Shown here piece by piece: positions 1 through 64,000 of a DNA stretch of 64,000 bases. Made by a program: the position numbers and the translations under genes. The stretch lies in the IMG/VR virus record IMGVR_UViG_3300009873_000001. One strand, 5' to 3'. This stretch comes from a virus (Duplodnaviria > Caudoviricetes). Every line of letters starts with the position of its first letter. Positions within the stretch are counted from its first letter, which is position 1. Below the pieces are notes generated by a model. That model worked only from the letters and a program-made list of their open reading frames with translations. It was not told where the DNA came from and did no database searches.

Positions 1-2
1 CC

Positions 3-227
3 AGCGACTCCACGCGCATTCAGTACCTGGTCGAGTACGACCTCAGCTTCGTCCCCGACGAAACAGCGCCTCCTCAGTCTCAACAGGCCACGATCAGCCT
101 GCCGATCGCCGGGCTGTCGAAGGCGGTGGTCAAGACAGCCACGCAAGACCGTATCATTGCGGAAGTGGCTGCCTTGGGCGGGTCGATCACGGCTGCTCGG
201 ATCTTCACGGTGGCGGACCTCGTCTAG
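3..227 (+). CDS. 3' end of hypothetical protein (truncated by window edge)
   Basis: Open frame from the window start (SDSTRIQYLVEYD...RIFTVADLV) to TAG at 225-227, just before the next gene. Confidence 0.7.
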   Translation, partial: SDSTRIQYLVEYDLSFVPDETAPPQSQQATISLPIAGLSKAVVKTATQDRIIAEVAALGGSITAARIFTVADLV

Positions 228-242
228 CCAAAGAAAGAGCGA

Positions 243-1109
243 ATGAGCGTTCACCAGTACACGATCGACGCCGACGGGACCTTCCCAAACAAGAAGGTCG
301 ACCTGCAGCGCTTCGAACAAGAGATCCGCGCCAGCGACGACATACTCGTGGCGTTGGACTCAGTTTCGATCGCTGGCCCAAACTGTGTGATCGTGTTCAA
401 GGCCGACTTGCCCAACGAGCAGATCCTAGCCTTGGAAGCGCTGGTGTTCGCTCACTCCGGTGAGTCGATTCCGGCGGTCGAGCCAAAACTGACCAGCGAG
501 GGCGTGGCACTCACCACACCCCAGCCTCAGAAATTCGGCTTCGAAATGTGTGATCGGGACTTCAAGCTCGTGACGTGCAAGGTTGCGCAAGACGACGCGG
601 TAGAGGACCTGAAGGTCAATCCCGTGACGCTCAAGGAGGAGGCCTGGGCTGGGCCTGAGCTGGCGCTCGTCGGAGTTTTCAAGGCTGGCGACCCGAGCAT
701 GGAGCTGTGCGCCAGCCAAGCCGACGCTGACGCGAACGGCGTCCTGAGCGTATTCGAGTACAAGGCCTACAACCAAACCGACGGCACAACCCAAATTCCG
801 TACAACATCCGCAACGGCGCGATCGTGAAGGATCCAGCGATTCCTGTTGGGGAGCGATTCGCTCACCGCGCCTACGTGATAGCGGTTCCAGCTCTGGGGC
901 CAGCCTACTTTGTCAGGTTGTTCGACGGTTACTTGGCCGCGCACCCTGACGACCTACTCGACGTGGAATCACCGCAGGCCAAGCTCCTCGATCCAGCCCC
1001 GGCGCCGGGCGCAGCCAACGCGGTCAGGATCTACGTCTATCACCCGCAGGGGCAGAGCAACGCACACGTTCTGTGGATGCTCACCTACCGGCCGACCGGA
1101 ACGTTCTAA
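243..1109 (+). CDS. hypothetical protein, possibly virion-associated
   Basis: 288-aa ORF, purine-rich upstream leader, GC3-biased codons, followed by a hairpin. Confidence 0.75.
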   Translation: MSVHQYTIDADGTFPNKKVDLQRFEQEIRASDDILVALDSVSIAGPNCVIVFKADLPNEQILALEALVFAHSGESIPAVEPKLTSEGVALTTPQPQKFGFEMCDRDFKLVTCKVAQDDAVEDLKVNPVTLKEEAWAGPELALVGVFKAGDPSMELCASQADADANGVLSVFEYKAYNQTDGTTQIPYNIRNGAIVKDPAIPVGERFAHRAYVIAVPALGPAYFVRLFDGYLAAHPDDLLDVESPQAKLLDPAPAPGAANAVRIYVYHPQGQSNAHVLWMLTYRPTGTF

Positions 1110-1159
1110 TCGGGGGTGGACGTCGTTCTTCTGCGATACCGGATTGAGAAGCCTTAGTA

Positions 1160-1197
1160 CAGCCAAAGACCCTCGCTCAGGGCGAGGGTCTTCGCTG
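1160..1197. terminator. stem-loop, possible terminator
   Basis: AAGACCCTCGC / GCGAGGGTCTT inverted repeat downstream of 243-1109; no long U tract. Confidence 0.45.
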
Positions 1198-1305
1198 GGG
1201 CACTGCCGGCTGTCCGGTCGGCCCTCCACCAGCTCCGCGGTCGCCGCTTGCGCCGCGACTCGCGATAGCGTTAGAATGCTAGCCGCTTGAGAGGCTCCTA
1301 GTCAA

Positions 1306-1518
1306 GTGGCTAGCAGCGCCCTTGAAGAAGAAGACGACGAGGTGCGCTGTTCTTTTTGCGGCGCCTTGGCTGACCATACTTGGTGGGGCTGGTGGTGCCA
1401 GGCAAACTGCCAAGACAAGGCACGCTGCCCCAGGTGCAAGGGGCCGGCTCGCCGTGGGCCGGAGCGGTGGAGCTGCGTGAACGAGGCCTGTGCTGGCCAC
1501 GTCAAGGACGGGAGGTAG
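1306..1518 (+). CDS. small Cys-rich Zn-finger protein
   Basis: CSFC, CQANC, CPRC and CVNEAC motifs in 70 aa. Confidence 0.55.
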   Translation: MASSALEEEDDEVRCSFCGALADHTWWGWWCQANCQDKARCPRCKGPARRGPERWSCVNEACAGHVKDGR

Positions 1519-1520
1519 CT

Positions 1521-2114
1521 GTGCCCATGCCTCGCGCGGTTGGTGAGTCGGTGCCACCTTGTCCGCATGGCTACTGGGAACATAGCCAGCTCAACCGCTG
1601 CCCATGGTGCCACGGACGCGACGCTCACAACGCGGAGGCCGTGCCGGTGGCGAGCGGCCCTGGCAACGGCTGGCTGCTCAAGCGCGGCGATCCGATCTGC
1701 GTGGGCTGCGGCGGTCCTGGCTGTGCCGGCTGGGGCCTGCTGCCTTCAGGCGCTGAGTCGTGGACGCCCGAGCAGCACCACGAGTACCGACAGAGCCAGG
1801 TGCTCTGCTATGGCTGCTCTGTGAACGGGCTAAGAATGCCGATCCGGGAGGTCGAGCGCCACTCGCCAGCTCCCGGCATGAAGGGCGTGCGGGTCGTCGA
1901 ATCCGGCGGCGAGACCTATTGGCAGTGTGAGACGTGTTGGCGGTGGGGCCGCCCGCGCTGGGCGCACGCCTGCGGGTCGGGTGGCAACTGGCACAAGACC
2001 GTGCGTGAGCTCGAAGAGGGCGCCAGCCGTGGTGTGGCGCCCGCGCGGGTCTTCGCTACCGCTCCCGTGATCACGCAGCCGTTGCCGTTCGAGCCTGGCA
2101 ACGAGCAGTTCTAA
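1521..2114 (+). CDS. Cys-rich hypothetical protein
   Basis: GGAGG RBS before GTG 1521; several CxxC pairs; TAATG overlap with the next gene. Confidence 0.6.
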   Translation: MPMPRAVGESVPPCPHGYWEHSQLNRCPWCHGRDAHNAEAVPVASGPGNGWLLKRGDPICVGCGGPGCAGWGLLPSGAESWTPEQHHEYRQSQVLCYGCSVNGLRMPIREVERHSPAPGMKGVRVVESGGETYWQCETCWRWGRPRWAHACGSGGNWHKTVRELEEGASRGVAPARVFATAPVITQPLPFEPGNEQF

Positions 2115-2929
2115 TGGCCGATCAGCACCTACGCCGCCTCGAGCGCGATCAGGCCGGCTGGCGCGAGCAGATCGCCGCGGGAAGGCGGGCCGGGAAGTGG
2201 GCGCTCGCACAGTGTGCGGCCGGCCGGTTCGCACTTGAAGGACAGCGCGTCAAGTCAGACTGCCGGGTCGACTACGATCTCGTTCAGGCCTGGGCTCTTG
2301 ATCTGCCTGGAGCAGCGACTGCAATACGGGAGTTCCGCCCGCACATTGCCGCCGACAGATCAGACCCCAACGAGTCGCGGTGGTTGGTGGTGTGGGCTGC
2401 CGGAACGCCGCACGCGAACGCCGGCCCAGCGCACCTCCACGAATCGTCGCTCATGATCCTCAACCCTGAAGGCGCGGCGACGGCGGTAAGTATTGAGTCA
2501 TGTCTGGGGCCGACACGGGCCTGGGATTCCACCGAAGGCGGGCACAGGTTCTGCAGGTTTGTTGGCTATGCGATCGACGGGCGCCGAGACGACAGGGCTC
2601 CAAGGCTCTGGGGTGGCGCGTGCGGCGGACACCACCCGACCATGCCAGCCATGCAAGGCCACCATTACGACAGGCACCCGGAGGGCTGCAATGCCCCGTT
2701 CGGTTCGTTGTGCTGGACAGAGCTCAAACGCCTGCACGGGTTGGTTATGACGCTGGGGCGCCTGCCGAGTCGTGAAGAGTACATGACCGCCGCAGAGAAA
2801 GAGCCAAAAGGTGCGCAGGTCAGGACAGTCCTGGCGTCTGGTCGGCTGGCGGCCCCTCGTCAGAGGCGATCCCTTCCGCGCATTCCACCCACGTCGCTCA
2901 CGAGCGCTAGCTTCAGGTCCGGGCGGTGA
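2114..2929 (+). CDS. hypothetical protein with MAD-x-x-LRRLER leader
   Basis: Starts MADQHLRRLERD; translationally coupled to the upstream gene. Confidence 0.7.
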   Translation: MADQHLRRLERDQAGWREQIAAGRRAGKWALAQCAAGRFALEGQRVKSDCRVDYDLVQAWALDLPGAATAIREFRPHIAADRSDPNESRWLVVWAAGTPHANAGPAHLHESSLMILNPEGAATAVSIESCLGPTRAWDSTEGGHRFCRFVGYAIDGRRDDRAPRLWGGACGGHHPTMPAMQGHHYDRHPEGCNAPFGSLCWTELKRLHGLVMTLGRLPSREEYMTAAEKEPKGAQVRTVLASGRLAAPRQRRSLPRIPPTSLTSASFRSGR

Positions 2930-2965
2930 CCTAGCTGTCAGTTCGTTTTGATAGATTGTCGCTCG

Positions 2966-3823
2966 GTGAGCGACGCCCAACTCAGAGAAGTAGAGCGAGA
3001 AGTCGAAGCGCTGCCCGAGGCGCTTCAGCGCTATCGCGCGCAGTTGCTCAGGAGCTGCTCGTTCCTGGAGTGCTGGCTGTGCGGCACGCTCGTGCCCGAG
3101 CCGCTCATGTCGGACCACGACAAGGTCTGCAGAGTTCAGTCGTTGCCGAACAGGAATCTTCAAGGACAGCCCTTTGGAACCTTCACCTCGTTTCAACCTG
3201 TTCAGCATGCCCAGCCAGTGTCAGGCGGCCATGTAGTTCCGCAGCCGCGTCAATTTGGCGCCCGGCCGCGACGCGAGCCGCTCTATGACACGGTGTCCTT
3301 TACTGGCAGCATTTGCTGTAGGCCGCGCAAGACGATCTTCTACATTCGCGGCGCGCTCGACAGCACTAGGACAGTTTGTCAGTTTCTTGGGCCAGCCAGA
3401 GACGCAAAGGACTCTTGGCTGACGAACATTCCAGGCAGCGGAACCTGGCTCCCTCCAAGCCATGCGTTCTTCTGGTATCGAACGACATTGGCCCCAGACG
3501 TTGGCCAAGACGTCGGGTCCGTCCTGAGCGTGTGGCGCAACGGGCGGCTTCGATTTCAACACCAACAGACTGAACTGCTCGAATGGCCGTGCATGGCGAT
3601 CATGACCGATCCCAAGTCCCTGCCCAAGCTCGAGACCGGCGAGTTGGTCGGCTTGGCTAGCGTCAGGCCGCGGGCTGACGTCACAATCGCCGGCCAGCCA
3701 GTTCAGATCCACGGGCAGGAGAGGATCGAGTTCGCACTCGACGTGCCGGTGCCGCCGGCCAATCCGGTCAAGTTCACGGTTCTCATGTACGGCATGCACT
3801 TGAGACCGATCGCTGGAGACTAG
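2966..3823 (+). CDS. hypothetical protein: MSD-x-x-LRExER leader, Zn-finger and possible jelly-roll capsid-like C-terminal domain
   Basis: GTG 2966 gives MSDAQLREVERE; CWLC...HDKVC; C-terminal EPLYDT...LTNIPGSGTWLP...F...VLMYGMHLRP with beta-strand pattern. Confidence 0.55.
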   Translation: MSDAQLREVEREVEALPEALQRYRAQLLRSCSFLECWLCGTLVPEPLMSDHDKVCRVQSLPNRNLQGQPFGTFTSFQPVQHAQPVSGGHVVPQPRQFGARPRREPLYDTVSFTGSICCRPRKTIFYIRGALDSTRTVCQFLGPARDAKDSWLTNIPGSGTWLPPSHAFFWYRTTLAPDVGQDVGSVLSVWRNGRLRFQHQQTELLEWPCMAIMTDPKSLPKLETGELVGLASVRPRADVTIAGQPVQIHGQERIEFALDVPVPPANPVKFTVLMYGMHLRPIAGD

Positions 3824-3825
3824 AC

Positions 3826-4323
3826 ATGCGCGCTCTTAGTTTGCACCAACCCTGGGCAAGCGGACTCGCGGCGGGCGTCAAGCCTGAAGAGACGCGCTCC
3901 TGGTCGACCACCTACAGAGGCCTGGTGGCAATTCATGCTGCTAAGCAATGGAACCGCGACCAGCGAGAAGCTGCGCTGCGGCTCTTGCCCGACTTCGAAG
4001 GCTTCACCGCTTTGGGCGGCACGGGCATGGTTGCCGCGGCGACCTGGGTTCAGGATCCGCAGGCTTGGCCGCGAGGGGTCGTCGTGGGTGTAGGCAGGCT
4101 GGTCGACGTGGTCCCGATCGAGCAGCGCACGGCGAATCCGTGGGGTGACTTCACGCCTGGGCGTTTTGCTTGGTTGTTCGAAGATCTTCGCCCGCTCACG
4201 AAGCCTTGGCGTCTCTGCGGACGTCAAGGCCTTTGGACGGTCGGAGCCGGCGACGAGGCCGCGATCTTATCGCTGCGCGCGCCCAAGAAGGCGAGTTCTG
4301 CGAGAGGGGTGCCCAGTGACTGA
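3826..4323 (+). CDS. ASCH domain protein
   Basis: ALSLHQPWA...GVKPEETRSW..YRGLVAIHA and GRQGLW are ASCH signatures. Confidence 0.9.
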   Translation: MRALSLHQPWASGLAAGVKPEETRSWSTTYRGLVAIHAAKQWNRDQREAALRLLPDFEGFTALGGTGMVAAATWVQDPQAWPRGVVVGVGRLVDVVPIEQRTANPWGDFTPGRFAWLFEDLRPLTKPWRLCGRQGLWTVGAGDEAAILSLRAPKKASSARGVPSD

Positions 4324-4576
4324 GATCATTCACGCGCCAGTGCTCATTGTCGCTTTGCAGCGGGGCAAGACCGTTGAGATCCTGTACAAGAATCACCGCG
4401 GCGAAACGGGAAAAAGGCAGATCATTCCTGAGTGCTTGTGGCTCGGAACGACGGAATGGCACCCGCGGCGCCAGTGGCTGCTCGACGCCTGGGACGTCGG
4501 CAAGCAAGATCGCAGATCGTTCGCTCTCTCCGAGATTCACGAAGTCAACGGAGTGGCGGTGGCTCAGCCTTCATGA
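4316..4576 (+). CDS. stand-alone WYL domain protein
   Basis: ILYKNHRGE..KRQIIP...W.L.AWD..KQDRRSFALSEI; GTG start at 4316. Confidence 0.85.
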   Translation: MTEIIHAPVLIVALQRGKTVEILYKNHRGETGKRQIIPECLWLGTTEWHPRRQWLLDAWDVGKQDRRSFALSEIHEVNGVAVAQPS

Positions 4577-5535
4577 TCCAGGTGCTGGTGGTCGGCGGCA
4601 CGGGCATGCTGGGAAGCATGCTCGTGGACGTGCTCTCGAAGAACCCCAACCTGCGGGTGCGCTCGACGTTCAATCGCAGGGTGCTCGAGACGTTCCCGGC
4701 CAACGTGCAACAGATCAGATACACAGCCTGCCGCGGCCTGCCACAGGGGATCAGAGCCGCGTTGCGACCGAAGGACTGGATCGTCAACGCTGTGGGCGCA
4801 GCAGAGCGCGGATTCAGGAGCGAGGCTTGGGTCTCCAGGAATGGCGGTAGTGACCCAGCCTTCACGCGCGCCGCAATAGAGGCGAACGCGCTCTTGCCGC
4901 TCGAGCTGCTCGACGTCAGTCAGGAGACTGGTTGCAGCGTGCTGCAGGTCGCTACAGATTGCGTGTACTCAGGCCTGGGCGGAGAAGCTGGCAGCTATGT
5001 GGAGCGCTGTCCGCATGACGCGACCAGCGTCTACGGCAAGACCAAGAGCCTAGGAGAAGTGCGTGGCGACCGGTTCTTCAACCTCCGCTGTTCCCTTGTG
5101 GGCCCTGAGCCTTGTTCAGGCGGCAAGTTTCTGTTGGAACAATTCCTAGCCCACCCGCACGGGGCTCGCGTCGACGGGTACATCAACCACCGCTGGAACG
5201 GCGTGACGACGCTGGCCTTTGCCAAGATCGCAGAAGCGATCGTGCTAGGCGAGGTGCCGGAGCTCGTGCGCGATCAGCACCTCCTGCCATTCGACCAGGT
5301 GAGCAACTACGTCTTGCTGCTCGAGCTGTCGCGCCTCTTCCGCCGCTTCGATCTGGAAATCTCTCCTGGCGATTCCGGTGATCCGTTTGACCGTACGCTC
5401 GGCACTATGGAGCCGCATATCAACGACAGCCTTTGGCGCGCCGCCGGCTACTACGGACCGCCCAAGATCTGCGAGCTGCTCGAACAGCTGGCCAAGCACA
5501 GCTACTTCTTCAAGCGGCCTAGCGGAGACGCCTGA
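4573..5535 (+). CDS. RmlD-like NAD(P)-dependent sugar-nucleotide reductase (extended SDR)
   Basis: GGTGMLG Rossmann motif, ATDCVYSG, catalytic YGKTK; ATGA overlap with the WYL gene. Confidence 0.85.
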   Translation: MIQVLVVGGTGMLGSMLVDVLSKNPNLRVRSTFNRRVLETFPANVQQIRYTACRGLPQGIRAALRPKDWIVNAVGAAERGFRSEAWVSRNGGSDPAFTRAAIEANALLPLELLDVSQETGCSVLQVATDCVYSGLGGEAGSYVERCPHDATSVYGKTKSLGEVRGDRFFNLRCSLVGPEPCSGGKFLLEQFLAHPHGARVDGYINHRWNGVTTLAFAKIAEAIVLGEVPELVRDQHLLPFDQVSNYVLLLELSRLFRRFDLEISPGDSGDPFDRTLGTMEPHINDSLWRAAGYYGPPKICELLEQLAKHSYFFKRPSGDA

Positions 5536-5538
5536 CGC

Positions 5539-5736
5539 ATGACCGACGCAGAGAAGATTCAGAAGGCCATAGAGAAGATCGAGCGCTTCGGCGGCTTTGA
5601 GGGCGGTCACCACAAGCAGTGGGTCATTGACCAGGTCGTTAGAATCCTGCTCGCCGAGCAGTACGAGTCGTGGCTCGCGGACATGAATTCAGATCCAGAG
5701 AGCTACGACCCCTGGGACCACGGCATTGCTCCGTGA
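5539..5736 (+). CDS. small phage-type hypothetical protein
   Basis: GGFEGGHHKQWVIDQVVRIL...WDHGIAP; tight packing between neighbours. Confidence 0.7.
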   Translation: MTDAEKIQKAIEKIERFGGFEGGHHKQWVIDQVVRILLAEQYESWLADMNSDPESYDPWDHGIAP

Positions 5737-5743
5737 GGCACGC

Positions 5744-7774
5744 ATGAAGCTCTGTTTGAACGGAATCGTCAAGAACGAATCGCACCGGATCGAGCGCATG
5801 CTCAAGAGCGTGGCTCCGTACATCGACAGCGCGGCAATCCTCGACACGGGGTCGACCGACGGCACGCCGGACAAGATCGCTGACTTCTTCACGGCCCGCA
5901 AGATTCCGTACTTCGTGGGGAGCGGGACGTTCAAGAACTGGAGCCAGGCCAGGAACGACGCGCTCGAGCTGGGCCGCACCAAGAGCGACGCGGACTATCT
6001 GTTTCTGGTCGACGCGGACATGGAGCTGGTCGTCAAAGACAGCGCGTGGAAGGAGAAGCTCTCTGCGCACGCCTACGATATCGTGCAGCACTCAGGGTCT
6101 CTCAACTATCCGAACGTGCGGCTCGTCAGGCGGGTCGGTAGAGCGAAGTACATCGGAGTGACCCACGAGTTCATGGACACCGGAGAGCTGGCGGTGCGGC
6201 TCGAGGGCGTGCATTTCATAGACCACGCGGACGGGGCGAACCGCCCCGGGAAGTTCGACCGAGACATAGCCTTGCTGCTCGAAGGGCTGAAAGACGAGCC
6301 GGGTAACGGTCGCTACATGTACTACCTGGCGCAGTCGTACAGAGACAGCGGGAGACACCAGGAGGCCGCCGATTGGTACAAGCGGCGCGCAGGCCTCGAG
6401 CACGGCTGGGAGGAAGAGGGCTGGGACGCCCAGCTCAACTACGCGCTGCAGCTGAAGAAGCTAGGTGACGAGCGCGGGTTCGTGTACGAAATGCTCCGCG
6501 CTTTCGATCGCCGTCAGCACCGCGCTGAGCCGCTCTACGAGCTGGCCAAGCACTACCGTGAGAAGCCGCGCAGCCAGGCCATAGCCAACCTCTTCGCCCA
6601 GGCCGGCCTGAAGCTCTCCTATCCGAAGGGCGACCGTCTGTTCGTGAACCAGCACGTCTACACCGCTGGCCTGCGCGAGGAGTTCTCGATCACCGGCTTC
6701 TACAGCAAGGACGGCGAGGAGCGACAGCAGGCGTTCAAGGTGACCGACGCGCTGTCGCTCGACATGAGCGTCTCCGACTGGAGCCGGCGCCAAGCCAGGC
6801 AGAACATGTTCCACTACCTGCCGAAGCTCAGTGAAGTCTGCCCTTCCTTCAAGGCGACCAAGCTGGACTTCGCGCCTCCTGAGGGCTATGCGGCCATGAA
6901 CCCGTCGCTCGTGACGGTGGCCGGAGAGCAGTTCATAAACGTGCGGTGCGTGAACTACCGCATGGACGACCAAGGCCGCTACCTGATCAGGGGCGAGGAC
7001 GGATCGGTCACGAACAGCAACCCGATCCGCACCCGGAACTTCATAGGGCGTGTTCAGCGCGACGGGCAGGGCGCGTCCGTGGTGAAGGCCAAGGAGTTGC
7101 TCGAACCCAACGCGGTCGCATTCCCGGTCGAGTATCCGCTCGTGGTGGGGCTAGAGGACGTGCGGCTCTTTACTCGCGACGGCGCTCTGCGCGGGATCGC
7201 GAACATACGCCAGCTCTTCAAAGACGGCCTGTGCCGGCAGTACGCGTTCAAAATTTCGGATCTCTCTGACGAGAGTGGCGCATGCCGTGTCATGGGTCTG
7301 CGCCACATTCCTGGGGTCACCCCTGGCGCGCACGAAAAGAACTGGATGCCGATCACGAACGGCTACGGCGACAAGCCGTCCTTCGTCTACATGGTCGGCC
7401 AGGTCATAGACGAGGACGGCGGCTTCAAGAAGCACGAGACCGGCTCTCTCGACATTCACCGCCTGCGGGGCGGCGGGCAGGTCGTGCCGCTCGCGGGCGG
7501 ATACCTGGCGATCGTGCATGAGGCCGACGCGCGGCCCGGCGGTGGCCCGCGTTACTACTGGCACCGCTGGGTTCAGTTCGACAGCGACATGAAGCCGATC
7601 GCGGTCAGTTTGCCGTTCTGCTTCCTCGACAAGGTGATCGAGTTCGCTGCCGGCCTGTGCTGGTCCGGAGGTAACGAGCTCATGGTCTCATTCGGGTTCA
7701 AGGACTGCGAGCCGTGGATCGGAACCGTGAGCGCCATTGAGGTCCAAAGGTCGTTGTGCCGATCCTTGCTGTAA
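5744..7774 (+). CDS. GT2 glycosyltransferase + TPR + C-terminal beta-propeller (glycosidase-like) domain
   Basis: DTGSTDGT, ARNDAL, DADM (DxD), GVTHE; TPR-like YYLAQSY; C-terminal EDVRLF, EKNWMP, LRGG, IEFAAGL. Confidence 0.88.
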   Translation: MKLCLNGIVKNESHRIERMLKSVAPYIDSAAILDTGSTDGTPDKIADFFTARKIPYFVGSGTFKNWSQARNDALELGRTKSDADYLFLVDADMELVVKDSAWKEKLSAHAYDIVQHSGSLNYPNVRLVRRVGRAKYIGVTHEFMDTGELAVRLEGVHFIDHADGANRPGKFDRDIALLLEGLKDEPGNGRYMYYLAQSYRDSGRHQEAADWYKRRAGLEHGWEEEGWDAQLNYALQLKKLGDERGFVYEMLRAFDRRQHRAEPLYELAKHYREKPRSQAIANLFAQAGLKLSYPKGDRLFVNQHVYTAGLREEFSITGFYSKDGEERQQAFKVTDALSLDMSVSDWSRRQARQNMFHYLPKLSEVCPSFKATKLDFAPPEGYAAMNPSLVTVAGEQFINVRCVNYRMDDQGRYLIRGEDGSVTNSNPIRTRNFIGRVQRDGQGASVVKAKELLEPNAVAFPVEYPLVVGLEDVRLFTRDGALRGIANIRQLFKDGLCRQYAFKISDLSDESGACRVMGLRHIPGVTPGAHEKNWMPITNGYGDKPSFVYMVGQVIDEDGGFKKHETGSLDIHRLRGGGQVVPLAGGYLAIVHEADARPGGGPRYYWHRWVQFDSDMKPIAVSLPFCFLDKVIEFAAGLCWSGGNELMVSFGFKDCEPWIGTVSAIEVQRSLCRSLL

Positions 7775-8430
7775 CCGGGTTCGTGCCGATCCCGGGGCAC
7801 CCTCGCTCCAGAGAGGACTACGAACGGCTCGGGGAGGGGTTCTCGCAGGTCCGCCCCAGGCCGGTGAAAATGTTCACCGACCTGGAGGAGTGTTGGCTCT
7901 ACAAGGCGGCGCACGGGCGCGGTACGCAACACCGGGGGGGCGACAACCCCAAGAAGAATACGCTCGCTTATCACGCCGTGCAGCACGAGAAGCTCGCGTG
8001 GCTGGCGAAGGCGGCGGAGCTGCACCCGGAAGCCGACGTGTTGGCGTGGATCGATTATGGAGTCTTTCACCTGCCCAGCGTGACGCCTCTCATGATCAGC
8101 GACTACCTGAAGGTGGCGGCTTGTGAGCACGAGATCGCCATACCAGGGTGCTGGGACGAGGCCTTTGCGGCGCAATGGAGCCCGGACGAGAACTATCCGT
8201 TCTGGCGCTTTTGCGGCGGCGCGTTCGTGTGCCACCGCAGTCATGTAGCGGCCTTTCATACAGCGGTGAGAGAGGCTGCGCTGGCACGGTTGGACAAGAC
8301 CGGTTTCGTGACCTGGGAGGTCAACGACTGGCGAAAGGTCGAAGAGTCGAGGACTCTGCCGATACGCTGGTATCACGCAGACCACGACCACACCATGTTC
8401 ACCAACTACAAGAGCGGCAGGGAAGGCTAG
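7756..8430 (+). CDS. HtrL/WlaTC-like putative glycosyltransferase
   Basis: AWIDYG and WRFCGGAF motifs; paralogous to the N-terminal half of the next gene. Confidence 0.65.
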   Translation: MPILAVTGFVPIPGHPRSREDYERLGEGFSQVRPRPVKMFTDLEECWLYKAAHGRGTQHRGGDNPKKNTLAYHAVQHEKLAWLAKAAELHPEADVLAWIDYGVFHLPSVTPLMISDYLKVAACEHEIAIPGCWDEAFAAQWSPDENYPFWRFCGGAFVCHRSHVAAFHTAVREAALARLDKTGFVTWEVNDWRKVEESRTLPIRWYHADHDHTMFTNYKSGREG

Positions 8431-8438
8431 GGAGAAGC

Positions 8439-9746
8439 GTGAAAGTAATGGCGGTGACCGGGTATATCCGCAACGCGTTCCCGGCGAAGCACCTGTCAGT
8501 AGAGCAGTTCGTCAAGCTGGGAGATCGGTTGAAGGCGGCCATTCCCGGCAAGATCCACGCCTTTGAGGACTCGGCGCTCAAAGACTGCTGGGCGTGGCCG
8601 CTCATGGAGGAGAATCCGTCGCTCCTGCCTTCCGACAGCAACCCACCCGCCGATCGCTACCTCGAGCCCAGGCACGCAGCCATATCGAACATAGTCCTGC
8701 TGCAGCGGTACGAGTGGATGCGCCGGGCGGGGGAGATCTACCCGGACGTCGACGTGTTCGCCTGGATCGAGTACTCGGTCCTCAAGCAGCGGAATGTCAC
8801 TGAGCAGGTGATCCAGCAGTTCATGCAACAGCTCGAGGCGACGTCGTTCGACGCCGTGTCTCTCCCTGGTGTATGGCAGAAGGGACCGATCGACGACTCT
8901 CAGGCCCACTGGCGCTTCTGTGGGTCTTGCTGGGTCTGTCCACGGAAGTACCTCGACGGCGTCTTCAATGCGGTTCGTACAGTGGCGACGCTCCGCACCA
9001 GAATGACCGGGAAGATCTCCTGGGACATGAACACCATGGCTTACGTGGAGCTGCTCGACGTGCTCCCGATCCGGTGGTACTTGGCCGGCCATGACCAGAC
9101 TCAGTTCACGAACTACTCACTCACGCCGCTGTGCGAACTGGCCAGGAAGTACCAGACCGACAAGGGTGGGTGGCACTTGATGTACGGCGGGGCGTCCGGG
9201 GACACCTGCCATAACTACACGCCGACCTACTACGAAATGCTCAAAAGCAGGAGGGAGGGCGTCCGGCGCGTGCTCGAGATCGGCGTGCATACCGGCAGCT
9301 CGCTGCGCATGTGGAGAGAGTTCTTCCCGAACGCCAGGATCTTCGGGATCGATATCAACCCGAACTCCATGTTCAAGGAGGACAGGATCTCCTGCGCCCT
9401 CGCGGACCAATCGAGCCGAGAGTCGCTGCTCAGAGCTGTGGAAGCGTTCGGGCCAGAGCCGTTCGACTTGATCATAGAGGACGGCTCCCACGAACTACAG
9501 CACCAGGTCGTCACCGCGAACACGCTGCTGCCGTTCGTGGCCAAGGGGGGCTTCTACGTGGTCGAGGACATAGACTACGACTGCAAGCCCGAGCTCGTCT
9601 CTAAGGGCATTACGCCGCCGTCGGGCGAGTTTGAGCTGCAGTACGTGAAGACCGGCAAGGGGATCGGGAAGGCCAAGTGCAACCCAGCGTGTCCGTACTG
9701 CAAGGGATCCGAGGGCGAGTGCCTCATTGTCTACCATCGTCGATAA
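8439..9746 (+). CDS. HtrL-like domain fused to class I SAM-dependent sugar O-methyltransferase
   Basis: N-half AWIEYS / WRFCGS; C-half TDK..H..HNYTP.Y, VLEIGV..GSSLRMW, GIDI, IIEDGSH, YVVED. Confidence 0.8.
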   Translation: MKVMAVTGYIRNAFPAKHLSVEQFVKLGDRLKAAIPGKIHAFEDSALKDCWAWPLMEENPSLLPSDSNPPADRYLEPRHAAISNIVLLQRYEWMRRAGEIYPDVDVFAWIEYSVLKQRNVTEQVIQQFMQQLEATSFDAVSLPGVWQKGPIDDSQAHWRFCGSCWVCPRKYLDGVFNAVRTVATLRTRMTGKISWDMNTMAYVELLDVLPIRWYLAGHDQTQFTNYSLTPLCELARKYQTDKGGWHLMYGGASGDTCHNYTPTYYEMLKSRREGVRRVLEIGVHTGSSLRMWREFFPNARIFGIDINPNSMFKEDRISCALADQSSRESLLRAVEAFGPEPFDLIIEDGSHELQHQVVTANTLLPFVAKGGFYVVEDIDYDCKPELVSKGITPPSGEFELQYVKTGKGIGKAKCNPACPYCKGSEGECLIVYHRR

Positions 9747-9767
9747 GAGTCACCGCAGGTGAGAAGC

Positions 9768-10424
9768 ATGCCTGAGCGCGAAATGACTGCCCTGTGCGAG
9801 TTGGCGCTGAAGCACAAGACCGACAAAGGCGGTTGGCACACCTTCGCTGGAGACACCTGCCACAACTACACGCCGATCTATCACGCTGTCTTCGGCCAGC
9901 GCCGGCACGAGGTTCGTCGGGTGCTCGAGGTCGGCGTCAATCACGGTAGCTCTCTCCGCATGTGGCAAGAGTATTTTCCGTTCGCCGAGATCTTTGGCCT
10001 CGACCTCAGGCCAGAGTGCTTGTTTCGGGAGGAGAGGATCTGCTGCTTCCAAGCCGACCAAGGAAACCCAGACAGCCTCCGCGTAGCTGTGGCCCAGACC
10101 GGCGGCAGGCCGTTCGATCTCATAGTCGACGACGGGTCTCACATTCGGCAGCACCAGGTAGTCACCGCCAACACGCTCATTCACTACCTGGCCCAGGGCG
10201 GTTCGTTCTTCACCGAGGACCTGGCCGGTCCTTACGCCGCTGAGATTACCTGTAGGCCCGACCTGCTGGCCGCGGAAATGATCATTCCGGACTGGTTCGC
10301 TTGGCGTGGCTGGTCTGCCGGGGACGGAATCGGGCGCGCTCGGTGCAAGCCGCACTGCCAAAGCTGTAAGGGCCAAGGCGGCGAGTATCTGCTCGAGATA
10401 CGCCGTGCGGAGGCTGATCGATAG
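9768..10424 (+). CDS. class I SAM-dependent sugar O-methyltransferase (paralog)
   Basis: TDKGGWH, HNYTPIY, VLEVGV..GSSLRMW, IVDDGSH. Confidence 0.85.
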   Translation: MPEREMTALCELALKHKTDKGGWHTFAGDTCHNYTPIYHAVFGQRRHEVRRVLEVGVNHGSSLRMWQEYFPFAEIFGLDLRPECLFREERICCFQADQGNPDSLRVAVAQTGGRPFDLIVDDGSHIRQHQVVTANTLIHYLAQGGSFFTEDLAGPYAAEITCRPDLLAAEMIIPDWFAWRGWSAGDGIGRARCKPHCQSCKGQGGEYLLEIRRAEADR

Positions 10425-10531
10425 CCAGTTGATCTCTCGGAATGTGGCAAGAACCTGCCCTCGGGTTAGGGTCGGTAGAGAGTGAAGCGCCCGCCTGTCT
10501 GCGGCGCTCGCCCGCTTCGAGGGAGGACCCA

Positions 10532-11887
<1,356 letters not shown>

Positions 11888-11924
11888 GCGCCGTAGACCG
11901 GCATAGAACTCAGGAGGGTGGACG

Positions 11925-12875
11925 ATGGTCGCTGAGAACTATTTCGTTTCCAACCTCCTGGGCACTACCAGGTCGAGGTTCGTTTACAACGCCGCCAGTC
12001 CGGCCGACGCGGCTCAGTTGGCGGCGATTGGCAACGAACTCTACTCCCAAACGCCAGCCGGCGTGCCTACTCAGACTGAAACAGCTGATATCGCGTTCGG
12101 GTTCGGGAGCGCGTTTTACTATGTGAACCAGTTCTCCATGCGGTCCAGGCCATGGCTTGGACAGCAGGGCCAACTGGCCGCCCCGTTCTACAGCGAGACG
12201 GTGGTCGGGAATGGCCTCCTGAAAGCCACTCAGCCTGGCTTTGAAGGTGGCGCCGGCCCTGTGTTCGGCAATGTGGACGTCTCAACCGGGGCCGGAGTCG
12301 CTGCCAGACTCTCTCTGACTGGTACAGCTCTGCGCTGGTACGGCGTCAGGAGCCTAGTCGCAGTTCCGGGGCTCGGTGAGGTCACTCAGGGGGTCGGGCG
12401 CTCCTCAATCTTGTTCGCCAGAATCGCCGTCCCGTTCACGCTTGATCAATCCTTCTTCGTCGGTGGCCTAGCAGACGTGAGCGGCGCGCTGGCCAGCGGC
12501 CCCGACCCGTCAGCCGCGGCCATGAGCGGAGCCATGGCGATCGTGAAGCTAGCCGGGGATCCGACCTGGAACGCCTTCGCTCGAGCTCCGGGTTCGGCGG
12601 CAACGACCAAGGTGGCGATCGGACCGGTGGTGGCTACGGGGACTGTGTATCAACTGCTGATCGAGACCGCTGACACGTCCGGCGCTGTGCGCTTCACCGT
12701 CATGGACGACGCCACCAACACGATACTAGGCCAGACAGTGTTCGCCGCAGCGGCCTTTGGCGCGGGGCTGCACCACTATCACTTCGACGTGGGGGCGTTC
12801 ACCGGAGTGGCGGCGGCTCGAGAGTTCGATCTGTTCAGCGCGGGCGCTGTCCGGAACGATACGTTCAAGATCTAG
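11925..12875 (+). CDS. beta-rich putative fibre/receptor-binding protein A1
   Basis: AGGAGG RBS; paralog of 16644-17573, more distantly of 13822-14793 and 18517-19461. Confidence 0.75.
   Translation: MVAENYFVSNLLGTTRSRFVYNAASPADAAQLAAIGNELYSQTPAGVPTQTETADIAFGFGSAFYYVNQFSMRSRPWLGQQGQLAAPFYSETVVGNGLLKATQPGFEGGAGPVFGNVDVSTGAGVAARLSLTGTALRWYGVRSLVAVPGLGEVTQGVGRSSILFARIAVPFTLDQSFFVGGLADVSGALASGPDPSAAAMSGAMAIVKLAGDPTWNAFARAPGSAATTKVAIGPVVATGTVYQLLIETADTSGAVRFTVMDDATNTILGQTVFAAAAFGAGLHHYHFDVGAFTGVAAAREFDLFSAGAVRNDTFKI
12473..12598 (+). repeat. 126-bp direct repeat, copy 1
   Basis: Matches 17174-17299 with one mismatch (C12503 vs T17204). Confidence 0.92.
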
Positions 12876-12897
12876 CTGAGTAAGGCAAGGAGAGATC

Positions 12898-13809
12898 ATG
12901 CCACCACCTCGCCTGATTACGGCCTCAGAGGGCACAACTGACCTAGGGCTCATTGCGAAGCTTTTGGTCGACGGTCTGGATCCGCAAGTTGCCGCGGTGC
13001 AGATCAGGGCCTCGATCCTAGAGGTCAGCAGCGCTAGTCGGGACAACGCACTCGGGATCAGCGGCTTCGATCCGCTTGTGGCTCTGGGCGACGAGACAAT
13101 AGACGGGACCACTTCGCGTTCGATCGTTCCTGCGTACACTCAGTACCTGTACGGAGCAGGTCCGTTCAATGGAGTTCGCATTGGTCGCCAGTGGGTGGCC
13201 GTTGGTTCAGGCGCGATCCTGACGTTTGACGGAGATCACGGCACTGCTGACACGGTCGCCTCCGGACCTGCTCCGATTGCGATTGGGGTCTATCCATTCT
13301 CGACTGCTGTGCCACAGCTTGACTGGGTCAGCACGCAGTCGGTGGAGGCCCAAGCGACGCTCACGGTGACCCTAGGCCCGAACCCAGGGAACATAGCCCA
13401 AGTCGGGCTCACGCCTGCCGGAGTCACTGTAGGCGCAGCGCTTGGTGCAGGGGCCGGCGGCGCATTCACCGTTGCCGGAGGGATCGGATTCGAGTGGATC
13501 CCCAGCTCGAGCGCGTTCTGGGAGTTCGTCATCTACAACGCGATCGGGGCAAAGCTCCTTGGGATCTCCACCGGAATCCCAGGCGGGTCGAGAGTCAGGT
13601 ACAGGTTGAGGCGACGTGGTGCGAGCGGGCTTATTTCAGCCAAGATGAGCGACGCCTCCAGCACATTCACATTTGGCCCGGCGGTGGCTCTCTTCGGCTT
13701 CGTGGCGGCGCAGTCCATTTCGAGCCTCTTCCAGGCTCCAGGACCGCCTGGGCCTCCCAGTATCTTGTCTTTGCTCGACAAGTCGGTGGCCAGAATCGTC
13801 GTGGCCTGA
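12898..13809 (+). CDS. beta-rich putative structural protein B1
   Basis: AGGAG RBS; Gly/Ala/Thr/Phe-rich; positional counterpart of 17581-18513. Confidence 0.7.
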   Translation: MPPPRLITASEGTTDLGLIAKLLVDGLDPQVAAVQIRASILEVSSASRDNALGISGFDPLVALGDETIDGTTSRSIVPAYTQYLYGAGPFNGVRIGRQWVAVGSGAILTFDGDHGTADTVASGPAPIAIGVYPFSTAVPQLDWVSTQSVEAQATLTVTLGPNPGNIAQVGLTPAGVTVGAALGAGAGGAFTVAGGIGFEWIPSSSAFWEFVIYNAIGAKLLGISTGIPGGSRVRYRLRRRGASGLISAKMSDASSTFTFGPAVALFGFVAAQSISSLFQAPGPPGPPSILSLLDKSVARIVVA

Positions 13810-13821
13810 AAGGCGCAGAGT

Positions 13822-14793
13822 ATGGCTGGCGAGAACTACTACAAGAACATTCGCGGCCTCGTCGGAACCGATTTTCGCATTGCTGCAGCCGCGCCCGCCG
13901 CTACGGCCAAGACATTCGGCGACGACGAAGGCACGGCAATCGAGCTCACGAGCGGGGCCTTCACGATCTTACGAGTTGAAGAGCCGCGCTTCCAGAACGG
14001 AGCGAACTTCGACCTGGTCAACAAGTTGGCCGCGCCTGGCGTGGCGTTGCTCGGGGATATCGGCTATCTCAGTGCTCCGTTCGCCGATCCGTCGATTACG
14101 AATCCGTGCGACGGGATCCTGTTCGGAGCCGTGCCTGGACTAGAAGTCGGGGCTGGCGTGCCGGTGTTTGCTGTGGCCGACATGATGGACGCGGTCAGCG
14201 GACCGTTCACGAGACTGACCTGCAGTGCGGCTGCCAGCAACTGGTTCGGCATTCGAGACACGCTCGGTCTCACGAATAACTTCGTGCGTGGGTTCACGCC
14301 GCGCCAGGCGATCATGAACATGCGCCTGGCTGTGCCGGACTATTCGAGCCTTTCGTTCTTCGTAGGTGGATTCGAGGGGGCAAGCGCTGCTCTATCCTCC
14401 GGCGCTGACCCCACGGCAGCCGGGCTTACCGGGGCTGCGGCCTTTGTCAAACTCGACACCGACGCCAACTGGAACGCGTTCGTCAGACTGCCTGGGTCGG
14501 CAGTGCCAACCAAAATTGACCTGGGCGTCGCGGCCGGAGCAGGGACGGTGTACATCTTCTTGCTTGAGTGCCTTCTGGCAACCGGAGGGGCTGGCAGCAG
14601 CGGAGACGTGCGATTCTCGATCTACAACCTCACAGGATTCACGCTTCTCGGTCAGACCACGATCAGCGGCTTCCCAGCCTTTTCGATTTCCAACTATCTG
14701 TTCACCGCGGGCGCCTTCACGGCCACAGCCGCCTCGCGCTCCATGGACGTCTACAACGCCATGGTCGTGCAGCAGAACAGCTTCGACGCCTAG
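13822..14793 (+). CDS. beta-rich putative fibre protein C1
   Basis: Paralog of 18517-19461 (VGAGVPVF, SFFxGGF, AFVKL..D.NWNAFVRL.GSAVPTKID). Confidence 0.75.
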   Translation: MAGENYYKNIRGLVGTDFRIAAAAPAATAKTFGDDEGTAIELTSGAFTILRVEEPRFQNGANFDLVNKLAAPGVALLGDIGYLSAPFADPSITNPCDGILFGAVPGLEVGAGVPVFAVADMMDAVSGPFTRLTCSAAASNWFGIRDTLGLTNNFVRGFTPRQAIMNMRLAVPDYSSLSFFVGGFEGASAALSSGADPTAAGLTGAAAFVKLDTDANWNAFVRLPGSAVPTKIDLGVAAGAGTVYIFLLECLLATGGAGSSGDVRFSIYNLTGFTLLGQTTISGFPAFSISNYLFTAGAFTATAASRSMDVYNAMVVQQNSFDA

Positions 14794-16484
14794 TTCCCGG
14801 TCAGGCCAGCCGCCGTCAGGCCGTCGGCCTGCGCCAGCTCGCGCAGCCAGGCTGGAAACGGCTGAAGCGCCTGCATGAAGCCCTCGGGCGTGGAGTTCAG
14901 CGCGCGCTGCCGGTAGTCGGCCAACTCGAAGGCAGATACACCCGCGTCACCAGGCCTGGCGGCAAGAATCAACTGCCTGAGTTCATACATGGTCTTGTAG
15001 GCCTTGTGGATTCTGCCTGGCGATCCGCCGTGAACGTCGCTCAACAACTTGTCTGCTGGCTTGAGGTCTAGATATTGACGGTGATTGATCCTGGCCTCAA
15101 GTAAGTCAGCAAGGCTGGCAAGTGACCCTGGAGCCTCCGGGGCCGGCCATGAATTCTCGCCCCAGCGAACGTGCATGTACGAATTGATCACGACAGGGGG
15201 AGCCTCGCCGGCCTTGACGAGCCACTCCAAGTCAGCGCGGGCAGCTGGATCTTCGAGTTTGGCTGGAACGTACAGCCTGATCAGGCGCGCGACCTTGTTC
15301 TGCGGGTCTAGTTCCACAGCGCGGTCCAGCGGGGGCAAGGACTCCTCCATCTTGCCGAGATCCTGCAGCGCCCCGGCCTTGACAATCAAGGCGCTGACGT
15401 AGTCCGGCTCGAGTTTCAACGCGTCCTCAGCCCTTTCGAGCAGCACACGCGCGAGATCCGGCGAAGCGGTCCAACCGTAAACCCGTTCCTCCATGCGTTC
15501 AGGGATCAGAATCCTGGCTTGCTCGGCTGGGCTCCCGGAGAGCGGCTCCTCGAGCGAACGCTCGGGCTTGAACGCCAGTAGCGCGGCGGCAGCCGCCACG
15601 GTCACTGCGAGCGCGACGAGGAACGCTGGGCGGGCCGGGCGGCGGACATCCGGATCGCGACGCGGCGCCGAGGCAGGTGCAGCCAACGCCTCCGCCAGCT
15701 CTTCGGCGCTCTGCCACCGCCTCGCCGGCTCCTTCTCCAGGCACTTCAGGATCACCGCCTCCAGCCACTCCGGGATCTCCGGCCTGATCGAGCGCGGCGG
15801 CACCGGCGTGCGGTCTAGCACGCCATCGAGCACCTCGATTCCGCTGTTGCCGCGGAAGGGTAGCTCGCCCGTGACGAGCTGGTAGAGCGTGGCGCCGAGG
15901 CCCCACACGTCGGTCCACGGTCCGATCGCGCGCTTGTCGCCGCGGGCCTGCTCGGGCGCCATGAAGGCCGGGGTGCCCATGATCTCGCCCGTCTGCGAGA
16001 GCGAGCGCGAGGCCTTGAGATCGGTGTTCAGGATCTTCACCAGCCCCAGATCGATCACGACCGGCTGGCCGTCGGGCCGGAGGATCACGTTCGCCGGCTT
16101 CAGGTCGCGGTGAATGATCCCGTGCTCGTGGGCGTGGGTGAGAGCGCTGGCGATCTCGCGCCCGATCTGCGCCACCTGATCGGGCGGGAGCGGCCCGTCG
16201 CGGTCGAGCTTCTGCTTCAGCGACTCACCCGGCACCAGCTCCATGGCCAGCCAGGGCTGACCGCGCGCGTTCACGCCGGCTTCCAGAATCTTGGCGATCC
16301 CGGGGTGATCGAGGGTCTGCCCAGCCCTCAGCTCCTGCTGCCAGCGGCGGACCTCCTCGGGGTCGGCGTTGAAGAGGGTCTTCAGCGCGACCTGCTGGCC
16401 GGCCTGGTCGACGGCCAGGTGGACGACGCCCATGCCGCCGCGGGCGAGCTCACGGAGAGGGCGGTGGGGAAGAGTTTTGATCAC
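14790..16484 (-). CDS. Hanks-type Ser/Thr protein kinase with TM segment and TPR region
   Basis: ARGGMGVV, VALK, HRDLKPANV, DLG, GTPAFMAPE, DVWGLG; hydrophobic segment; GTG 16484 preferred over the long upstream extension. Confidence 0.95.
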   Translation of the reverse strand: MIKTLPHRPLRELARGGMGVVHLAVDQAGQQVALKTLFNADPEEVRRWQQELRAGQTLDHPGIAKILEAGVNARGQPWLAMELVPGESLKQKLDRDGPLPPDQVAQIGREIASALTHAHEHGIIHRDLKPANVILRPDGQPVVIDLGLVKILNTDLKASRSLSQTGEIMGTPAFMAPEQARGDKRAIGPWTDVWGLGATLYQLVTGELPFRGNSGIEVLDGVLDRTPVPPRSIRPEIPEWLEAVILKCLEKEPARRWQSAEELAEALAAPASAPRRDPDVRRPARPAFLVALAVTVAAAAALLAFKPERSLEEPLSGSPAEQARILIPERMEERVYGWTASPDLARVLLERAEDALKLEPDYVSALIVKAGALQDLGKMEESLPPLDRAVELDPQNKVARLIRLYVPAKLEDPAARADLEWLVKAGEAPPVVINSYMHVRWGENSWPAPEAPGSLASLADLLEARINHRQYLDLKPADKLLSDVHGGSPGRIHKAYKTMYELRQLILAARPGDAGVSAFELADYRQRALNSTPEGFMQALQPFPAWLRELAQADGLTAAGLTGN

Positions 16485-16490
16485 ACCCGA

Positions 16491-16529
16491 AGCATAACCA
16501 CTTTTTGCTGTATCCGCAACCTGTTGCGG
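16491..16529 (-). promoter_or_regulatory. sigma70-type promoter for the kinase, with palindrome over the -35
   Basis: TTGCGG-17bp-TATGCT-6nt-GTG on the minus strand; CCGCAAC-CT-GTTGCGG inverted repeat at 16514-16529. Confidence 0.6.
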
Positions 16530-16643
16530 CAGATAACTTTGTGATCCAATTGGCTTTGTGGTCAGGGCTGGCCCGCCGTGGAGAATAGGTACTGAAGGCC
16601 GGCAGCCGGCGCGCGCCACGGGCGCAGATGAGGGGAGGCCAGC

Positions 16644-17573
16644 ATGGTCGCTGAGAACTTTTTCAGGGACTGGCGAGGGACGTCTAGGCCAAGCTTCTCC
16701 CTCATTTTGCCCACAGCCTCTTCGCGTCTCACCGCCTCGGCTGGCGAGCTGTTGGTGGAAACCACAGCCGGAGCCCCGGCCTTCCTTGGATCGGCTGACC
16801 TGGATCTGGGCGCCGGGTTCAACGCAGAGGTTGTGAACAAGTTCTCCAACCGCTTCTATCACTTGCTCGGGCAGTACGGCACGGCCACAGCTCCGTTCTT
16901 CGGAGCGACTGTCGTAGGCGACTCGCTCCTCAAGGCCACGCAGCCTGGGTTCGAGGGCGGCGCAGGACCGGTGCTCACCGCCACTGACCTGCCAGGCCCG
17001 GCTACGAACCTGTCGCTGGCCGGCATGGCCGGTCGCTGGTACGGAATGCGCAGCATAGTAGCCGTCCCCGGCGTGGGTGAATTCAGCCGAGGAGTCGGCC
17101 TCGCTGGTTTTCTGTACGCCTCAATCAACATACCCACCACTCTCGACCAGTCTTTCTTCATTGGCGGCTTGGAAGACGTGAGCGGCGCGCTGGCCAGCGG
17201 CCCTGACCCGTCAGCCGCGGCCATGAGCGGAGCCATGGCGATCGTGAAGCTAGCCGGGGATCCGACCTGGAACGCCTTCGCTCGAGCTCCGGGTTCGGCC
17301 GTGCCGTCAAAGATTGCGATCGGTCCGGCAGTGGCCACCGGCACGACCTACCAGCTCTTTATTGAGGCCTCTTCTACTTCCGGCGCCGTGCGCTTCACGG
17401 TTCTAGACGCGGCCTCTACAGTCTTGGGGCAAATCGTGTTTCCCGGCGCTGCGTTCGGAGGCGCCGCCAATCACTATCACTTCAACGTCGGCGCGTACAC
17501 AGCGGTAGCTGCAGCGCGCGATTTCGACTTCTTTAGCATGTCGGCCGTGAGGTTCGACAGCTACGACATTTGA
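16644..17573 (+). CDS. beta-rich putative fibre/receptor-binding protein A2
   Basis: GGGAGG RBS; MVAENFF start; paralog of A1. Confidence 0.75.
   Translation: MVAENFFRDWRGTSRPSFSLILPTASSRLTASAGELLVETTAGAPAFLGSADLDLGAGFNAEVVNKFSNRFYHLLGQYGTATAPFFGATVVGDSLLKATQPGFEGGAGPVLTATDLPGPATNLSLAGMAGRWYGMRSIVAVPGVGEFSRGVGLAGFLYASINIPTTLDQSFFIGGLEDVSGALASGPDPSAAAMSGAMAIVKLAGDPTWNAFARAPGSAVPSKIAIGPAVATGTTYQLFIEASSTSGAVRFTVLDAASTVLGQIVFPGAAFGGAANHYHFNVGAYTAVAAARDFDFFSMSAVRFDSYDI
17174..17299 (+). repeat. 126-bp direct repeat, copy 2
   Basis: Near-identical to 12473-12598. Confidence 0.92.
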
Positions 17574-17580
17574 GGTCAAC

Positions 17581-18513
17581 ATGACGGGAATCTACGTCAC
17601 CGCCAACGACGGCATGCTGCATTCGCTTGGCTTCCAAGTTGGAGTCGGCCAGGAAGAGATCACAGTCAGCGGAGCCGAGCCGTTGGTTGACAAGACGAGC
17701 GTCCGCAGCGCAACGACTCTAGTAGGCAGGAATATCGACGCCATTTCGGAGGTCGGCGTCTTGGTGCGGCCGTTCGGCGCCCAGAACTCGGCGGGAGAAA
17801 AGGTCGCCAACACGTTCGAGTCCACGGGCCGTGGAAAGATCGGCGGGCTTACCGGACCGCCAGACGCATTCGGAGTCTCGTTCGGAACCGGCCTCAAGAA
17901 GAGTCTCAGTTTTTATGGGTCCGTAGGCGCGTTCACTTCTGCTAGCAATGGCGGGCAGTTCTTCGCGCTTACGCCGTTCGCGCCAGGCGGTGGGGTAGCC
18001 ATAGGCACCGACGCTCCCACCGTGCAGTACTCGTTCACCGGGACCAACAGATGGGACCTGCGCTGGAGCCTGCGGCTAGAGCCTCCGTTGGCCGGCACCA
18101 AGGGTTCCTTCGTGGGGGTCGTTAGCCCTGGGCTGACGTTTGCCGGAGCCAATGGCGGAATCGGAACGACCTTCGGAATCGGCCTCAACTATTCGATCGG
18201 GTGGGTCAACGACCCCACCACGACCGGCAGCACTCTCTGGCACAGGTACACGTCCGACGCAGGGCTGACAACGTTCACGCCTACAGTCCTGCCTCAGTTC
18301 GCGAGCCTGACGTACATCCTGCAGATTGAGCTCGCCACTTACAGGCAGGCGATCGTGGACAACACAAGCGACGCAGTCGTCGACGACACCGGCTTCATTC
18401 CGTTTCCGTCGCCTGGATTCCTGTCTGACTACAAGGACTACACCTGGGGCAAGGAAACAACCGGAGCCGGGCTCACTTTGAATGTGGGCTTTTCGTCGGC
18501 CTGGGGAGAGTGA
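17581..18513 (+). CDS. beta-rich putative structural protein B2
   Basis: 310 aa, same slot in the cassette as B1, little visible sequence similarity to it. Confidence 0.7.
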   Translation: MTGIYVTANDGMLHSLGFQVGVGQEEITVSGAEPLVDKTSVRSATTLVGRNIDAISEVGVLVRPFGAQNSAGEKVANTFESTGRGKIGGLTGPPDAFGVSFGTGLKKSLSFYGSVGAFTSASNGGQFFALTPFAPGGGVAIGTDAPTVQYSFTGTNRWDLRWSLRLEPPLAGTKGSFVGVVSPGLTFAGANGGIGTTFGIGLNYSIGWVNDPTTTGSTLWHRYTSDAGLTTFTPTVLPQFASLTYILQIELATYRQAIVDNTSDAVVDDTGFIPFPSPGFLSDYKDYTWGKETTGAGLTLNVGFSSAWGE

Positions 18514-18516
18514 CGC

Positions 18517-19461
18517 ATGGCCGGAGAAAACAGGCTCACAAACTGCAAAGGGGTCGTCTCCACTGAATTCGGGATTGGGGTCGCTGCCCCGACGACCGGA
18601 ATTGACGTGTCTGACTCAGCACAGGGCGTCACGATCCAGAACTTTGCCAGCGGCGCGCGGGCCGTCGTCAGGATCAAGGACCCGCGCCTGGGCGGGACGG
18701 CGGCTATTTCTACCGACGTCGTCACCAGCAGAACGACAGCGATCAACGCGATCAGCGGCAGGTGGGGTCATTTCAGTGCGCCGTTCGCGCTGTTCGCCAC
18801 GCCATGCCAAGGGAACCTGCGCCTTGACGCGCCAGGTGTGATCGTCGGTGCCGGCGTTCCGGTGTTTTCCATGGCCGACGCCATGGACGCGGCGAACGGT
18901 CCATACACCAGAATGTCGCTCGTGGGAGCCGCTGGCAACTGGTTTGGCTTTACGGGCAGCCCTGGTGGCATTTTCGACTACGAGCAGAACACAGTTCCGG
19001 CCAAGGCGTTCTTCCGCATGGCTGCGCCGAGTTACGCTGATCTGTCGTTTTTCATTGGTGGCTTCAGCGGGGCCAATGCGCTGCTCTCGAGCGGTCCTGA
19101 CCCCTCGGCCTTCGGACTGACCGGCTGTGCTGCATTTGTGAAGCTGGCCGCTGACCCCAACTGGAATGCCTTCGTGCGACTGACCGGATCAGCCGTTCCC
19201 ACCAAGATCGACATGGGCGTGCCGGCGGTGGCCGGCACCACGTACCTCTTCCTGTACGAAGAGCTGACCGGGCCAGCCACGGCTGTGTTCTCGATCTACT
19301 CCACGGCGGGCGCGCTCCTGGCCACTACGTCAATCCCGCACGCGGACCCGGCCGCGTTGGCCTATAAGCTCTGCGCTGGAGCTTACACGGCAGTGGCTGC
19401 CGCGCGAGATATCGACTACTACAATGGCATGGTGGCCCAGCTCAATAGCTGGGACAGTTAG
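18517..19461 (+). CDS. beta-rich putative fibre protein C2
   Basis: MAGEN start; paralog of C1. Confidence 0.75.
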   Translation: MAGENRLTNCKGVVSTEFGIGVAAPTTGIDVSDSAQGVTIQNFASGARAVVRIKDPRLGGTAAISTDVVTSRTTAINAISGRWGHFSAPFALFATPCQGNLRLDAPGVIVGAGVPVFSMADAMDAANGPYTRMSLVGAAGNWFGFTGSPGGIFDYEQNTVPAKAFFRMAAPSYADLSFFIGGFSGANALLSSGPDPSAFGLTGCAAFVKLAADPNWNAFVRLTGSAVPTKIDMGVPAVAGTTYLFLYEELTGPATAVFSIYSTAGALLATTSIPHADPAALAYKLCAGAYTAVAAARDIDYYNGMVAQLNSWDS

Positions 19462-19514
19462 CCTGTTGTGGCTGCCTCGGCCGGGTTTGAGAAAATGACC
19501 CTAGGAGGCCGCGC

Positions 19515-20633
19515 GTGTCCTATATCACCTTCCCCCTGCCTCCGGTCCTGGCCGAGCAGTACCAGGAGCCGCTGGCCAGGAACATTGAGGCCGCGCGCGC
19601 TCGCGCGTACTTCAATTCGCTCAAGGCCAGGGCGCAGGCGCAGAAGATCTACGGCTACTCGGACGCGGGCGCGATCTCGAGCCCGAGGGCTCCAGCCGGC
19701 ATGTCCGGGCTGGGCTACGCCGCCGCTGAGGGCGGGCGTTGCGGCAGCAACCTCGCAGACCAGCTCAACAAGCTCGACGTAGCGATCGACATTTCTGACC
19801 CGCGCGAGCTCGTGCGGATCTACACCAAGGTCAACGCCATGGGCTTGCGGTGCGGGAAGGTGCTAGCGCAGCGCCTGCGCGCCCTGCAGGGGCGCGCTGA
19901 CCCGGATCGCAAGGCCGAGCTGTGGACGAGCCTGCTCTACCGGCTCGACGGTATCCGCAAGAAGGTCGAGTTCCGTCTGCAGGGGAGCGGTCTGTCTGGT
20001 ATGGGCTGCTGTGGCGACGGCATGTCCGGGCTCGGCGATTCGGTGCCGATCGACGAGCTGACAGCCTTTCAGCGCGACAGGCAGAACGAGGAGGCGGTGA
20101 ACTACTGGGGCCCCGCCAGCCGCGGCCTCCAGTCCTGGAAGAAGAACCTCCGCCAGGAGGGCGTGCTCGAGGACGCCCGCATGGCAGCCAGGCAGCGCGA
20201 CATGAGAGCCAACGTCGAGCGCGCCATGAGCGAGGAGGAGCGCGCCGAGCTGCAGCGCCTCAAGAGCCAGTGGAAGGCCGTGGGCAAGCAGCTCAGCGCC
20301 GAGGACGCGCAGCGCGCCGACCTGCTCAGACAGCTCACCGATATCGAGCTCCAGAAGCTGGCTCAGAACTCGCCGGACCCGCGCGAGCGCGACATGGCGG
20401 CCATGTTCCTGGCCAAGCGCCGCTACCACGGGCTCTACAAGAAGCTGCGCCGCCAGGCCAACGTCGACTACGCCGCGCCGCGGCCGACTGTGGACGCCGA
20501 GGGGAAGACCTACGTCCTGCGCCCCGGGGTGGAGCAGCGGGCGACCACGCTGCCGGCGATTCAGTTCCCAATCCACCCAGGCAAGGGCGCGGTCATGGAA
20601 ATGCAGGCTGACGGCCTGTTCGGCATTGGCTGA
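19515..20633 (+). CDS. helical putative virion protein with four xxG(L/M/I)G motifs
   Basis: AGGAGG RBS; MSGLG twice, LSGMG, and terminal LFGIG. Confidence 0.75.
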   Translation: MSYITFPLPPVLAEQYQEPLARNIEAARARAYFNSLKARAQAQKIYGYSDAGAISSPRAPAGMSGLGYAAAEGGRCGSNLADQLNKLDVAIDISDPRELVRIYTKVNAMGLRCGKVLAQRLRALQGRADPDRKAELWTSLLYRLDGIRKKVEFRLQGSGLSGMGCCGDGMSGLGDSVPIDELTAFQRDRQNEEAVNYWGPASRGLQSWKKNLRQEGVLEDARMAARQRDMRANVERAMSEEERAELQRLKSQWKAVGKQLSAEDAQRADLLRQLTDIELQKLAQNSPDPRERDMAAMFLAKRRYHGLYKKLRRQANVDYAAPRPTVDAEGKTYVLRPGVEQRATTLPAIQFPIHPGKGAVMEMQADGLFGIG

Positions 20634-20679
20634 GGCGGTGGCTGGTAGCGTCTCGGTCCGAGGCGCATAGCGAGCGCAA

Positions 20680-21597
20680 ATGAGCCAGCTCACCATGCAG
20701 AGCCTCTTCGAGTTCCAGCGCCTGGCTGGCCTCGGGGACGCCCCGCCGCGGCGCCTCTACGCCGGACAGACCGAGTTCGAGACAGACGAGGAGTTCTTCT
20801 GCCGGCAGCGAGCCAAACAGAGAGCCACGCAGCAAGCGACACGGGACTGCAGTCCGGGAGGCAAGGCTTTCTACAAGGGCGCGCCGGTAGGTTCCAAGAT
20901 GTGGAATCAGTGCCTGGCGCAGCGCTCCCAGCTGTACGAGCGCAGGTTCATTGCGGAGTGCGAGCGCGCGGAGGAGCTCGCTGTCACGCAATACTACGAG
21001 ACGCAACAGCGAGTCATGACCGCTGGCGGCAAGGTGCCTTGGAGCGGCCCACGACGGAGAAGGCGAAAGGCAGACGACGAGGAGGGTATGAAGCCGTTCA
21101 CGGGAGGTAAGCTGCCGCCGTCCGGGGTGTGGCCGCTTCCGCCCGTTGAGGGGCCGCCTCCTACGCTCCAGGCCGGATTCACGGTTCAGAAGCAGCCGAC
21201 CGTCATCTTGCCGCTAGCACCTAAGCCAGCGGGCAGCGCGCCGCCCAGGGCCGTGGCGCCGGTCCTGAACATACCTGCAGCGCGGGCTTTCATGCCTGCG
21301 CCGCCTTTGAGTATGCCTGGGCGGGTCATGAGTATGCCTGCGCCCGCCGCGGGCATGCCTACGCGCCAGGCGGTTACCCTCGGCCCGAGGGTCGGCATGG
21401 CCGCGCCAGCCGTCGCCGCGCGCACGGCTGGCGCGCCCGCAGCTCGAACCGCCGGGGCGCGAGCCGGAGTTGCCTTGGGTGCGCTCATGAACCAGTCGCC
21501 GCCCGAGCCGTTCCTGACCGTGCTCAAGTTCACGGTCGGGTTATTTGCGGGATACTGGCTCATGACAGACTTTCTCAAGAAGGGACGTGGCCAGTGA
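20680..21597 (+). CDS. Pro/Ala-rich protein with LAGLG motif and C-terminal TM helix
   Basis: MSQLTM...LAGLG start; C-terminal FLTVLKFTVGLFAGYWLM followed by KK. Confidence 0.7.
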   Translation: MSQLTMQSLFEFQRLAGLGDAPPRRLYAGQTEFETDEEFFCRQRAKQRATQQATRDCSPGGKAFYKGAPVGSKMWNQCLAQRSQLYERRFIAECERAEELAVTQYYETQQRVMTAGGKVPWSGPRRRRRKADDEEGMKPFTGGKLPPSGVWPLPPVEGPPPTLQAGFTVQKQPTVILPLAPKPAGSAPPRAVAPVLNIPAARAFMPAPPLSMPGRVMSMPAPAAGMPTRQAVTLGPRVGMAAPAVAARTAGAPAARTAGARAGVALGALMNQSPPEPFLTVLKFTVGLFAGYWLMTDFLKKGRGQ

Positions 21598-22043
21598 GCC
21601 AGCTCACCATGGACGAGCTGTACAGATTCGCCGGACTAGGGATCTTGCCTCCGCGGCCGATCTTACTGCGCGGGCCGGTCATGCCTGGCCGGACGGTGCC
21701 AGCGTCGTCCCCACGCCCGTTGAAGCCGCCACCCACGACACAACCGCCCCCGCCACCTCCGCCCAAGCCGCCTGACAGGGAGCCATACATGGGCCCAGGG
21801 CCAGGTTCCACCAAGCCGATCCGAGGCGGGTACCGCTACTCCGGCCAGCGCGAGGACGAGACCGAAGGGCAGTTCTTCACCAGAATGCGGGCAGGGCAAC
21901 GAGTCACCCAGCCCACCAGCCGCGACGTGCAGCACTTCACCTGCCCGATCTGCGGCTACAAGCAGATTCCTGCCGGCCTGCAGTACTGCCCGGTCTGCAA
22001 GTCGAGAATGATCTGGCGCACCACCAGAAGAGTCATGCAGTGA
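21594..22043 (+). CDS. Pro-rich paralog with C-terminal Zn ribbon
   Basis: MSQLTM...FAGLG; YSGQREDETEGQFF matches YAGQTEFETDEEFF in the previous gene; CPIC...CPVC. Confidence 0.7.
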   Translation: MSQLTMDELYRFAGLGILPPRPILLRGPVMPGRTVPASSPRPLKPPPTTQPPPPPPPKPPDREPYMGPGPGSTKPIRGGYRYSGQREDETEGQFFTRMRAGQRVTQPTSRDVQHFTCPICGYKQIPAGLQYCPVCKSRMIWRTTRRVMQ

Positions 22044-22774
22044 ACCTCGACGTCGCCAAGATAGCTCCCAAGCTCTGGATCGGCGCAGCTCCACCCCAGG
22101 GCGCCGCTGTGGGCGAAAGCGGGTTTGAGTCGCTCGTCCTGTGCGCCGTGGACTGGCAGCCGCCAGAGGCGCAGTATCCCGGCGTCGAGCTCAAGCGCGC
22201 GCCCTTTCGGGACAAGCCCGACGTGACCAGCGAAGAGATCAAGATCGCCTTCGACGCTGCGCGCTGGACGGCCGAGCGGATCAAGCGCGGTCAGCGCACG
22301 CTCGTGACCTGCATGGCCGGCAAGAACCGGAGCGGGCTCGTATGCGCGCTGGCGCTCTCCATGGCCTCTGGTCTCGACCCGGCCAAGTGCGGCGAGATCG
22401 TGCGTCGGCAGCGCGGGCTCGACGCGCTCAGCAACGCCAGGTTCGTGGACATTCTGAACCAGGCCAGGAACGACGACTGCGAGCTGTGCGCAGCCAAGAA
22501 GCTCACGCCTTGGATCTATGAGGACTCGCTGTGCTGGATAAGTGTCTGTGTGAGTTGCTATCTTCCTCTTGTTGTGCTTAGGCGGCACAGTACCTCTCCA
22601 ACCACAGAGGAGCGCGAGCACATGTTGGGCGGCCTCAAGTTCGTTGCTACGCAGCTTGCGCCTGGCGTCAGGTGGAGAATAGATACTGAGCGGCGGAAGA
22701 TCCCTGATCACTGGCACGCGCACGCGAGAATGGCAGAGAGGCCCGCCCAGCGCTGGGCAGGAGGTAGATCGTGA
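22040..22774 (+). CDS. dual-specificity/PTP-like phosphatase fused to HIT-like domain
   Basis: CX5R(S) loop VTCMAGKNRSG; C-terminal CELC...HWHAH histidine triad. Confidence 0.85.
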   Translation: MNLDVAKIAPKLWIGAAPPQGAAVGESGFESLVLCAVDWQPPEAQYPGVELKRAPFRDKPDVTSEEIKIAFDAARWTAERIKRGQRTLVTCMAGKNRSGLVCALALSMASGLDPAKCGEIVRRQRGLDALSNARFVDILNQARNDDCELCAAKKLTPWIYEDSLCWISVCVSCYLPLVVLRRHSTSPTTEEREHMLGGLKFVATQLAPGVRWRIDTERRKIPDHWHAHARMAERPAQRWAGGRS

Positions 22775-23001
22775 ATCAGGCTGACTTTCTCTATGGCGCC
22801 GGCCTCATGGGTATTCTGGCGGGGATCGGGATTGGCTCGGACAAGGCCAACAAGCTCGCGCTCCTGCTGGGCGGCGCGGCGCTGTTCTTCGCGCACCAGG
22901 AGAAGCCGCTCCTCGACATAGGCGCCAGGCCCGAGCTCGACGAGGCCACTCGAGGGCTGCGACCCAAGATCCCGAGCATTCCGAATCCATTCGCGCAATA
23001 G
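22771..23001 (+). CDS. small two-TM membrane protein
   Basis: Two hydrophobic segments; GTGA overlap; GGAGG RBS. Confidence 0.65.
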   Translation: MNQADFLYGAGLMGILAGIGIGSDKANKLALLLGGAALFFAHQEKPLLDIGARPELDEATRGLRPKIPSIPNPFAQ

Positions 23002-23013
23002 CGCACGGTAGCC

Positions 23014-23292
23014 GTGGCGGCCAAGAAAAAGCCAGAACAGCAGCCACAAGCAGAACAGGCAGGGCAGAACGCCGTGCCTGTGCTGCGGAAGTGCCAAGCC
23101 TTGAACTGCAAGGTCGAGATCGAGGTGCCGAAGCTGTTCTGCGACACGCACTGGACCATGGTCCCAGTCGACATACAGACTGCGCTCTTCGACGCGGTCG
23201 GAGTGGGCGTCCTAGACCTCGTTCGACAAGTCCTAAAGAAAGCGATCAATCTGATTGCGGAATGCGAACGCCAGCAGAGCGGGGCGTCGTAG
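23014..23292 (+). CDS. small Zn-finger protein
   Basis: CQALNC...FCDTHW pattern. Confidence 0.65.
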   Translation: MAAKKKPEQQPQAEQAGQNAVPVLRKCQALNCKVEIEVPKLFCDTHWTMVPVDIQTALFDAVGVGVLDLVRQVLKKAINLIAECERQQSGAS

Positions 23293-23608
23293 GTGAGCCC
23301 GCACCACACCTACTCGCTAAATTCCGGGGACAGCTCCTGCACGAACTGTCACTCGAACTTCGTGCAATCCACGGCGGCCAGCACGGACGTGGTGGTGTTC
23401 CAGAGCCACACCTGCGTGGCCACCGAGAACGTCCGCGTGAACAGGACGCGGGCAGCGAATGACCGTTTTGCGCGCGAGCACGCGGCTCAGTTTGCGAGCG
23501 CCAAGCTGCGCCGCGAGGCCATGCTCGAAGAGGCCAGGAACGCGTTCAGGGACTTCGAGCGGCGGCCGAAGCGCCCGCCGCAGGGCCGGGCTGTTCGTCA
23601 CTCGGCGT

Positions 23609-24217
23609 TCAAGCTGCCGCGGAATTGCCTGCCGGCGGTGGCGCGGGGGCACCACCACCCTGAGCCGCGCCGCCCTGAGCCAGCCCGCCGATCCGGCCGT
23701 CGCGGTTGAGATCGATTCCGGTCAGTTTTTCGAAGGCGTCGATCCTGGCGTTGGTCGCGGCCAGATCACCCTCGGTCTTGGCGTGGCGGTTCGCCGAGCG
23801 CACGCGCTGGTAGGCGATCGTGAGGATCAGGGCCAGCAGCGAGCCGGCCGTGCCCCAGCCCTGGCTCTTGGCCACGTCCTTGAGCTCGTCGAGGTCCTTG
23901 ACGTTCGCGAGCGCCTTGATCTTCTCCTCCAGATCGGCCTTGGCCTTATCGGATTCGACCTGAACCCGCAGGTCGACCGTGTCGAGGAGCGACTGCTTGG
24001 CCAGGCGCACGATCTCGCCCTGGTCGACCTGGCCGTTCCTGTCGTCGTCGGCGAGCGCCTTGAGTTCCGCAAGCGAGAGGCCGCGCTTGTCGAGCTGGTG
24101 ATCGACGGCCTCGCTGATCTTCTGGATCGCCAGCTCCTTGGCGTACTCAGCCGCCGAGTCGCGCAAGGAGGCGCAGCCAACGAGGAGCGGGAGCATCAGG
24201 CAGGCGAGGCGGTTCAT
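23609..24217 (-). CDS. putative lipoprotein with EF-hand-like loops and a TM helix
   Basis: Lipobox LLVGC; DDDRNGQVD and DLNRDGRIG; TM GSLLALILTIAY. Confidence 0.7.
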   Translation of the reverse strand: MNRLACLMLPLLVGCASLRDSAAEYAKELAIQKISEAVDHQLDKRGLSLAELKALADDDRNGQVDQGEIVRLAKQSLLDTVDLRVQVESDKAKADLEEKIKALANVKDLDELKDVAKSQGWGTAGSLLALILTIAYQRVRSANRHAKTEGDLAATNARIDAFEKLTGIDLNRDGRIGGLAQGGAAQGGGAPAPPPAGNSAAA

Positions 24218-24789
24218 ACCACGATTCCGTAGACGTCTACGGTGGCGAGCAGAGCGGTGCCCGAGCTCCCCACCCGGTTGAGGACAAGGGCCTGTGCCGA
24301 CCCGACCTGCACGCTCTTGCCGCTGGGCACGAGCGCGAACACGTCCCCAGCCAGGCGGAAGTTCGTGAGAGTCGTGTTGGGGATCACGTTGAACACGAGC
24401 GGGGTGAGCCCGGCCCCGGCGCTACCGTCCACGGTCACAGCTGTTCCGGTCGTGCATTCGAGCACGATTTCGGTGATCAGGGTGGTTTTGCCGGTGGGTG
24501 ACGTGTACAGGTCGACCGGGCCGCTGTTGAGGAAGCTCACGTTCTCGAGTCGGGTGAGCCGGCTCACGATCGTGCGGTCTTGCTGTGGGTAGGACCGCCC
24601 GCTCACGCTGCGCAGCGGCTGGCTTTCGAGCGAGTTCAGCTGTTCTGACAGGACCTCGCAGGCCGAGAGAATGTTCGTCGGCGCCGCGGTGTCGAACTGC
24701 TCCGAGAGCACCTCGCAGGCCGAGAGGAGGTTCGTGGGAGCCGGCCCGTCGAACTTCTCCGAGAGAACCTCGCAGGCGGAGAGGGGCAT
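24214..24789 (-). CDS. putative structural protein with three N-terminal LSACEVLSE repeats
   Basis: 18-aa unit repeated; C-terminal domain paralogous to 26221-26637. Confidence 0.75.
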   Translation of the reverse strand: MPLSACEVLSEKFDGPAPTNLLSACEVLSEQFDTAAPTNILSACEVLSEQLNSLESQPLRSVSGRSYPQQDRTIVSRLTRLENVSFLNSGPVDLYTSPTGKTTLITEIVLECTTGTAVTVDGSAGAGLTPLVFNVIPNTTLTNFRLAGDVFALVPSGKSVQVGSAQALVLNRVGSSGTALLATVDVYGIVV

Positions 24790-24792
24790 GGT

Positions 24793-26208
24793 TTAGAAGA
24801 CCTCCATGACCATGACGAAGCGGTCGCCGAAGCCCTCACCAGGCAGGGCGGCTGTGACCTCTTGCTCCGTTCCGTCGGCCGGCACGTTGATATTGTCGGT
24901 GCCACCCGAAATCGAGCCCGACGTAGGCGAGGAGAGCGTGGCCAGCGTGACTGGGTACTCGACGTTGGCCATGCCCCAGTAGATCCTGACCGTCACCAGG
25001 CCGCCGCCATAGCAGCGGAACTTCTTCCTGATCGACGCGGCCAGCGGGGTGCCGTTCGTGCCGGTCATTTCGATCTTCTTCTGGCCGGTCGTCCAGAAGC
25101 GCGAACCCTCAGACGTCTTGTCGCTGAGGAGCATGGCGAACGACACGTCACCGCCAGTGTCGTTGGGTGAGCCGGCGGCGCCGATCAGGGTGGCGTTGCC
25201 GTTCCAGATGTACTGGTTCACGGCGGTGCCGGCGGTCGTGCTCGAGGCCCAGTAGAGGTAGATATCCGGCGCTCCGCCAATGTTGGCCTCGGCGTCGATC
25301 AGGAGCGCCTTCCAGTTGCCGTTGACCGTGGCCGGCAGGGTTCCGGCCAGAACCGTGGCCGTAATGTCCGTGCCGGCGAAGGCTGACGTGATTTGGAGGA
25401 TCCTCGAGCCGGTGCCGCTCGACTTGAACGCGAAGTAGAGGTTGTTGTCGCTCGGGTCGATCCAGGCCAGGCCGAAGTTGGTCGTGGCGCCGGCCAGCAC
25501 ACCGCTCGTGAAGACGTTCGTCTCGGTTCCGCCCACGATTCGCGACAGGCGCACCGTGCCGCCGGCAATGTGGGCAATGGAGTAGAGGAACCCGTCCCAC
25601 ACGACCAGGTTCATGGAGCGGTTCGAAGGCCCGTAACCGGGGAGCGTGAAGAACGTAGTCGTGCCCGTGGCAGGGGCGAGGGTGATCACGTTCATGGTGC
25701 CGCCGCTGGTGCTGTACGCTATGTAGAGCGTGTCGCGGTAGGCCGCGGCCGAGTGCCACTCACTGAATCCAGCACCGGCGATCGTGCCCGTTTCGGTCCA
25801 GGTCACGCCGTCCGAGCTGTACGAGAACCGAGGAAGGCCGGTAGTGGAAGAGTAGGCGCAAGCCACCCACGGCACACCCGAGGCGTCATACACAATGAAC
25901 AGCCCGGAGCGCGTCGCCGATCCGGCCACGGAGGCCGTGATCGTGTGGACCAGCGTCCAGGTGGCTCCCGCGTCGTCCGAGCGGTAGATCTGCGAGTTTA
26001 TGAAGAACAGGAAGGTCTCTTCACCGCCGGCTGAGCCGGCAGGTGCGAACATGATCACCCGTTCGCTTGGGTTCGAGGTGCCGGCCGTGTAGGTCTCGAG
26101 CGAGCCGGTCGTGACGCCCTGGTTCGACGGCACGGCGTCGATATAGCGCTGAACCTGCGGCGAGCCGCCGCTCGTGATCCTGGCTCCCAGGAAGGGTGTG
26201 GCTACCAT
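24793..26208 (-). CDS. beta-propeller-like (BNR/Asp-box) putative virion protein
   Basis: RSDDAGATW and SSDGVTW Asp-box motifs; Gly/Thr/Ser-rich. Confidence 0.75.
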   Translation of the reverse strand: MVATPFLGARITSGGSPQVQRYIDAVPSNQGVTTGSLETYTAGTSNPSERVIMFAPAGSAGGEETFLFFINSQIYRSDDAGATWTLVHTITASVAGSATRSGLFIVYDASGVPWVACAYSSTTGLPRFSYSSDGVTWTETGTIAGAGFSEWHSAAAYRDTLYIAYSTSGGTMNVITLAPATGTTTFFTLPGYGPSNRSMNLVVWDGFLYSIAHIAGGTVRLSRIVGGTETNVFTSGVLAGATTNFGLAWIDPSDNNLYFAFKSSGTGSRILQITSAFAGTDITATVLAGTLPATVNGNWKALLIDAEANIGGAPDIYLYWASSTTAGTAVNQYIWNGNATLIGAAGSPNDTGGDVSFAMLLSDKTSEGSRFWTTGQKKIEMTGTNGTPLAASIRKKFRCYGGGLVTVRIYWGMANVEYPVTLATLSSPTSGSISGGTDNINVPADGTEQEVTAALPGEGFGDRFVMVMEVF

Positions 26209-26220
26209 GTTCGACGCTCC

Positions 26221-26637
26221 TTAGAAGAGGAATGCGATCACGCGGGCCGTCACGACCTGCGAGGTGCCGGTCGCCGCGACGTCGATCCCGAGCTTGACCG
26301 CGCTGCCGGCCGGGGCGGTTCTGGCCTTGCCGGTGAGGAAGAAGCTCCACACGTCGCCGGCTGCCAGGAAGCCGGTCAGGGAGACCGGCGAGAAAATGTC
26401 GCTCTCCCCGGCCGCAATGCCGACTCCCGCCGTGGCTGGTGTGATCACGCCAGTAGCAGCCGTGCATTGAAGGATCACGCCCGTGATCACGGCGGTATAG
26501 CCCGTGGGTACGGTGTAGATCGTGGGCGTGGAGATCGCGAACATGCTGATCCCGGGCGTCGCCTCGACCTGGTGCAGAATGTACGGCGCCTGGACTGGAT
26601 ACGACTTGGCCGGAACCGACGCGACGGGGAACGTCAT
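26221..26637 (-). CDS. small beta-sandwich putative structural protein
   Basis: IYTVPTGYTAVIT motif; paralog of the 24214 C-terminus. Confidence 0.75.
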   Translation of the reverse strand: MTFPVASVPAKSYPVQAPYILHQVEATPGISMFAISTPTIYTVPTGYTAVITGVILQCTAATGVITPATAGVGIAAGESDIFSPVSLTGFLAAGDVWSFFLTGKARTAPAGSAVKLGIDVAATGTSQVVTARVIAFLF

Positions 26638-27017
26638 GCCCTGCTCCTCTTCGGCCCGAAGAAGTAGACAGCGAGGCCGCCTACGAAGATCCCGACGGCC
26701 ACGGACTTGAAGTCCAGACCAAACGGCAACTGCGGTCCGGCCTGCCCTAGCCCGAGCAGGCCTTGCTGATTGGCCTGACGGATCCTGTCGAGCTCAGCTT
26801 GGTTGCAAGCCAGCTTCTCGCGCACCATGGCCATGTTGGGCACCGGCCGCTGCTCGGCCTTGACGCGTCGCTTGCGCCGCTTTCGAGGCTGCTGAGCGAG
26901 CATTTGCTCTTCGGACGCGGCTTGGTTCTCTGGCGCCATGGGCACCGGCTCTTGGGCGGCACCGTTCTGGGCGTAGGCTTCCCAGAGTTCTTCAGGTGAC
27001 ATGGTTGGATCGGCCAT
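26634..27017 (-). CDS. small protein with LLGLG motif and C-terminal TM helix
   Basis: Basic patch, GLLGLGQ, then VAVGIFVGGLAVYFF; TAGGAT 6 nt before the ATG. Confidence 0.75.
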   Translation of the reverse strand: MADPTMSPEELWEAYAQNGAAQEPVPMAPENQAASEEQMLAQQPRKRRKRRVKAEQRPVPNMAMVREKLACNQAELDRIRQANQQGLLGLGQAGPQLPFGLDFKSVAVGIFVGGLAVYFFGPKRSRA

Positions 27018-27066
27018 ACACCGATCCTAGCGCGAACGAGGAAACCTGCCGCTTCTCAGGCCTGAC

Positions 27067-28014
27067 TCAACCGCGGCGCATGATCTCGCGCACGAGCGCC
27101 GCGGCCACCGGTGGACAGACAGCGTTTCCGAGCAGCTTCACCGAATCGCAGATCGAGTCCGGCAGCCAGTAGCGGTCTGGGAAGCCCATGCCGCAGCGGT
27201 ACTCGTCGGCCGTCAACATGCGCATTTCGTCGCCGGACTTGCCGCTGCGCACGAGCGCCATTTGGTGCTTGGTGGTCACGGTCGGGAGCGGCCTGTCGAG
27301 AGAACGCCCCGGGTGTCCGGTGACGTGCTGGGTCATGAACATGCCGCGCGGGAATGTCTTTCTGCCCTTGGCAACGCGCGCGCGGACGGCTGGCGGCTTC
27401 GAAGCCACGGGCTCCCAGTTGCCGGCGTTCGAATCGACACAGCTCTTGAAGGCGACGTGCTCGCGGTGGCGCGGGTTCAGGACCAGCGGCTTTCGGCCGC
27501 GGGTCGCCAGTATGAACAGACGCTTTCGGTCCTGCGGCACGCCGAAGTCGGCGGCGTTGAGAACGTGCTCGGAGAGCGAGTAGCCGAGGTCGTTCCAGTA
27601 GCCGCACCAGGCCTTGAAGCCGATCCAGTTCTTGAAGTCGACCACGTTCTCGACCAGCACGAACGGAGGATCGTGGACTTCGGCACAGCTCGGCACGGCC
27701 CAGGCCGTGGCGCGGTATTCGTCGTGGCGCGGAGCCGTGCCGCGGCGCCTGCGCGCGAGCTGCCTGGTCGCGGCCTGGGAGTGGCCCTGGCAAGCGGGAG
27801 ACGCGAGCACTAGGTCCATGCTCGGGACCTCGAACCAGTTGGCCTGGTGCAGATCCTGAACGACGTGCTTGGTCTTGGGGTGGTTTCTCTGGTGAACGTT
27901 GACGGCCAGCGCCCAGTGGTTGGCGGCCCATAGGACTTGAGCACCGGCCTGCTCGGCGCCCTCAGAAAACCCGCCCAGGCCAGCGAACATGTCGATCGCG
28001 GTGAGTTTGCTCAC
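27067..28014 (-). CDS. DNA (cytosine-5)-methyltransferase, phage type
   Basis: Motif I DMFAGLGG, IV SPAC, VI ENV, VIII QDRKRLF, X LGNAVCP; GTGA overlap start. Confidence 0.93.
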   Translation of the reverse strand: MSKLTAIDMFAGLGGFSEGAEQAGAQVLWAANHWALAVNVHQRNHPKTKHVVQDLHQANWFEVPSMDLVLASPACQGHSQAATRQLARRRRGTAPRHDEYRATAWAVPSCAEVHDPPFVLVENVVDFKNWIGFKAWCGYWNDLGYSLSEHVLNAADFGVPQDRKRLFILATRGRKPLVLNPRHREHVAFKSCVDSNAGNWEPVASKPPAVRARVAKGRKTFPRGMFMTQHVTGHPGRSLDRPLPTVTTKHQMALVRSGKSGDEMRMLTADEYRCGMGFPDRYWLPDSICDSVKLLGNAVCPPVAAALVREIMRRG

Positions 28015-28628
28015 GCGCTGATCCCGCTGGCCCAGGGCTGAATGCAGCCGCGCTGCGCGAGCGTCGCCCACACGAGATCCGCGCGCGGCTCGACCAGCGC
28101 TTCCCCATCCAGGTTCAGAGCGCCGTCTCCGTGCAGCTCGAGCGCGCGCATGATCGCCAGGAGCGATTGCCCCACGAGCCAGCCTGAGACCTCTTTGCGT
28201 AGCTGGTCGTAGGCCGCGTCGAGGCTGCCCACACAGCCGGCCATGAGCACGTCATAGAGATCGCTGCTCTTGCCCAGCAACTCCTCTACGTCGACCGTGC
28301 CCTGCCTGAGCCGGCAGTCTCCGTCGAGCACGGGATCGATCAGGATCGTATCCGTGGACGTCGGGTCGAAGAACACGGCGCCGCTGGCTATGTCGAGTGG
28401 ATCGCGGCTGCCGGCCGCCAAGAGGAACCGCCAGTCTTCGCTCCTGATTCCGTCTTCGGTGACTAGGGCTCGCGGCCCTGGTAGCTCCAGCGCGCGCGTG
28501 TCGAGTTCGGTGGCTACCACCACGGGGTCCCGGCCGCGGCGCAGCTGCTCGACACCAAGGTCTGTCAGCTGTACGAGACCGACCCTGGCCCTGTTGTGCG
28601 CGACGCGTTCGAAAAAAGGATGGTTCAT
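28011..28628 (-). CDS. hypothetical protein
   Basis: ATG 28628 (MNHPFFE); coupled to the methyltransferase. Confidence 0.65.
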   Translation of the reverse strand: MNHPFFERVAHNRARVGLVQLTDLGVEQLRRGRDPVVVATELDTRALELPGPRALVTEDGIRSEDWRFLLAAGSRDPLDIASGAVFFDPTSTDTILIDPVLDGDCRLRQGTVDVEELLGKSSDLYDVLMAGCVGSLDAAYDQLRKEVSGWLVGQSLLAIMRALELHGDGALNLDGEALVEPRADLVWATLAQRGCIQPWASGISA

Positions 28629-28644
28629 TCGCTCTAGAGGAGAC

Positions 28645-28867
28645 GAGCCCGAAGGGCTCCGCACTCTTGGGGTGTTGATTGGGGTGAGCGCGACAGCCCT
28701 TCGGGCTCCCATGGCGAAAGAAGGCCAAGGAACGCCCCTGGCACCTCTGATTCTAGACCCTGCTACTGACAGGCGCAGCAAGGCCAGTACAGACCGCAAC
28801 CCCGCCTGGAAGCGGGGTTGCGGCCCGGAGTGTGAATGATCAACCCGACGCCCCACGAGGGCGTCCA
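28645..28867. other. multi-hairpin intergenic element (candidate structured RNA)
   Basis: 14-bp IR 28645-28658 / 28695-28708 with an inner stem; 12-bp hairpin 28794-28823; small hairpin near 28847-28865. Confidence 0.5.
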
Positions 28868-28900
28868 TGGCAGTCTATCAAGAAGCCCGCGCCTGTCGGC

Positions 28901-29197
28901 CTACTCCTCGCGGACGACGCACACGAGGTCGCCCTCGCGGAGGAGAATCAGGTTCTCGTCGTTGACCTTGATATCGGTCCCGGCGTACTTGCTGTAGACC
29001 ACCACGTCGTCCTTCTTCACCGAAACCGGGACTCGCTCGCCGTTCTCTCTCTTGCCTGGCCCGACGGCCAGGATCTGGCCTCTGACCGGCTTTTCCTTGG
29101 CGTTTTCTGGCAGGTGAATGCCGCCCCTGGTCACGCCCGAGTCTTCGATCGGCCTCACCAGCACGCGGTCGTCCAGGGGCTCGACGACGATTCCCAT
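28901..29197 (-). CDS. groES: co-chaperonin GroES (Cpn10)
   Basis: PLDDRVLV, mobile loop TRGGIHLPENAKEKP, AVGPG, YSKYAGT; GAGGAG RBS. Confidence 0.97.
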   Translation of the reverse strand: MGIVVEPLDDRVLVRPIEDSGVTRGGIHLPENAKEKPVRGQILAVGPGKRENGERVPVSVKKDDVVVYSKYAGTDIKVNDENLILLREGDLVCVVREE

Positions 29198-29293
29198 TTT
29201 CTTCTCCTCTCTTTTGATCCGGTAGCAAGCGTTGCAGTGCGGATTCTACCCTGCCTTGGCGACAGCCTGCCAGAGCCTTGGTACGCTTAAAGC

Positions 29294-30031
29294 ATGTCTA
29301 CAGAACTGCCTGAGTCAGACGGTGTGTATCTGAAGTCGATCGCAGAGACGGCCGGATTCGATCCGGTCAGAACCTGGGGCGAAGGCCCGCTGCTGTTGAT
29401 CAAGGCCAGTGAGCCGTGCGGCGAAGCGCCGTTCATGTTCACTACGCCCAAGGACCCCGACCAGGACTTGGATCACGCTTGTCTGATCTCGACGACCAAA
29501 CTGCTCGAGCAGGGCGGCCCGCTGTCCGCGTACCTTTCTCGCCGGGCGGCGGTGCTGCCGATCAGGAAGTCGAAGCGAAACGCCTGGACGGAGATCACGG
29601 TCGGCAGGGCGCGGAACAACGACATTCGCATTTCAGACACAGGCGTGAGCAAGGTTCACGCGTACATCATGCCGCCTCCTGGCTGGCCCATGGTCGACGG
29701 AGAGTGGAAGATTCGCGACTGCTGGAGCACGAACGGCACGTTCATACTCACCGGCTCGGGTCCGGTTACCGTGCCCATGAAAGAGGGCCTCCTGCTCAAG
29801 GCCGGTGTGGAGATCAGGTTCGGCACCGTGGACGCGATCTTCCTCGACCCCGACACGCTCCGGTCGGCACTGGACTACGCCAAACGGCAATGGGATCTGC
29901 TCGACAAAGAAGCGAGCAAGAAACGTTCTTCAGATACAGACTTGCGAAAGCGGATCGCGGATCCCGACGAAACCAAGGCAGACAACAGGCGTCTCGACGA
30001 AAGCGCAGAAGAACTAGATCCATTCGACTAG
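29294..30031 (+). CDS. FHA domain protein
   Basis: TVGR..NNDI....VSKVHA...DCWSTNGT FHA signature. Confidence 0.92.
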   Translation: MSTELPESDGVYLKSIAETAGFDPVRTWGEGPLLLIKASEPCGEAPFMFTTPKDPDQDLDHACLISTTKLLEQGGPLSAYLSRRAAVLPIRKSKRNAWTEITVGRARNNDIRISDTGVSKVHAYIMPPPGWPMVDGEWKIRDCWSTNGTFILTGSGPVTVPMKEGLLLKAGVEIRFGTVDAIFLDPDTLRSALDYAKRQWDLLDKEASKKRSSDTDLRKRIADPDETKADNRRLDESAEELDPFD

Positions 30032-30077
30032 TGGCGCCATTAGTCGAGCGTGGGAAGATAATGAGGACGGAGGCTCT

Positions 30078-31100
30078 ATGTCCTTCCTGACTGCTCCGAC
30101 TTCCAGAGACGTGGCTGTGGCCCGCGGCTTCGGGGGCATGGGCGGCGTGCTTCAAATGGCCGAGCTCGTCCCCTCCTCCGGCGCCTACCCGGCCCCTCCG
30201 AACTGGCCGCCGCCTGTGGGCGTGGCCTATCACGAGCCCGTAGGCAAGAGCACCGGGCTCAGCGACTGGATGGAGCTGTCCGGCATGGGGCAGGGCGGGC
30301 GCGCGGTTCCAGCGCGGCGAATCCGCAACTTCGAGACGGCCAGCGAGCTGGAGGCCTCGCCTGAGGTCTTCGGCCTGGGAGCCGGAGAGGGTCGCGCGGT
30401 GCCGGTGCGCATGCTTCGCCGCGGTGAATTCGAAACGCCGCAGCAGCTCATGAACACGCCCGAGTTCTTCGGCATGGGCGCGCGGCACGGCGTCGTGCGG
30501 CGCCGGCCGGCGGTGTCGAACGGGAACTACCTGGGCGTCGCGCCGCCGTCCGGTCGCCCGGTGCCCGTCAGCTCGCTCGAGCGCGGGGAGTTCGAGACCG
30601 GCGGCCAGCTGGTCTCGACGAGCCGCGTGTTCCCCACGGCACAGCGCCGCCGTCAGAGCCGCTACCGGACCGGCCTGAGCGGACTCGGGCAAGGCTACGC
30701 CGACCCGAACATTCCGCTGCCGAGCTTCTACGCCGATCCCAGCAACGTGCCTCTGCCGGAATACAAGGTCGGCGGCAAGGTCGTGGCCCGCTACGCGGCT
30801 CCGTCCGAGGCCACGGTCAGGACCGCGTACCTCGACCGCCAGGTCGAGCTGCCGGCGTTCTACGAGCACCCGCAGCTCGGCCCGTGGGGCGTCGATCCGC
30901 GGGTGGCGTACCAGTACTGGTGGGCTCAGCAAATGGCCCTGCAGTCGGCGCCGTACGCGACGCCCATGGCGGTGTGGGGTTCGCCCGGCTTCGTGCCCAC
31001 CACGCCAGCGCTGCCAGCGACTCAAGTCGCGCGTCCGGCAGCGTTCGACCCGTACACGAACGCCTTCCCGGTGGCCGGCACGGCAGTCGAGAACTTCTAA
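30078..31100 (+). CDS. repeat protein with multiple G(L/M)G motifs (putative processed virion protein)
   Basis: GGAGG RBS; three GR(A/P)VP...FET...L repeats; FGGMG, LSGMG, VFGLG, FFGMG, LSGLG. Confidence 0.75.
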   Translation: MSFLTAPTSRDVAVARGFGGMGGVLQMAELVPSSGAYPAPPNWPPPVGVAYHEPVGKSTGLSDWMELSGMGQGGRAVPARRIRNFETASELEASPEVFGLGAGEGRAVPVRMLRRGEFETPQQLMNTPEFFGMGARHGVVRRRPAVSNGNYLGVAPPSGRPVPVSSLERGEFETGGQLVSTSRVFPTAQRRRQSRYRTGLSGLGQGYADPNIPLPSFYADPSNVPLPEYKVGGKVVARYAAPSEATVRTAYLDRQVELPAFYEHPQLGPWGVDPRVAYQYWWAQQMALQSAPYATPMAVWGSPGFVPTTPALPATQVARPAAFDPYTNAFPVAGTAVENF

Positions 31101-31120
31101 ACTCTCGATCACTCCACTTA

Positions 31121-31150
31121 CGACGCGCCGCCGACCCGTGCGGCGCGTCG
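31121..31150. terminator. GC-rich hairpin after 30078-31100
   Basis: CGACGCGCCGC / GCGGCGCGTCG 11-bp stem; a second hairpin follows. Confidence 0.45.
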
Positions 31151-31302
31151 TCGTGTACAGGCGGCTCGGTTGGCCGCCTCCGCGCTTCTTTAGAACTGTT
31201 TAGTGACGAGGGTTTTAACGAGATAGGCAACGCACTGCCCTTCACTTTCGCTCTCCTGCACGACTACTTTGAATTCAAAGAAGAGTGGGAGGAGGGGCGC
31301 GT

Positions 31303-31722
31303 GTGCGACCAATATCAGACCGCGATCTCGTGCGGCTCGAGCAGCTGTGCGCCGAAAACCTTTGCTTCCCCGTGCGCGCGAGCCTCGAGATCGCGGTCGC
31401 CTACAAGCTCGTCAGCGAGCTCAGGCTTCTCCGGACCAAAGCCGCAGACCTCGAAGACCGGCTCTTCAGGATCAGCGTCGCAGCAGAAGAGGAGGCCTTT
31501 AGAGTCGAAGTCTGCGAAACGGTCGATCGATTGGTGGAAAGCGACGTTGATCTTCCTGCTGGTCCTCTGGTGCGCGGTCGCCTGTCTCGGCTGCGGGCCG
31601 AAACGCCGCGGCGTCCACTACGTTCCCCCGCCAGACGTGACGGTAGTGGAGGGGCCGTTCAAGATCTCGTTCTTCAAGCCGGACATGACGCCGGACCGGA
31701 ATTGCAGTCCAGAACGGCGTGA
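31303..31722 (+). CDS. hypothetical protein
   Basis: GGAGGAGG RBS before GTG; 3' part overlaps the next ORF. Confidence 0.5.
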   Translation: MRPISDRDLVRLEQLCAENLCFPVRASLEIAVAYKLVSELRLLRTKAADLEDRLFRISVAAEEEAFRVEVCETVDRLVESDVDLPAGPLVRGRLSRLRAETPRRPLRSPARRDGSGGAVQDLVLQAGHDAGPELQSRTA

Positions 31723-32077
31723 TCTGCTGGTCAAGGCCTGTATGGCCAAGAAGCAGGCCTACGAGCGCGCCTTCGTATGGACGATCCCGGACAGCTGGGT
31801 CGAGGTCTTCACGGAAGGGAATTGGGCGGCCAGCGGCGGATTCCCGAACGGCGGCGGTTGCTACATAGCACCTTCCAGAATCGGCGTGAGGGCAGGGGCC
31901 AACGACGACGTCCCCGACTTCTGTCATGAGCTGCACCACCAACAACTGTGGTACAGGACCGGCGTCACCGACTCCGGCCACCACCACCCGACCTGGAAGA
32001 TCGCAGAGGCTCTCGATCTGCAGGTCTGCGAGGCGCTGCGGAAGGAACGAAGCCAGAAGCACGGCAGGAACCCATAA
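31547..32077 (+). CDS. putative lipoprotein with HExxH zincin-like motif
   Basis: Hydrophobic signal ending CLGC; FCHELHH...GHHHP.W; TTG start is uncertain. Confidence 0.55.
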   Translation: MIFLLVLWCAVACLGCGPKRRGVHYVPPPDVTVVEGPFKISFFKPDMTPDRNCSPERRDLLVKACMAKKQAYERAFVWTIPDSWVEVFTEGNWAASGGFPNGGGCYIAPSRIGVRAGANDDVPDFCHELHHQQLWYRTGVTDSGHHHPTWKIAEALDLQVCEALRKERSQKHGRNP

Positions 32078-32173
32078 TGGCGGTAGAGGACTGGCTGCTC
32101 GTGCTCCTGGTCAGTTTCGTGGTCGTAGGGGTTTACCGCACGCTCTTCACATGGGCCAACAGGAGGTAGCGCC

Positions 32174-32488
32174 ATGCCAGGACCGCCCCTGAGGCCCAGC
32201 GAGTACTTCGCCGACCCACGCAGGCAGGCCGCCACGCTCTACTCCATGGCGGCCGAGCTGCGTGAGGACGCCAAGCGGAAAATGTCTCTAGCCGCCAGGC
32301 TCGAATCCGTGGCCAGAGTGATCGACTCCACGACTGCAGCCGAGGCCAACAAGGAAGAGTCAGGGCGCCTGCCTCGACCGTCGGTCGTGAACCCGCGGCC
32401 CAAGCAGAAAAAGGAATCCACTGAACAAGGGCCGCTCCCCAAAGATCCGCTCGATCCGACTGTCGAGCCGCCAGATGCGATCGACTGA
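32174..32488 (+). CDS. hypothetical protein
   Basis: AGGAGG RBS; helical N-half. Confidence 0.65.
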   Translation: MPGPPLRPSEYFADPRRQAATLYSMAAELREDAKRKMSLAARLESVARVIDSTTAAEANKEESGRLPRPSVVNPRPKQKKESTEQGPLPKDPLDPTVEPPDAID

Positions 32489-32509
32489 GGAACCGGTAAG
32501 ATCGAGTAT

Positions 32510-33400
32510 GTGGCTGACGTCAGGCTTCGCGAGCTGGGTCGACGCGCTCGAGCTGGGGATCAAGAGGCCGCGCTGCGGCTGATCAATGCCTGGGTCCGCA
32601 GCGGGCAGTCTGCAGCGCCCATGGCCGCCATGGCCATGCAGCTCTTCGAGCGCGCCTTCGAGGACTGGACCAACCCGAAGATCCAGCCCCAGGGGGACTG
32701 GGATCAGCGCGACCACGACGAGCGGCGCCGAGATCGGCACTTTCGTTGGCGCTACTGGCGCCTGGCCATGCACCCGAATTCGATCCCGTTCGAAAACCTC
32801 GGTGTCGTCTGGCCGCTCGGCACTGCCCTCACGCCGACCGCCGAACAGCCGGAGTTCCGCGGCTTCACGGAGCGCATGGAGTGCCTCCTGGTGCGGGCCT
32901 GGGACTGTGAAAGCTCGAAGCAGCTCGTGGAAGCCGCGGTGTTCGAGGCGCGGCTATTCGACGTAATCAACAGCATTGACCTGCGCGCGGGGCCGTGGTC
33001 TCCAGGCTATGCCACCCCGACATTGAATCGCGGCACGTTCGGGCTTGGAAACTGGCACCACCTGGAATACCGGCTTAGGCAAGCGTTGTCCGAGCGATTT
33101 TATGAATCGCAGGGCCTCGAGCCGCTCAGCGGGTGGGCTTTCGACTCGCCGTTCGAAGTGAGTATAGAACGCGGCGAGCAGGTCGACGTGCAGCACCTGC
33201 CGACCGAACGCGAGGAGTACGGCGCGCTGGTCAGAACCGGGCAACAACAAGCCGTCACGTTCGAGGTCACGCTCAGGATCGCGCACACGCTCGGGCCGGT
33301 CGTGATTCGCACGCCGCGACCAGAGCACCGCGGGCTGGAGAAGGACATTCGCGTACCCAATCCGATCCTGGCCATGCTCGTAGAGTTGGCGGCCAGCTAG
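32510..33400 (+). CDS. hypothetical protein with MADVRLRELGRR leader
   Basis: TAAGAT 7 nt upstream of GTG; shared leader motif. Confidence 0.75.
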   Translation: MADVRLRELGRRARAGDQEAALRLINAWVRSGQSAAPMAAMAMQLFERAFEDWTNPKIQPQGDWDQRDHDERRRDRHFRWRYWRLAMHPNSIPFENLGVVWPLGTALTPTAEQPEFRGFTERMECLLVRAWDCESSKQLVEAAVFEARLFDVINSIDLRAGPWSPGYATPTLNRGTFGLGNWHHLEYRLRQALSERFYESQGLEPLSGWAFDSPFEVSIERGEQVDVQHLPTEREEYGALVRTGQQQAVTFEVTLRIAHTLGPVVIRTPRPEHRGLEKDIRVPNPILAMLVELAAS

Positions 33401-33546
33401 TCGATCGGATCGATCTCCTCGGCGTCGAGCGTGTCGTAACCCAGCAGGCTGAACAGGAGCTCGGTCGACGGCTCGGCGTACTTGATCCCCGCGTTACGCA
33501 GGGTCCCGAGGAGAAGCAGGATCGATTCCTGGCTATTGGGGCGCAT
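33397..33546 (-). CDS. 49-aa small protein (not in the ORF track)
   Basis: AGGAG RBS; MRPNSQESILLLLGTLRNAG...EEIDPID; shares CTAG stop with the convergent gene. Confidence 0.55.
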   Translation of the reverse strand: MRPNSQESILLLLGTLRNAGIKYAEPSTELLFSLLGYDTLDAEEIDPID

Positions 33547-33602
33547 GCAGCGTACTCCTACCTCTGTGGTAGCCTAGAGTTAGGAACCTGCCACAAAACG
33601 CT

Positions 33603-33830
33603 ATGCCGCTCAGAAGGCCAGCTAGACCGCCAAGACCGCAGCTCGCCGCCAGGCCTCGCCTCCGCAGCTCGACGCCGCAGCGGGCCACGGCTCCGCAGCC
33701 AGCGCCAGACGCTCTGCCGCCACCCACCGAAGGGCAAAGAGAGGCCGGGAAAGCACTGCTGGTGGTAGCAGCCGGGCTGTGGATCTGGTTCGCGCTGGGC
33801 ATGCCAGGAGCGCCCAAGCCGACAACCTGA
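33603..33830 (+). CDS. small Arg/Pro-rich protein with C-terminal TM
   Basis: ALLVVAAGLWIWFALGM hydrophobic tail. Confidence 0.55.
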   Translation: MPLRRPARPPRPQLAARPRLRSSTPQRATAPQPAPDALPPPTEGQREAGKALLVVAAGLWIWFALGMPGAPKPTT

Positions 33831-34987
33831 CATTGCGAGTTTTTGTGGTATTCTCCGCCTCGGGGGGCTGCCAGTTGTCCAGCAAGCGCGTTCTCGACAG
33901 GATCCTCACCCCGGACGGTTTGGCACTCCTGCCAGACCCCAGCTACGAAGCCGCTCTCCGTCAGGCCGTGCCGGTGATCGCCGACGAGGCCGCGCGCTAC
34001 TACTACGAGGAGAGCGAAGAGGAGAACTGGGATCAGGTCGAGCAGATCCGCAACGTCGCTCCGCCCTACGACCTCATGTGGATCGAGTATCGCGCGCCGA
34101 AGTTCATTCGCTCGAACGTGTATGGCGTGACGCCCTGGAATCCCAGGCAGTACGTGCAGTCCGGCACGCTGTTCACCTACTCGGAGCCTGACGCCTTTCC
34201 GCCGCAGTTCATACAAGACTTCTCCCCTGACGCGCGCTGGATCGCCCAGGCGGATATCTTTCGCGTGTATCCGCCCGGGTGCGGCCCGCTGTCCGTGTTG
34301 GGAGACCCGGGGATCGACACCGAGCTACCGATCCTGGAGTGGTCGCTGTTCTACGCAGTCGGCCAGGACGGAAAGTTACTAGAGCAGACAGGCCCGCCAG
34401 CCCCGCCGATTCCAGGCCAGCCTGAGCTGCCGCAGTTCGCCGGCAAGCAAGGCGTCTTTCGCTCCGTTCCGCCCAAGCTGATCCGCGACATGTTCGGCTT
34501 CGACAACGAGTCGCTCTGGCGTGACCAGGAGGCGCGCGACAACTTCCTCATGATGGCCGGGAATCACATACCAGACTTGAACGTAGGCCTGCTCGCGCTA
34601 TACCTCATGCACAGCCGCGGGGCTCAACTCAAGACGCAGCACGTTCCAGAAGCTGTGCGCAGGAAGCGCGAGCGGCGCGGCAAGGCCGCGGGCGTCGTCT
34701 ACAAGGTGCTCGATATCGGCCTGCCCATGAGGCAGCCCCTCAAGGAAGCCAAGCGCGAAGGGCAGGGGCTCGAGCACGCGCTGCGCACGCACCTGCGTCG
34801 CGGCAACTTCGCCGTCTACACGCCCGAGAAGCCGCACGTCAGCGGCTACGTGGGCAGCATGTGGCGTCGCCCGACGGTCGTGGGCGCCGGGCCTGGCCGC
34901 GTAGAGAAGGTCTATCGGTCCAAGACGCCAGCCGAGATCCTCGAAGAGGCCGCTAGGCGCAGGCAGGAGCGGCGGCAGCGGTCCTGA
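33779..34987 (+). CDS. phage-type hypothetical protein (true start probably downstream)
   Basis: PPYDLMWIEY and C-terminal RTHLRRGNF..Y...WRRP.VVG. Confidence 0.7.
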   Translation: MDLVRAGHARSAQADNLTLRVFVVFSASGGCQLSSKRVLDRILTPDGLALLPDPSYEAALRQAVPVIADEAARYYYEESEEENWDQVEQIRNVAPPYDLMWIEYRAPKFIRSNVYGVTPWNPRQYVQSGTLFTYSEPDAFPPQFIQDFSPDARWIAQADIFRVYPPGCGPLSVLGDPGIDTELPILEWSLFYAVGQDGKLLEQTGPPAPPIPGQPELPQFAGKQGVFRSVPPKLIRDMFGFDNESLWRDQEARDNFLMMAGNHIPDLNVGLLALYLMHSRGAQLKTQHVPEAVRRKRERRGKAAGVVYKVLDIGLPMRQPLKEAKREGQGLEHALRTHLRRGNFAVYTPEKPHVSGYVGSMWRRPTVVGAGPGRVEKVYRSKTPAEILEEAARRRQERRQRS

Positions 34988-35037
34988 TTTTTTGTCCGCT
35001 CCACCGGCTCGTTCGTCTTGGTTGGTGGAGGTGCGCT

Positions 35038-35301
35038 ATGAACTGCGCTGAGGCCGCCGCCCTGGGCGATCTGGCCATGCTCGACCACGCCAAGTCGTGC
35101 ATTGCCTGCAAAGGCGTTCTCTATCGCGCCGGCAAGTGGAAGGCCGGCTGCCAAGATCAGGCTCTTGGCCAGCGGGCGAGCCAGAGCCTCGACGAACTCG
35201 GATCACACCCGGAACTGCTAGCGCACGTCGAATCGTGCGCAGCGTGCGCTGCGGAGGTCGACGACTTCCGGGCATTCTGCAGTGATTGGCGCAGCGCGTA
35301 G
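35038..35301 (+). CDS. small Cys/His protein with two HxxxCxxC motifs
   Basis: HAKSCIAC and HVESCAAC resemble zinc-binding anti-sigma (ZAS) motifs; GGAGGT RBS. Confidence 0.6.
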   Translation: MNCAEAAALGDLAMLDHAKSCIACKGVLYRAGKWKAGCQDQALGQRASQSLDELGSHPELLAHVESCAACAAEVDDFRAFCSDWRSA

Positions 35302-35416
35302 ATTTTGACCATATCCCCGCAAACGTCCTAGTTTTGAGCATTTGGCAACACGACAGGATTCCGCTGGACTGCGGTCGCGGTGTCCGTGTAGAACAACGCC
35401 GCGAAAGAGGACGCTC

Positions 35417-35956
35417 ATGGCCGCCAGGGACAAGACAAAAACGACCGGCTACAAAATCCAGCACGCCTTGCGCGAGCTGGCCCACCGGCGCGATATCGTC
35501 GAGAACCAGTTCCGCACCAACCTCGAAGCGTTCCCAGACGAGCAGAAGAAGAACCCGACCAACCTCGATCAGCAGCTGCTCAAGATCGAGCGGGTCACCG
35601 CCGGCCTGCAGGTCTTGCAGGCGCGCTACAACCTGGCCGTCCCCTGCAAGGTGGCTGGGTTCGAGGCGGCGCTGACGCTCCACGACTGCGTGAAGCTCGT
35701 GGGTGCGTATGGTCGCGCCGAGAAGCGCTGGCGCACCGCCGCCAAGGAGAAGGAGTCCTCCGGCTACTACGGCTCCGAGAAGACCCGCGACCGTGACGCG
35801 CTGGTCAGCTCCAGGACCGTGCCGATCGACACCGCCGTCGAGATGGCCACCACCTACGGACGCCGCGCCAACGCGCTGCGGGAAGCGATCCAGACTGGAA
35901 ACACAACGGAGCTTGAGTTCGAAGGGGTCTCCGACCTCTTCGAGTTCGTCTCCTAG
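35417..35956 (+). CDS. long-helix coiled-coil protein, resembling the DIP1984-like family
   Basis: AGAGGA RBS; all-helical pattern with Q.RYN and terminal LREAIQTGN.TELE; family recalled, not searched. Confidence 0.65.
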   Translation: MAARDKTKTTGYKIQHALRELAHRRDIVENQFRTNLEAFPDEQKKNPTNLDQQLLKIERVTAGLQVLQARYNLAVPCKVAGFEAALTLHDCVKLVGAYGRAEKRWRTAAKEKESSGYYGSEKTRDRDALVSSRTVPIDTAVEMATTYGRRANALREAIQTGNTTELEFEGVSDLFEFVS

Positions 35957-36140
35957 GTGGAGAGGGCGTTCAACTTGGAGCGGTTCGCGCCGCAACTCGT
36001 ATACGCGGAACGGACGTGTCTTCGGCTGCTGCGTGACAAGCGGGGTTTTGCGACGGGTCACTCCGACGCGCTTCCGTGACTGCCTCAACCCGAGATCCAT
36101 ATCCGTTCGAGCGTCTTCCTCTGTTCTGCTCCTCTCCACC
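35956..36140 (+). ncRNA. candidate 185-nt rod-shaped structured RNA
   Basis: Closing stem GGTGGAGAGG / CCTCTCCACC, nested inner stems, own downstream terminator. Confidence 0.6.
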
Positions 36141-36156
36141 GCCTACACTTTCCCCT

Positions 36157-36200
36157 GCCGAGGCCCGGACGCAGCAGTAGCTCCGGGCCTCGGTCTTTTT
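36157..36200 (+). terminator. rho-independent terminator
   Basis: 13-bp stem GCCGAGGCCCGGA / TCCGGGCCTCGGT followed by TTTTT. Confidence 0.85.
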
Positions 36201-36202
36201 GG

Positions 36203-36231
36203 TTGAATCATGCCTGGCGCTCGCGTAGCAT
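36203..36231 (+). promoter_or_regulatory. sigma70-type promoter of tmRNA
   Basis: TTGAAT-17bp-TAGCAT, 12 nt before the tmRNA 5' end. Confidence 0.7.
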
Positions 36232-36243
36232 GGGCGGGCCTTC

Positions 36244-36684
36244 GGGGACGAATTGGTATCGACTGAAAGGAGGAAGGAGATCGGTGCGCGCCGAGGTTGA
36301 TCGGTGGGACTCGCTAAAAGCCGATCAGATTCCATCTGCCAACGTCAACAACGTCAGCACCCCCGACTGGCTGAGCGACGAGTCGCTCGCGTCCTTCATG
36401 GACGCGGTCGAGTCCGAGCAGCTGGTCGCCGCGATCTAGTAGCAGCTAGATCGGCGAGTCCTGTGGAGCCTCCCGCCTCAGAGGCAAAGCAGGGCTGGGT
36501 CAGCAAATGAGGCTGGGTCGAAAGTCAGGCGACTGGACTGAGACCGAGATCATGTGACCGCTGGAGGCCGGATCTGGCGTTGAGCCCAGGCCGGCTTCGA
36601 GAGCCGCAAGGCAGCGCTCGACTACGCGCGTAGAGCCGCTTCTGAAACCTTGACAGGACCCGGGTTCGAACCCCGGCGTCTCCA
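36244..36684 (+). ncRNA. ssrA: transfer-messenger RNA (tmRNA)
   Basis: 5' GGGGACG pairs with 3' CGTCTCC-A including the G3.U wobble; T arm CCGGG-TTCGAAC-CCCGG; pseudoknot 1 (CGAG/CTCG, TGATCGGT/GCCGATCA); tag frame from GCC AAC at 36338 to TAG TAG; CCA not encoded. Confidence 0.93.
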
Positions 36685-36700
36685 TTCGCCCGACCGGCAG

Positions 36701-36730
36701 GCAGCAGCGAGCTTCACGGCTCGCTGTTGT
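36701..36730 (+). terminator. hairpin downstream of tmRNA
   Basis: GCAGCAGCGAGC / GCTCGCTGTTGT stem. Confidence 0.6.
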
Positions 36731-36731
36731 C

Positions 36732-36765
36732 GTTTGCGGCCGGCCACTGTTTGCGGCCGGCCACT
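36732..36765. repeat. 17-bp perfect tandem duplication
   Basis: GTTTGCGGCCGGCCACT twice, just upstream of the -10 box of the second collagen gene. Confidence 0.9.
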
Positions 36766-36788
36766 GCCTGCCCTGTGATACTAGAGGC

Positions 36789-38309
36789 ATGCCTGGCCCA
36801 ATGTTTGAGTTCTTCCCGTTCTCTGGCGCGACGCCCGGTCCGACTGGCCCCACAGGCTCAGCTGGCTCTTCCGGCCCTACAGGACCAGCAGGCGGGCCGA
36901 CTGGCCCAGCAGGGCCAGCTGGACCGACCGGGCCAGCTGGCGGCCCGACCGGAGCCACCGGCGCTTCAGGAACGCCTGGACCGACAGGTCCGCCGGGCGG
37001 CCCGACAGGCCCGGCAGGCCCGACGGGACCCCCTGGAGCGGACGGCGCACAGGGGCCTGCCGGACCCGCTGGCCCTTCAGGCACAGACGGGCAGACTGGT
37101 TCAACTGGCGCCACGGGCTCTGTAGGGCCAGCTCTGGCTTCGCGCAGAACCTTCTCGCCTACACGCCTCGTGGCCGAGGGTGCCTCCATTCCAGCCACGC
37201 CTAGCTCCGTGCTCAACCTGGCCGACCTGAGCAACCGCGACCCGTGGGTCAATCTCGACGAGGTCTATTCCCTGTCGCGATTCGATCTGGTCGTAGCCAC
37301 CGAAGAAGGCTCGGTCACTCGCTATCCAGGTCTGAGCTTCGCCTCTCGAGTTGCTCTTCTGGCTTGGCTGAACGCAAACGTCCCCTCTGACGGCAGCGCC
37401 TTCCTGGCCTCGGCGACCATGACGGCCTGGGACGAAGTCGACCAGTCCATGCCGCCAGTCACCAAGGTGTGGGGCAAGAACGGCGCGCTGTCTCGCCTCA
37501 GAAAGAACGACTTCTACAAGAGCCCCAGCCGCGGTTATGTCGAGCTAAACTCCTGGCCTGATCTCGACGTCTTCCTTGCCGCGGCCTGGGAGGCGGTCTG
37601 GCCCGGCGACCCGCTGCCCTCTCCGCTCACGCCTGACGTCCGAGCTGCGTTCTGGTGGGCCAAGAACCGCCGGAACCTGTACGAGATCGAGAAGAGCTTC
37701 GGAATTCAACCGTCTTTCGGCAGAACGTCCCGCGCTGGTGCCGGCGGTCCGTTCGGACCTACCGGCACAGGTTTCAGCTGGGCCTATCAGTCGAGTGGAG
37801 ATCCGGCATACGGGATCGTCGATTCTTCCGGCGGCGGGTTTGTACAGGTTCTTCCGCTATCTCAGTTCAGGAGAGACAACCGAAAGATCTCTGACGCCGG
37901 CCGCAGCGCGGTGTTTCTGGCGCCCATTCAAGGCGGCGTGAACGAACGCGCGGTGTGGATCAAGCCGGTGGGGATCGACCAGATTTACCTCTCGTGGTTC
38001 GACCCGACGCTCTATCGAGCAGAGGCCATTGTCACGCCCAACATAGACGGCAAGCGCGAAGCGCGCGTCCTCACAGCCTCTCGTTCGCCGTCCGTGGTTC
38101 GGGACGCCTCCGGCGCCTTCACCAAGGATCAGTGGTATCGGGGCCAGCAAATTTCTGTTTCGCAGGGCGGGCACCGCCACGGGCCTGGGCGCTGCCACTT
38201 CTACCTGCGCGAGCTGGCCACGGGCAAGGTGAGCGAGCTCAGCACGGCCAGGGTCGAGTACCTCGACGACCGAACCCTGTCCGCCGGTATGGCACGCGTG
38301 GTAAGCTAA
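36789..38309 (+). CDS. second collagen-like fibre protein with large C-terminal domain
   Basis: [11 protein letters not shown] start; GPT/GPA triplets; about 390-aa non-collagen C-terminus. Confidence 0.9.
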
Positions 38310-38392
38310 AGAATCAGGTGGGTGACACTCCAGGACTCCACGCTCAGGTGAAGTCCATACTAGATCGCCTTTCCCCAGGCGGCGATCACTCT

Positions 38393-38456
38393 AGTTACCC
38401 CAAAAAACGAAGAACGACGGCCGAAAGGTCGTCGTTCTTCGTTTTTGGGGTTAACT
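38393..38456. terminator. long bidirectional terminator hairpin
   Basis: A6-CGAAGAACGACGGCC-GAAA-GGTCGTCGTTCTTCG-T5, extended by AGTTACCCC / GGGGTTAACT, between convergent gene blocks. Confidence 0.9.
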
Positions 38457-40846
38457 TTCAGATGACGCCGGCCAATGCTCAGGACAGAACGTCCTCGTCA
38501 CCACGCCCGGCGCCGCTCTCGCCACAATCACGTCCCTCTCTTCAACGAACCGCCCTATCCGCGGAACTGCGTCGAGCACGCTGGGGTCGTGTCCAGCTTC
38601 GCGAATGGCGTCCGTTGCAGCAGCGCGAATCAGCGAGAAGACCTCCGGTCCAGAGTCGCGAGCCAGCTTCGGATTACGGCTCGCGAGGCAGCTCTGGCAG
38701 AGGCGGCTGTGCGGATAGCCTACCGCCATGAACCTGAGCAAGCGGACCGGCGAAGCCGGGAGCGGCGCCTCCCGGCCGCAGAGCGTGCCGAACACCGGAA
38801 TCGTCGGCGGGCTGGCGATTGGATCAGTTGCTTGAGCCACTACGCCAGCCACGAGGTGCCACGGGCCAGGCCAGGCCACCTGTAACGCCATACCCTGCTC
38901 GGGAGCCGCCTGAGCATAGCCCACGTCCTCGTCGACGCGGTCTACGAACCCGCCTAGGCAGCGCGGGCAGGCCGAGAGCTTCCACACGTCGCCGAGCATG
39001 GTGAGCCGCATGCCCGTGGCGGCCCGACGCCCGCTCGGCAGGCGCTTCTGGCAACCGCCCACGCAGCCGACCACTTGCAGCCCGGCCAATCTCGCGACGC
39101 GCCTGGCGCGCTCAAGGTCCATGTCCATGGCTAAGCCGGGCGCCCGTTCAGTTGTGCCAAGGCCGGCTTGAGTAGCGTCAGGGCCTCTTCGTAGCGACCG
39201 GACATGACCATGTCGGCCGCGGCACTGTGAACCTGCACGAGAGCGCGCAGAGCCTCGTCGCGGAGTTTGTTCTCCTGACCTGAGCACCACACGCTACCAC
39301 CGGCCTGCGTGCGGTGTCTGCGTCGCGGGTTCAGCGCGCGCCGACAACCAGGGCACTGCAGCTTCTTGAGCACCCTGAACGCCAGCCGGCTAAGATCGAG
39401 CCACTGCCGGCTCACGGAGGCGCCTGCCCCGCCTTGAGAGCCTTGGCGCAACGCGCAAAATGAGCCGACCAGGCCAAGCACAGCACGGCTAGAACCAACA
39501 ACATGAGCGAATGAGCGCTGGAGCGAATGCCGTCTGAGACAACCAAGAGACCCGACCCCAACGAAAAGGCCAATCCGGCTGTATTGAGGTGCTGCGCCCT
39601 GAAGAGCGCTCGCGCCCTAGCTGCGGGAAAAGGCACGCTCCTTGAGCTGGTGTCTGGCAACTTCAATCAGACGCTCCCTGGCTCGCCGCACGTCGAGCTC
39701 GCTCACATTGCCTTCCGCGTCCTGATAAAAACTCTCGCGCGGAACCGCCTCATGATAGCCGGCTTCTCGGACAGAAAGCCCGAGTCCAAGCCGCGGCGAC
39801 CATGTGACCTGGGCTCGCATGCCGTGGATCGTGAGCGACTGATCTTCCCAGGTAGAAGCGCTTTGCCCGCGGAGCTTCATTGCAGTGCGTCTCCAACTTC
39901 ACCATACCAGTCACTTGCAGGAGCGTCCCGAACACTCCGGGCAAGGCGGCAGTGCCTGGTCGAACGTCACGCGCCGATCGCCAGAGATAAAGCGGTTGAA
40001 CAGATCGAGCTGAACAGCCCTGCCGTGACCGAGGCAGACCGGGCACACCTCCCCGGCTCGCCGCCGCTCCGTCAGCAAGCGCTGAGGATCGCTGGCGGCG
40101 TTGCGTGCCGCGGCTCTCAGCCTCGCGTCCACTAGCGTCGCCCTGGCGGCGGCGGCGGTTCTCTGTAGCAGCTGTCGCAGCGAACCTCGCCGGGCCATGT
40201 GCCATGAGTCAGCGGGCGGAAGTTGCATCCGTTGCTCTGGCAGTGCTCGAGGCGGACCTCGATCGCCTTGAGCAAGAAGTCGAGCTTGATCTTCTTCCTG
40301 ACCGCCTCGTCGATCTCGTTCACTCTCCTTCGGTCCCTTCCTCGTTCTTGACCCGCTGATCGGGTGCGCAATAGACCCATTGGCCACCGTCCACCTGCGC
40401 CTCCACGTCATAGTAGAGGTGAGCTCGGACGTTGAATACGGCCTGGCAGTGGCCGCATTCGTAGTTGTCCACGGCCACGTCTATACCGCGCTCGGCCTCC
40501 TCGAATTCGAGCGACTTCTTGCAGCTCGGGCAGAGAAACTCGAGGTCCACGACGGGGCACTTGAGTCTGATCATTTCCGACCACCTAAGAAAGGCCGCGC
40601 CGCCCAGGCGAGTCGCTCTTGTTCGTCACATGCCACACATGAGACAAAAGAACTCCTCGCCTGGACGGTGAGCGGTTCGACTTTTCGGGTGCTAGACCTT
40701 ACTTTCCGCAGCTCGTCCTAGAAACAGACGAGGACTGGCCAGTTCCAGGTCTGTTGCATCGGACGAGCCGCGGTGCCGACAAGGCAGTCGAGTCCTTCTG
40801 TGTCGACCCAGATTGCAGAACTCGACCATGAGCTTCCTCCCGCCGG

Positions 40847-42091
40847 TTACCCGACGATCGGTTGCCCCGTTAGTGGATTAGTGGCTATTGGCCCAACAAC
40901 AGGCATGTATGGCCCTGACCCAGGCCCATAGAACAGCCCGAGCGGGCTAGTCGCCGAAGACGTAGACATCAGCTTCATTTGCACGTTCCATTGCGAAGCG
41001 GTGGGCGTGGTGACGGACGTGTTGCCTAGCTCGACCCAGTCCTCCAACACGCTCTGTCCCCACGCGGCCTGCAGTTCTTGCATGCCGGCCAGCTGCGCTG
41101 GCGCGCCCGGCGTAGGCAGCGGCACGACCTTCATGCCAGTACTACTGCCAGTGGCAGGTAGCCAGAACTGCGCGGTCGTGTTGCTGGCCTGCTGTAGATA
41201 GTCGCTCACGCCCTGCAAGGACGGCTTCTTTGCGCGCTCCTTCTTTCGCTCGATCCAGCGCTTGCTCTGGTGGTGCCAGAGCCAGATCGTGGTCAGTGCG
41301 GCCAGCACGAACTCCTCGAGCTTGGCGAGCGCCTGTCTGGGCTTGCCGTCGGCGACGAAACCAGACTCCCAGTACTTCGGAATGTATTCGATCGCCAGGG
41401 CCTTGCCGCGCGACCCGGAGTGGCGCGGGTAGAGCTGCTTCTCGCGCATGTAGTCCGAGGCGCTGAGCATGAGGAGCTGCGGCGCCGGCTGCACGACCTT
41501 CGAGACCGCGCGGTGAATGCTGCCCGCAAAGCCGGTGTCGAACATGAGCGCCTTGCTCCAGTCCGGCACCGGCCAGTTCTTGACCTGGGCTGAGAGCGCC
41601 TTTTCGTTTCCAGCCACCGCGCGACTGACCACTGGATCGAAGACGGTCGTGAGCCGCCTACGCCTCGCCAGAACCTCCCACGCCCACACGTCGCGGCCTG
41701 GCAGGACGAGCATGTCGGCCTCGGCTCGCTCGGAGCGGCGCCGCAGCGATCTGAGGCTGTTCCTGACGATCGAGTGAAGAACCTCAGACCCCTTCGCGTT
41801 GTACTGCGCGCCTAACTCACGCGTCCTGTCGCCAAGGACCAGCTCGCCGTCGAGCGTCTTGCAGATCGCGAGCGCCCTTTCACGAATCGGACTCTTCTTC
41901 GAGAGCACCGACGTCAGCGTGGCGTAGATCAGCGCGGCTTCTTCGTGCTGACAGCAGCTCGCCGGTCGCGTGATTCCGTCGAACGGACGCAGGTCGCCCA
42001 CATAGACCGGGCTGTCCTTGTCCGCGGCGCGCGCCAAGGTCCGAATGCCGGGAATGCAGAAATCCCGAACGTGGCGTCGGAGCCAGCTCAC
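40847..42091 (-). CDS. hypothetical enzyme-like protein
   Basis: 414 aa; LPGRD and MFDTGFAGSI motifs; low-complexity C-terminus. Confidence 0.7.
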   Translation of the reverse strand: MSWLRRHVRDFCIPGIRTLARAADKDSPVYVGDLRPFDGITRPASCCQHEEAALIYATLTSVLSKKSPIRERALAICKTLDGELVLGDRTRELGAQYNAKGSEVLHSIVRNSLRSLRRRSERAEADMLVLPGRDVWAWEVLARRRRLTTVFDPVVSRAVAGNEKALSAQVKNWPVPDWSKALMFDTGFAGSIHRAVSKVVQPAPQLLMLSASDYMREKQLYPRHSGSRGKALAIEYIPKYWESGFVADGKPRQALAKLEEFVLAALTTIWLWHHQSKRWIERKKERAKKPSLQGVSDYLQQASNTTAQFWLPATGSSTGMKVVPLPTPGAPAQLAGMQELQAAWGQSVLEDWVELGNTSVTTPTASQWNVQMKLMSTSSATSPLGLFYGPGSGPYMPVVGPIATNPLTGQPIVG

Positions 42092-42097
42092 GTATCG

Positions 42098-42793
42098 CTA
42101 CCAGGCCGTGGCGGGATCGAGTTCCTCTACGACCGTGCAGCGCTTGACTCTGAACTTGCCGCTGCTCCTGGCCGGGATCGCGACCAAGTCGGCGGAGTCG
42201 AACTCGACCGCGAACAGTCGGTAGTCGCTCTTGTGCTCGCTCTTGACCCAATCGAGCGAACCTAGGTTGATCCCCTTGCCGCAGTCGACGCCCGGGTCGG
42301 TGTTGAAGTCCGTGACCTCCATGTCCTTCCCGACCTCGTACTGGAGGCTGGGATAGTGCGGCCCCTTGCCTTCCTTGGTGGTGACCTTGTAGCCACGCAC
42401 GCGCTTGACGCTGGCGATCTTTTGCAGGTCGTCCTTCGTGCGCAGGTCGAGGTCGGCGGTCGAGGGCAGCGACGGACGCGTGATCGTGATTTCCACTTCC
42501 CCGTCGTCGCGCCTGGCGACGTAGATCTTCTTGCCGCAGCGCATGCTCTCGCCAGGCTTGTGCCGGAGTCGGTAAAGGAGCCCGGTCTTGGTGACGTCGG
42601 TGATCCGGTGGTGCCGGCGCGAGGCGCCTGCGTCTAGATCCTCGAAGGCGCGACGAGCCCTGCGCTCGATCTTCTTGCGGGTCGGATCGTCGAGCTGGAT
42701 CGTAGCGGCCATGGCTGCCCCTTTTGCTTGCCGATCGGCGTCGGTCTTCTCGTATTCGCGCTTCCAGAACTTGAATCTGTCGAACACGCTCAC
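42098..42793 (-). CDS. phage-type conserved-domain protein
   Basis: GYKV...QYEVG...CGKGINL...GKFRVKRC.VVEE pattern, recalled from phage proteins. Confidence 0.7.
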   Translation of the reverse strand: MSVFDRFKFWKREYEKTDADRQAKGAAMAATIQLDDPTRKKIERRARRAFEDLDAGASRRHHRITDVTKTGLLYRLRHKPGESMRCGKKIYVARRDDGEVEITITRPSLPSTADLDLRTKDDLQKIASVKRVRGYKVTTKEGKGPHYPSLQYEVGKDMEVTDFNTDPGVDCGKGINLGSLDWVKSEHKSDYRLFAVEFDSADLVAIPARSSGKFRVKRCTVVEELDPATAW

Positions 42794-43824
42794 GCGCGCG
42801 CCTCAGCAGAGCCTAGTCATACACCGCAAAAACGCGCGACGCAAGATCTCTCACCGGCAGTACAACTCGTCTAGAAATCGCAGGTGCCCGGGACTGCCAG
42901 GCCAGCCCTCAAGCGGACCGGGCGGCTCGCTCGCGCCTTCGGCCTTCTTTGGCTCGTCACTGCCTTCGGGCTCCTCCGGCTCGTCATTCATGCGCCCAGC
43001 ACTCCCCACTGTGCCCACGCACCTTCCAGCAGGTCGGACAGTTGCCGGCCTTGGCCCGCTCTGGCATGGGATTGTCCGGCGACGGGTCGCCGCGCTTCCA
43101 TGGATTCTTGCAGCGCACCCCGTTCGCGTCTATGTCCTTGAACATGCGCCGCCAGTCGGTCACGCCCACCGTCGGCTGTATACACGTCGGGATCCTGAAC
43201 GGCTTCCCCTTGGGTATGTTTCGCTGGTAGCGAACCCTCACCGCGCCGTTCTTCCAACGCTTGACCTCCAGCACGCGGATCACCGGATCGTAGAGGTGGT
43301 CCGTGGTCAGCACCACGCGATCCCCTGGTCGCGGATCGATTCGAGGGTCGCGCCCATGGCGAGTCGACCAGGCAACCCACTGAGCCACGACAGCAGGATC
43401 CTCGCTGTTGAGCTTCTGGGAGCCGAGATCACGGACGGCGCGTCTGAATCTGGCGTCGCTCATCGGGTGTCTATGTTGTGGTCCCAAGGGAGCAATGGCG
43501 GCTCCGGCGTCGGCTTGAGCACTGGCGCCGGCTTGAGCAGCCAGTCCGCCAAGGCCGCCCTAGGAGTTGCTGACAATACGTCGCCGAGTTTGCCTACGAG
43601 TTGCTCGATCCCTCCCTTACCTGCAATGCGCTTCCCGCGCCGCTTGGCTAGAGCCGCGACCTCGTCCCAGCGCAGACTGTACATGTAAATTGACCCGTCA
43701 GGGTAGTTGCCCCACAGATCCACACCAAGTGGGCAGATCTGGGCTGTTCCGAACGGCTCAGCTGACTCCTTGGGCATGTTGACCGGCTGCCGCGGGCGCC
43801 TGGAAGGGCGGTGCTTCTTTTTGC

Positions 43825-44415
43825 TCACTGCTGGACCTTGATCACCAGCTCGTAGTCCTCGCCAGCCGTGCCTTCACGGATCTCGGTTATCGTGCCGAGC
43901 CGCTGCGCCTTGCGCTTCAAGCTCTCGGCGTAGACGCCCTGCACGATCTCGTTCAGCTCCTGCGTGCGCTCCTGGTCGGTGTTTTCGAGCTCGTCGGTGA
44001 CTTCCTTCTGGAGCTGGCTCTTGGCCCGGCGGCGCTCCTCGTCGGTGATCTTGATCTGCTCCTGCAGCTCGGACTGTGCCTTCCTGCGCAGTTCGGCCTC
44101 GTTGTTGTGGTCGCGGTCGCCGCGGACCGACTTGGTCTCGGTGCGTTCGAGCGTGTGCTCCAGCTCGATCTCGGCCTCGACGGTCATGTCTTCGAGGTTG
44201 ATCGTCTCCTTCGCGTTTCCGCGCCGCTTCCGCCAGATCTTCTTGTTCTGGTGGTCCTGCCGCCATCCCTTCTTGGTCAGCTCTCCCTCGAGCACCTCGG
44301 TCTGCTCTTCCACGGAGACGATCGGCGTGAGCACGATCTTCTTCGTGGTCTTGTCCTTGGTGCGGATCTGCTCCCTCACGGAAGCCGACACCTTGATCAC
44401 GTAGCTCTGACTCAT
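43825..44415 (-). CDS. coiled-coil hypothetical protein
   Basis: GGAGG RBS; MSQSYVIKVS...LKRKAQRLG.I.EI. Confidence 0.75.
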   Translation of the reverse strand: MSQSYVIKVSASVREQIRTKDKTTKKIVLTPIVSVEEQTEVLEGELTKKGWRQDHQNKKIWRKRRGNAKETINLEDMTVEAEIELEHTLERTETKSVRGDRDHNNEAELRRKAQSELQEQIKITDEERRRAKSQLQKEVTDELENTDQERTQELNEIVQGVYAESLKRKAQRLGTITEIREGTAGEDYELVIKVQQ

Positions 44416-46039
44416 GGCGCTGGCCTCCTGTTCGTTGTGTAGACGGTCACGTCGTAGTCTACTGCCGTGATCCAGAAGGCGGCGTCGCAGTGAACGCAGA
44501 CCTGCTCGTCTCCTGCGCTCACCGGATCGCCGGTTATGTCGTTTGTTGCCCCGCAAGTTGGGCATTCGATCTCGTAGTCAGGGCCGCTCGTCGTGCCCTG
44601 GTTTGGCTGCGGCACCCGGCTCATGGGCGAACCGCCTCTCCAGGCCGCGTCTCACGGCACCGGTTGCAGTAGTCGTGCTCGGGTTTGCGGCAATGGTCTG
44701 GAATGACCTGGTGGCCGACGTGCTGACAGATCAGTTTGAGTAGCGGCTCGACCAACAGCGTTTCCATGCGCTCGCACTCCGCGTCGGAGGACGTCTGTTC
44801 CGACCAGTCGCCGTCCTGCAAGAACAGCTGCACCGCGGAAGCAAGCTCGTTCCGGTCAGAGATCTTGAGGGTGTCATGACGACCATCAAGCAGGGCCATG
44901 ACCTCGTCAAAGGCGTCAGCGCGGCCTTCATGCATGGCCGCCGCGTGGGCAGCTGGCGCTCTGAGCAACCAAGCCCACAGCATGGACGAGGCTACATTCG
45001 TGGCGGCATACCGCGCCGAGTCGCGCAGCCTCTCTACCACTTGCCTGAGCGGAAGAGCAGTCACGCCTGATCCTTTGCCCGATCTTCCGCCAGCATTGCT
45101 TGCGCGGCTTCGAGCGCGGCTGGGCTCGTGAGGAGGTCCATGGCCTTGCGGATCTCTTCTTTGCTGGGAGAGAACCCGGCCTCCGTCAGCTCCTGGAAGA
45201 TCTTCCTGCCCTCTTCTCCAAGGCCGAAGCAACCACCCTCCACGAGGCCTAGCTCTTTCATGCGCTCTAGGGTTCCGAGGCAGAACACGACCAGCTTGGC
45301 GAGGTGCGGGTCGTCGACGAGATTGAGCACGCTGTTAGGCATGTTCGCCCCTCTCTGACAAGCACACGGTCACGTCTTCAGCCCCTGGCACGGCGATATC
45401 GACGTGCGCGCAGATGTTCAGGCAGCCGCGCTGCGAGCGAAACTTGCCTTCGAGCAGCTTCAACCTGAGCACGGTCGCACCCTGAGCGTTGTGGATCCAG
45501 AGCGTGTGCCCGCCCTCGTCATATTCGAGCTCGGCGACCGGGATCGAAACCCTGCCCTTCATGTTGCAGCCTTCTTCCTCGCCTTGGGGCAACGCTTCTT
45601 GGAGCGCCGCCGCTCCTCGCTCTTGTGCAACAAGTCCATGAGCTGTTTCACGACCTCTACCACGCGCTCGCGGCGCTTCTTGTCCTGCACGAACACCGGC
45701 GGCCCCGTCACGGTCGCCTCGGTCAGCACGGCCTCGAGTGCGGGCAGGGAGGGCGAATTCTTCTCGCGCAGACAGCGCTCAAGCCACTCCAGCTGCGTGT
45801 CGTACGGCCTGGCTGGGGAAGTGTGTTCGTCAGGCGGTCCCTGTCGCAGCAGGGTAGCGAGCCGTTGTGCCTGATCGCCGCGCTGGATCGAGATCCCGAG
45901 TTGCACGTCACCGTCGAGCGTGTGCTCGTAGATCTTGACGTGCGTGTCGGTCCAGCGCACTTCAAGCACGGCGCCGTCGCCGTTGCTGCCCAGCGAGGTA
46001 GGCGGGATAGAGACGGAGTCGTTCATGCGGGCGCCCTGT

Positions 46040-46927
46040 TCAGCTTGGTCGATCTTCTTCATTCAGGAGCCTTCCCCAAAGAGCCCGCCATGCAACTGCA
46101 GCCACGATCGGTACGACGCCGTTGCCGACGATCCGATATCGGTGAGCCCAATCGGCCAGCCCATGAGCCACTCCATGAAGGCCGGGTTGAGCCGCTGGCC
46201 GGCGTTCTGGAAATCGATCGAGGACGGCTCGCCAGGCGTCGTCGTCGTTGCTTCTGGGCGGAAAGACGGCCTCGGGTCGCGCCACGCCCGCGCCCAGCTC
46301 CAGAGGCTTGGGGTGCCAGCGCTCGGGCGCTCGAACTCCCCGCCCTTCCCGTTGATCCCGTTCTGGCTCGAACCGTAGGCCGAGGCGCTGGGCGTGGGAT
46401 ACATGCCACGCGACCAGGAAGAACCTCTCGCGCTCGTGGTGCGCGTCAGCGACGGCGTGCGCGGAAAAACAGTCCCATTCCGCAATCCACCCGCCTTGGG
46501 CAAGGTCGTCTTTGATCTCTTCGAGCCCTTTGCTGACGATCCCCGGGACGTTTTCGAGGAACAGCCAGGCTGGCTCGCACTCGGCGAGGATTCGCCGGAC
46601 GGCTGGCCACAGCCAGCGCTCGTCACTGGCTCCGCGGCGCTTGCCGGCCACGGATACGGCTGGACAAGGAATGCCCGCCACGACTGAATCCACGCCGCCA
46701 TGCCAGGAGCGTCCGTCGAAGGTCCACAGATCCGACCAAATAGGCGCTGGATCATAGGTTCCTTCTTCCATACGCGTAGCCAGGAGCTCGGCGGCTGCCG
46801 CGTCCCCTTCCACAAGGCATACCGGGCGAGCGCCTGGATTCGCCAGTCGGAATCCGAGATCGAGACCGCCTCCACCGGTGCAGAGGGAGAGGAAGGCTCG
46901 CGGGCTTGGAAGGGGAGGTAGAGCCAC
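46040..46927 (-). CDS. DNA (cytosine-5)-methyltransferase, catalytic (alpha-like) chain
   Basis: Motif I LSLCTGGGGLDLG, IV GIPC, VI ENV, VIII HERERFF, X GNGVVP; no clear motif IX in this frame. Confidence 0.9.
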   Translation of the reverse strand: MALPPLPSPRAFLSLCTGGGGLDLGFRLANPGARPVCLVEGDAAAAELLATRMEEGTYDPAPIWSDLWTFDGRSWHGGVDSVVAGIPCPAVSVAGKRRGASDERWLWPAVRRILAECEPAWLFLENVPGIVSKGLEEIKDDLAQGGWIAEWDCFSAHAVADAHHERERFFLVAWHVSHAQRLGLRFEPERDQREGRGVRAPERWHPKPLELGAGVARPEAVFPPRSNDDDAWRAVLDRFPERRPAAQPGLHGVAHGLADWAHRYRIVGNGVVPIVAAVAWRALWGRLLNEEDRPS

Positions 46928-46929
46928 AC
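46063..46929 (-). CDS. overlapping alternative-frame ORF with methyltransferase motif IX-like block (beta-like chain)
   Basis: YPTP.AS and RLNPAFMEWLMGWPIGLTD; its start shares GTGTG with the alpha frame. Confidence 0.7.
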   Translation of the reverse strand: MWLYLPFQAREPSSPSAPVEAVSISDSDWRIQALARYALWKGTRQPPSSWLRVWKKEPMIQRLFGRICGPSTDAPGMAAWIQSWRAFLVQPYPWPASAAEPVTSAGCGQPSGESSPSASQPGCSSKTSRGSSAKGSKRSKTTLPKAGGLRNGTVFPRTPSLTRTTSARGSSWSRGMYPTPSASAYGSSQNGINGKGGEFERPSAGTPSLWSWARAWRDPRPSFRPEATTTTPGEPSSIDFQNAGQRLNPAFMEWLMGWPIGLTDIGSSATASYRSWLQLHGGLFGEGS

Positions 46930-49900
46930 GCTGTTCTATCCTTCGCTCAACGGGGCCGGGTGCTTGCCGTCCCAAGTCTGCTTGCCGTTGGTCCACGTTC
47001 CGCCACAAGGAAGCTGGTTCCTTGTCACCAGATCCATGAGTTCAGGATCGTAGGCCGAGCGGTTGGTGGCGGACGGTACGTGCGCGCCGTCTTCTCGCGC
47101 TGTCCAATCGCAGGACTGAAGCCAGCGCCACTCAGGGCCCAGGCTGTATAGCTTCCGCGCCTTGCCCTCGGCCACGCGCGGGCCACCCTTGATCCGCTGC
47201 ATGCGCGGGTCGACGTCACTGGAGCTGCGTCCGCCGTTGACGAAATAGTGCGTGCCGTCTTCGATCCGCACGAACACCACGCAGTAGTCGATCTCGTCGG
47301 CTGTGATCCGCCGCTCACGTTCTTTCTCTGCGTCCTCGCGCTCCTGACAGGTGCTACACAAGCGAGCGCCTGCGTCCTCAGTCGGTATGTCGCTCAGCTT
47401 GATCGAGTACCCGAACCGGCCCGACTCGTCTTTGATCGGGGCAGCCTTGTCCGGCACTGTGCCGTCGACAGGGAGCGTGAGCCACATGGAGTGGACACCG
47501 CAGCGCGGACAGGTGCTTGTGGTGTTCATTCGTCAGCGCCCTTCGATTCGCCCTCGAGCTGCAGCACGTTGACCGCCACGTCTCCCTCAATCCACACGGC
47601 GTCACTTTCGCAGAGCGGCTTCTTGAAGCCTAGAGCCGGAAGCAGCACAGCCTCTACCAGCGTGTTGTTGGGCAAGGCGCCGGGCTCTCGCGGGTAGACG
47701 CTGAACGACGCGTGCCTGGCCATGCCCTTCGGCTGCTCCTCCAAGCTCAAGACGATCCTCAGACCACCGGGCAGCTCGAGCGTGTGGTTCCGGTCCTCAC
47801 CTATCGGCCCCTCTAGGCCATTCCGCATGCGCTCGAAACGCTCAGCCATGATCGGGTGACCTTCCGCGTGCCACTTGAGGCGATCGAGCGCTTCAAAGTC
47901 GAGACAGATCGCGCGCATATCAGCCACCGGTCGCCTCACTGCCTGACAGCCCGCCGGTCGCGCCCTTGGGCAAGAAGAAGCTCTTCGCGCGGCCGGGGAA
48001 CTCTGGCAGCACGTACTCGAACTCGACCAACTCGCCCTGGTCGACCATGCGCTGGAGCATTTCGAGCACAGACCGACCGTCAGAAGCGGCGTCCAGGCCG
48101 GCGTTGTGCGCTTGAACGACGACCTGCGTGACCAACTCCACGCCCTTGCAGCCTTGCTGGTGCGTCACGATCGCCGCGATCAGCTCGCGCAGCTGCCTGT
48201 CCGTCGCCTCGTTGAGCGAGCGGATCCGTTCCGGTTGCGTCATTGATCGTCACGCGTAGGCTGGACAGCTCGTTCTAGTAGCCCCGCCGCCTCGCGCAGC
48301 GCCGCGAGCGCTCGCTGGGCCACGAACATGCCCCGCTCGGCGAGACACTTGGGCGAGAGGTGCGCGGCGTTGCCGATCGCTATCAGCCAGTACGCGGTCT
48401 CGCAAGAGCGCCCGTCGAAGTAGACGTGCTCCATGGGACCGAGCTCCCACTCGCCGGTGTCGCCCTTGCGAACCTGGAAGCTGTGAACCTTGACGCCGCC
48501 CTGCATGCACCACAGCTCCATGGGTGCGTCGTCGTTGGGCCGCCTCGCAGTCATGGCGCCTCTTCCGAGCAATTCATTTCGCTGACTCCCAGGCGCCGCT
48601 GCTGGCGGATCTCCTCAGCCACGCGCAACGCCGCGCGGACGCTTCCGTAGGGCGCGTCGACTTGGAGAGCGCCGCACGCCGGAAGCCACGGGCACCAGCC
48701 ATCACACTTGGCAGCCTGCGGCTGCGGGTTCGGTATGACCTTGATCACCGGTTCCGGTGAGAAGGCTTCTCCGTCCCAGGCCCAGCCGTGCTTCTTGGCC
48801 CAGCGAATGTCGGCTTCAGTCGGTCCCTGCATAACCAGCCTCCTCTTTGTCTTTGAGTCCGATGCTGCTCAGGAAGCACTGGCGGTGAACGGCCACCCGC
48901 GAGATATCACCGGCCACACGGATCATGGTGTGCCCCACGTCGAGCGTGGTGATTTCCGCCTGGCACACATGGCACAGCTCGCCCACCGGGACCTCCACGG
49001 TGAGCATCCAGCCGAAGTCGGCCCCAAAGCCGCGGATCTCGCCGTCGCGCGGATCGTCCTCTCGGTCATGTTCGTCAAGCTTCATGCGCGTCGGCCTTCT
49101 TGAACGCGGGGTATTTAGCCCAAATCCGAGACCAGTTCCGCTTCTTCTTGCGTTTGTGCTTCTTCTTGAAGTGACGCCACTTGCTGGGAGGCACGCGGCG
49201 CTTGCAGCACGGGCAACGATAGATCACGGCGCGACCTTCGGTTTGGGACCCAGCACTGCTCGCAGGATCAGCGCGTAACAGCGCCGCCGCGCACAGGCCA
49301 CCGCCGCGCGCCTGGTAGCGTGCCTATGATTGCAAGAACTCAACCTGTAATCCTCGTCGTGATCCTCAGACGCGGAACGCCACACGACACGCCACTCGTA
49401 CACATGCCGGCCCAGGCGGCGGCTCAACGAGCGGTTCTTGTGCGGCTGCCTGGCAATCCGCCGGTGGCAACGCTGGATCTGCTCTGGCGTTGGTTCCACG
49501 AACCTGACATGCCGGTCGGTAACCGAGAATCCGAACTCGCCGATCCTGATCTTGTTCGGGCTCGACTTGCCCTCCTTGAACCAACGCCACCAGCGAGCCT
49601 CAAGAGACTCGCCAGGCTGCCGGTCTTTCTTGCGCGATTCTGCGTCCATGATTCAGTATGTGGAGTGTGTGGCGGCCTGGAAGGAGGCTAGGACTTCGCA
49701 GGCCAATTTAGGTACATGCCGCAGGCTCCTAGCACACCTGCGACGCGAGCCCAGAAAGGGGCTTGGTATCTCAGCAGTCAGACACTGGCATGACTCCCTC
49801 GCTAACCGCGCGCCCGAGCATGACCGTGGCCTCGACTAGAGCACGCTTCTTTGGGTCGGTCGGTACGGCGCTGCCCATGGCGATCACCAGCTGGTCGGCG

Positions 49901-50705
49901 AACACTCGGCGGCGAAGTCGGTTGACCTTTTCTAGCACGTCCTTCTGACCGTCTGTCAACTTCTCGCTGCTCGCGCAGAGGTACGTCGCGCAGACCGGCC
50001 TGTGCTCAGGCTCGAGCACGCACCCGCGCTCCTTGCTCAAGAACGGGACGCCCAGATACCCAGGCCGCGGCGGCTCAGGCAGCCCGAGCATGGCCATGCC
50101 AGCCGCTGCCACTTCGCAGTGCGCCTCGGAGCAGCAGCGCTGCGGCGCGCGCTCGTTCCCCGGGCACCGCTCGCAGATCGGCTCTGTGAGCTCGACGCAG
50201 CGGCGGAGGGCCTGCCTGGTCTTGGGGAGGATCTTCACGACGCCCTTGCAAGACGCAGCGCGAAGATCAGGCCCTCAACAAAATTCCCAATGTCTCTCCG
50301 GCTCCCTGTCGCCAGAAACTGCGGTTGAAGTGCGCTGATCAACGCCAAGTGAGGGTCGTCGTTGCTCAACTTGCCAAGCAATGAGACCTGAAGATTGGCA
50401 GCTGGGCAAAGGCTGTTTGCTAACGCGAGCAAGTCGCTGAGCTGGCGCTCATCTGGATACACAGTCTACTTGCCCTTGGGCCTCGCCAGGCCCTCCACGA
50501 AGCCGCGCAGGTCGATCGGCGGGCCCTTGGCGTTCTTGCCGCGACAGACCGGGCAGCGCACCTTCTTCATTTCTACGGTCGTGCCGCGCCTGGTCGTCTT
50601 GGTCTTGCTGTTCACGACCTCGCCGCGACCGCCGCAGGTCTCACATGACTTAGGTGTCGGCTGGGGTGCGTTCATGGACCTTCCTCCGGTGGGCTGCACG
50701 CCCGC

Positions 50706-51206
50706 CTACTTTCCGTCGTCGTAGGGATCGTCAGGGTCGTACTCGATATCGCACGACCCTTGGTGGCCCGGCTTGCGTTCGCAGTAAGTCGGAATGGACC
50801 TGCCAGGAAGCGGCTTTCGACATTGCGTCTGCGGCTCCGGGGAATGGAACGAACACCCGCCGCCACCAGCGTCACGCGGGCGCCCGATATGTCCGGCTTC
50901 CTTCTCGCAACGCGCGCGGCCCTGCACCTTTCCGCAGCGCACGCCCCACCTGAGCGGCTTCCCCACAGGCTCCCCGATCCCTATGAGCCAGTTCTCCAAG
51001 ACCCGGCACCGCTCATTGCGCTCCGCAAGCGAGGCTGGGAGAGGAACCCCGCCTCCGCGCGAGACCCGCTCGTCGGACTCCACCAGCGGGACGCTCGCCA
51101 GCTCGCGCATGGCCTCCAGGGCCCAGCGCTCTGGGCGCGGCACGAGGTCCATGCCGTAGCGCTCGCGCAGCTCGCGGAGCAGCTCTTGCACGCGCGCGTC
51201 AGCCAC
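50706..51206 (-). CDS. hypothetical protein with MAD leader and repeated C-x-x-x-x-GH-x-G fingers
   Basis: MADARVQELLRE; LVPRP and NWLIGIG shared with 59315 and 59980; CEKEAGHIG, CERKPGHQG. Confidence 0.7.
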   Translation of the reverse strand: MADARVQELLRELRERYGMDLVPRPERWALEAMRELASVPLVESDERVSRGGGVPLPASLAERNERCRVLENWLIGIGEPVGKPLRWGVRCGKVQGRARCEKEAGHIGRPRDAGGGGCSFHSPEPQTQCRKPLPGRSIPTYCERKPGHQGSCDIEYDPDDPYDDGK

Positions 51207-52101
51207 CTGCTACTCGACGCCCTTTCGCCCAGCCACGCTCTGATCGAGCGCTTTGGCCAGCAGGCGGGCCCTTTCGGCCAGCGTGTGGGCTTGCGCGAGG
51301 TCAGCGTCCTCGAGCAGGTCCCACTGTTCTTCCTTGATCCCGGCGATCTTCTCTACCTGCTTCTTGCGAGCGATCTTCCGCCGATCCTCGTCGGTAGCAG
51401 GGCGGATCGACCACCGCTCGTAGTGACCACCACCGCCGGACTCGTAGGCGTGATCTCCAGCTCGCCAGTAGAACTTCCGAAAGTAAGGGCCAGGCGTCTT
51501 CACTTCGACGTGCCCGGACTTGAGCACGCGCGTAACCTCGCCCAGGCAGTCTGACCGAGCCCAGCCGCCGCGAGAAACTAGCACGGGGTCGCCCGCTTTG
51601 AATGGACACGCGTCCATGTTCTGACCGCGGCGACCCACTAGCTGCTCTTCCTTTCCGCTTCTTCAAGGTCTTTGATCTTGGTCTCGGCCTGCACGATCTG
51701 GCCGCGCAGGGACCTAATCCGCTTCTGCTGTTCTTGGATCTGTCGGTGCAGCTCCGTCTTGCTGTCGAGTCTGATCAGTCCCAGCTTGCCAACGAACTCG
51801 GACAGAAGATCGCGCAGCTCCTGGGCCTGCGACCAGCTGAGATCGAGTACGGACCCCAGGTTGATTGTGGCGATCCCTCCAGCTGACTGCCGCTCCCTGA
51901 CCTCGACCGTGTAGCCGAACCTTCCGCTCCCCACCAAGTACACGCGGTGAGCCTGGACCCAGTTGCCGTCCTCGGCCGGCGCCCGCTTGACGCGCCTCTT
52001 GGCTGGCGCCTTTTTCCGCTTGGCCATTGCTCGCGCTGCCTTCTTGCGCTTTTCGCTCGGATAGCTTATACCAACTCCACCGACGCCTCGTCCATGCCAT
52101 T

Positions 52102-52116
52102 CCGACAAAATGTCGG
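52102..52116. promoter_or_regulatory. palindromic operator candidate at the divergence point
   Basis: CCGACA-AAA-TGTCGG, just upstream of extended -10 TGcTAGGCT (52124-52132). Confidence 0.55.
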
Positions 52117-52139
52117 TGCCAGGTGCTAGGCTCGAAAAC

Positions 52140-52475
52140 GTGCAAATGGCAGCGACTTGGAAATACAGCAGCTACGCAGCCTTGGAGTCTTGGCGCAAAG
52201 CGCAAAAACTCTCGCTCAAGGCCCTGGGCGAGCTATTGGGCGTTACAGACAGGACTCTGTTGCGCTGGCGTTCTGGAGAGAGCGCTCCGCGCCTGAGCGT
52301 GCAGACAGCGATCAAGCAAATGATCGCCAAGAGCACCGGCCGGGCAGACGACGGGACGTCGTCTATCGTCACGGCCTACTTGTCCACCAACAAGAAGCAG
52401 CTCACTCCCAAGCAGCTCGTCGAGCTCGTGCGCGAAGTCAGAGAAGCCCTGCAGGGCACGGCGGAGGAAGAATGA
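52140..52475 (+). CDS. XRE-family helix-turn-helix regulator
   Basis: WRKAQKLSLKALGELLGVTDRTLLRWRSGESAP. Confidence 0.88.
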   Translation: MQMAATWKYSSYAALESWRKAQKLSLKALGELLGVTDRTLLRWRSGESAPRLSVQTAIKQMIAKSTGRADDGTSSIVTAYLSTNKKQLTPKQLVELVREVREALQGTAEEE

Positions 52476-54727
52476 AGATCACGCTCGAAGCCGGCACGGC
52501 GGTGCTCACGCCCACAACGCAAGAAGAGCAAACGGCCTTCGCCGCCTGGCGCGCGTTGGCACCTAGGTCTCTGTTGAAGTACGGCGGACGCGGCCCTGAC
52601 GACGGCGTTGGTTTCTGGACCGTGAAGCTCTCCGCGAACGGGGCCGACTTGGTTGTCAAGGGCGACTCCAAGGACGACAAGTACGAGGTCAACGGGCTCA
52701 GGAACGTGTGCTTCTTCGGCAAGACCGGCGGCTTGCTCTACCTGGGCTGGCGAGACGGGTCAATCGTAGTGGCCGGAGCCTTCTGCAAGTTCTGCGAAGC
52801 GCCCGTGATCGACATGGGCTCTTCCGAGTGGGCCGTGTGTCAAGCTTGCGCTGACGAGTGCGACCACCAGCTCGAGAAGGGCTTCACGCACAGCGAGCAG
52901 GTAGAACTCGACTGCAAGAAGTTCTGCGGAGTGTGTGGCAGGGCCGAGGCAGAAACGGCCACCCCGCCCAAGGCTGCTCAATGACCTATATCGACCCGCC
53001 CTTCTCCATGACCTCCCACTTGCTGACGTCTAGTGGACAGCGCACGCTCTGTGGGCGCGACCTGAGCACACCGTATCGCCGCGCGCGACTGACGCGACTG
53101 GCCCACACGATCGAGCTGGCAGAGAAGAAGGGAATTCTCTGCAAGCGCTGCAAGAGCATCAAGCTGGCGGAGCGGGAATGAGCAACGAGGCCACATTCGA
53201 GTTCGACTTCGGAGGGTCAGAGTTGGAGCGGCTACTCCTCAAGGGGCTGACTGCCGAGGGGCGACTTCCTCAGAACGGCAACTACGACACCTGCCTGCGA
53301 TTGACGGGCCCGAACGTAGACCAGGCGCTGGTCGACAAGCTCAAAACGGTGAAGCTCGTCATGGACGTGAAGAGAAACGGGCCGGCTTGGGTATGAGGAT
53401 CACAGCCGGACCGCTGGCCAATGGCGGCATGGGCGTGGAGCTCGAAGGCGTCGGTCCCATGACGATCCAAGAGACCGAGCAGTTGATCGTCAGGCTGCGC
53501 TGGGCGCTCCTCGATATCCAGAGACGCTCGTTCCCTGGCGCTGATTGCTCCTGCAAGGAGTGGGAGTCTTCGGAGGAGCCCGGCTATCAGCGTCTCGTGC
53601 ATGGACCGACCTGCGAGCTGACCGCGATCGTGGAGGCGCCTTCAGCGCCTCGTGCATGGAGCGACCTGTACGATCGAGGTGCCCGGTGAACTGTGAATCC
53701 TGTGGAGCCGAGCTGCACGAGATCGACAATATCATTGGCCGCTGGTGCGACCCTGACTGCGCCGAGAAAGGATACGAGTGCGCGCTGTGCGGGCTAGTCC
53801 CGCATAGGTGCCAGTGCTCGCCAGAAGATCTGAAGAAGCCTTCTGAGGCGACAGCGGCTAACAACACGCACTACGTCCAGATCACGTACCTGCAGGACGA
53901 GCCGCGAGGCAAGCTGTGCTTCTTCCTGAAGGACGTCCCGAGCGGGCCAGACAAGCTCCCAGAGGTTCTACGCTCCATTGCGGACGCCGTGGAAAAGGAC
54001 CAAAGAGCGCAGGCTTCCGAAGAGGAAGACGACCGGCCCGATCCGCGTGACATGGACCCCGGCTACGGAGGCACGCTGTGAAGATCCTGTGGGACTGCCT
54101 TACCTGCAGCTGGTCCGGCTGGCGCGCTGACACCTATGCCTGGTGGCGCGTCTGCCCGCGCTGCCAGAGCGACCGCTGCGTCAAGCACCTGGAGCGTGTG
54201 AAATGAGCACTACTGACATCCCGACCGTGGAGGCCATGATCGCGGCGCTCGGACCGCTGCCGCTGAACTTCACCGAGAAGGACATTGCAGAGCGCCGGAA
54301 GGAGATCAAGCACATTGGCGAGTGTGTAGCCCGGCTCACAGCGCGGCTCAAGGCCGAGGCTGAGTACCTCTACGGGATCTGCGACCACAGGAACCAGTAC
54401 TCTTCCAACTGGTGCGGACGTGATCCGGGCGGCGGCGGGTGCAATACCTGCGGAAAGAGCTGGTAGCTCGTGGAGCCGATCAAAGGCGGCGCGCTTCAGG
54501 TCTACGAACACCTCAAGGGCAGCGCGCTGACAACCGTGGACTTCTCCACGCTCAGCACCGGTCAGATCCTGGACGTGCTCACAGTGCTCATGCATGAATC
54601 AGGGCACGACGGCCTGCACCCGCTGATCCGGCATGTACAGCGCTCGCGCGCGTACGAGGAGGCGATCCACAAAGCGCGCATAGTGTTCGCCGAAGCGGAG
54701 AGAGATTGCGGCGACGCGTGAGATCAC

Positions 54728-54799
54728 GCCCTTGTAGCTCAGCGGTAGAGCAGCGGTTTTGTAAACCGCAGGTCGCGGGCTCGAATCCCGCCAAGGGCT
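54728..54799 (+). tRNA. trnT: tRNA-Thr(UGU)
   Basis: Acceptor GCCCTTG / CAAGGGC; D arm GCTC / GAGC; anticodon arm GCGGT-TTTGTAA-ACCGC; T arm GCGGG-CTCGAAT-CCCGC; no CCA. Confidence 0.93.
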
Positions 54800-54872
54800 T
54801 GCAAAGCTGATTGAGCGGCCTGATTGAGCGATTGGTTCTTTCGGGGGCAGTAACAGAGAAGGGAGCGCAAGC

Positions 54873-55547
54873 GTGGGGAAGAAGACGGGGTGGTCGCTGG
54901 TGCAGCTCGACGAGCTCAAGCAGTTCATGGAGCAAAACACCATGAACTGGAACGGGCTCGCCAAGAAGATCGGAGTGCCGAATTCGACGGCGCGGTGTTG
55001 GAACCAGGCCGGCAAGGCGCCCAGCCGGGACAGCCAGGCCAAGATCAGGGCCCTGATCGACGGCCGGAAGCGGTGGGAGAGGCGCCAGGACGCGAGCGGC
55101 CCGCCGCACAAGACGCCAGAGCAAAAGGGCGCCAAGAAGACCGCCGGCCCCGGTCTCAAAGCTACTTCACGGGCGACGTTTACAACCCCGGTCGAAATCA
55201 AGAGCAAGCGCTATGAGCGCAAGAGCGCTGAGGGCGCCTGGCAGGTGACGCGTCTCTCGCCCAAGGTCGCGGCCAAGCGTATGCAGGAGGCGCTCGCGCA
55301 AACCCAGGTGATCGTCTCGACCTGGCTCGACCTACCGCCGCAGAAGACGCCGATTCGCATGGTCGAGGACGGCAAGGTCCACCAGGCCGTGCAAATGCTC
55401 GGCGACGACGCGTTCCGCCTCGCGCGCGCGCTGGCTACGTCCTACGCCAAGGCCCACGGATCCAAGGCCGACCCCAAGGTCATGGTCTGGCTCGTCAACG
55501 AAATGCTCGCGCTGGTGTTCGGGGAACAGCCAGCCGAGGGCGCATGA
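54873..55547 (+). CDS. protein with N-terminal HTH-like domain
   Basis: LKQFMEQNTMNWNGLAKKIGVPNSTARCW...P is an XRE-like pattern. Confidence 0.65.
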   Translation: MGKKTGWSLVQLDELKQFMEQNTMNWNGLAKKIGVPNSTARCWNQAGKAPSRDSQAKIRALIDGRKRWERRQDASGPPHKTPEQKGAKKTAGPGLKATSRATFTTPVEIKSKRYERKSAEGAWQVTRLSPKVAAKRMQEALAQTQVIVSTWLDLPPQKTPIRMVEDGKVHQAVQMLGDDAFRLARALATSYAKAHGSKADPKVMVWLVNEMLALVFGEQPAEGA

Positions 55548-58500
55548 GCACTGAAAGCGAGGACCATGGACGCCAGCTCGCGAGGGCTCACTCTCAGATG
55601 CAGAGCGCGAGGGACGACCTGCGCGAAGTCGAAGGCAAGTTCCTCGAGCTGAGCGGCTGGGAAGAGATCAGCGAGGTTGGTATGTGGCGGCATCCAGACT
55701 TCGCCGTCCAAGGCCAGAGCCCGCACTTCAAGCACTCAAACCCGATCTTCGCGCAAAAGGTCGCCTTGGCCGTAGCCGAGGCGTTCTACGCGGCCGGGCG
55801 AAGGCCCGCAGGCAACAAGGAAGAGGCCAAAGTGAGCCTGAGTTTGCAGGACGAAAGCCTGACCTGTTCGATATGCGGAAACAACATCCCGCCAGGCGCG
55901 GTCAAGATCGCCGTGGACGCACAAAACTTTCGTCACCCGGACGGGTCGCCTTTGTGTCGCCGGACTGCAGCGGCCAAAGAATCCGCTGAGCTAGCCGCAA
56001 CACCCGTAAGGTTCACACCGACGCCTGTGGCTATCGCCAAAGCCAAGTCGCTCTTGGCGGCAGCTCTGGACGAGGCCACGCGCATGGGCGTGGAGGTGCG
56101 CTTTTCCTTCACGACGGTCGGCGGACAGCAGGCCTGGTATCTGGTCAAGGGCGTCGAGGACTTCCACTTTGGAGAGATTCACTAAGATCATGCGGCGCGA
56201 AGTCCTCAGCCGGGAGGCTTGAATGGGCAGGAAGAAGGCACCCAAACGTCAATCCAAGGCGCTTCGGCGTCTATCCAAGCGCGACCGCGCGACCAGCTTC
56301 GGAATCTTCGAACTGGCGTGCAACTCGATCGGGATCTCCATGGTCGACTGGTATCCTGACGAAGTCCGCGAGCCAGCCGTGCGCATGGCGGCCGAAATGG
56401 GCGCCCCGCTCAACCTTCCGGGCCGGTGGTCGTTTCGCCCGGTGACGGCGGCCGACGCAGCCGCGCGGGCCAAGCCCAAGCCTCAGCCCAAGAAGCGGAA
56501 GAAACGAGCAAAGGCATGAAGGAATCCGAAAAGCTAAAGAAAAAGCTCGAGCCAGCGACCCGCCTGGCGCTTGCGTCGCAGAAGGAAATCGAGGGCCTTC
56601 AGCTGCCCTGCTCGCGCCAGGACGAGCCCCGCCACCGTCGCTGCAGGCGGTGCGGCGGCGCTGGCGAGTATACGGGCGGCTACGAGAACGGTGACGTTTA
56701 CTCCTGCTCAAGAACTGAGGACTACAAGGGCCCGTGCGTGCCGGAAGCCATGGAGTCCTGGAACGTCTGCGCTCCGTGCAAGGCGCGCCACGCCGTGGCT
56801 CTCCTGCTCCACGCGCTGGAGTACATCGTCAATGAAGTAGGGGCGCGCGAGCATGAAGCCGAACTGGAAGAACAGCGCCGCCAGCAGGCGGTCGCGCAGG
56901 CCGAGGCTGAGGTCGAACGAGCTCAGTCGGCCCTAGCGAAGGCGCGAGCCAGGCACCAGGAACTGGCCGCTGACGCAGCGAAAGGAAGGCAGCCGTGAGC
57001 GGAGACGAGCTGATCGAAGCGGCAATCGTCATTGCCAACGTCGAATGCAAGGCCGACAAGAGGGGTTGCGGCGGGCCATGGTGTGAGGCCCAGCACAAGA
57101 TCCGTCAGGTTCTGTCAGGAATGGGCGTAGAGTGGCAACCGTCAAAGGACGAACCGACGAAGGCCAAGAATGCCTCTGCCTGACGACAAACCGAACTGGA
57201 AGCTAGAGAACAGCATGTTCAAGCTCGAGTCGGTCGAGGAGCAGTTACTGCGCGAGGTCACGCGACTCAAGCAGGCGCTAGCCTCGGCGCATGAAGCTCT
57301 GCTAGCTTCGGGTCCAGGGGCCAAGAAGGATCGCGCCGTTCAGGCCACGCTGCGCGTCCTCGAACAGGCCAGAAAGGCGTAACCATGAGCGGCGGCGAGT
57401 ACAACTACGCCTACCGGCGCGTCGAGGAGTTCGCGAACCAGATGCTCGTGAGACACTCCGAGATCCGTCACCTGCGGATCGGATTCCACAAGCACCTCCA
57501 GCTCGTCGCGGAAGCCATGCGCGCGATCGAATGGGTGGACTCTGGCGACGGGGCAGATGAAGAGGCCGCGATTCGCGCTTGCTTGCCCAAGAATGTCCCG
57601 TTCGAAGAGGCGCTCGATCTCACCAACAAGACCTTCTACAGAATGTTCGTGGGCGAAACGCGGCTCGGCTTGCCGTCCTGCGTGGTGTGCCTAGACCGAA
57701 TCGACGAAGGCGTGGAGGCCGTGGCGGTCAAAATGGAAGGCGGGTGGGTCCGCTTCCGGCACAAGCAGCCGTGCCAGCTACGCTGCTGGGTGTGCGAGAA
57801 GGAGATCAAAGAAGGCGAGGAGTTCAAGACGATCAACCGCGAGTGGGATCAGGCCCCGCGGCATAAGGCATGCGAGCCGCCAGAGGAAGCCTAGCCCATG
57901 ATCTCCTACACCCAGGTTATGGCCGAGTGCGAGGACAAGAAGGTACTGACAGACCTTCTGCAGAGAGCCGGGCGCGTCGGGAGACTCAGCATGCTGTACG
58001 ACATGGTCACGGTGAGGCCGATCGGCGCAGAAGGTCCGCCTGGCCTCAAACTGACCGGCAGCGTCTATGCGAAGGTAGTGGAGCTGGAGAGGATCGTGCG
58101 CTGGGTCAATGGAGGCGCCTTATGACCACCAGCGTCCGCCCCTCCGAGAACGACTACGCGCGGCAGTTCTTTGAGCTGTACTGCAAGGTCATGGGTGAGC
58201 TGGACAAGCTTGCCGAGCTGGCCAGCTACAACGAGGTCTTTCCGCACCTCGACGAGATCTATTCGCCCGACCGGCACCGCATGGAGTACTTCTTCCACGG
58301 GCTCCTCGGCCTGCTCGATCAGTCCTGGCGGGTCGAAGATCCGTCCTTCTGGCGGGACTACGAGCGGTCAAACTCGCTCATGAGCAGGCTGATCGCCTAC
58401 GGGCGCGAGTGCTTTCAGGAGCACAAGGGCCTGAGCGACGCCCGCTACACGGCTCATGACTTCGAGGTACCCAAAGAGAGCAAGGAGCAGCCATGAGCGC

Positions 58501-59314
58501 GTTCGAGAAGTACCTCCAGGACTGCGTTCAAGAGATTGATCCGTCCTGGGCCAAGTCGTGCGCGTTCGTCGTGGGTCGTATGCGCGCAGCGCGCGAGCTA
58601 CACAAGGAACTCTTCGGGGCGGCTGAGCTGCCGGATCCGAAGGTCGTGGTCGAGCTGTACGATCGGCTTCTCGAACGGGTCTATGCCAGCGAGGTCGAGC
58701 CGCGAATGGAAGAGTTCCACCGCTTGGCAGCTGAGCGCGACGCTCTGATGCAACAGCTCACACAGAGGGTTCAAGAGATAGAAGCGCACCTGAAGGCATT
58801 CCCTAGGCCTGCCCCTTCCGGCAAGTCCGACTACCGATGACAGATCCTGATCGCCAGGACGAGCTCGCTGAGGCGCTCACCCAGGCCAACGTGGCAGTCC
58901 TGGCGCTGCAGGCATGCGACGTGGGCTCGGCCACCGCTGCGCTCAGGAAGGCGATTCGCCTCACCACGGGGTCCGAGTTCTGCCAAGTCTGCGGCAACGA
59001 GCCGGCTCCGTTCACGGCCTGCAGCGCGTGCTTCTGGAAGTCGGTAGACGTGGTCGAGTACCTGGACTACTGCAAGAAAAACAAGGCGTGCGTCATGTTC
59101 GGACAGAACACAGTCTACGTCGCCCACCCCGCCACACCAGAGCGGCAAGGCACGACCAGTCTCCTGGCAGCCAGAGCCGGCACGCTCGGCGAAGCCGTGA
59201 ATGGAATCCAGAAGGGCATGGCCACTGTCCTGTCGGTAGAGACGATCAGACAAGTGGGGTTCCTGCACGCGCTCGAGCAAGTTCCGCCGCTGAAGCCCAA
59301 GGAGGGCGACTAGC

Positions 59315-59794
59315 GTGGACGAGGCCCTTCAGCGCGCGCTGCGCGAAGCCGAGCGTGCCGGCATTCGACTGATCGAGTATCCGCCAGAGCTGATCATTGA
59401 CATTCTTCGCCAGCGCCACTCGTCGCTGCCGTTACCACTCGGCGCTCCCAACCAATCACACCTCGACTTCATGCCAATCTTCGAGAAGCACGGTCTGGAC
59501 GGATTCCCAGCCTTGATCATGAAGGTGCGCGAGTGGCTAGTCAGCATTGGCGCGGCCCAGCCTGACAGCTGGGCCGAGGTCGACAAGACCTACGCCGCCA
59601 TGAAAGAAACATTCAATAAGTTCATGGGCCCGTACGTCGACGACGAATTCGGACGCCTGGTGCCAGACCACGAAGCAAGCTCGCCCAAGCTGACGCCAGC
59701 GCAAGCTGAACGCAGACTCAATCGCATGCAGGAAGTCTTGGTTCAGCTCATGACACTCGAAGAACTAGAAAGAAGTCGCGGTAATGGCCAATAG
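59315..59794 (+). CDS. hypothetical protein, paralog of 59980-60372
   Basis: MDEALQRALREAERAG...WLVSIGA. Confidence 0.75.
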   Translation: MDEALQRALREAERAGIRLIEYPPELIIDILRQRHSSLPLPLGAPNQSHLDFMPIFEKHGLDGFPALIMKVREWLVSIGAAQPDSWAEVDKTYAAMKETFNKFMGPYVDDEFGRLVPDHEASSPKLTPAQAERRLNRMQEVLVQLMTLEELERSRGNGQ

Positions 59795-59979
59795 CGAAGA
59801 GTTGCTCCAGCTTCTGCGTCAAGGCGTCGAGTTCATGAACGGCTTCGCCAAAGAGGCCGGAGTAGGAAAGATCCCAGCAGCCAAGTTCTGCTACGAGGCC
59901 GGCACCTGGACAGGTCAGGCGCTCAAGGCGATCAGCGAACTTGACGCTGTGGTCAGTGCCGAGCGGTTCAGGGACTGAC

Positions 59980-60372
59980 GTGGACGAGACGCTCCAACGC
60001 GCAATTCGCGAGGCTGAGCGAGCTGGACACCGACTGGTGCCACGCCCGCCTGAGAGCGTACTCACGGCGCTGCGGATCGTAGCGCGCGCGGGCAGCGTAA
60101 TCGCGGAAGCGCTGGTCACCATTGCCATCCAGCTCAAGCGTCCAGGGCAAGACGAGCGCGAGGCGATCTGGAACGAGGCTTGGCGGGGAGGGCTTCGCAA
60201 CTGGCTGGACGCGATCGGCGCCGGATCGCCTGACTGGGACAAGGAAGTTACGTACCCCAAGTCCTCCCACTCTGTCGGGATCGACGACGCCATAGACAGT
60301 GACGAATTCGAAAGGCGCTGGGCCGCACGTCATGGCCACTACCGCGGATACCACCCAGCCCTGGAGGATTGA
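59980..60372 (+). CDS. hypothetical protein, paralog of 59315-59794
   Basis: GTG 59980; MDETLQRAIREAERAG...WLDAIGA. Confidence 0.7.
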   Translation: MDETLQRAIREAERAGHRLVPRPPESVLTALRIVARAGSVIAEALVTIAIQLKRPGQDEREAIWNEAWRGGLRNWLDAIGAGSPDWDKEVTYPKSSHSVGIDDAIDSDEFERRWAARHGHYRGYHPALED

Positions 60373-61077
60373 GTGAGCGACGCCGAGGTCAAGCGCCTGT
60401 TTCGCAACTGGCTCGCCAACCAGACTCCAGAAAACGCCCAGCGCTACGTGACGGCGCTGGCTCGGGCGGGCGGCGACCTGCCCGGACCCGACACCGTCGA
60501 CTTCTTGCTGGAATCGGCGCGCGGAAGGCGCGTGCGTAAGATCGTAGCCGGAGCGCTTAGGCACTTCTTCGGCAAGACGACCAGGGAAGCGCTACGCGGA
60601 CAGCTCGAGCATCTAACCGAGGCACACTTCAACGAAGCCGGCCTTCGAGCAATCTCTAGCCTGAAAGACGTGCCGCCGTTGGGCATGGGCGACCTGCGCG
60701 AGTTTTACCGTGAGATCGGACTGCAGCTGAAGGAAGGCACGCAGCAGCAAGTCAGCGACGACTTGGCCGTCAAGCCTCGGAACGCTAGCGGTTGGAAGAC
60801 CGCGTTCTGTCAGCTCGATTGGGACTACCAGGCGCTCCGCGCCGAGATCGATCAGCTGCACGAAGAGAATCGCGTGCAAGGGCAGACGATCGTTCAGCTG
60901 CGCAATCAGCTCTCCAAAGAGGGCGGCCAAGGCGCCACGGTCGATATCCTCCGCCGCGAGAACGAGCGCTTGACCAAGATCATTCAGGGCCGCTCCTCTG
61001 GCGGCCCCTCAGCTCCAGTGCCCTCGCCATCTGCGCTTTCTCCTTGGGACCCTCTGCCAGCAGACGGCTCTCGGTGA
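60373..61077 (+). CDS. hypothetical protein with MSD leader and coiled coil
   Basis: MSDAEVKRLFRNW...ALARAG; GGAGG RBS. Confidence 0.7.
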   Translation: MSDAEVKRLFRNWLANQTPENAQRYVTALARAGGDLPGPDTVDFLLESARGRRVRKIVAGALRHFFGKTTREALRGQLEHLTEAHFNEAGLRAISSLKDVPPLGMGDLREFYREIGLQLKEGTQQQVSDDLAVKPRNASGWKTAFCQLDWDYQALRAEIDQLHEENRVQGQTIVQLRNQLSKEGGQGATVDILRRENERLTKIIQGRSSGGPSAPVPSPSALSPWDPLPADGSR

Positions 61078-61264
61078 ACAGGAGCGAAGACCACGACTCG
61101 ATCAGCTTGGGGATCGTCGTCCATATCGCCGACGTGGACGGCAGCCCTCTGTGTGGGTCGGATCTGGCGATTACAATCGTGCCGCCTCACCAGTTGTTCA
61201 GCGCGACGTGCCAGGATTGCCTGGACTGCTGGGACGACGTGACCAAGGAGCCGGGCGAAGAAGC

Positions 61265-61879
61265 ATGAGTCAGCACGAAGAACACCTCGCGTCCTTGACC
61301 AAGCCTGACGTGTGGCTCGCGGTCAAGTCCGGCGTGGATTCGAGCTACTACGTCAATGGCTACAAGGTGCTGAACAGCCAGGCCCCGCTCCGGCAGTGGA
61401 TTCGTTCACGGAAGCCGTCCAAGGGGTGGCTGTCGTTCAAGAACAAACCGCAGGCTGCGTTCTTGATCCCTCATACCGCAGACGCTGCCGTGCGGCTGCT
61501 CAGACACATGCACGCCGCCCTCGTGCTGCTCGATCACCAGAATCCTCACCGCTGGCCATGCCCATTCGGCGTGGTCTGGGTGCGGACCGGCGACGAGCTC
61601 TTCAACGGCAGCTACTGCAAGCAGTCGGTCGAGTTCCAGTGGGGCATGGAGATCGTCGCCGAAAGCAGCCGTCGCAAGCACGCCTTCTTCGGCTTCCTGG
61701 GAGACAACTTCTACCAGGACGGCCATAAGTTCAAACACGCCGCCGAACGCGCTGCTCAATGGACCGCTCCTGTCGTGGTGGCGGTCAAGGACGTGTGGTT
61801 GAAGGAGCTGGCGGAGCGGCTCAATGCGTTCGCGCAGTTCAAGCGCGACGAGAAGAACAAGCGAGCGAGCTATCTGTGA
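61265..61879 (+). CDS. hypothetical protein
   Basis: ATG 61265; GTGA overlap with the next ORF. Confidence 0.65.
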   Translation: MSQHEEHLASLTKPDVWLAVKSGVDSSYYVNGYKVLNSQAPLRQWIRSRKPSKGWLSFKNKPQAAFLIPHTADAAVRLLRHMHAALVLLDHQNPHRWPCPFGVVWVRTGDELFNGSYCKQSVEFQWGMEIVAESSRRKHAFFGFLGDNFYQDGHKFKHAAERAAQWTAPVVVAVKDVWLKELAERLNAFAQFKRDEKNKRASYL

Positions 61880-62278
61880 GTGACACGCTTGTCAGCAAGC
61901 TAGACAAGGCCAAGAAGAACCTCGAGCGGATCATGGCCGCCGTCAACGAGCTAGACGACTTCGTCTTTGACGCGGACATACAGGCCGGCAAGTGCGTGGA
62001 GTGCAAGAAGTACAAGGCCATGGCGGAAGACGCCGAAGAGGCGGCGCATGAGTGGGAGTTGCAGGCCAGCGGTGATCTGCGCTGGCCTTTGAAGGTCCTC
62101 GTCGAGGGAGGCTATATCTCCTACGAGCGCGGCATGGACCTCGTGACCGACTGGACGCTCGCTGGCCACGAAGCCGCTGCGAGCTCCCTGAAGGACCTGC
62201 TCTGGAAATACGGACCTTCCTTCAAGTCAGAACGAAGGAAGTCAGCGCCAGGCCAGCCGGCTACACTGAATGGGCCGC

Positions 62279-62812
62279 ATGATACCGCTGCTTTGGTGTG
62301 ACGTAGAAACCCTCGGCTTTGATCCGGCTCGCAGCGTCATGCTCGAAGCCGGGTTCACGCTCACCGACGCGGAGCTGAATGAAGTCGCCAGCCTCTGCGT
62401 GCAGCTGAGCTTGGACGGCGTCGACATGTCTTCGCCGGCTCACGACCCCAAGGCGCTGGAGTTCCACAAAACGAACGGCCTACTCGACGAGTGTGGGCGC
62501 GTGGGCATGAAGCTCGGGGACGCCAGCCACACTGTCACGGACTGGATCGAGCGCCGATCGGCCGGCGGTCTGTACATGGCCGGTTCTGGACTCGACTTCG
62601 ACCGGCACTGGTTGAAGCTGTGGCTGCCCAGCGCGGCGCAGCTGTTCCACCGCCGCAACTTCGACCTGAATACGCTCCTGGCTTGGTACGGAGTCACCGA
62701 CAAGGAAATGCTGCCAGACTACGATTACAAGCACCGGGCCATGCTCGACATTCAGCGAGACATAGCACTCACCAAGAAACTGGCCGAGTTCAGCGGCATG
62801 ATGCGCCACTAG
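62279..62812 (+). CDS. oligoribonuclease-like DEDDh 3'-5' exonuclease
   Basis: WCDVETLGFDP (ExoI), GSGLDFDR (ExoII), HRR..D, HRAMLDI (ExoIII). Confidence 0.85.
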   Translation: MIPLLWCDVETLGFDPARSVMLEAGFTLTDAELNEVASLCVQLSLDGVDMSSPAHDPKALEFHKTNGLLDECGRVGMKLGDASHTVTDWIERRSAGGLYMAGSGLDFDRHWLKLWLPSAAQLFHRRNFDLNTLLAWYGVTDKEMLPDYDYKHRAMLDIQRDIALTKKLAEFSGMMRH

Positions 62813-62819
62813 GACAGCC

Positions 62820-63815
62820 ATGGACGCCAGGCTTCGAGAGCTCCACCGCGCCGCCCGGCTCGCTCGCGGCAAAGAGGCCGCCCGCCTCCGCGGCCAGCTC
62901 TGGAGCGCTTTGCTGGCCCTGGGTGTGTGGCCAGAATTCGTTCACCGCACGGCGCTGCAGACGGCCACGGAGGTGGCACAGTTCGCTTCTTGGTTGGGCG
63001 ACCTTGGCGCGCGCGAGTTCCTTCGTTCGGCAGGCGCTCAGGCCGCGTCGATCAAGGTCGGCGTCTCGCACGACTTGTTGCGCGGCGACTCCGTGCCCAC
63101 GCGCTGCAGTATCTGGTGCTGCGAACGAATGCTTCCGGTGATTGAAGAAGCAATGCCGGTAACGGCAGACCGGTCGGCCCCTGGCAGGGCGCTCGCCGAA
63201 TGCATGCAGGTCCAGCTAGCGGCGGAGGCCGAAGTCGAGCTGCGCGTGCCGTCTCGAGGGCGACCGCCGCTCTACAAGGCCGCCAGACACAACTTCGACC
63301 CGCACCTGCCCGGACTTCCTGCCACCACACTCCTCGAGCTGGGGAGCCTGCTGCAGGCAATCGGTTTCGAGGATACTGGATATCCAGGCCGCGCAGAAGA
63401 CCTAATGCACTTCGAGGTGCGGCGCGACTGGCCCAACGCGCTCCCAGGCGATCAGCAAGGCAGGGCGCGATTCACCTATGCTGCCGCCTTCGGGTTGATC
63501 GCGATCATGCGACTCTACGCCAGCGTTTTCAGGCGCAGCACGAGCGCGCCCTCGCACCAGATGGGCTACATTCGCGAATCGAGGCCGTTGCTCGAGCCAG
63601 CCAACATGTTCCTCAAGGTCGTTTTGCCTTTGTGTGAGACCGGGCTCTCTTTGACATATGCCAGCCAATCAGATAGAGCCTGGCTGTCTGCCGGGCGACA
63701 CGCCTGGGTCAGTCACGGCAGCGCAGCTGGCAAGAAACAGGCGCTCAAGGAACTCAAGGCGTTCATGCGGCAGCGATTCGTGCCGTGGGCCACTTCGGAA
63801 GTGGTGCCTGCGTGA
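62820..63815 (+). CDS. hypothetical protein with MDARLREL leader
   Basis: 331-aa ORF with the shared leader motif. Confidence 0.7.
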   Translation: MDARLRELHRAARLARGKEAARLRGQLWSALLALGVWPEFVHRTALQTATEVAQFASWLGDLGAREFLRSAGAQAASIKVGVSHDLLRGDSVPTRCSIWCCERMLPVIEEAMPVTADRSAPGRALAECMQVQLAAEAEVELRVPSRGRPPLYKAARHNFDPHLPGLPATTLLELGSLLQAIGFEDTGYPGRAEDLMHFEVRRDWPNALPGDQQGRARFTYAAAFGLIAIMRLYASVFRRSTSAPSHQMGYIRESRPLLEPANMFLKVVLPLCETGLSLTYASQSDRAWLSAGRHAWVSHGSAAGKKQALKELKAFMRQRFVPWATSEVVPA

Positions 63816-64000
63816 AAGCCAACCGCAACGCTGACGTCCGCAGGCGCACCGCCGCCCGCGGCCTGACGCTCGAAACCACCGATCCGATTCTCTGGGAACG
63901 GAACGCCAGAGAAGCGCTGCGAGCTGGAGATCTGCCCAGTGCGCTCGTCAGCCTCGCCTTGACCAGGTGGTTCGCGCGCGACCTGCCGACCAACGAGATC
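63812..64000 (+). CDS. 5' end of hypothetical protein (truncated)
   Basis: GTGA overlap; MKANRNADVRRR...EALRAGDLP. Confidence 0.55.
   Translation, partial: MKANRNADVRRRTAARGLTLETTDPILWERNAREALRAGDLPSALVSLALTRWFARDLPTNEI

Follow-up and report, generated by a model that had tools for sequence, protein, structure and literature searches.

TPR units are protein-binding modules, and the leader described here resembles the TPR/Sel1 units of the Pfam TPR clan in its length (about 34 residues), its two antiparallel helices and its tight, Gly-containing turn. The TPR signature differs, however, from the hairpin's conserved Asp3, Arg7, Arg11, Arg30 and Gly32, and the solenoid stacking of TPR is absent, as the hairpin occurs mostly as a single unit at residue 1 and its repeats lie about 80–250 residues apart. 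Pfam TPR-clan models matched neither the viral proteins (E ≤ 1 or E ≤ 10) nor the bacterial members (E ≤ 0.1). The TIGR02996 "repeat-companion" domain of Gemmata and other Planctomycetota is likewise a short N-terminal domain with many paralogues per genome, fused to LRR and other repeats. Its sequence differs from that of the hairpin, and in L115/P0024 the hairpin (residues 1–40) is followed by TIGR02996 (residues 43–80); the NCBIfam TIGR02996 model (cut-off 29 bits) had no viral-protein match at E ≤ 1 or E ≤ 10 and left the bacterial hairpins unmatched as well.

In phages, otherwise unrelated proteins can likewise share an N-terminal tag, as do the internal proteins of T4 with their capsid-targeting sequence and the inner-body proteins of phiKZ-like phages with their N-terminal propeptides. 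Such tags, which are about 10 residues long or are propeptides removed by a protease, are specific to the virus and serve to assemble the procapsid, whereas the hairpin is a folded unit of 34 residues with thousands of cellular homologues and hence is not virus-specific. Effector-associated domains (EADs), other small helical adaptors of bacterial conflict systems and the encapsulation peptides of bacterial microcompartments resemble the hairpin in being short helical elements at the N-termini of enzymes that are otherwise unrelated. EADs and encapsulation peptides couple enzymes to a partner or shell, the latter as single helices of about 18 residues; Pfam EAD or related models gave no match to the hairpin proteins, and no partner NTPase or shell gene lies beside three bacterial members, a small sample. 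Finally, Asn-Pro self-cleavage is established for reovirus mu1 (Asn42-Pro43) and FlhB/YscU (NPTH). The over-representation of Asn-Pro just ahead of internal copies of the hairpin recalls these asparagine peptide lyases, in a resemblance confined to the dipeptide and with no homology.

In the window, the whole 64,000-nucleotide stretch of DNA from a large uncultured virus analysed here, eight genes with mutually dissimilar bodies begin with one common two-helix hairpin of about 34 residues (Table 1). Six of these genes lie on the plus strand (starts at 2114, 2966, 32510, 60373, 62820 and 63812) and two on the minus strand (starts at 40132 and 43463). An earlier note had ascribed a shared leader to nine N-termini, all of which are present at the coordinates it gave; six of them, the plus-strand starts above, do share it, and the other three (59315, 59980 and 51206) are borderline and not demonstrably the same module. 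The leaders at 40132 and 43463 are additions to that list. In all-against-all BLASTP the bodies showed similarity only within the 59315/59980/51206 trio, as had been claimed.

Table 1. Hairpin leaders and trio paralogues in the window, with leave-one-out profile scores.
Feature	Coordinates	Strand	Evidence
Divergent hairpin, ORF 2114-2929 (ATG)	2114..2221	+	14.9 bits; 0/300 shuffles
Hairpin, gene 2966-3823 (GTG; TTG upstream at 2948 possible)	2966..3073	+	26.5 bits
Canonical hairpin, gene 32510-33400 (296 aa, GTG)	32510..32617	+	40.2 bits
Hairpin, small zinc-ribbon protein 39911-40132 (73 aa)	40025..40132	-	motif scan; 23.0 bits
Hairpin, gene 42984-43463 (ATG)	43353..43463	-	16.4 bits
Trio paralogue 3	50706..51206	-	9.6 bits
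Trio paralogue 1, N-terminal helix resembles module	59315..59794	+	7.7 bits
Trio paralogue 2	59980..60372	+	8.9 bits
Hairpin, gene 60373-61077 (234 aa, GTG)	60373..60489	+	27.5 bits
Divergent hairpin, gene 62820-63815 (ATG, ORF's first start)	62820..62927	+	11.4 bits
Prefix of 6 residues ending Arg-Asn (63812-63829) and hairpin (63830-63937)	63812..63937	+	15.8 bits

Scored against profiles built without the leader in question, the eight gave 11.4–40.2 bits, whereas the 72 other predicted N-termini in the window reached 5.1 bits at most. Each leader was also shuffled 300 times with its composition kept, and every shuffle stayed below the real score (for 62820, the best shuffle reached 8.1 bits). 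A profile built from bacterial sequences only was scanned over all six frames (107,413 residues), and its top seven matches were seven of these leaders; five of the seven coincide with the first, second or third start codon of an ORF at least 60 residues long, and such sites make up 2.8% of positions. For 32510 this profile gave E = 6.7e-11; with another bacterial profile (A3), E was 5.5e-10 for 32510, 1.3e-4 for 60373 and 0.004 for 2966. The remaining five leaders (2114, 62820, 63812, 40132 and 43463) were top-ranked, yet individually reached only E values of 0.03–0.5 against purely bacterial profiles; the same five scored 11–23 bits in the leave-one-out analysis, with 0/300 shuffles attaining the score. 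The 2114 leader, whose ORF has a weak coding signal, was top-ranked by the bacterial profile at E = 0.016 through its first helix only.

The proposed start codons are consistent with tight operon packing. Two of them, GTG at 63812 and ATG at 43463, overlap the stop codon upstream; the GTG at 60373 immediately follows one; and the open frames of 32510, 59315 and 62820 contain no earlier start codon. Seven hairpins begin at the initiator codon; the eighth, at 63812, follows its short prefix, in a gene that extends beyond the end of the window. For the zinc-ribbon protein, whose tail gives weak Pfam zinc-ribbon matches, the GTG at 40132 is the likeliest start, and the open frame upstream of it has a negative coding score. 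Orthologues retain the leader at several loci. Those of 32510 in two related metagenomic viruses (L002 and L001) keep it, and the comparison with L002 counted 11 synonymous and 4 non-synonymous changes over codons 2–37, against 20 and 34 in the body, a pattern indicating that the leader is under purifying selection in these viruses; the public gene call of the 32510 protein begins at Met38 and so omits the leader. The 60373 protein, which has a coiled coil in its body, has orthologues (P0047 and P0048; 72–77% identity) that begin with the same leader, and a copy at 10001 in L140. That contig also carries an orthologue of 62820 at 12871, hairpin retained, and one of 63812 at 14441 with the same prefix-then-hairpin layout.

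These data bear on whether the family is a product of composition: the genome has 62–66% G+C and is rich in Arg, Ala and Leu, so that at 64% G+C amphipathic N-terminal helices rich in Arg, Glu and Leu might recur; alternatively, the proposed starts might be misplaced. The weak matches of the trio and of some leaders are compatible with such an origin. We nevertheless regard it as extremely improbable, since the eight leaders exceed both shuffles and other N-termini, which was the control suggested at the outset, and are singled out by an independent profile, and since orthologues, the synonymous:non-synonymous ratio and stop-start overlaps uphold the starts, the other weak point that the earlier note had named. 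Chance is thus ruled out for the eight members and is possible for the trio alone. The hairpin is translated and conserved, on eight unrelated proteins of the virus.

The trio proteins are related to one another (BLASTP E = 1.4e-10 for paralogue 1 against 59941-60372, and E = 0.008 for paralogue 3 against paralogue 2). Their membership in the hairpin family is borderline because their leave-one-out scores (7.7–9.6 bits) barely exceed shuffles and profile-profile comparison with profile A3 (hhalign) gave a probability of 4.7%.

Helix 1 of the hairpin follows the pattern Met, small residue, invariant Asp and then L-R-x-L-E-R; the turn is usually Gly-Asp and helix 2 terminates in R-x-G. AlphaFold2 predicted helices at residues 2–14 and 18–30 of the 32510 leader and at 3–14 and 18–30 of a bacterial member, whose first 60 residues have pLDDT values of 94–97; together with the unrelated bodies, these models agree with the proposal of a portable helical hairpin. 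The leader is not a Sec or Tat signal, because it lacks a hydrophobic stretch. A PDB profile search gave a weak, sub-threshold likeness to the TPR-like repeats of a kinesin-light-chain-like protein (4y6w, E = 0.019), and also to MamA. Pfam and NCBIfam models and the literature were searched, and none was found to cover the hairpin. The family is best explained as an uncatalogued, self-folding two-helix module of about 34 residues. In the largest bacterial family, conservation runs beyond the hairpin into further helices, and there it may cap a larger helical domain as an integral part of it instead of being a separable tag.

Similar N-termini on Planctomycetota proteins, mentioned in the earlier note, do exist and are numerous. 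Among 201 Planctomycetota genomes, the viral profile A1 matched 11 at E ≤ 1e-3 and 28 at E ≤ 0.01; in a control phylum the figure at E ≤ 1e-3 was 1 of 151 genomes. All 31 bacterial matches inspected start on or beside a start codon. Five Planctomycetota genomes hold at least 54, 37, 35, 18 and 16 copies, respectively, so that in some members of the phylum dozens of unrelated or paralogous predicted proteins per genome are headed by the same hairpin. The bodies behind it include NUDIX, metallophosphoesterase, a beta-lactamase fold and LRR with TIGR02996, with about 16 body clusters among 42 hairpin matches, and the genes lie in ordinary chromosomal neighbourhoods. An exhaustive search matched 3,359 protein cluster representatives at E ≤ 1e-3; among the top entries analysed, 91 carried the hairpin once, within residues 1–5, and 48 carried it several times. 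The virus and the Planctomycetota very probably have one homologous module in common, and the likeness may reflect common descent or the mimicry of a host sorting signal that the earlier note had put forward.

The leader had been described as an N-terminal element. That holds for the eight window genes, but in viruses copies also occur internally or after basic prefixes. Related large viruses carry 3–6 copies inside proteins of 500–1,500 residues, usually after Arg-Arg-Asn-Pro, the copies being spaced by about 80–250 residues of unrelated sequence, and on several related large virus-like contigs the hairpin is very abundant, also in operons that encode large ORFan proteins with several units. 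In the N-terminal variants of viruses a short prefix ending in Asn comes first, and most of these prefixes are basic. The database copies counted (123 N-terminal and 105 internal) show the same two contexts. In 66 of the 105 internal modules the invariant Asp is preceded by Asn at a distance of two residues, and in a further 26 at three or four; Pro directly follows the Asn in 49, and in 96 the intervening residue belongs to the set Pro, Gly, Ala and Ser. Among the N-terminal copies, 88 of 123 start with Met-Ser-Asp. Asn-Pro occurs 144 times in 25 multi-unit proteins against 37.7 expected (3.8-fold enrichment). In L140 the units are adjacent, separate genes. The internal and prefixed copies speak for a unit that folds or binds on its own, and against a signal recognised at the extreme N-terminus alone, and it is because the internal copies lie between mutually unrelated bodies that we regard the unit as autonomous.

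As to function, the earlier note had proposed an address tag that might serve virion loading, export, oligomerisation or binding to one host factor. The reading we put first, while giving it somewhat less than an even chance, is that of a TPR-like protein-protein docking or adaptor unit. The hairpin would gather unrelated cargo domains at a single partner or site, whether of the cell or of the virus, and the virus would share the docking code of the Planctomycetota lineage it probably infects, a host assignment drawn solely from the viral GroES, which is closest to Phycisphaerales. The code could serve to position viral proteins or to compete with cellular proteins bearing the hairpin. Several results weigh against this reading: no recurrent partner gene was found in the three bacterial neighbourhoods examined, three Phycisphaerales-type genomes yielded at most one weak match, five of the eight viral leaders match purely bacterial profiles weakly, and the hairpin of the largest bacterial family is continuous with further conserved helices. 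The last point, with the confident all-helical domain predicted there, would suit a purely structural role, in which a stable N-terminal helical cap helps the protein to fold or stay soluble, has no shared partner and spread by duplication and recombination among paralogues. The small residue and Asp at the start, the Gly-Asp turn and the R-x-G end fit capping, turn and salt-bridge roles, and Asn-Pro-Asp-Glu, found ahead of internal copies, is the classic form of a helix N-cap box. We consider a cap alone unlikely, as it should then not occur on such a range of unrelated folds (enzymes, LRR, zinc ribbon), be re-used 3–6 times between unrelated segments of one protein, or outdo its own body in conservation.

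By analogy with phage T4, the leader might instead direct diverse viral proteins into the assembling particle, which would accord with its N-terminal position on unrelated viral proteins and its abundance in the virus-like contigs with multi-unit ORFan operons. Such loading seems quite improbable to us, given the dozens of cellular carriers per genome in ordinary neighbourhoods and the setting of the window's leader genes among small early-type ORFan genes, outside any recognisable structural block. Comparably doubtful is a tag defined by processing, its functional form being a free N-terminus of a small residue and then Asp, which cells would obtain by Met excision and viruses also by cutting multi-unit precursors after Arg-Arg-Asn, through Asn-lyase-type self-cleavage at Asn-Pro or a protease, releasing many tagged proteins. 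The position of Asn before internal modules and at the end of viral prefixes, the frequent Met-Ser-Asp starts, the excess of Asn-Pro, the intervening residue (of the class that permits Met removal), the polyprotein-like unrelated bodies and the mu1 and FlhB/YscU precedents all speak for it; but the N-cap box explains Asn-Pro-Asp-Glu equally well, and the separate L140 genes imply that units can be made without processing. We see a slim chance that these ideas combine, the hairpin being a lineage-wide address tag that is active as a free small-residue-Asp N-terminus, exposed in cells by Met excision. Large viruses would add "beads-on-a-string" precursors, cut after Arg-Arg-Asn by Asn-Pro self-cleavage or a dedicated protease, and the released proteins would dock to one receptor, for example for particle loading or for delivery to one cellular site. 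If so, the virus would hijack or jam an undescribed host sorting or adaptor network.

A neighbouring viral gene, 43825-44565 on the minus strand, encodes an fvmX5 domain of NTP-dependent conflict systems.

Each of the nine N-termini that the earlier note had grouped under one leader translates as claimed, and a six-frame motif scan added two further leaders, 40132 and 43463 (window coordinates), both on the minus strand. The start sites are credible, several being the first start in the open frame and several adjoining or overlapping the preceding stop in the ATGA/GTGA manner. Outside the 59315/59980/51206 trio, the bodies that follow are mutually dissimilar in an all-against-all BLASTP comparison, in keeping with the original description. 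We built an alignment (A1) from eight window leaders (2114, 2966, 32510, 40132, 43463, 60373, 62820 and 63812) and three from related contigs, in which Asp3 and Arg11, numbered from the initiator Met, are invariant, and Arg7 and an Arg-x-Gly closing the second helix are nearly so. In leave-one-out scoring, each of the eight reached 11.4-40.2 bits against the profile excluding it, compared with a peak of 5.1 bits for 72 other predicted N-termini, and for each leader none of 300 shuffled sequences matched the observed score. A chance origin of the similarity can be given almost no credence, and the shared leader is a real finding. Membership of the trio is borderline: its members scored 7.7-9.6 bits in leave-one-out and 4.7% probability in profile-profile comparison, and we treat them as a separate small family in which, judging by sequence, only the first helix appears to resemble the hairpin.

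The leader is both translated and conserved. Orthologues of the 32510 protein share 66% and 52% identity with it, and the public call for the window gene (P0001) begins at Met38, leaving out the GTG-initiated leader. The call for the orthologue in L002, a related metagenomic locus, also begins downstream of the leader, which the L002 DNA encodes in frame after a GTG; Met38 of the public 32510 call is a Leu there. Since both calls omit the leader, gene callers under-report the hairpin. A comparison of the window with L002 shows 11 synonymous and 4 non-synonymous differences in codons 2-37, and 20 and 34, respectively, in the following 88 codons. The orthologue in a second related locus, L001, carries a seven-residue basic prefix and then the leader. 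Orthologues of 60373 (72-77% identity) open with the same leader, and the syntenic 20.6-kb locus L140 has leaders on its orthologues of 60373, 62820 and 63812 as well as on two more consecutive genes.

AlphaFold2 predicted the two-helix hairpin envisaged in the earlier note at the N-terminus of both viral and bacterial members, with helices at 2-14 and 18-30 in the 32510 protein, whose body, modelled from a 3-row alignment, is uninterpretable at a mean pLDDT of 46, and at 3-14 and 18-30 (pLDDT 94-97) in a bacterial protein. A sequence profile search of the PDB with the hairpin gave only sub-threshold likeness to TPR-like repeats. Complex prediction with two hairpin copies scored 0.04 against a mark of 0.42, which, run without controls, says nothing either way on dimerisation. 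For the main bacterial family (P0010, pLDDT 80), the predicted fold had no Foldseek match in the PDB; VIA-align ranked 7jtu_B (chain B of a type VI deaminase toxin entry; Z 8.2, rmsd 3.6, 142 aligned) ahead of DUF416 (Z 7.3), both scores lying in the range for unrelated helical bundles. Pfam and NCBIfam scans of all viral and bacterial leader proteins yielded no model covering the hairpin (a weak Rnk_N match, E 0.022, fell below the cut-off), an ESM Atlas feature search with the leader gave no usable match, and a literature search on the hairpin, including via TIGR02996, found no paper. The module is uncatalogued, and it is widespread.

The viral GroES (Cpn10) has its nearest genomic relatives in Phycisphaerales MAGs (53-58% identity), a likeness that guided our choice of Planctomycetota genomes for the search; against the hairpin-rich genomes it shows 46-52% identity, which is not discriminating for host narrowing. 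Of 201 Planctomycetota genomes, 28 had full-length matches to A1 at E<=0.01 and 11 did so at E<=1e-3, the count reaching 26 in a single genome, as compared with one partial match among 151 genomes of a control phylum, whose genomes are smaller and probably lower in G+C. All 31 bacterial matches inspected start at or beside the start codon, mostly as Met-Ser-Asp. Conversely, when the window was searched in six frames with a profile made from bacterial N-termini alone, the top seven matches were the viral leaders (E 6.7e-11 for 32510), five of them on one of the first three starts of the ORF, a class comprising 2.8% of positions. With A3, the bacterial-only hairpin profile, five genomes contained at least 54, 37, 35, 18 and 16 copies, lower bounds obtained by scoring 150 candidates per genome. 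Among 5.8 billion proteins, a word-indexed search picked out 42 matches at E<=1e-3, all named ones from Planctomycetota, and an exhaustive search of 1.84 billion cluster representatives (50% identity) gave at least 3,359 at the same threshold. Together, these searches bear out the likeness to Planctomycetota N-termini that the earlier note had suggested. The bacterial bodies include NUDIX, beta-lactamase-fold, metallophosphoesterase and TIGR02996 plus LRR proteins, one large all-helical family and, among the 42 matches, about fifteen other clusters, and the copies are often paired or arrayed on one contig.

At one bacterial locus, L139, two tandem hairpin genes differ at just one of the first 47 residues and carry different bodies, and the second is convergent with a 2,460-residue Rhs/YD-shell gene, 10 nt from its 3' end. 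We considered whether the bacterial paralogues are immunity proteins for Rhs/YD toxins and rejected this, as the YD-shell family is practically absent from the five hairpin-rich genomes and the link is therefore not general.

The viral hairpin also occurs in several copies per protein. Our analysis of 141 top representatives showed a single copy, lying within the first five residues, in 91 and 2-6 copies in 48. Multi-copy proteins that could be placed lie on 85-190-kb virus-like contigs with a gene content like that of the window (GroES, glycosyltransferase, methylases and dense ORFans), and one of these proteins, P0053, shares its sample of origin with the window's virus. In these related viruses, proteins of 500-1,500 residues alternate 3-6 hairpin units with mutually unrelated segments of 80-250 residues. 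A GTDB scan with the internal-module protein of L001 returned pattern matches and no relative.

Before internal hairpins stands Arg-Arg-Asn followed by Pro, Gly, Ala or Ser (consensus Arg-Arg-Asn-Pro), with the Asn two residues upstream of the invariant Asp in 66 of 105, and Asn-Pro is 3.8-fold over-represented in multi-unit proteins. Short Asn-ending prefixes also precede N-terminal viral copies, namely 63812, the L001 orthologue of 32510, three L140 genes and three in L141. From the residue pattern, Asn-Pro-Asp-Glu before internal hairpins may be a helix-capping box; possibly, instead, the Asn junction is a processing site regenerating an N-terminus of a small residue plus Asp, which would be the same as Met excision leaves on the cellular proteins.

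The hairpin is a conserved, autonomous, hydrophilic two-helix unit, found at the extreme N-terminus of unrelated proteins or separating unrelated segments, in many copies per genome in cells and viruses alike. We tentatively favour a putative docking or adaptor unit, which would couple diverse cargo to a common partner; as a hypothesis, it could serve as the address tag first proposed. That it is a purely structural cap seems unlikely. A tag for loading proteins into the virion is improbable, as the occurrence of cellular copies in ordinary neighbourhoods tells against it, and a tag defined by processing at the Asn junction is quite improbable.

This is a large family, of no fewer than 3,359 clusters at 50% identity, that has no database model and for which we found no paper. 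In the otherwise ORFan proteins of one clade of very large uncultured viruses, no other recognisable feature is as frequent, and the hairpin is common also to Planctomycetota, a phylum with poorly understood cell biology and protein sorting. Should the hairpin prove to be a docking or sorting code, it would offer a direct experimental handle on the ORFans of these viruses and on Planctomycetota sorting, a tagged reporter should expose the partner or destination, and the N-termini of thousands of hypothetical proteins would become annotated. Its profile can also correct missed GTG starts such as that of the 32510 gene.

Coordinates of features in the window and in related loci
Feature	Sequence	Position	Strand
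GTG-initiated leader of the 32510 gene	window	32510-32620	+
Basic Asn-ending stretch before hairpin	window	63812-63829	+
Basic Asn-ending stretch before hairpin	L001	1698-1718	
Basic Asn-ending stretch before hairpin	L140	13827-13856	
Basic Asn-ending stretch before hairpin	L140	14423-14440	
Basic Asn-ending stretch before hairpin	L140	15157-15180	
Basic Asn-ending stretch before hairpin	L141		
Basic Asn-ending stretch before hairpin	L142		
Basic Asn-ending stretch before hairpin	L143		
Tandem bacterial hairpin genes	L139	323-2286	
GroES (Cpn10)	window	28901-29197	-
Ser/Thr protein kinase	window	14790-16862	-
FHA-domain protein	window	29294-30031	+
Cytosine DNA methylase	window	27067-28071	-
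FtsH-ternary-system X5 protein	window	43825-44565	-
Collagen-like paralogue	window	10922-11887	+
Collagen-like paralogue	window	36789-38309	+
Region with one convincing gene	window	38310-40320	
Hairpin plus zinc-ribbon ORF	window	39911-40132	-

The window is part of a 273,580-bp contig, has a G+C content of 62-66% and is densely packed with small genes, frequently with GTG starts. Identifiable products comprise glycosyl- and methyltransferases, a Ser/Thr kinase, a DNA methylase, GroES and an FHA protein, the others being mostly ORFans. Related virus-like contigs come from metagenomes and MAGs only; an IMG/VR scan with the 32510 protein found no relative, and tblastn of the 19515 protein against the GenBank phages of INPHARED found no match. 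Looking up one window protein by its exact sequence gave no existing record. The related contig L142 likewise has a Cpn10 gene. The kinase matches phrog_2361 (E 8e-59) and lies in the same viral region as the FHA-domain protein and the cytosine DNA methylase. Two genes upstream of the 43463 hairpin gene, a protein matches the FtsH-ternary-system X5 family (Pfam PF20003, E 3e-25), a domain known from bacterial NTP-dependent conflict systems. Codon-usage gene calling between the collagen-like gene ending at 38309 and 40320 gave no convincing gene except the 73-residue hairpin and zinc-ribbon ORF. The two collagen-like paralogues share an identical short N-terminus, followed by Gly-X-Y repeats, and a separate paralogue family has three members, 11925, 13822 and 18517.

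Follow-up and report, generated by a model that had tools for sequence, protein, structure and literature searches.

A short linear motif of the general form hydrophobic-x-G-L/M-G (hxG[LM]G, most commonly L/M-S-G-L/M-G) is present, specifically enriched and positionally conserved in a lineage of very large virus-like elements (190-273 kb) that had not been described before. We analysed a stretch of 64 kb, here called the window, from one such genome, a contig of 273,580 bp of which about 200 kb was left unread. One lineage member was binned with a MAG titled Deltaproteobacteria, and the host appears to be bacterial. The shell appears to be built from jelly-roll proteins of the PRD1/adenovirus type, unlike in all known jumbo phages, and the motif may be a site of protein processing or docking in what would be a new type of giant bacterial virus without a tail. 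Tentatively, we favour the reading that it is a functional motif of a giant PRD1/STIV-type lineage, most likely representing the processing sites of a virus cysteine protease.

Enrichment of the motif

A first-pass annotation of the window had listed 12 occurrences in five proteins, all of which (12/12) we found, and had proposed a count against shuffled controls, which bears the enrichment out. With within-protein shuffles as the null, the loose form [MLFVI]xG[LMI]G occurs 18 times in the window where 4.7-5.2 sites are expected (z 6.7), and it is spread over 11 proteins, compared with an expected 4.9. The strict form [LMF][SGA]G[LM]G occurs 10 times, the expectation being 0.7 and the highest count in 200 shuffles 3; it is found in 6 proteins (0.7 expected). 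A distant relative of 190 kb, C66, contains 39 loose sites against 14 expected and 17 strict sites against 1.6 expected; hxG[LM]G is 4-14x over-represented in both. In an unrelated control contig of the same MAG (contig C39), no enrichment was detected (loose, 22 against 22; strict, 5 against 2.5 expected). Only G-[LM]-G is enriched: replacement of either Gly by Ala or Ser, or another residue between the Gly pair, gives no excess. Sixteen of the 39 C66 sites fall at 17-43 kb, and a 41-kb module of a relative holds 18 sites against 5 expected, with several of its small tail-anchored proteins starting with the motif or carrying it near their N-terminus.

Three further loose matches in the window have unrelated explanations. 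VWGLG lies within a kinase domain, LAGIG in a hydrophobic Gly-rich stretch of ORF 22771, and FAGLG in the Gly-rich N-terminal stretch of a C5 DNA methyltransferase (27067..28071, minus strand), which we take to be the SAM-binding motif I of these enzymes, and which we left outside the motif system for this reason.

Motif-bearing proteins of the window

One of the five is a 372-aa protein without a family match (19515..20633, plus strand), which starts with MSYIT and contains MSGLG at residue 63 (19701-19715), LSGMG at residue 160 (19992-20006), a second MSGLG at residue 170 (20022-20036) and LFGIG at residues 368-372 (20616-20630). On the same strand follow two proteins with paralogous leaders. 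In the 305-aa protein (20680..21597), the leader starts with MSQLTMQSL and closes with LAGLG at residue 15 (20722-20736), ahead of a middle part rich in Pro and Ala and a C-terminal hydrophobic segment followed by KKGRGQ. The 149-aa protein (21594..22043) has the leader MSQLTMDELYR-FAGLG, with FAGLG at residue 12 (21627-21641), followed by a Pro-rich linker and a CxxC...CxxC finger. The next gene encodes a dual-specificity phosphatase (22040..22774, plus strand) conserved in the relatives C66 and L035. A tail-anchored protein of 127 aa (26634..27017, minus strand) carries LLGLG at residue 87 (26745-26759), 12 residues ahead of a hydrophobic helix (residues 99-117) and a basic KRSRA end.

A 340-aa repeat protein (30078..31100, plus strand) starts with MSFLT and contains five motifs: FGGMG at residue 18 (from 30129), LSGMG at residue 67 (30276), VFGLG at residue 97 (30366), FFGMG at residue 130 (30465) and LSGLG at residue 200 (30675). 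Three of the five close repeats of about 35 aa; the five sites sit in internal repeats and are not independent counts. Fourteen homologues conserve the C-terminal domain (residues ~240-340). The gene adjoins that of a GroES/Cpn10 co-chaperonin (28901..29197, minus strand in the window) in 4 of the 5 lineage genomes examined, and a gene for an FHA-domain protein (29294..30031, plus strand) lies between the two, as it does in C66. A further strict site, LSGMG (57112..57126, plus strand), is found in a 62-aa ORF (56995-57183).

Conserved placement: possible processing or docking sites

The motif had been described as following N-terminal leaders, separating repeats and preceding a membrane anchor, and this placement holds. 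Its position is kept in orthologues at 26-50% identity despite divergent flanks, namely in N-terminal leaders, at the ends of ~35-aa repeats and in the C-terminal tail of a capsid-like protein. In the family of the repeat protein, the motif stands at repeat ends in 15 homologues. A 263-aa protein encoded after the double jelly-roll genes has G[LM]G near residue 30-40 in both orthologues, and a tail hxGLG-x(1-9)-GEW(E/G)x(I/L) forms the extreme C-terminus of 11 members of the double jelly-roll family, including P0068 of the window's own genome. The motif occupies exposed, non-globular places: the ends of leaders of 12-35 aa, repeat ends, pre-anchor segments and the flexible tail of a capsid-like protein.

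In the reading that we favour, a virus-encoded cysteine protease would cut at the motif during particle assembly, trimming leaders and tails and dividing repeat arrays. The candidate cutter is a transglutaminase-like Cys-His-Asp protein at the head of a morphogenesis module that would be of the PRD1/STIV type (double jelly-roll, internal membrane) and not of the tailed-phage type.

It is also possible, if somewhat doubtful, that the motif stays uncut and acts as a docking or assembly peptide which, singly or as multivalent repeats, binds one common partner, such as a chaperone, a membrane protein or the inside of the jelly-roll lattice, and recruits proteins into the particle, in a role like that of capsid-targeting or cargo-loading peptides. 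In the repeat protein family, whole 35-aa units are conserved, beyond GLG, in 2 to 8 copies, as avidity would predict. Two proteins, ORF 19515 (LFGIG) and C66 179548 (IAGLG), end exactly with the motif; because a cut before the last Gly would remove a single residue there, they are more easily explained by cleavage behind this Gly or by a motif that serves for binding. Members of the double jelly-roll family conserve the sequence GEWEAI after the motif, and the transglutaminase-like protein closes with a similar EWE ending; together these suggest a docking peptide. No protease of proven specificity was found. Against docking, the short N-terminal leaders closed by the motif resemble propeptides, the acidic/hydrophobic spacing ahead of it (D-W/F-x-x-L-S-G) is like that of double-glycine leaders recognised by proteases, and a papain-fold enzyme heads the module.

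A jelly-roll module and the nature of the putative particle

The window's own genome and two other relatives of 190-245 kb have one module in common. It contains about ten tail-anchored membrane proteins, a single and two tandem double jelly-roll proteins and a gene with a cysteine-protease fold, the last seen only in the relatives; the run of membrane proteins lies ahead of the single jelly-roll gene. A search for a jelly-roll capsid protein outside the window, suggested by the first-pass annotation, yielded a candidate: the double jelly-roll member P0068 is encoded 13.3 kb upstream. The double jelly-roll model has a pLDDT >90 over residues 52-380 and matches the capsid protein of STIV (Z 11.3), P3 of PRD1 (10.3) and the capsid proteins of PBCV-1 (9.9) and PM2 (8.8). 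A trimer was predicted with an ipSAE of 0.88 against 0.00 for the best of 3 controls, with runs sharing at least 91% of contacts and a partner pLDDT of at least 84. In calibration, 20 of 30 solved pairs and 1 of 23 single chains reached this mark, and resemblance to double jelly-roll trimers of known structure may explain the result. Both the jelly-roll folds and the trimer are predictions made with high model confidence. The single jelly-roll protein (212 aa) is 88.6% identical between relatives, neighbouring genes reaching 31-55%, and in fold it comes closest to SPV1 (Z 7.4), HHIV-2 (7.0) and a PBCV-1 capsid chain (6.8). Within the window, a 291-aa protein (2948..3823, plus strand) combines an N-terminal leader and a Cys/His finger with a divergent copy of this domain.

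The module resembles those of the prokaryotic internal-membrane viruses, the Tectiviridae (PRD1), Turriviridae (STIV) and Corticoviridae (PM2), in its double jelly-roll with a core of ~330 aa (Z 8.8-11.3), its predicted cyclic trimer, the adjacent single jelly-roll protein and the cluster of small membrane proteins. Collagen-like proteins encoded downstream may be analogous to the PRD1 spike protein P5. It differs from these families in genome size (190-273 kb against ~10-20 kb), in having two tandem double jelly-roll paralogues and a single jelly-roll as the most conserved gene, and in its protease-fold gene and proteome-wide motif; moreover, no FtsK-type packaging ATPase was detected. The proposal of a large membrane-containing tailless virus gains independent support from the jelly-roll module, the membrane proteins and the lack of detectable tailed-virus hallmarks. 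Against it, neither C66 nor the 41-kb module yielded a packaging ATPase of the FtsK/A32 type.

That the genome belongs to a tailed jumbo phage, with head, portal and terminase genes too divergent or located in the unread 200 kb, jelly-rolls serving as fibres, decoration or enzymes, and a motif reflecting a Gly-rich linker habit, seems unlikely to us. In its favour, every phage above 200 kb characterised so far has, as far as we know, a tail, and GroES genes are known from T4-like phages. Most ESM Atlas neighbours are labelled Uroviricota. Cellular double jelly-roll proteins of the GH172/DUF2961 group (Z 10.6-10.9), as well as PHM and PNGase F, match the model as strongly as capsid proteins do. 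The collagen-like proteins match PHROG tail-fibre families, but through their collagen repeats only. Pfam or PHROGs searches with ~85 window proteins gave no recognisable head or tail genes, in agreement with the first-pass annotation. On C66, six Pfam hallmarks (PF05065, PF03237, PF03354, PF17289, PF04860, PF04984), covering the HK97 capsid protein, portal, terminase and sheath, had no match, while prophages of the same MAG were detected on C23, C91 and C39; PHROGs placed none of 134 C66 proteins in a head, portal, terminase, sheath or tube family. The lineage is also absent from IMG/VR, the conservation of the single jelly-roll, the predicted trimer and the membrane-protein run fit a capsid module, and a linker habit alone would not hold L/M between two invariant Gly.

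It is quite improbable that the lineage is a giant plasmid-like or integrative element reusing cellular-type double jelly-rolls, with the motif directing export or processing of secreted proteins like a double-glycine leader. Integrases, transposases and ParB are encoded on C66, where one protein has a canonical double-glycine leader (MGLLSMNDLGELRGG) at its start, and the failure to detect a packaging ATPase would also fit. However, the matches include no conjugation or replication-plasmid families, C66 has no C39 peptidase, small ORFs with capsid-type folds form a long co-directional block, and of 401 genomes sampled from the phylum, one was found to have the family.

Candidate protease and known cleavage systems

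The motif had originally been likened to the adenain consensus, (M/L/I)xGx-G and (M/L/I)xGG-x. This analogy stands in part: in formal terms the type-1 sites include hxG[LM]G, the predicted capsid is of the adenovirus structural lineage, and the sites follow N-terminal leaders or, in a capsid-associated protein, precede a short C-terminal peptide that is conserved, recalling adenovirus pVI and its pVIc peptide. Clan CE maturation proteases are used by eukaryotic double jelly-roll viruses (adenoviruses, virophages, ASFV and poxviruses). Nevertheless, it is very improbable that an adenain/Ulp1-type enzyme encoded elsewhere in the genome cleaves these sites. Type-2 sites show no enrichment (z 1.1 and -0.8), and the same is true of type-1 sites that have a different residue at P1 (z 1.1 and 0.1), P1 being only L/M. 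Across the whole MAG of the relative, its 190-kb contig included, PF00770 and PF02902 (Peptidase_C5 and C48) had no match at E-values up to 1. The window proteins matched no protease family, in line with the earlier remark that the protease is not visible there. The host is apparently bacterial, and we know of no characterised bacterial double jelly-roll virus with a clan CE maturation protease.

The sole protease-fold gene of the module, seen in relatives only, encodes a 258-aa protein. We rejected it as a clan CE enzyme since its fold is transglutaminase-like (clan CA). It matches Pfam Transglut_core with an E-value of 2.7e-4 and 21.6 bits, just below the curated cut-off of 23, and Transglut_core clusters in the ESM Atlas with a feature score of 0.94 and a TM of 0.88. 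By our reading of the sequence, Cys, His and Asp follow the order of a Cys-His-Asp triad, as in transglutaminase-like cysteine proteinases such as LapG (Peptidase_C93), which cuts at a small-residue motif (Ala-Ala). Unlike these, it falls just under the family threshold, and it could alternatively be a cross-linking enzyme or a cell-wall hydrolase.

The candidate shares the papain fold and clan CA with C39 peptidase domains. In leaders such as MSQLTMDELYRFAGL-G, a cut before the last Gly would place an acidic residue at -8, hydrophobic ones at -7 and -4 and a Gly at -2, a spacing shared by DW(M/L)xLSG(L/M)G and resembling that of C39 double-glycine leaders. In contrast to the latter, the -1 residue would be L/M, not Gly, Ala or Ser, motifs also occur internally and at C-termini, and no C39 domain or ABC exporter was found on C66. 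The C66 orthologue of the candidate protease contains an intein inserted directly before the putative triad Cys.

The motif is enriched in the window and in its relatives

All 12 motif sites that the first-pass annotation had placed in five ORFs of the window (those starting at 19515, 20680, 21594, 26634 and 30078) were recovered at their places when these ORFs were translated. Genes in the window, which has a GC content of 64%, were called by GC3 (0.72-0.90 in real frames), and the null model for motif counts was the shuffling of each protein, with 200 shuffles for the strict pattern. Of the loose pattern, [MLFVI]xG[LMI]G, the window has 18 sites against about 5 expected (z 6.7), and of the strict pattern, [LMF][SGA]G[LM]G, it has 10 against 0.7 expected, the maximum among the 200 shuffles being 3. 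These within-protein shuffles, a control that the annotation had proposed, also reveal enrichment in C66, the sole relative in the genome collection, a contig of 190,544 bp, from a MAG titled 'Deltaproteobacteria bacterium', that we analysed in full and regard as distant because only about 11 proteins are common to it and the window at the BLASTP level. C66 has 39 loose sites (14 expected) and 17 strict ones (1.6 expected), and 62 kb from three more relatives have 19 motif sites (6.6 expected). No enrichment (22 versus 22) was found in C39, an unrelated 205-kb contig from that MAG, equal in GC; it carries a terminase and was restricted to the role of control because it has no protein in common with the window.

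Among the variants scored, hxG[LM]G is the only site form enriched (z 5.2 and 7.5), and the enrichment is gone with Ala or Ser for either Gly or with a middle residue other than Leu or Met. The annotation had likened the motif to sites of adenain, the adenovirus protease. The likeness holds for site form only, the motif fitting (M/L/I)xGx-G; usage of type-2 sites is not borne out (z 1.1 and -0.8), z is 1.1 and 0.1 for type-1 sites in which P1 is another residue, and no clan CE protease was matched in the MAG of C66. Some matches were set aside as unrelated to the motif system: the FAGLG of a C5 methyltransferase, which lies in a Gly-rich N-terminal stretch, a loose match in a kinase domain and another in a Gly-rich hydrophobic stretch.

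In the product of ORF 30078 and its 14 homologues, a conserved C-terminal domain lies behind 2-8 repeats of about 35 aa and each repeat closes with F-x-G-[LM]-G. No relative of this protein was found in IMG/VR. Its gene adjoins that of GroES in four members of the lineage (the window, C66 and the relatives L033 and L035). The order GroES, (FHA), GLG-repeat protein is kept in four members (28901-31100 in the window), and a DUF6884 gene lies near this locus in three relatives (the C66 segment L001, L033 and L035).

Predicted capsid proteins

In the motif-rich block of C66 (17-43 kb), two genes in tandem encode paralogues, of 546 and 566 aa, that belong to a double jelly-roll family for which an exhaustive search gave 47 representatives. 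The family has no Pfam match, and a profile search of PDB chains found no relative among PDB sequences. One member, P0068, lies 13,297 nt upstream of the window on the 273,580-bp JGI contig, that is, in the same genome. The AlphaFold model of a family member is a double jelly roll, with pLDDT >90 over residues 52-380. Aligned with VIA-align, it matches the capsid protein of STIV (Z 11.3, 236 aa, 4.3 A), P3 of PRD1/PR772 (Z 10.3-10.4, about 250 aa for PRD1), Vp54 of PBCV-1 (Z 9.9) and P2 of PM2 (Z 8.8); cellular double jelly-roll proteins match equally, namely GH172/DUF2961 (Z 10.6-10.9) as well as PHM and PNGase F. When three copies of the core are modelled together, the prediction is a cyclic trimer, the form of a pseudo-hexameric capsomer (ipSAE 0.88 versus 0.00 for the best control), in which jelly roll 2 of one copy packs against jelly roll 1 of the next, with at least 91% of contacts agreeing between runs and pLDDT of at least 84. 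In calibration, 20 of 30 solved pairs and one of 23 single chains attained the mark that this trimer passes, and the pass may be partly owed to likeness to solved double jelly-roll trimers. By these models the family would supply the major capsid protein, of double jelly-roll type, a fold on which cellular proteins score equally.

A 212-aa protein, possibly a penton or minor capsid protein, accompanies this pair. Its sequence identity between relatives is 88.6%, where their other proteins reach 31-55%; its family comprises 83 database clusters and was found in one of 401 sampled genomes of the presumed host's phylum. Its predicted fold is a single jelly roll (pLDDT 84.7), and the best fold matches are capsid proteins from membrane-containing viruses, all middling (Z <8): SPV1 (7.4), HHIV-2 (7.0), a PBCV-1 capsid chain (6.8) and HCIV-1 (6.1). 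The window itself holds a divergent copy, within ORF 2948-3823, for which a homology search returned two close homologues only and the ESM Atlas nothing informative.

Gene order around the jelly-roll genes

In the gene map of the window's phage (Logan assembly, run SRR6032603), proteins of 624, 212, 460, 450 and 244 aa follow one another, and the same order is seen on two further contigs, the JGI contig Ga0180437_10000053, of 245 kb, and one of 72 kb from Logan. The conserved order is a large membrane protein, the 212-aa protein, two double jelly-roll genes, a 263-aa protein and small beta proteins. Relatives carry a Mom/LAGLIDADG gene between the 212-aa gene and the double jelly-roll genes; at L039:6799-8376, in one relative, and at 22719-24389 of C66, its product is Mom-like and has a LAGLIDADG_3 domain as an insertion. 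This gene is missing from that place in the map of the window's own phage.

On the 72-kb contig these genes belong to one co-directional block, which starts with a 258-aa protein and then a 638-aa protein. Next, still upstream of the putative capsid genes, comes a run of about ten small proteins, each with a single hydrophobic helix at the C-terminus; several of them have the motif at the start or near the N-terminus, and the product of window ORF 26634 is likewise tail-anchored. The block continues with four larger proteins, the membrane protein (with DFLELSGMG), the jelly-roll genes and two long collagen proteins. Motif sites in the block number 18 against 5 expected.

The first-pass annotation had seen no recognisable head-tail genes in the window, and sequence profiles bear this out: searches of about 85 window proteins with Pfam and PHROGs found no capsid, portal, terminase, tail or protease family, the 'tail fibre' PHROG matches being to collagen repeats only. 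PHROGs likewise gave no HK97 capsid, portal or large terminase among 134 proteins of C66 and 50 of the window. In the MAG of C66, profiles for HK97 capsid, portal and terminase (PF05065, PF04860, PF03237, PF03354, PF17289) match the contigs C23, C91 and C39 only and never C66, and a sheath profile has no match on C66; the same searches detected ordinary prophages on other contigs of this MAG. In these genomes, which may be incomplete, the FtsK/A32-type packaging ATPase profiles PF04665 and PF01580 are without match on C66, and no Walker A was found in the proteins of the 41-kb module except a chance match in the transglutaminase-like protein described below.

A transglutaminase-like protein heads the block

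As to the maturation protease, the annotation had looked to an adenain/Ulp1-like enzyme. Of this clan CE type, Peptidase_C5 (PF00770) and C48 (PF02902) have no match anywhere in the MAG of C66, even with E allowed to reach 1, in a lineage most of whose proteins escape HMMs. A gene of another protease fold, Transglut_core, is present in the relatives. A profile search for Peptidase C39 gave nothing on C66, the region 4319-6115 of C66 was dropped on inspection as a clan CE-like protease, and a hunt with a Q...CG regular expression left no convincing candidate.

The sole protease-fold gene found, of clan CA, is that of the 258-aa protein heading the block (L058:308-1084, in a relative). It matches Pfam Transglut_core with E 2.7e-4 at 21.6 bits, the cut-off being 23, and in the ESM Atlas its feature score is 0.94, with 180-183 features in common and a TM of 0.88 across 184 residues; a sequence search against PDB chains found nothing. 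Cys168, His203 and Asp222 are ordered like a catalytic triad, as read from the sequence. We assign to this protein, in the relatives only, the Transglut_core fold with a putative Cys-His-Asp triad. Clan CA includes double-glycine leader peptidases.

The orthologue in C66 (L006:398-2353 on the minus strand, equal to C66 40398-42353) is split by an insert of some 320 aa that immediately precedes the putative catalytic Cys. The insert starts with CFVQGTQV (CFV...G-T-x-V), contains a LAGLIDADG-like motif and ends in VHQ|C; it resembles an intein that carries a homing endonuclease. Inteins favour functionally critical sites.

The transglutaminase-like protein ends in ...REWEA (...PEWENG in C66) and the second double jelly-roll paralogue in ...GEWEA(I/L), and this EWE ending is possibly a C-terminal tag common to the two.

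Cleavage site or docking peptide

Our tentative reading, in which we place somewhat less than even confidence, is that the motif is a putative cleavage site: leader ends and repeat ends at the motif would be cut by the product of the protease-fold gene. The leader-like positions, the repeat-end positions and the presence of that gene argue for cutting. A putative role as a docking peptide, which we hold to be a little less likely, is favoured by other features: the motif forms the exact C-terminus of two proteins, the tail that follows it, GEW(E/G)x(I/L), is itself conserved in 11 double jelly-roll members, and the protease-like protein has a similar EWE ending.

Cleavage would also agree with a resemblance that we infer between the motif leaders and double-glycine leaders: MSQLTMDELYRFAGL-G and D-W/F-x-x-L-S-G-L/M-G here have the same spacing as the latter if cut before the last Gly: position -8 is then acidic, -7 and -4 are hydrophobic and -2 is Gly. 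A protein encoded at L012:16436-17410 on the minus strand (C66 176436-177410) starts with MGLLSMNDLGELRGG, a canonical double-glycine-type leader.

A possible lineage of jumbo tailless viruses

The jelly-roll module, known here from genes and models, is like that of PRD1, STIV and PM2. The present lineage differs from these viruses in a genome more than ten times larger, in two double jelly-roll paralogues and in a proteome-wide motif. To our knowledge, characterised phages above 200 kb are all tailed and characterised prokaryotic double jelly-roll viruses are all small. Reviews give Preplasmiviricota genomes below 50 kb (PMC11071308). We found no account of this lineage or its accessions in the literature.

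It is conceivable, if on balance improbable, that the window represents the first lineage known of double jelly-roll (Varidnaviria) viruses of bacteria that are jumbo (190-273 kb), tailless and membrane-containing, with virion maturation or assembly via a lineage-specific hxG[LM]G code read by the transglutaminase-like cysteine protease. If so, genome gigantism in the PRD1/adenovirus capsid lineage would have arisen in bacteria as well as in eukaryotes, and a 270-kb bacterial virus of this plan would be relevant to how giant viruses originated. As an experimental handle, the motif predicts virion components and the places where these would be cut or docked. Standard pipelines for virus detection seem to overlook the lineage, as no relative was found in IMG/VR, and more such genomes may therefore hide in metagenomes.

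The host appears to be a member of the Deltaproteobacteria, according to MAG binning, a second NCBI MAG record so named and the gene style.

Other genes of the window

The window is a 64-kb piece of the 273,580-bp contig, and its gene organisation is prokaryotic, with small, closely spaced genes, start-stop overlaps in 19 of 97 neighbouring pairs and SD-like words at twice the background. Few families were recognised with Pfam and PHROGs among its roughly 85 proteins: sugar and methyl transferases, a Ser/Thr kinase, an FHA domain, a dual-specificity phosphatase, two C5 methyltransferases, GroES, an HTH and collagen repeats, together with a DNA polymerase exonuclease subunit matched in PHROGs.

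Behind a collagen-like protein (10922-11887), six paralogous Gly/Ala/Thr-rich proteins of 303-323 aa are encoded at 11925-19461 on the plus strand, the array being interrupted by a 690-aa Ser/Thr kinase on the opposite strand (14790-16862). They have no family match and no relative among PDB sequences, and were rejected as relatives of the single jelly-roll protein, to which they have no profile similarity.

On the minus strand at 24214-26637, genes of 191, 471 and 138 aa have in common a C-terminal beta domain of about 100 aa, which L033 has in five genes in a row; three LSACEVLSE-type repeats open the 191-aa protein. Several unrelated proteins between 2114 and 63815 have in common a charged helix at the N-terminus (M-S/A-D-x-x-L-R-E...), which is visible in the alignment of ORF 2948-3823 with its homologues. 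Finally, the Pfam domain fvmX5 (FtsH ternary system domain X5) is matched, with E 3e-25, in one of the 63 window proteins aligned.

What the first reader, a model, noticed from the sequence alone, without database searches (positions are those of the whole stretch)
35417..36200. Coiled-coil gene plus 185-nt rod-shaped RNA in one terminated unit: candidate ribonucleoprotein system
Seen: the closing stem begins inside the stop codon (GGTGGAGAGG 35956-35965 with CCTCTCCACC 36131-36140). Nested stems are ACGC/GCGT, GAACGGA (36008-36014) / TCCGTTC (36102-36108), GGGTT/AACCC and GTCAC/GTGAC, with a large asymmetric internal bubble. A separate strong terminator follows, so the rod is not the terminator. 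The protein resembles DIP1984-like helical proteins, which I recall being followed by stem-closed non-coding tracts in other phages (unverified). Inference: protein and RNA act together as scaffold, sponge or toxin-antitoxin pair. The size and shape also allow a 6S-like RNA polymerase decoy.
Basis: partly seen in the sequence, partly recalled or inferred. Interest (0 to 1): 0.8.

Follow-up and report, generated by a model that had tools for sequence, protein, structure and literature searches.

The report
Huge-phage protein with partner RNA
Right behind a small helical protein gene, this huge phage encodes a folded RNA of about 185 bases; the same gene-plus-RNA pair recurs in at least 22 related lineages and matches no catalogued RNA or protein family, so it is probably an undescribed protein-RNA particle.

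Summary
The stems are at the stated coordinates and a separate terminator follows. The window's own fold is not more stable than shuffles (z -1.1), so the case rests on comparison.

- **Protein family:** the 179-aa protein belongs to a family of at least 611 clusters with no Pfam, NCBIfam, PHROG or PDB sequence match. Its model matches one solved fold, 3KDQ, end to end (Z 13.0).
- **RNA:** in 22 of 23 lineages (41-68% G+C) the gene is followed on the same strand by 135-190 nt closed by a long-range stem of different sequence. The stem has at least 10 Watson-Crick pairs in 16 of 23 lineages, against 4% of control windows.
- **Shared features:** G.U pairs that fit only the + strand, a similar branch layout, and a placed CUNNNNNCUG motif in 15 of 20 lineages (1 expected).
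- **Context:** no other gene is conserved nearby, but tRNA or tmRNA genes usually are. Here a tmRNA gene follows directly.
- **Rfam:** no family matches, including 6S.

My reading is an undescribed ribonucleoprotein made from one transcription unit. Binding and function are inferred, not shown. The scan has reported DIP1984-fold genes with partner RNAs on other DNA. I found no paper describing them.

The parts
35305..35334 (+). Promoter-like site of the unit: TTGACC (35305-35310), 18-nt spacer, TAGTTT (35329-35334)
   Evidence: Both hexamers are conserved in L001 and L003 while the spacer varies. The strict consensus scan did not call it, so this is inferred.
35404..35411 (+). Shine-Dalgarno-like AAAGAGGA, 5 nt before the ATG
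   Evidence: Read from the sequence. Conserved in L003; GAAGGGGG in L001.
35417..35956 (+). Gene for a 179-aa protein of four long helices with the DIP1984 (3KDQ) fold. It belongs to an unannotated family of at least 611 clusters at 50% identity.
   Evidence: ORF. Profile search: 611 representatives, 547 at E<=1e-10. No Pfam, NCBIfam, PHROG or PDB sequence hit. AF2 model pLDDT 93.7. 3KDQ_A Z 13.0, rmsd 3.0, 149 of 152 residues aligned. Foldseek TM 0.67/0.78. Homodimer prediction 0.70 against 0.00 for controls.
35956..36140 (+). Structured RNA of 185 nt, closing stem to closing stem, a three-way junction
   Evidence: Equivalent RNAs occur in 22 of 23 lineages. No Rfam match.
35956..35966 (+). 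P1 5' arm, GGTGGAGAGGG, purine-rich. It starts at the last base of the stop codon.
   Evidence: The 5' arms are purine-rich in most lineages (mean 0.78).
35980..35993 (+). P2, a small 5' hairpin (GCGG-UUCGCG-CCGC)
   Evidence: Two compensatory pairs within the clade. A small first hairpin is found in most lineages.
36003..36114 (+). P3, a long irregular arm. Its base includes ACGC/GCGT and GAACGGA/TCCGTTC.
   Evidence: GAACGGA/TCCGTTC becomes GGGCGGA/TCCGCCC in L001. A long arm of 80-116 nt is present in most lineages.
36119..36128 (+). Conserved 3' motif CUCUGUUCUG (CUNNNNNCUG: two CU-initiated 7-nt units), next to and running into the P1 3' arm
   Evidence: Present in the last 36 nt in 15 of 20 lineages against 1.0 expected. 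The CUG ends 11-15 nt before the 3' end in 13 of them. The period-7 CU signal has combined Z 4.0.
36130..36140 (+). P1 3' arm, TCCTCTCCACC, pyrimidine-rich
   Evidence: Single copy in the window.
36158..36200 (+). Intrinsic terminator: 12-bp G+C-rich stem, 12-nt loop, TCTTTTT
   Evidence: Read from the sequence. Conserved in L001 and L003.
36203..36687 (+). Neighbour, not part of the unit: promoter-like TTGAAT-17-TAGCAT (36203-36231) and a tmRNA gene (36244-36687)
   Evidence: Rfam RF00023, 96.1 bits. The same layout occurs in L001 and L003. tmRNA also follows the module in L027 and L035.

Best explanation
This is a self-contained two-part module of a huge (273.6-kb contig) uncultured phage. 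It has one promoter, a gene for a small helical protein with the DIP1984 fold, a 185-nt structured RNA on the same strand, and a terminator.

Shown:
- The RNA structure (a closing stem clamping both ends, a small 5' hairpin and a long arm) and a short CU-rich motif beside the 3' arm are conserved.
- The RNA accompanies this protein family in nearly every lineage examined.

Inferred:
- The RNA is made as the tail of the gene's own transcript. Its 3' end is set just after the closing stem by a terminator or, in some relatives, by the 5' processing of an abutting tRNA.
- The protein, probably as a symmetric dimer, binds the RNA near the conserved CU units and the junction. The result is a stable ribonucleoprotein.
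- Because the module usually sits among tRNA and tmRNA genes, I think its most likely role is in the phage's handling of host translation or RNA metabolism. It could act as a scaffold, or as a decoy for an RNA-directed host factor.
For: Linkage:
- 22 of 23 lineages, spanning 41-68% G+C, have a stem-closed tract of 135-190 nt starting 0-81 nt after the stop codon.
- An uninterrupted helix of at least 10 Watson-Crick pairs spanning 130-200 nt is found in 16 of 23 lineages. It is found in 4.3% of 751 control windows from the same loci.
- The arm sequences differ between lineages, so the helix is kept by covariation.

Strand and coding:
- There are 17 G.U pairs in P1 across 19 lineages. Summed helix length is 211 on the + strand and 131 if read on the - strand.
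- There is no conserved ORF, and a 1-nt deletion in L003 breaks the frame after the stop codon.

Inner structure:
- Three clades each show compensatory pairs: 10 of 54, 6 of 27 and 7 of 51.
- Most lineages share the same branch layout.

Homology of the RNAs: CUNNNNNCUG occurs at a fixed place near the 3' end in 15 of 20 lineages, against 1.0 expected.

Self-contained: no other protein is conserved nearby.

Protein:
- The family has at least 611 clusters.
- The model has pLDDT 93.7.
- The only full-length match among solved folds is 3KDQ, at Z 13.0. The next best is Z 8.2, over 69 residues only.
- Homodimer prediction scored 0.70, with the best of 3 controls at 0.00. That mark was reached by 20 of 30 proteins solved as pairs of one chain and by 1 of 23 solved as single chains. 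The runs agree in at least 93% of contacts and the partner's pLDDT is at least 86. If 3KDQ is a like dimer, this pass may reflect memory of that structure.

Context:
- tmRNA follows the module in the window, L001, L003, L027 and L035.
- A tRNA starts 2-4 nt after the RNA in L024 and L030.
- tRNA or tmRNA genes, all on the same strand, lie within about 3 kb in 13 of 22 lineages.

Unit boundaries: the promoter-like hexamers and the terminator are conserved in the close relatives.
Against: - No experiment or read data here shows that the RNA accumulates or that the protein binds it.
- The window RNA's own folding energy is ordinary (z -1.1).
- The protein is not markedly basic: family median pI is 8.0 and this protein's is 8.85.
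- Many of its most conserved residues fall in the predicted dimer interface rather than on an obvious RNA-binding face.
- I could not build a single consensus structure or covariance model across all lineages. Homology of the inner parts therefore rests on layout and one motif.
- The 7-nt periodicity is weak here, with two to three units, and was recognised by eye before it was tested.
- Being near tRNA genes does not define a function.
Confidence: 0.5

Rival explanations
1. The RNA is a cis-acting 3' untranslated element. It stays on the mRNA and controls the mRNA's stability or translation, for example through autoregulation by the protein or protection against 3' exonucleases. It does not act as part of a particle with a function of its own.
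For: It lies inside the gene's transcription unit between the stop codon and the terminator. In the window clade the closing stem starts in the stop codon, so a terminating ribosome and the stem would compete. I saw no promoter-like site for the RNA by reading the 3' end of the gene, and the scan called none anywhere in 34900-36900, although it also missed both promoter-like sites proposed here.
Against: A 135-190-nt three-way junction with a placed sequence motif, kept across lineages of 41-68% G+C, is far more than a stabiliser needs. The distance from stop codon to stem varies from 0 to 81 nt, so coupling to termination is not general. In L024 and L030 a tRNA abuts the stem, which would release the 3' end by tRNA processing.
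Confidence: 0.2
2. The RNA is a free-standing stable non-coding RNA of the phage tRNA island. Like other ornate phage RNAs found near tRNA genes, it works without this protein. The gene in front merely supplies the promoter.
For: The module sits in tRNA/tmRNA clusters in most phage loci, on the same strand. GOLLD and ROOL RNAs are known from my own knowledge of the literature to lie near tRNAs in phages and to assemble without proteins.
Against: The link to one protein family holds in 22 of 23 lineages even where no tRNA is nearby (L004, L016, L019, L021, L022, L032, L034). No other neighbour is conserved.
Confidence: 0.13
3. It is an RNA-guided or repeat-reading system analogous to VIPR. Protein subunits would line up on short periodic units of the RNA and expose the bases between them to recognise a nucleic-acid target.
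For: Two to three CU-initiated 7-nt units occur at a fixed place. VIPR shows that phage proteins can polymerise on short periodic RNA repeats (bioRxiv 10.64898/2026.04.26.720920). Earlier scan notes report longer rows of 7-nt units beside DIP1984-fold genes elsewhere (not checked here).
Against: The protein is a helical bundle, not a RAMP/RRM protein. There are no YNNGG runs. Only 2-3 units are present, and whole-RNA lag-7 autocorrelation is weak (window z -0.5). No hypervariable positions were demonstrated.
Confidence: 0.06
4. It is a 6S-like decoy of RNA polymerase, or a toxin-antitoxin pair with an RNA antitoxin.
For: The size (185 nt) and paired ends recall 6S RNA. A small protein next to an RNA recalls type III systems.
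Against: No Rfam 6S match appears at permissive thresholds. The RNA is branched and has no central open bubble in the consensus. There are no tandem RNA repeats. The RNA lies after the gene, not before it with a terminator in between. The protein fold matches no known toxin.
Confidence: 0.04
5. It is a chance inverted repeat, a compound terminator, or a small mobile element with terminal inverted repeats.
For: The single-sequence folding energy is not exceptional.
Against: The stem recurs at the same place in 22 of 23 lineages with different sequences and with G.U pairs. The arms and the model occur once in the 64-kb window. A separate terminator follows.
Confidence: 0.02

Closest known systems
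DIP1984 / Pfam DUF6847 (PF20935) proteins, often labelled 'septicolysin'; solved structure 3KDQ from Corynebacterium diphtheriae, function unknown
   Same: Same fold over the whole chain (Z 13.0, rmsd 3.0, 149 of 152 residues; TM 0.67/0.78) and similar size. ESM Atlas neighbours include DUF6847 clusters at TM 0.71-0.72. Earlier scan notes also describe a structured RNA behind such genes (a lead, not tested here).
   Different: There is no sequence-model match: neither PF20935 nor any NCBIfam model matches at E<=0.1, and identity to 3KDQ is 14%. This is a separate branch found so far only on uncultured contigs, many of them of huge phages. That 3KDQ is the DIP1984 protein rests on my memory and on the earlier notes.
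Ro60 (Rsr) with bacterial Y RNAs (YrlA and relatives)
   Same: One protein is paired with an RNA of 100-200 nt whose 5' and 3' ends form a long closing stem. Both are encoded next to each other, occur in bacteria and phages, and are associated with RNA-related genes.
   Different: The protein here is a 179-aa helical bundle, not a TROVE ring with a vWA domain. No Rfam Y RNA model matches. No tRNA-like module was identified in the RNA.
VIPR systems (Vipr RAMP protein plus vrRNA of GGY/NN repeats; bioRxiv 10.64898/2026.04.26.720920)
   Same: Both are phage-borne minimal modules of a small protein and an RNA, and the RNA carries short periodic units.
   Different: Vipr is an RRM/RAMP protein. vrRNAs carry 9-16 five-nt units and a 3' tail. 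Here there are no YNNGG runs and only two to three 7-nt units inside a closed three-way junction.
6S RNA
   Same: The length is about 185 nt and the ends are paired.
   Different: No model match. The RNA is branched, tied to a protein gene and phage-encoded.
Ornate phage-associated RNAs near tRNA genes (GOLLD, ROOL)
   Same: Location in phage tRNA islands and unknown function.
   Different: Those RNAs are 500-800 nt and have no fixed protein partner. Rfam holds their models and none matches.

Membership tests
DIP1984 / DUF6847 (PF20935) protein family | Match to the Pfam PF20935 model at or above its gathering score | tested here: not met
   No PF20935 hit at E<=0.1 for P0001 or for 10 other family members. 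None of the 103 profile hits carries a precomputed Pfam domain.
DIP1984 / DUF6847 (PF20935) protein family | Match to the NCBIfam 'DIP1984 family protein' model | tested here: not met
   For 8 members, NCBIfam returned only chance-level hits to unrelated models, at E>=0.008.
DIP1984 / DUF6847 (PF20935) protein family | Fold of the solved member 3KDQ (four long helices with a small sheet) over the whole chain | tested here: met
   VIA-align Z 13.0, rmsd 3.0 A, 149 of 152 residues, with the next entry at Z 8.2 over 69 residues. Foldseek probability 1.00, TM 0.67/0.78.
DIP1984 / DUF6847 (PF20935) protein family | Profile-to-profile sequence relationship to DUF6847 members | not tested
6S RNA | Match to the Rfam 6S models | tested here: not met
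   No match at E<=10 in window 34500-37500 or at E<=1 in nine relatives' loci.
6S RNA | Unbranched rod with a large central bubble flanked by closing and terminal stems | tested here: not met
   The consensus is a three-way junction with a side hairpin.
6S RNA | Binds the sigma-70 RNA polymerase holoenzyme | not testable with these tools
   Needs biochemistry.
Ro60-Y RNA | Adjacent TROVE-domain (Ro60/Rsr) protein | tested here: not met
   The partner is a helical bundle. No conserved second neighbour exists. The vWA protein next to the module in L010 has no TROVE domain.
Ro60-Y RNA | RNA with 5' and 3' ends paired in a long stem | tested here: met
   P1 of 10-14 pairs in most lineages.
VIPR | RAMP (RRM-fold) Vipr protein | tested here: not met
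   The model is almost entirely helical, with two short strands, and the best fold match is 3KDQ.
VIPR | vrRNA with at least four tandem YNNGG units | tested here: not met
   The longest run is 1-2 units in all 21 RNAs.
Type III toxin-antitoxin | Tandem direct repeats of the antitoxin RNA upstream of the toxin gene | tested here: not met
   No tandem repeats in 35300-36750. The RNA lies downstream of the gene.

The most novel reading that the evidence does not exclude
Proteins with the DIP1984 fold and their cognate stem-closed RNAs are a widespread, undescribed class of ribonucleoprotein. In huge phages a divergent branch has been placed in the tRNA/tmRNA island as part of the kit for taking over or protecting translation. 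It might work as a decoy or adaptor for host enzymes that cut or repair tRNA-like RNAs, with the CU-initiated 7-nt units as the protein's reading frame on the RNA.
Probability: 0.3. Interest if true: 0.88.

Novelty: categorically new. Interest (0 to 1): 0.72.

Why it matters
- **Scale:** a protein family of at least 611 clusters at 50% identity has no annotation in Pfam, NCBIfam or PHROGs. It turns out to carry a dedicated structured RNA with no Rfam family.
- **Rarity:** fixed protein-RNA pairs are rare, and each one has opened a field. Examples are Ro with Y RNA, 6S with polymerase, CRISPR, OMEGA and VIPR.
- **A handle on function:** this pair gives a concrete lead on the unknown function of the DIP1984 fold, which was solved in 2009 and is still unassigned.
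- **Huge-phage biology:** it adds a component to the poorly understood tRNA/tmRNA islands of huge phages.
- **Testable now:** the unit is small (about 900 bp) and can be expressed, pulled down and solved.

Tried and rejected
- **One covariance model for all lineages.** Model R1, built from the window clade, finds only that clade. MAFFT alignments of 20 or 10 RNAs give no consensus structure (sandbox trials). Cross-lineage structure therefore rests on anchored tests.
- **Expression.** No RNA holder is listed for the stretch. A run labelled metatranscriptomic from the same sample (a guess, it may be DNA) gave one 389-nt contig covering only the tmRNA (36251-36639). It gave no cover of the gene or the RNA. 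A part without cover says nothing either way.
- **Cultured relatives.** No tblastn match in 50,697 phage records or 72,556 plasmids. No blastn match of the region in phages. The genome-contig scan found none. The first viral scan with the narrow alignment found none, and the 144-row alignment was too diverse to scan with.
- **Whole genome.** None is held for this window.
- **Ro60/Y RNA idea for L010.** The vWA neighbour has no TROVE domain.
- **Conserved neighbours.** None beyond the gene itself and its antisense shadow frame.
- **Repeats.** No VIPR-type repeats and no tandem repeats.
- **Periodicity.** Whole-RNA 7-nt autocorrelation is weak: combined Z 2.1, window z -0.5.
- **Translation of the tract.** The in-frame 40-codon ORF after the TAG is not kept in L003.
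- **Consensus promoter and terminator scan.** It called neither the promoter-like sites nor the terminator, because of its strict limits.
- **Literature.** No paper in the library contains DIP1984 or DUF6847. 'Septicolysin' appears only as an annotation label. The genomic-language-model survey of non-coding space does not mention this pair.

Full report
**Setting.** The window has 61-68% G+C. No whole genome is held for it. The gene in question lies on a single contig of 273,580 bp. The window holds a collagen-like tail-fibre gene, a glycosyltransferase and a methyltransferase with phage-family matches, one tRNA and one tmRNA. I read it as a huge uncultured phage from activated sludge.

**The observation.**
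- The stop codon TAG ends at 35956, and its G is the first base of GGTGGAGAGG.
- CCTCTCCACC is at 36131-36140.
- A separate terminator follows: a 12-pair G+C-rich stem at 36158-36169 / 36182-36193, a 12-nt loop, then TCTTTTT.
- The minimum-energy fold contains the closing stem and the outer nested stems.
- Its energy is ordinary: z -1.12 on the + strand and -1.98 on the - strand.

On this sequence alone the structure would not be convincing.

**The protein.** The 179-aa product has no family.
- In Pfam only a sub-threshold DUF1978 hit appears. Nothing real appears in NCBIfam, PHROGs or PDB sequences.
- A profile search of 1.84 billion representatives found 611 relatives, 547 of them at E<=1e-10. 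Almost all are 163-190 aa.
- A second search found 103 more, none with a Pfam domain and all named hypothetical.
- With 144 of them as the alignment, AlphaFold gave a confident model: pLDDT 93.7, four long helices and a small sheet.
- Against 48,161 solved chains one entry stands alone. 3KDQ, an unassigned Corynebacterium diphtheriae protein, scores Z 13.0 at rmsd 3.0 A with 149 of 152 residues aligned. The next entry scores Z 8.2 over 69 residues. Foldseek agrees, with TM 0.67/0.78.
- ESM Atlas neighbours include DUF6847 'septicolysin' clusters.

A symmetric homodimer is predicted with score 0.70, against 0.00 for the best of 3 controls. That mark was reached by 20 of 30 proteins solved as pairs of one chain and by 1 of 23 solved as single chains. 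The runs share at least 93% of contacts and the pLDDT is at least 86. If 3KDQ is a like dimer, the pass may come from memory of that structure.

**The RNA in relatives.** I fetched the DNA around relatives from assemblies, metagenome contigs and viral contigs. This gave 23 lineages with 41-68% G+C. Many of the contigs are 80-529 kb, and one is 859 kb.
- *Closing stem.* In each lineage I looked for a long-range helix in the 300 nt after the stop codon. The three closest relatives keep the same arms. All the others have different arm sequences, for example GGACGGAGAGA/TCTCTCCGTCC, CAGGTGAGAAG/TTTCTTACCTG, GGGTAGTGGGAG/CTCCCACTACCC, GAGGCGAAGA/TCTTCGCCTC and CGTGTAAGTC/GACTTACACG.
- *Against chance.* An uninterrupted helix with at least 10 Watson-Crick pairs spanning 130-200 nt occurs in 16 of 23 lineages. 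It occurs in 4.3% of 751 control windows taken elsewhere in the same loci. For at least 9 pairs the figures are 20 of 23 against 12%.
- *Weak cases.* L004/L015 have an 8-pair stem and L033 a bulged one. Only L026 remains unresolved.
- *Strand.* The 5' arm is purine-rich (mean 0.78). P1 holds 17 G.U pairs across 19 lineages, and these would be A-C mismatches on the other strand. Summed helix length is 211 against 131. The RNA is therefore read on the gene's strand.
- *Not coding.* No ORF is conserved. The 40 codons in frame after the TAG are lost in L003 through a 1-nt deletion.

**Inner structure and homology.**
- Three clades that can be aligned each show compensatory changes: 10 of 54 pairs in the window clade, 6 of 27 and 7 of 51.
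- In the window clade these fall in a small hairpin (35980-35993) and at the base of the long arm, where GAACGGA/TCCGTTC becomes GGGCGGA/TCCGCCC.
- With P1 enforced, most lineages fold into the same layout: P1, a small 5' hairpin, and a long arm of 80-116 nt.
- Sequence conservation is low, with one clear exception. CUNNNNNCUG lies in the last 36 nt in 15 of 20 lineages, against 1.0 expected from shuffles. Its CUG ends 11-15 nt before the 3' end in 13 of them. In the window it is at 36119-36128.
- CU dinucleotides in the last 42 nt favour a 7-nt spacing (combined Z 4.0, next best period Z 3.2). The whole RNA shows little 7-nt periodicity. I therefore describe two to three 7-nt units, not an array.
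- No Rfam family matches the RNA in the window or in 18 relatives' loci.

**Context.**
- No protein gene other than the family itself is conserved next to the module.
- RNA genes are. A tmRNA follows in the window, L001, L003, L027 and L035. A tRNA begins 2-4 nt after the closing stem in L024 and L030.
- tRNA or tmRNA genes, all on the same strand, lie within about 3 kb in 13 of 22 lineages.
- In L017, L021 and L032 the closing stem is followed directly by a U run. In other lineages a separate hairpin terminator follows. The 3' end of the RNA seems to be set just after P1 in every arrangement.
- Upstream of the window gene, TTGACC-18-TAGTTT is conserved in the close relatives while the spacer varies. 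This gives one unit from promoter to terminator.

**Interpretation.** The shown facts are a conserved structured RNA on the gene's strand, tied to one protein family and to nothing else.
- The step to a ribonucleoprotein is inference. I give the whole statement 0.5.
- The main rivals are a purely cis-acting 3' element (0.2) and a protein-independent RNA of the tRNA island (0.13).
- A VIPR-like repeat-reading system is an attractive analogy. Its defining features are not met, since there is no RAMP fold and there are no YNNGG runs.
- The 6S and toxin-antitoxin readings fail their tests.

**Relation to earlier work.**
- The scan's own notes report DIP1984/DUF6847-fold genes followed by structured RNAs with 7-nt units in bacteria, archaea, megaplasmids and huge phages.
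- I used these notes as leads only. Here I could confirm the gene-RNA linkage and a short 7-nt pattern. I could not confirm a long heptad row or an RtcB neighbour.
- I found no paper that describes the pair.

**What failed.**
- A general covariance model could not be built.
- No RNA data bear on the element.
- No cultured phage or plasmid carries the family.

Noticed in passing
window 36203-36687: A phage tmRNA gene (Rfam 96.1 bits, 444 nt) that ARAGORN does not call. From the resume codon GCC at 36338 the tag reading frame gives 33 residues ending in VAAI, followed by two stop codons, which is far longer than usual tags. It has its own conserved promoter-like TTGAAT-17-TAGCAT. A run labelled metatranscriptomic from the same sample holds one 389-nt contig that covers only 36251-36639.
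   Followed up: partly
window 35305-35334 and 36203-36231: Both transcription units begin with a similar promoter-like pair, TTGAC/TTGAA followed 17-18 nt later by TAGNNT. The second hexamer begins TAG rather than TAT. This may be the phage's or host's promoter type.
   Followed up: partly
L010 5735-5850: About 40 nt after the partner RNA's terminator hairpin lies a 116-nt element. It has paired ends (CCGAGTGA...TCACTCGG) and a perfect T-arm-like GTGGGTTCGAATCCCAC. Neither ARAGORN nor Rfam calls it. It may be a tRNA with an insert or a tRNA-like RNA. A vWA protein without a TROVE domain follows.
   Followed up: partly
L025 3649-4227, L027 3979-4533, L035 4198-4758: In three huge-phage relatives an HNH endonuclease gene of 185-193 aa lies downstream of the tRNA/tmRNA genes that follow the module.
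   Followed up: partly
L010 4216-5001, L012 236-1039, L019 2222-2998: In one clade a methionine-aminopeptidase-like M24 peptidase gene ends within a few bases of the start of the family gene (sharing one base in L010), suggesting co-translation in that clade only.
   Followed up: partly
window 35038-35301: An 87-aa Cys-rich ORF just upstream, with CxxC and HxxxCxxC motifs. From memory it resembles the zinc-binding region of anti-sigma factors. It has no Pfam hit.
   Followed up: no
window 36789-38309: A 506-aa protein with an N-terminal collagen-like Gly-X-Y tract that matches phage tail-fibre families. It starts about 100 nt after the tmRNA gene.
   Followed up: no
window 35036-36139 (- strand): A 367-codon open frame runs antisense through the gene and the RNA. 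Similar antisense frames appear in 13 loci as a by-product of the conserved gene, so I read it as a shadow frame of G+C-rich DNA, not a gene.
   Followed up: partly
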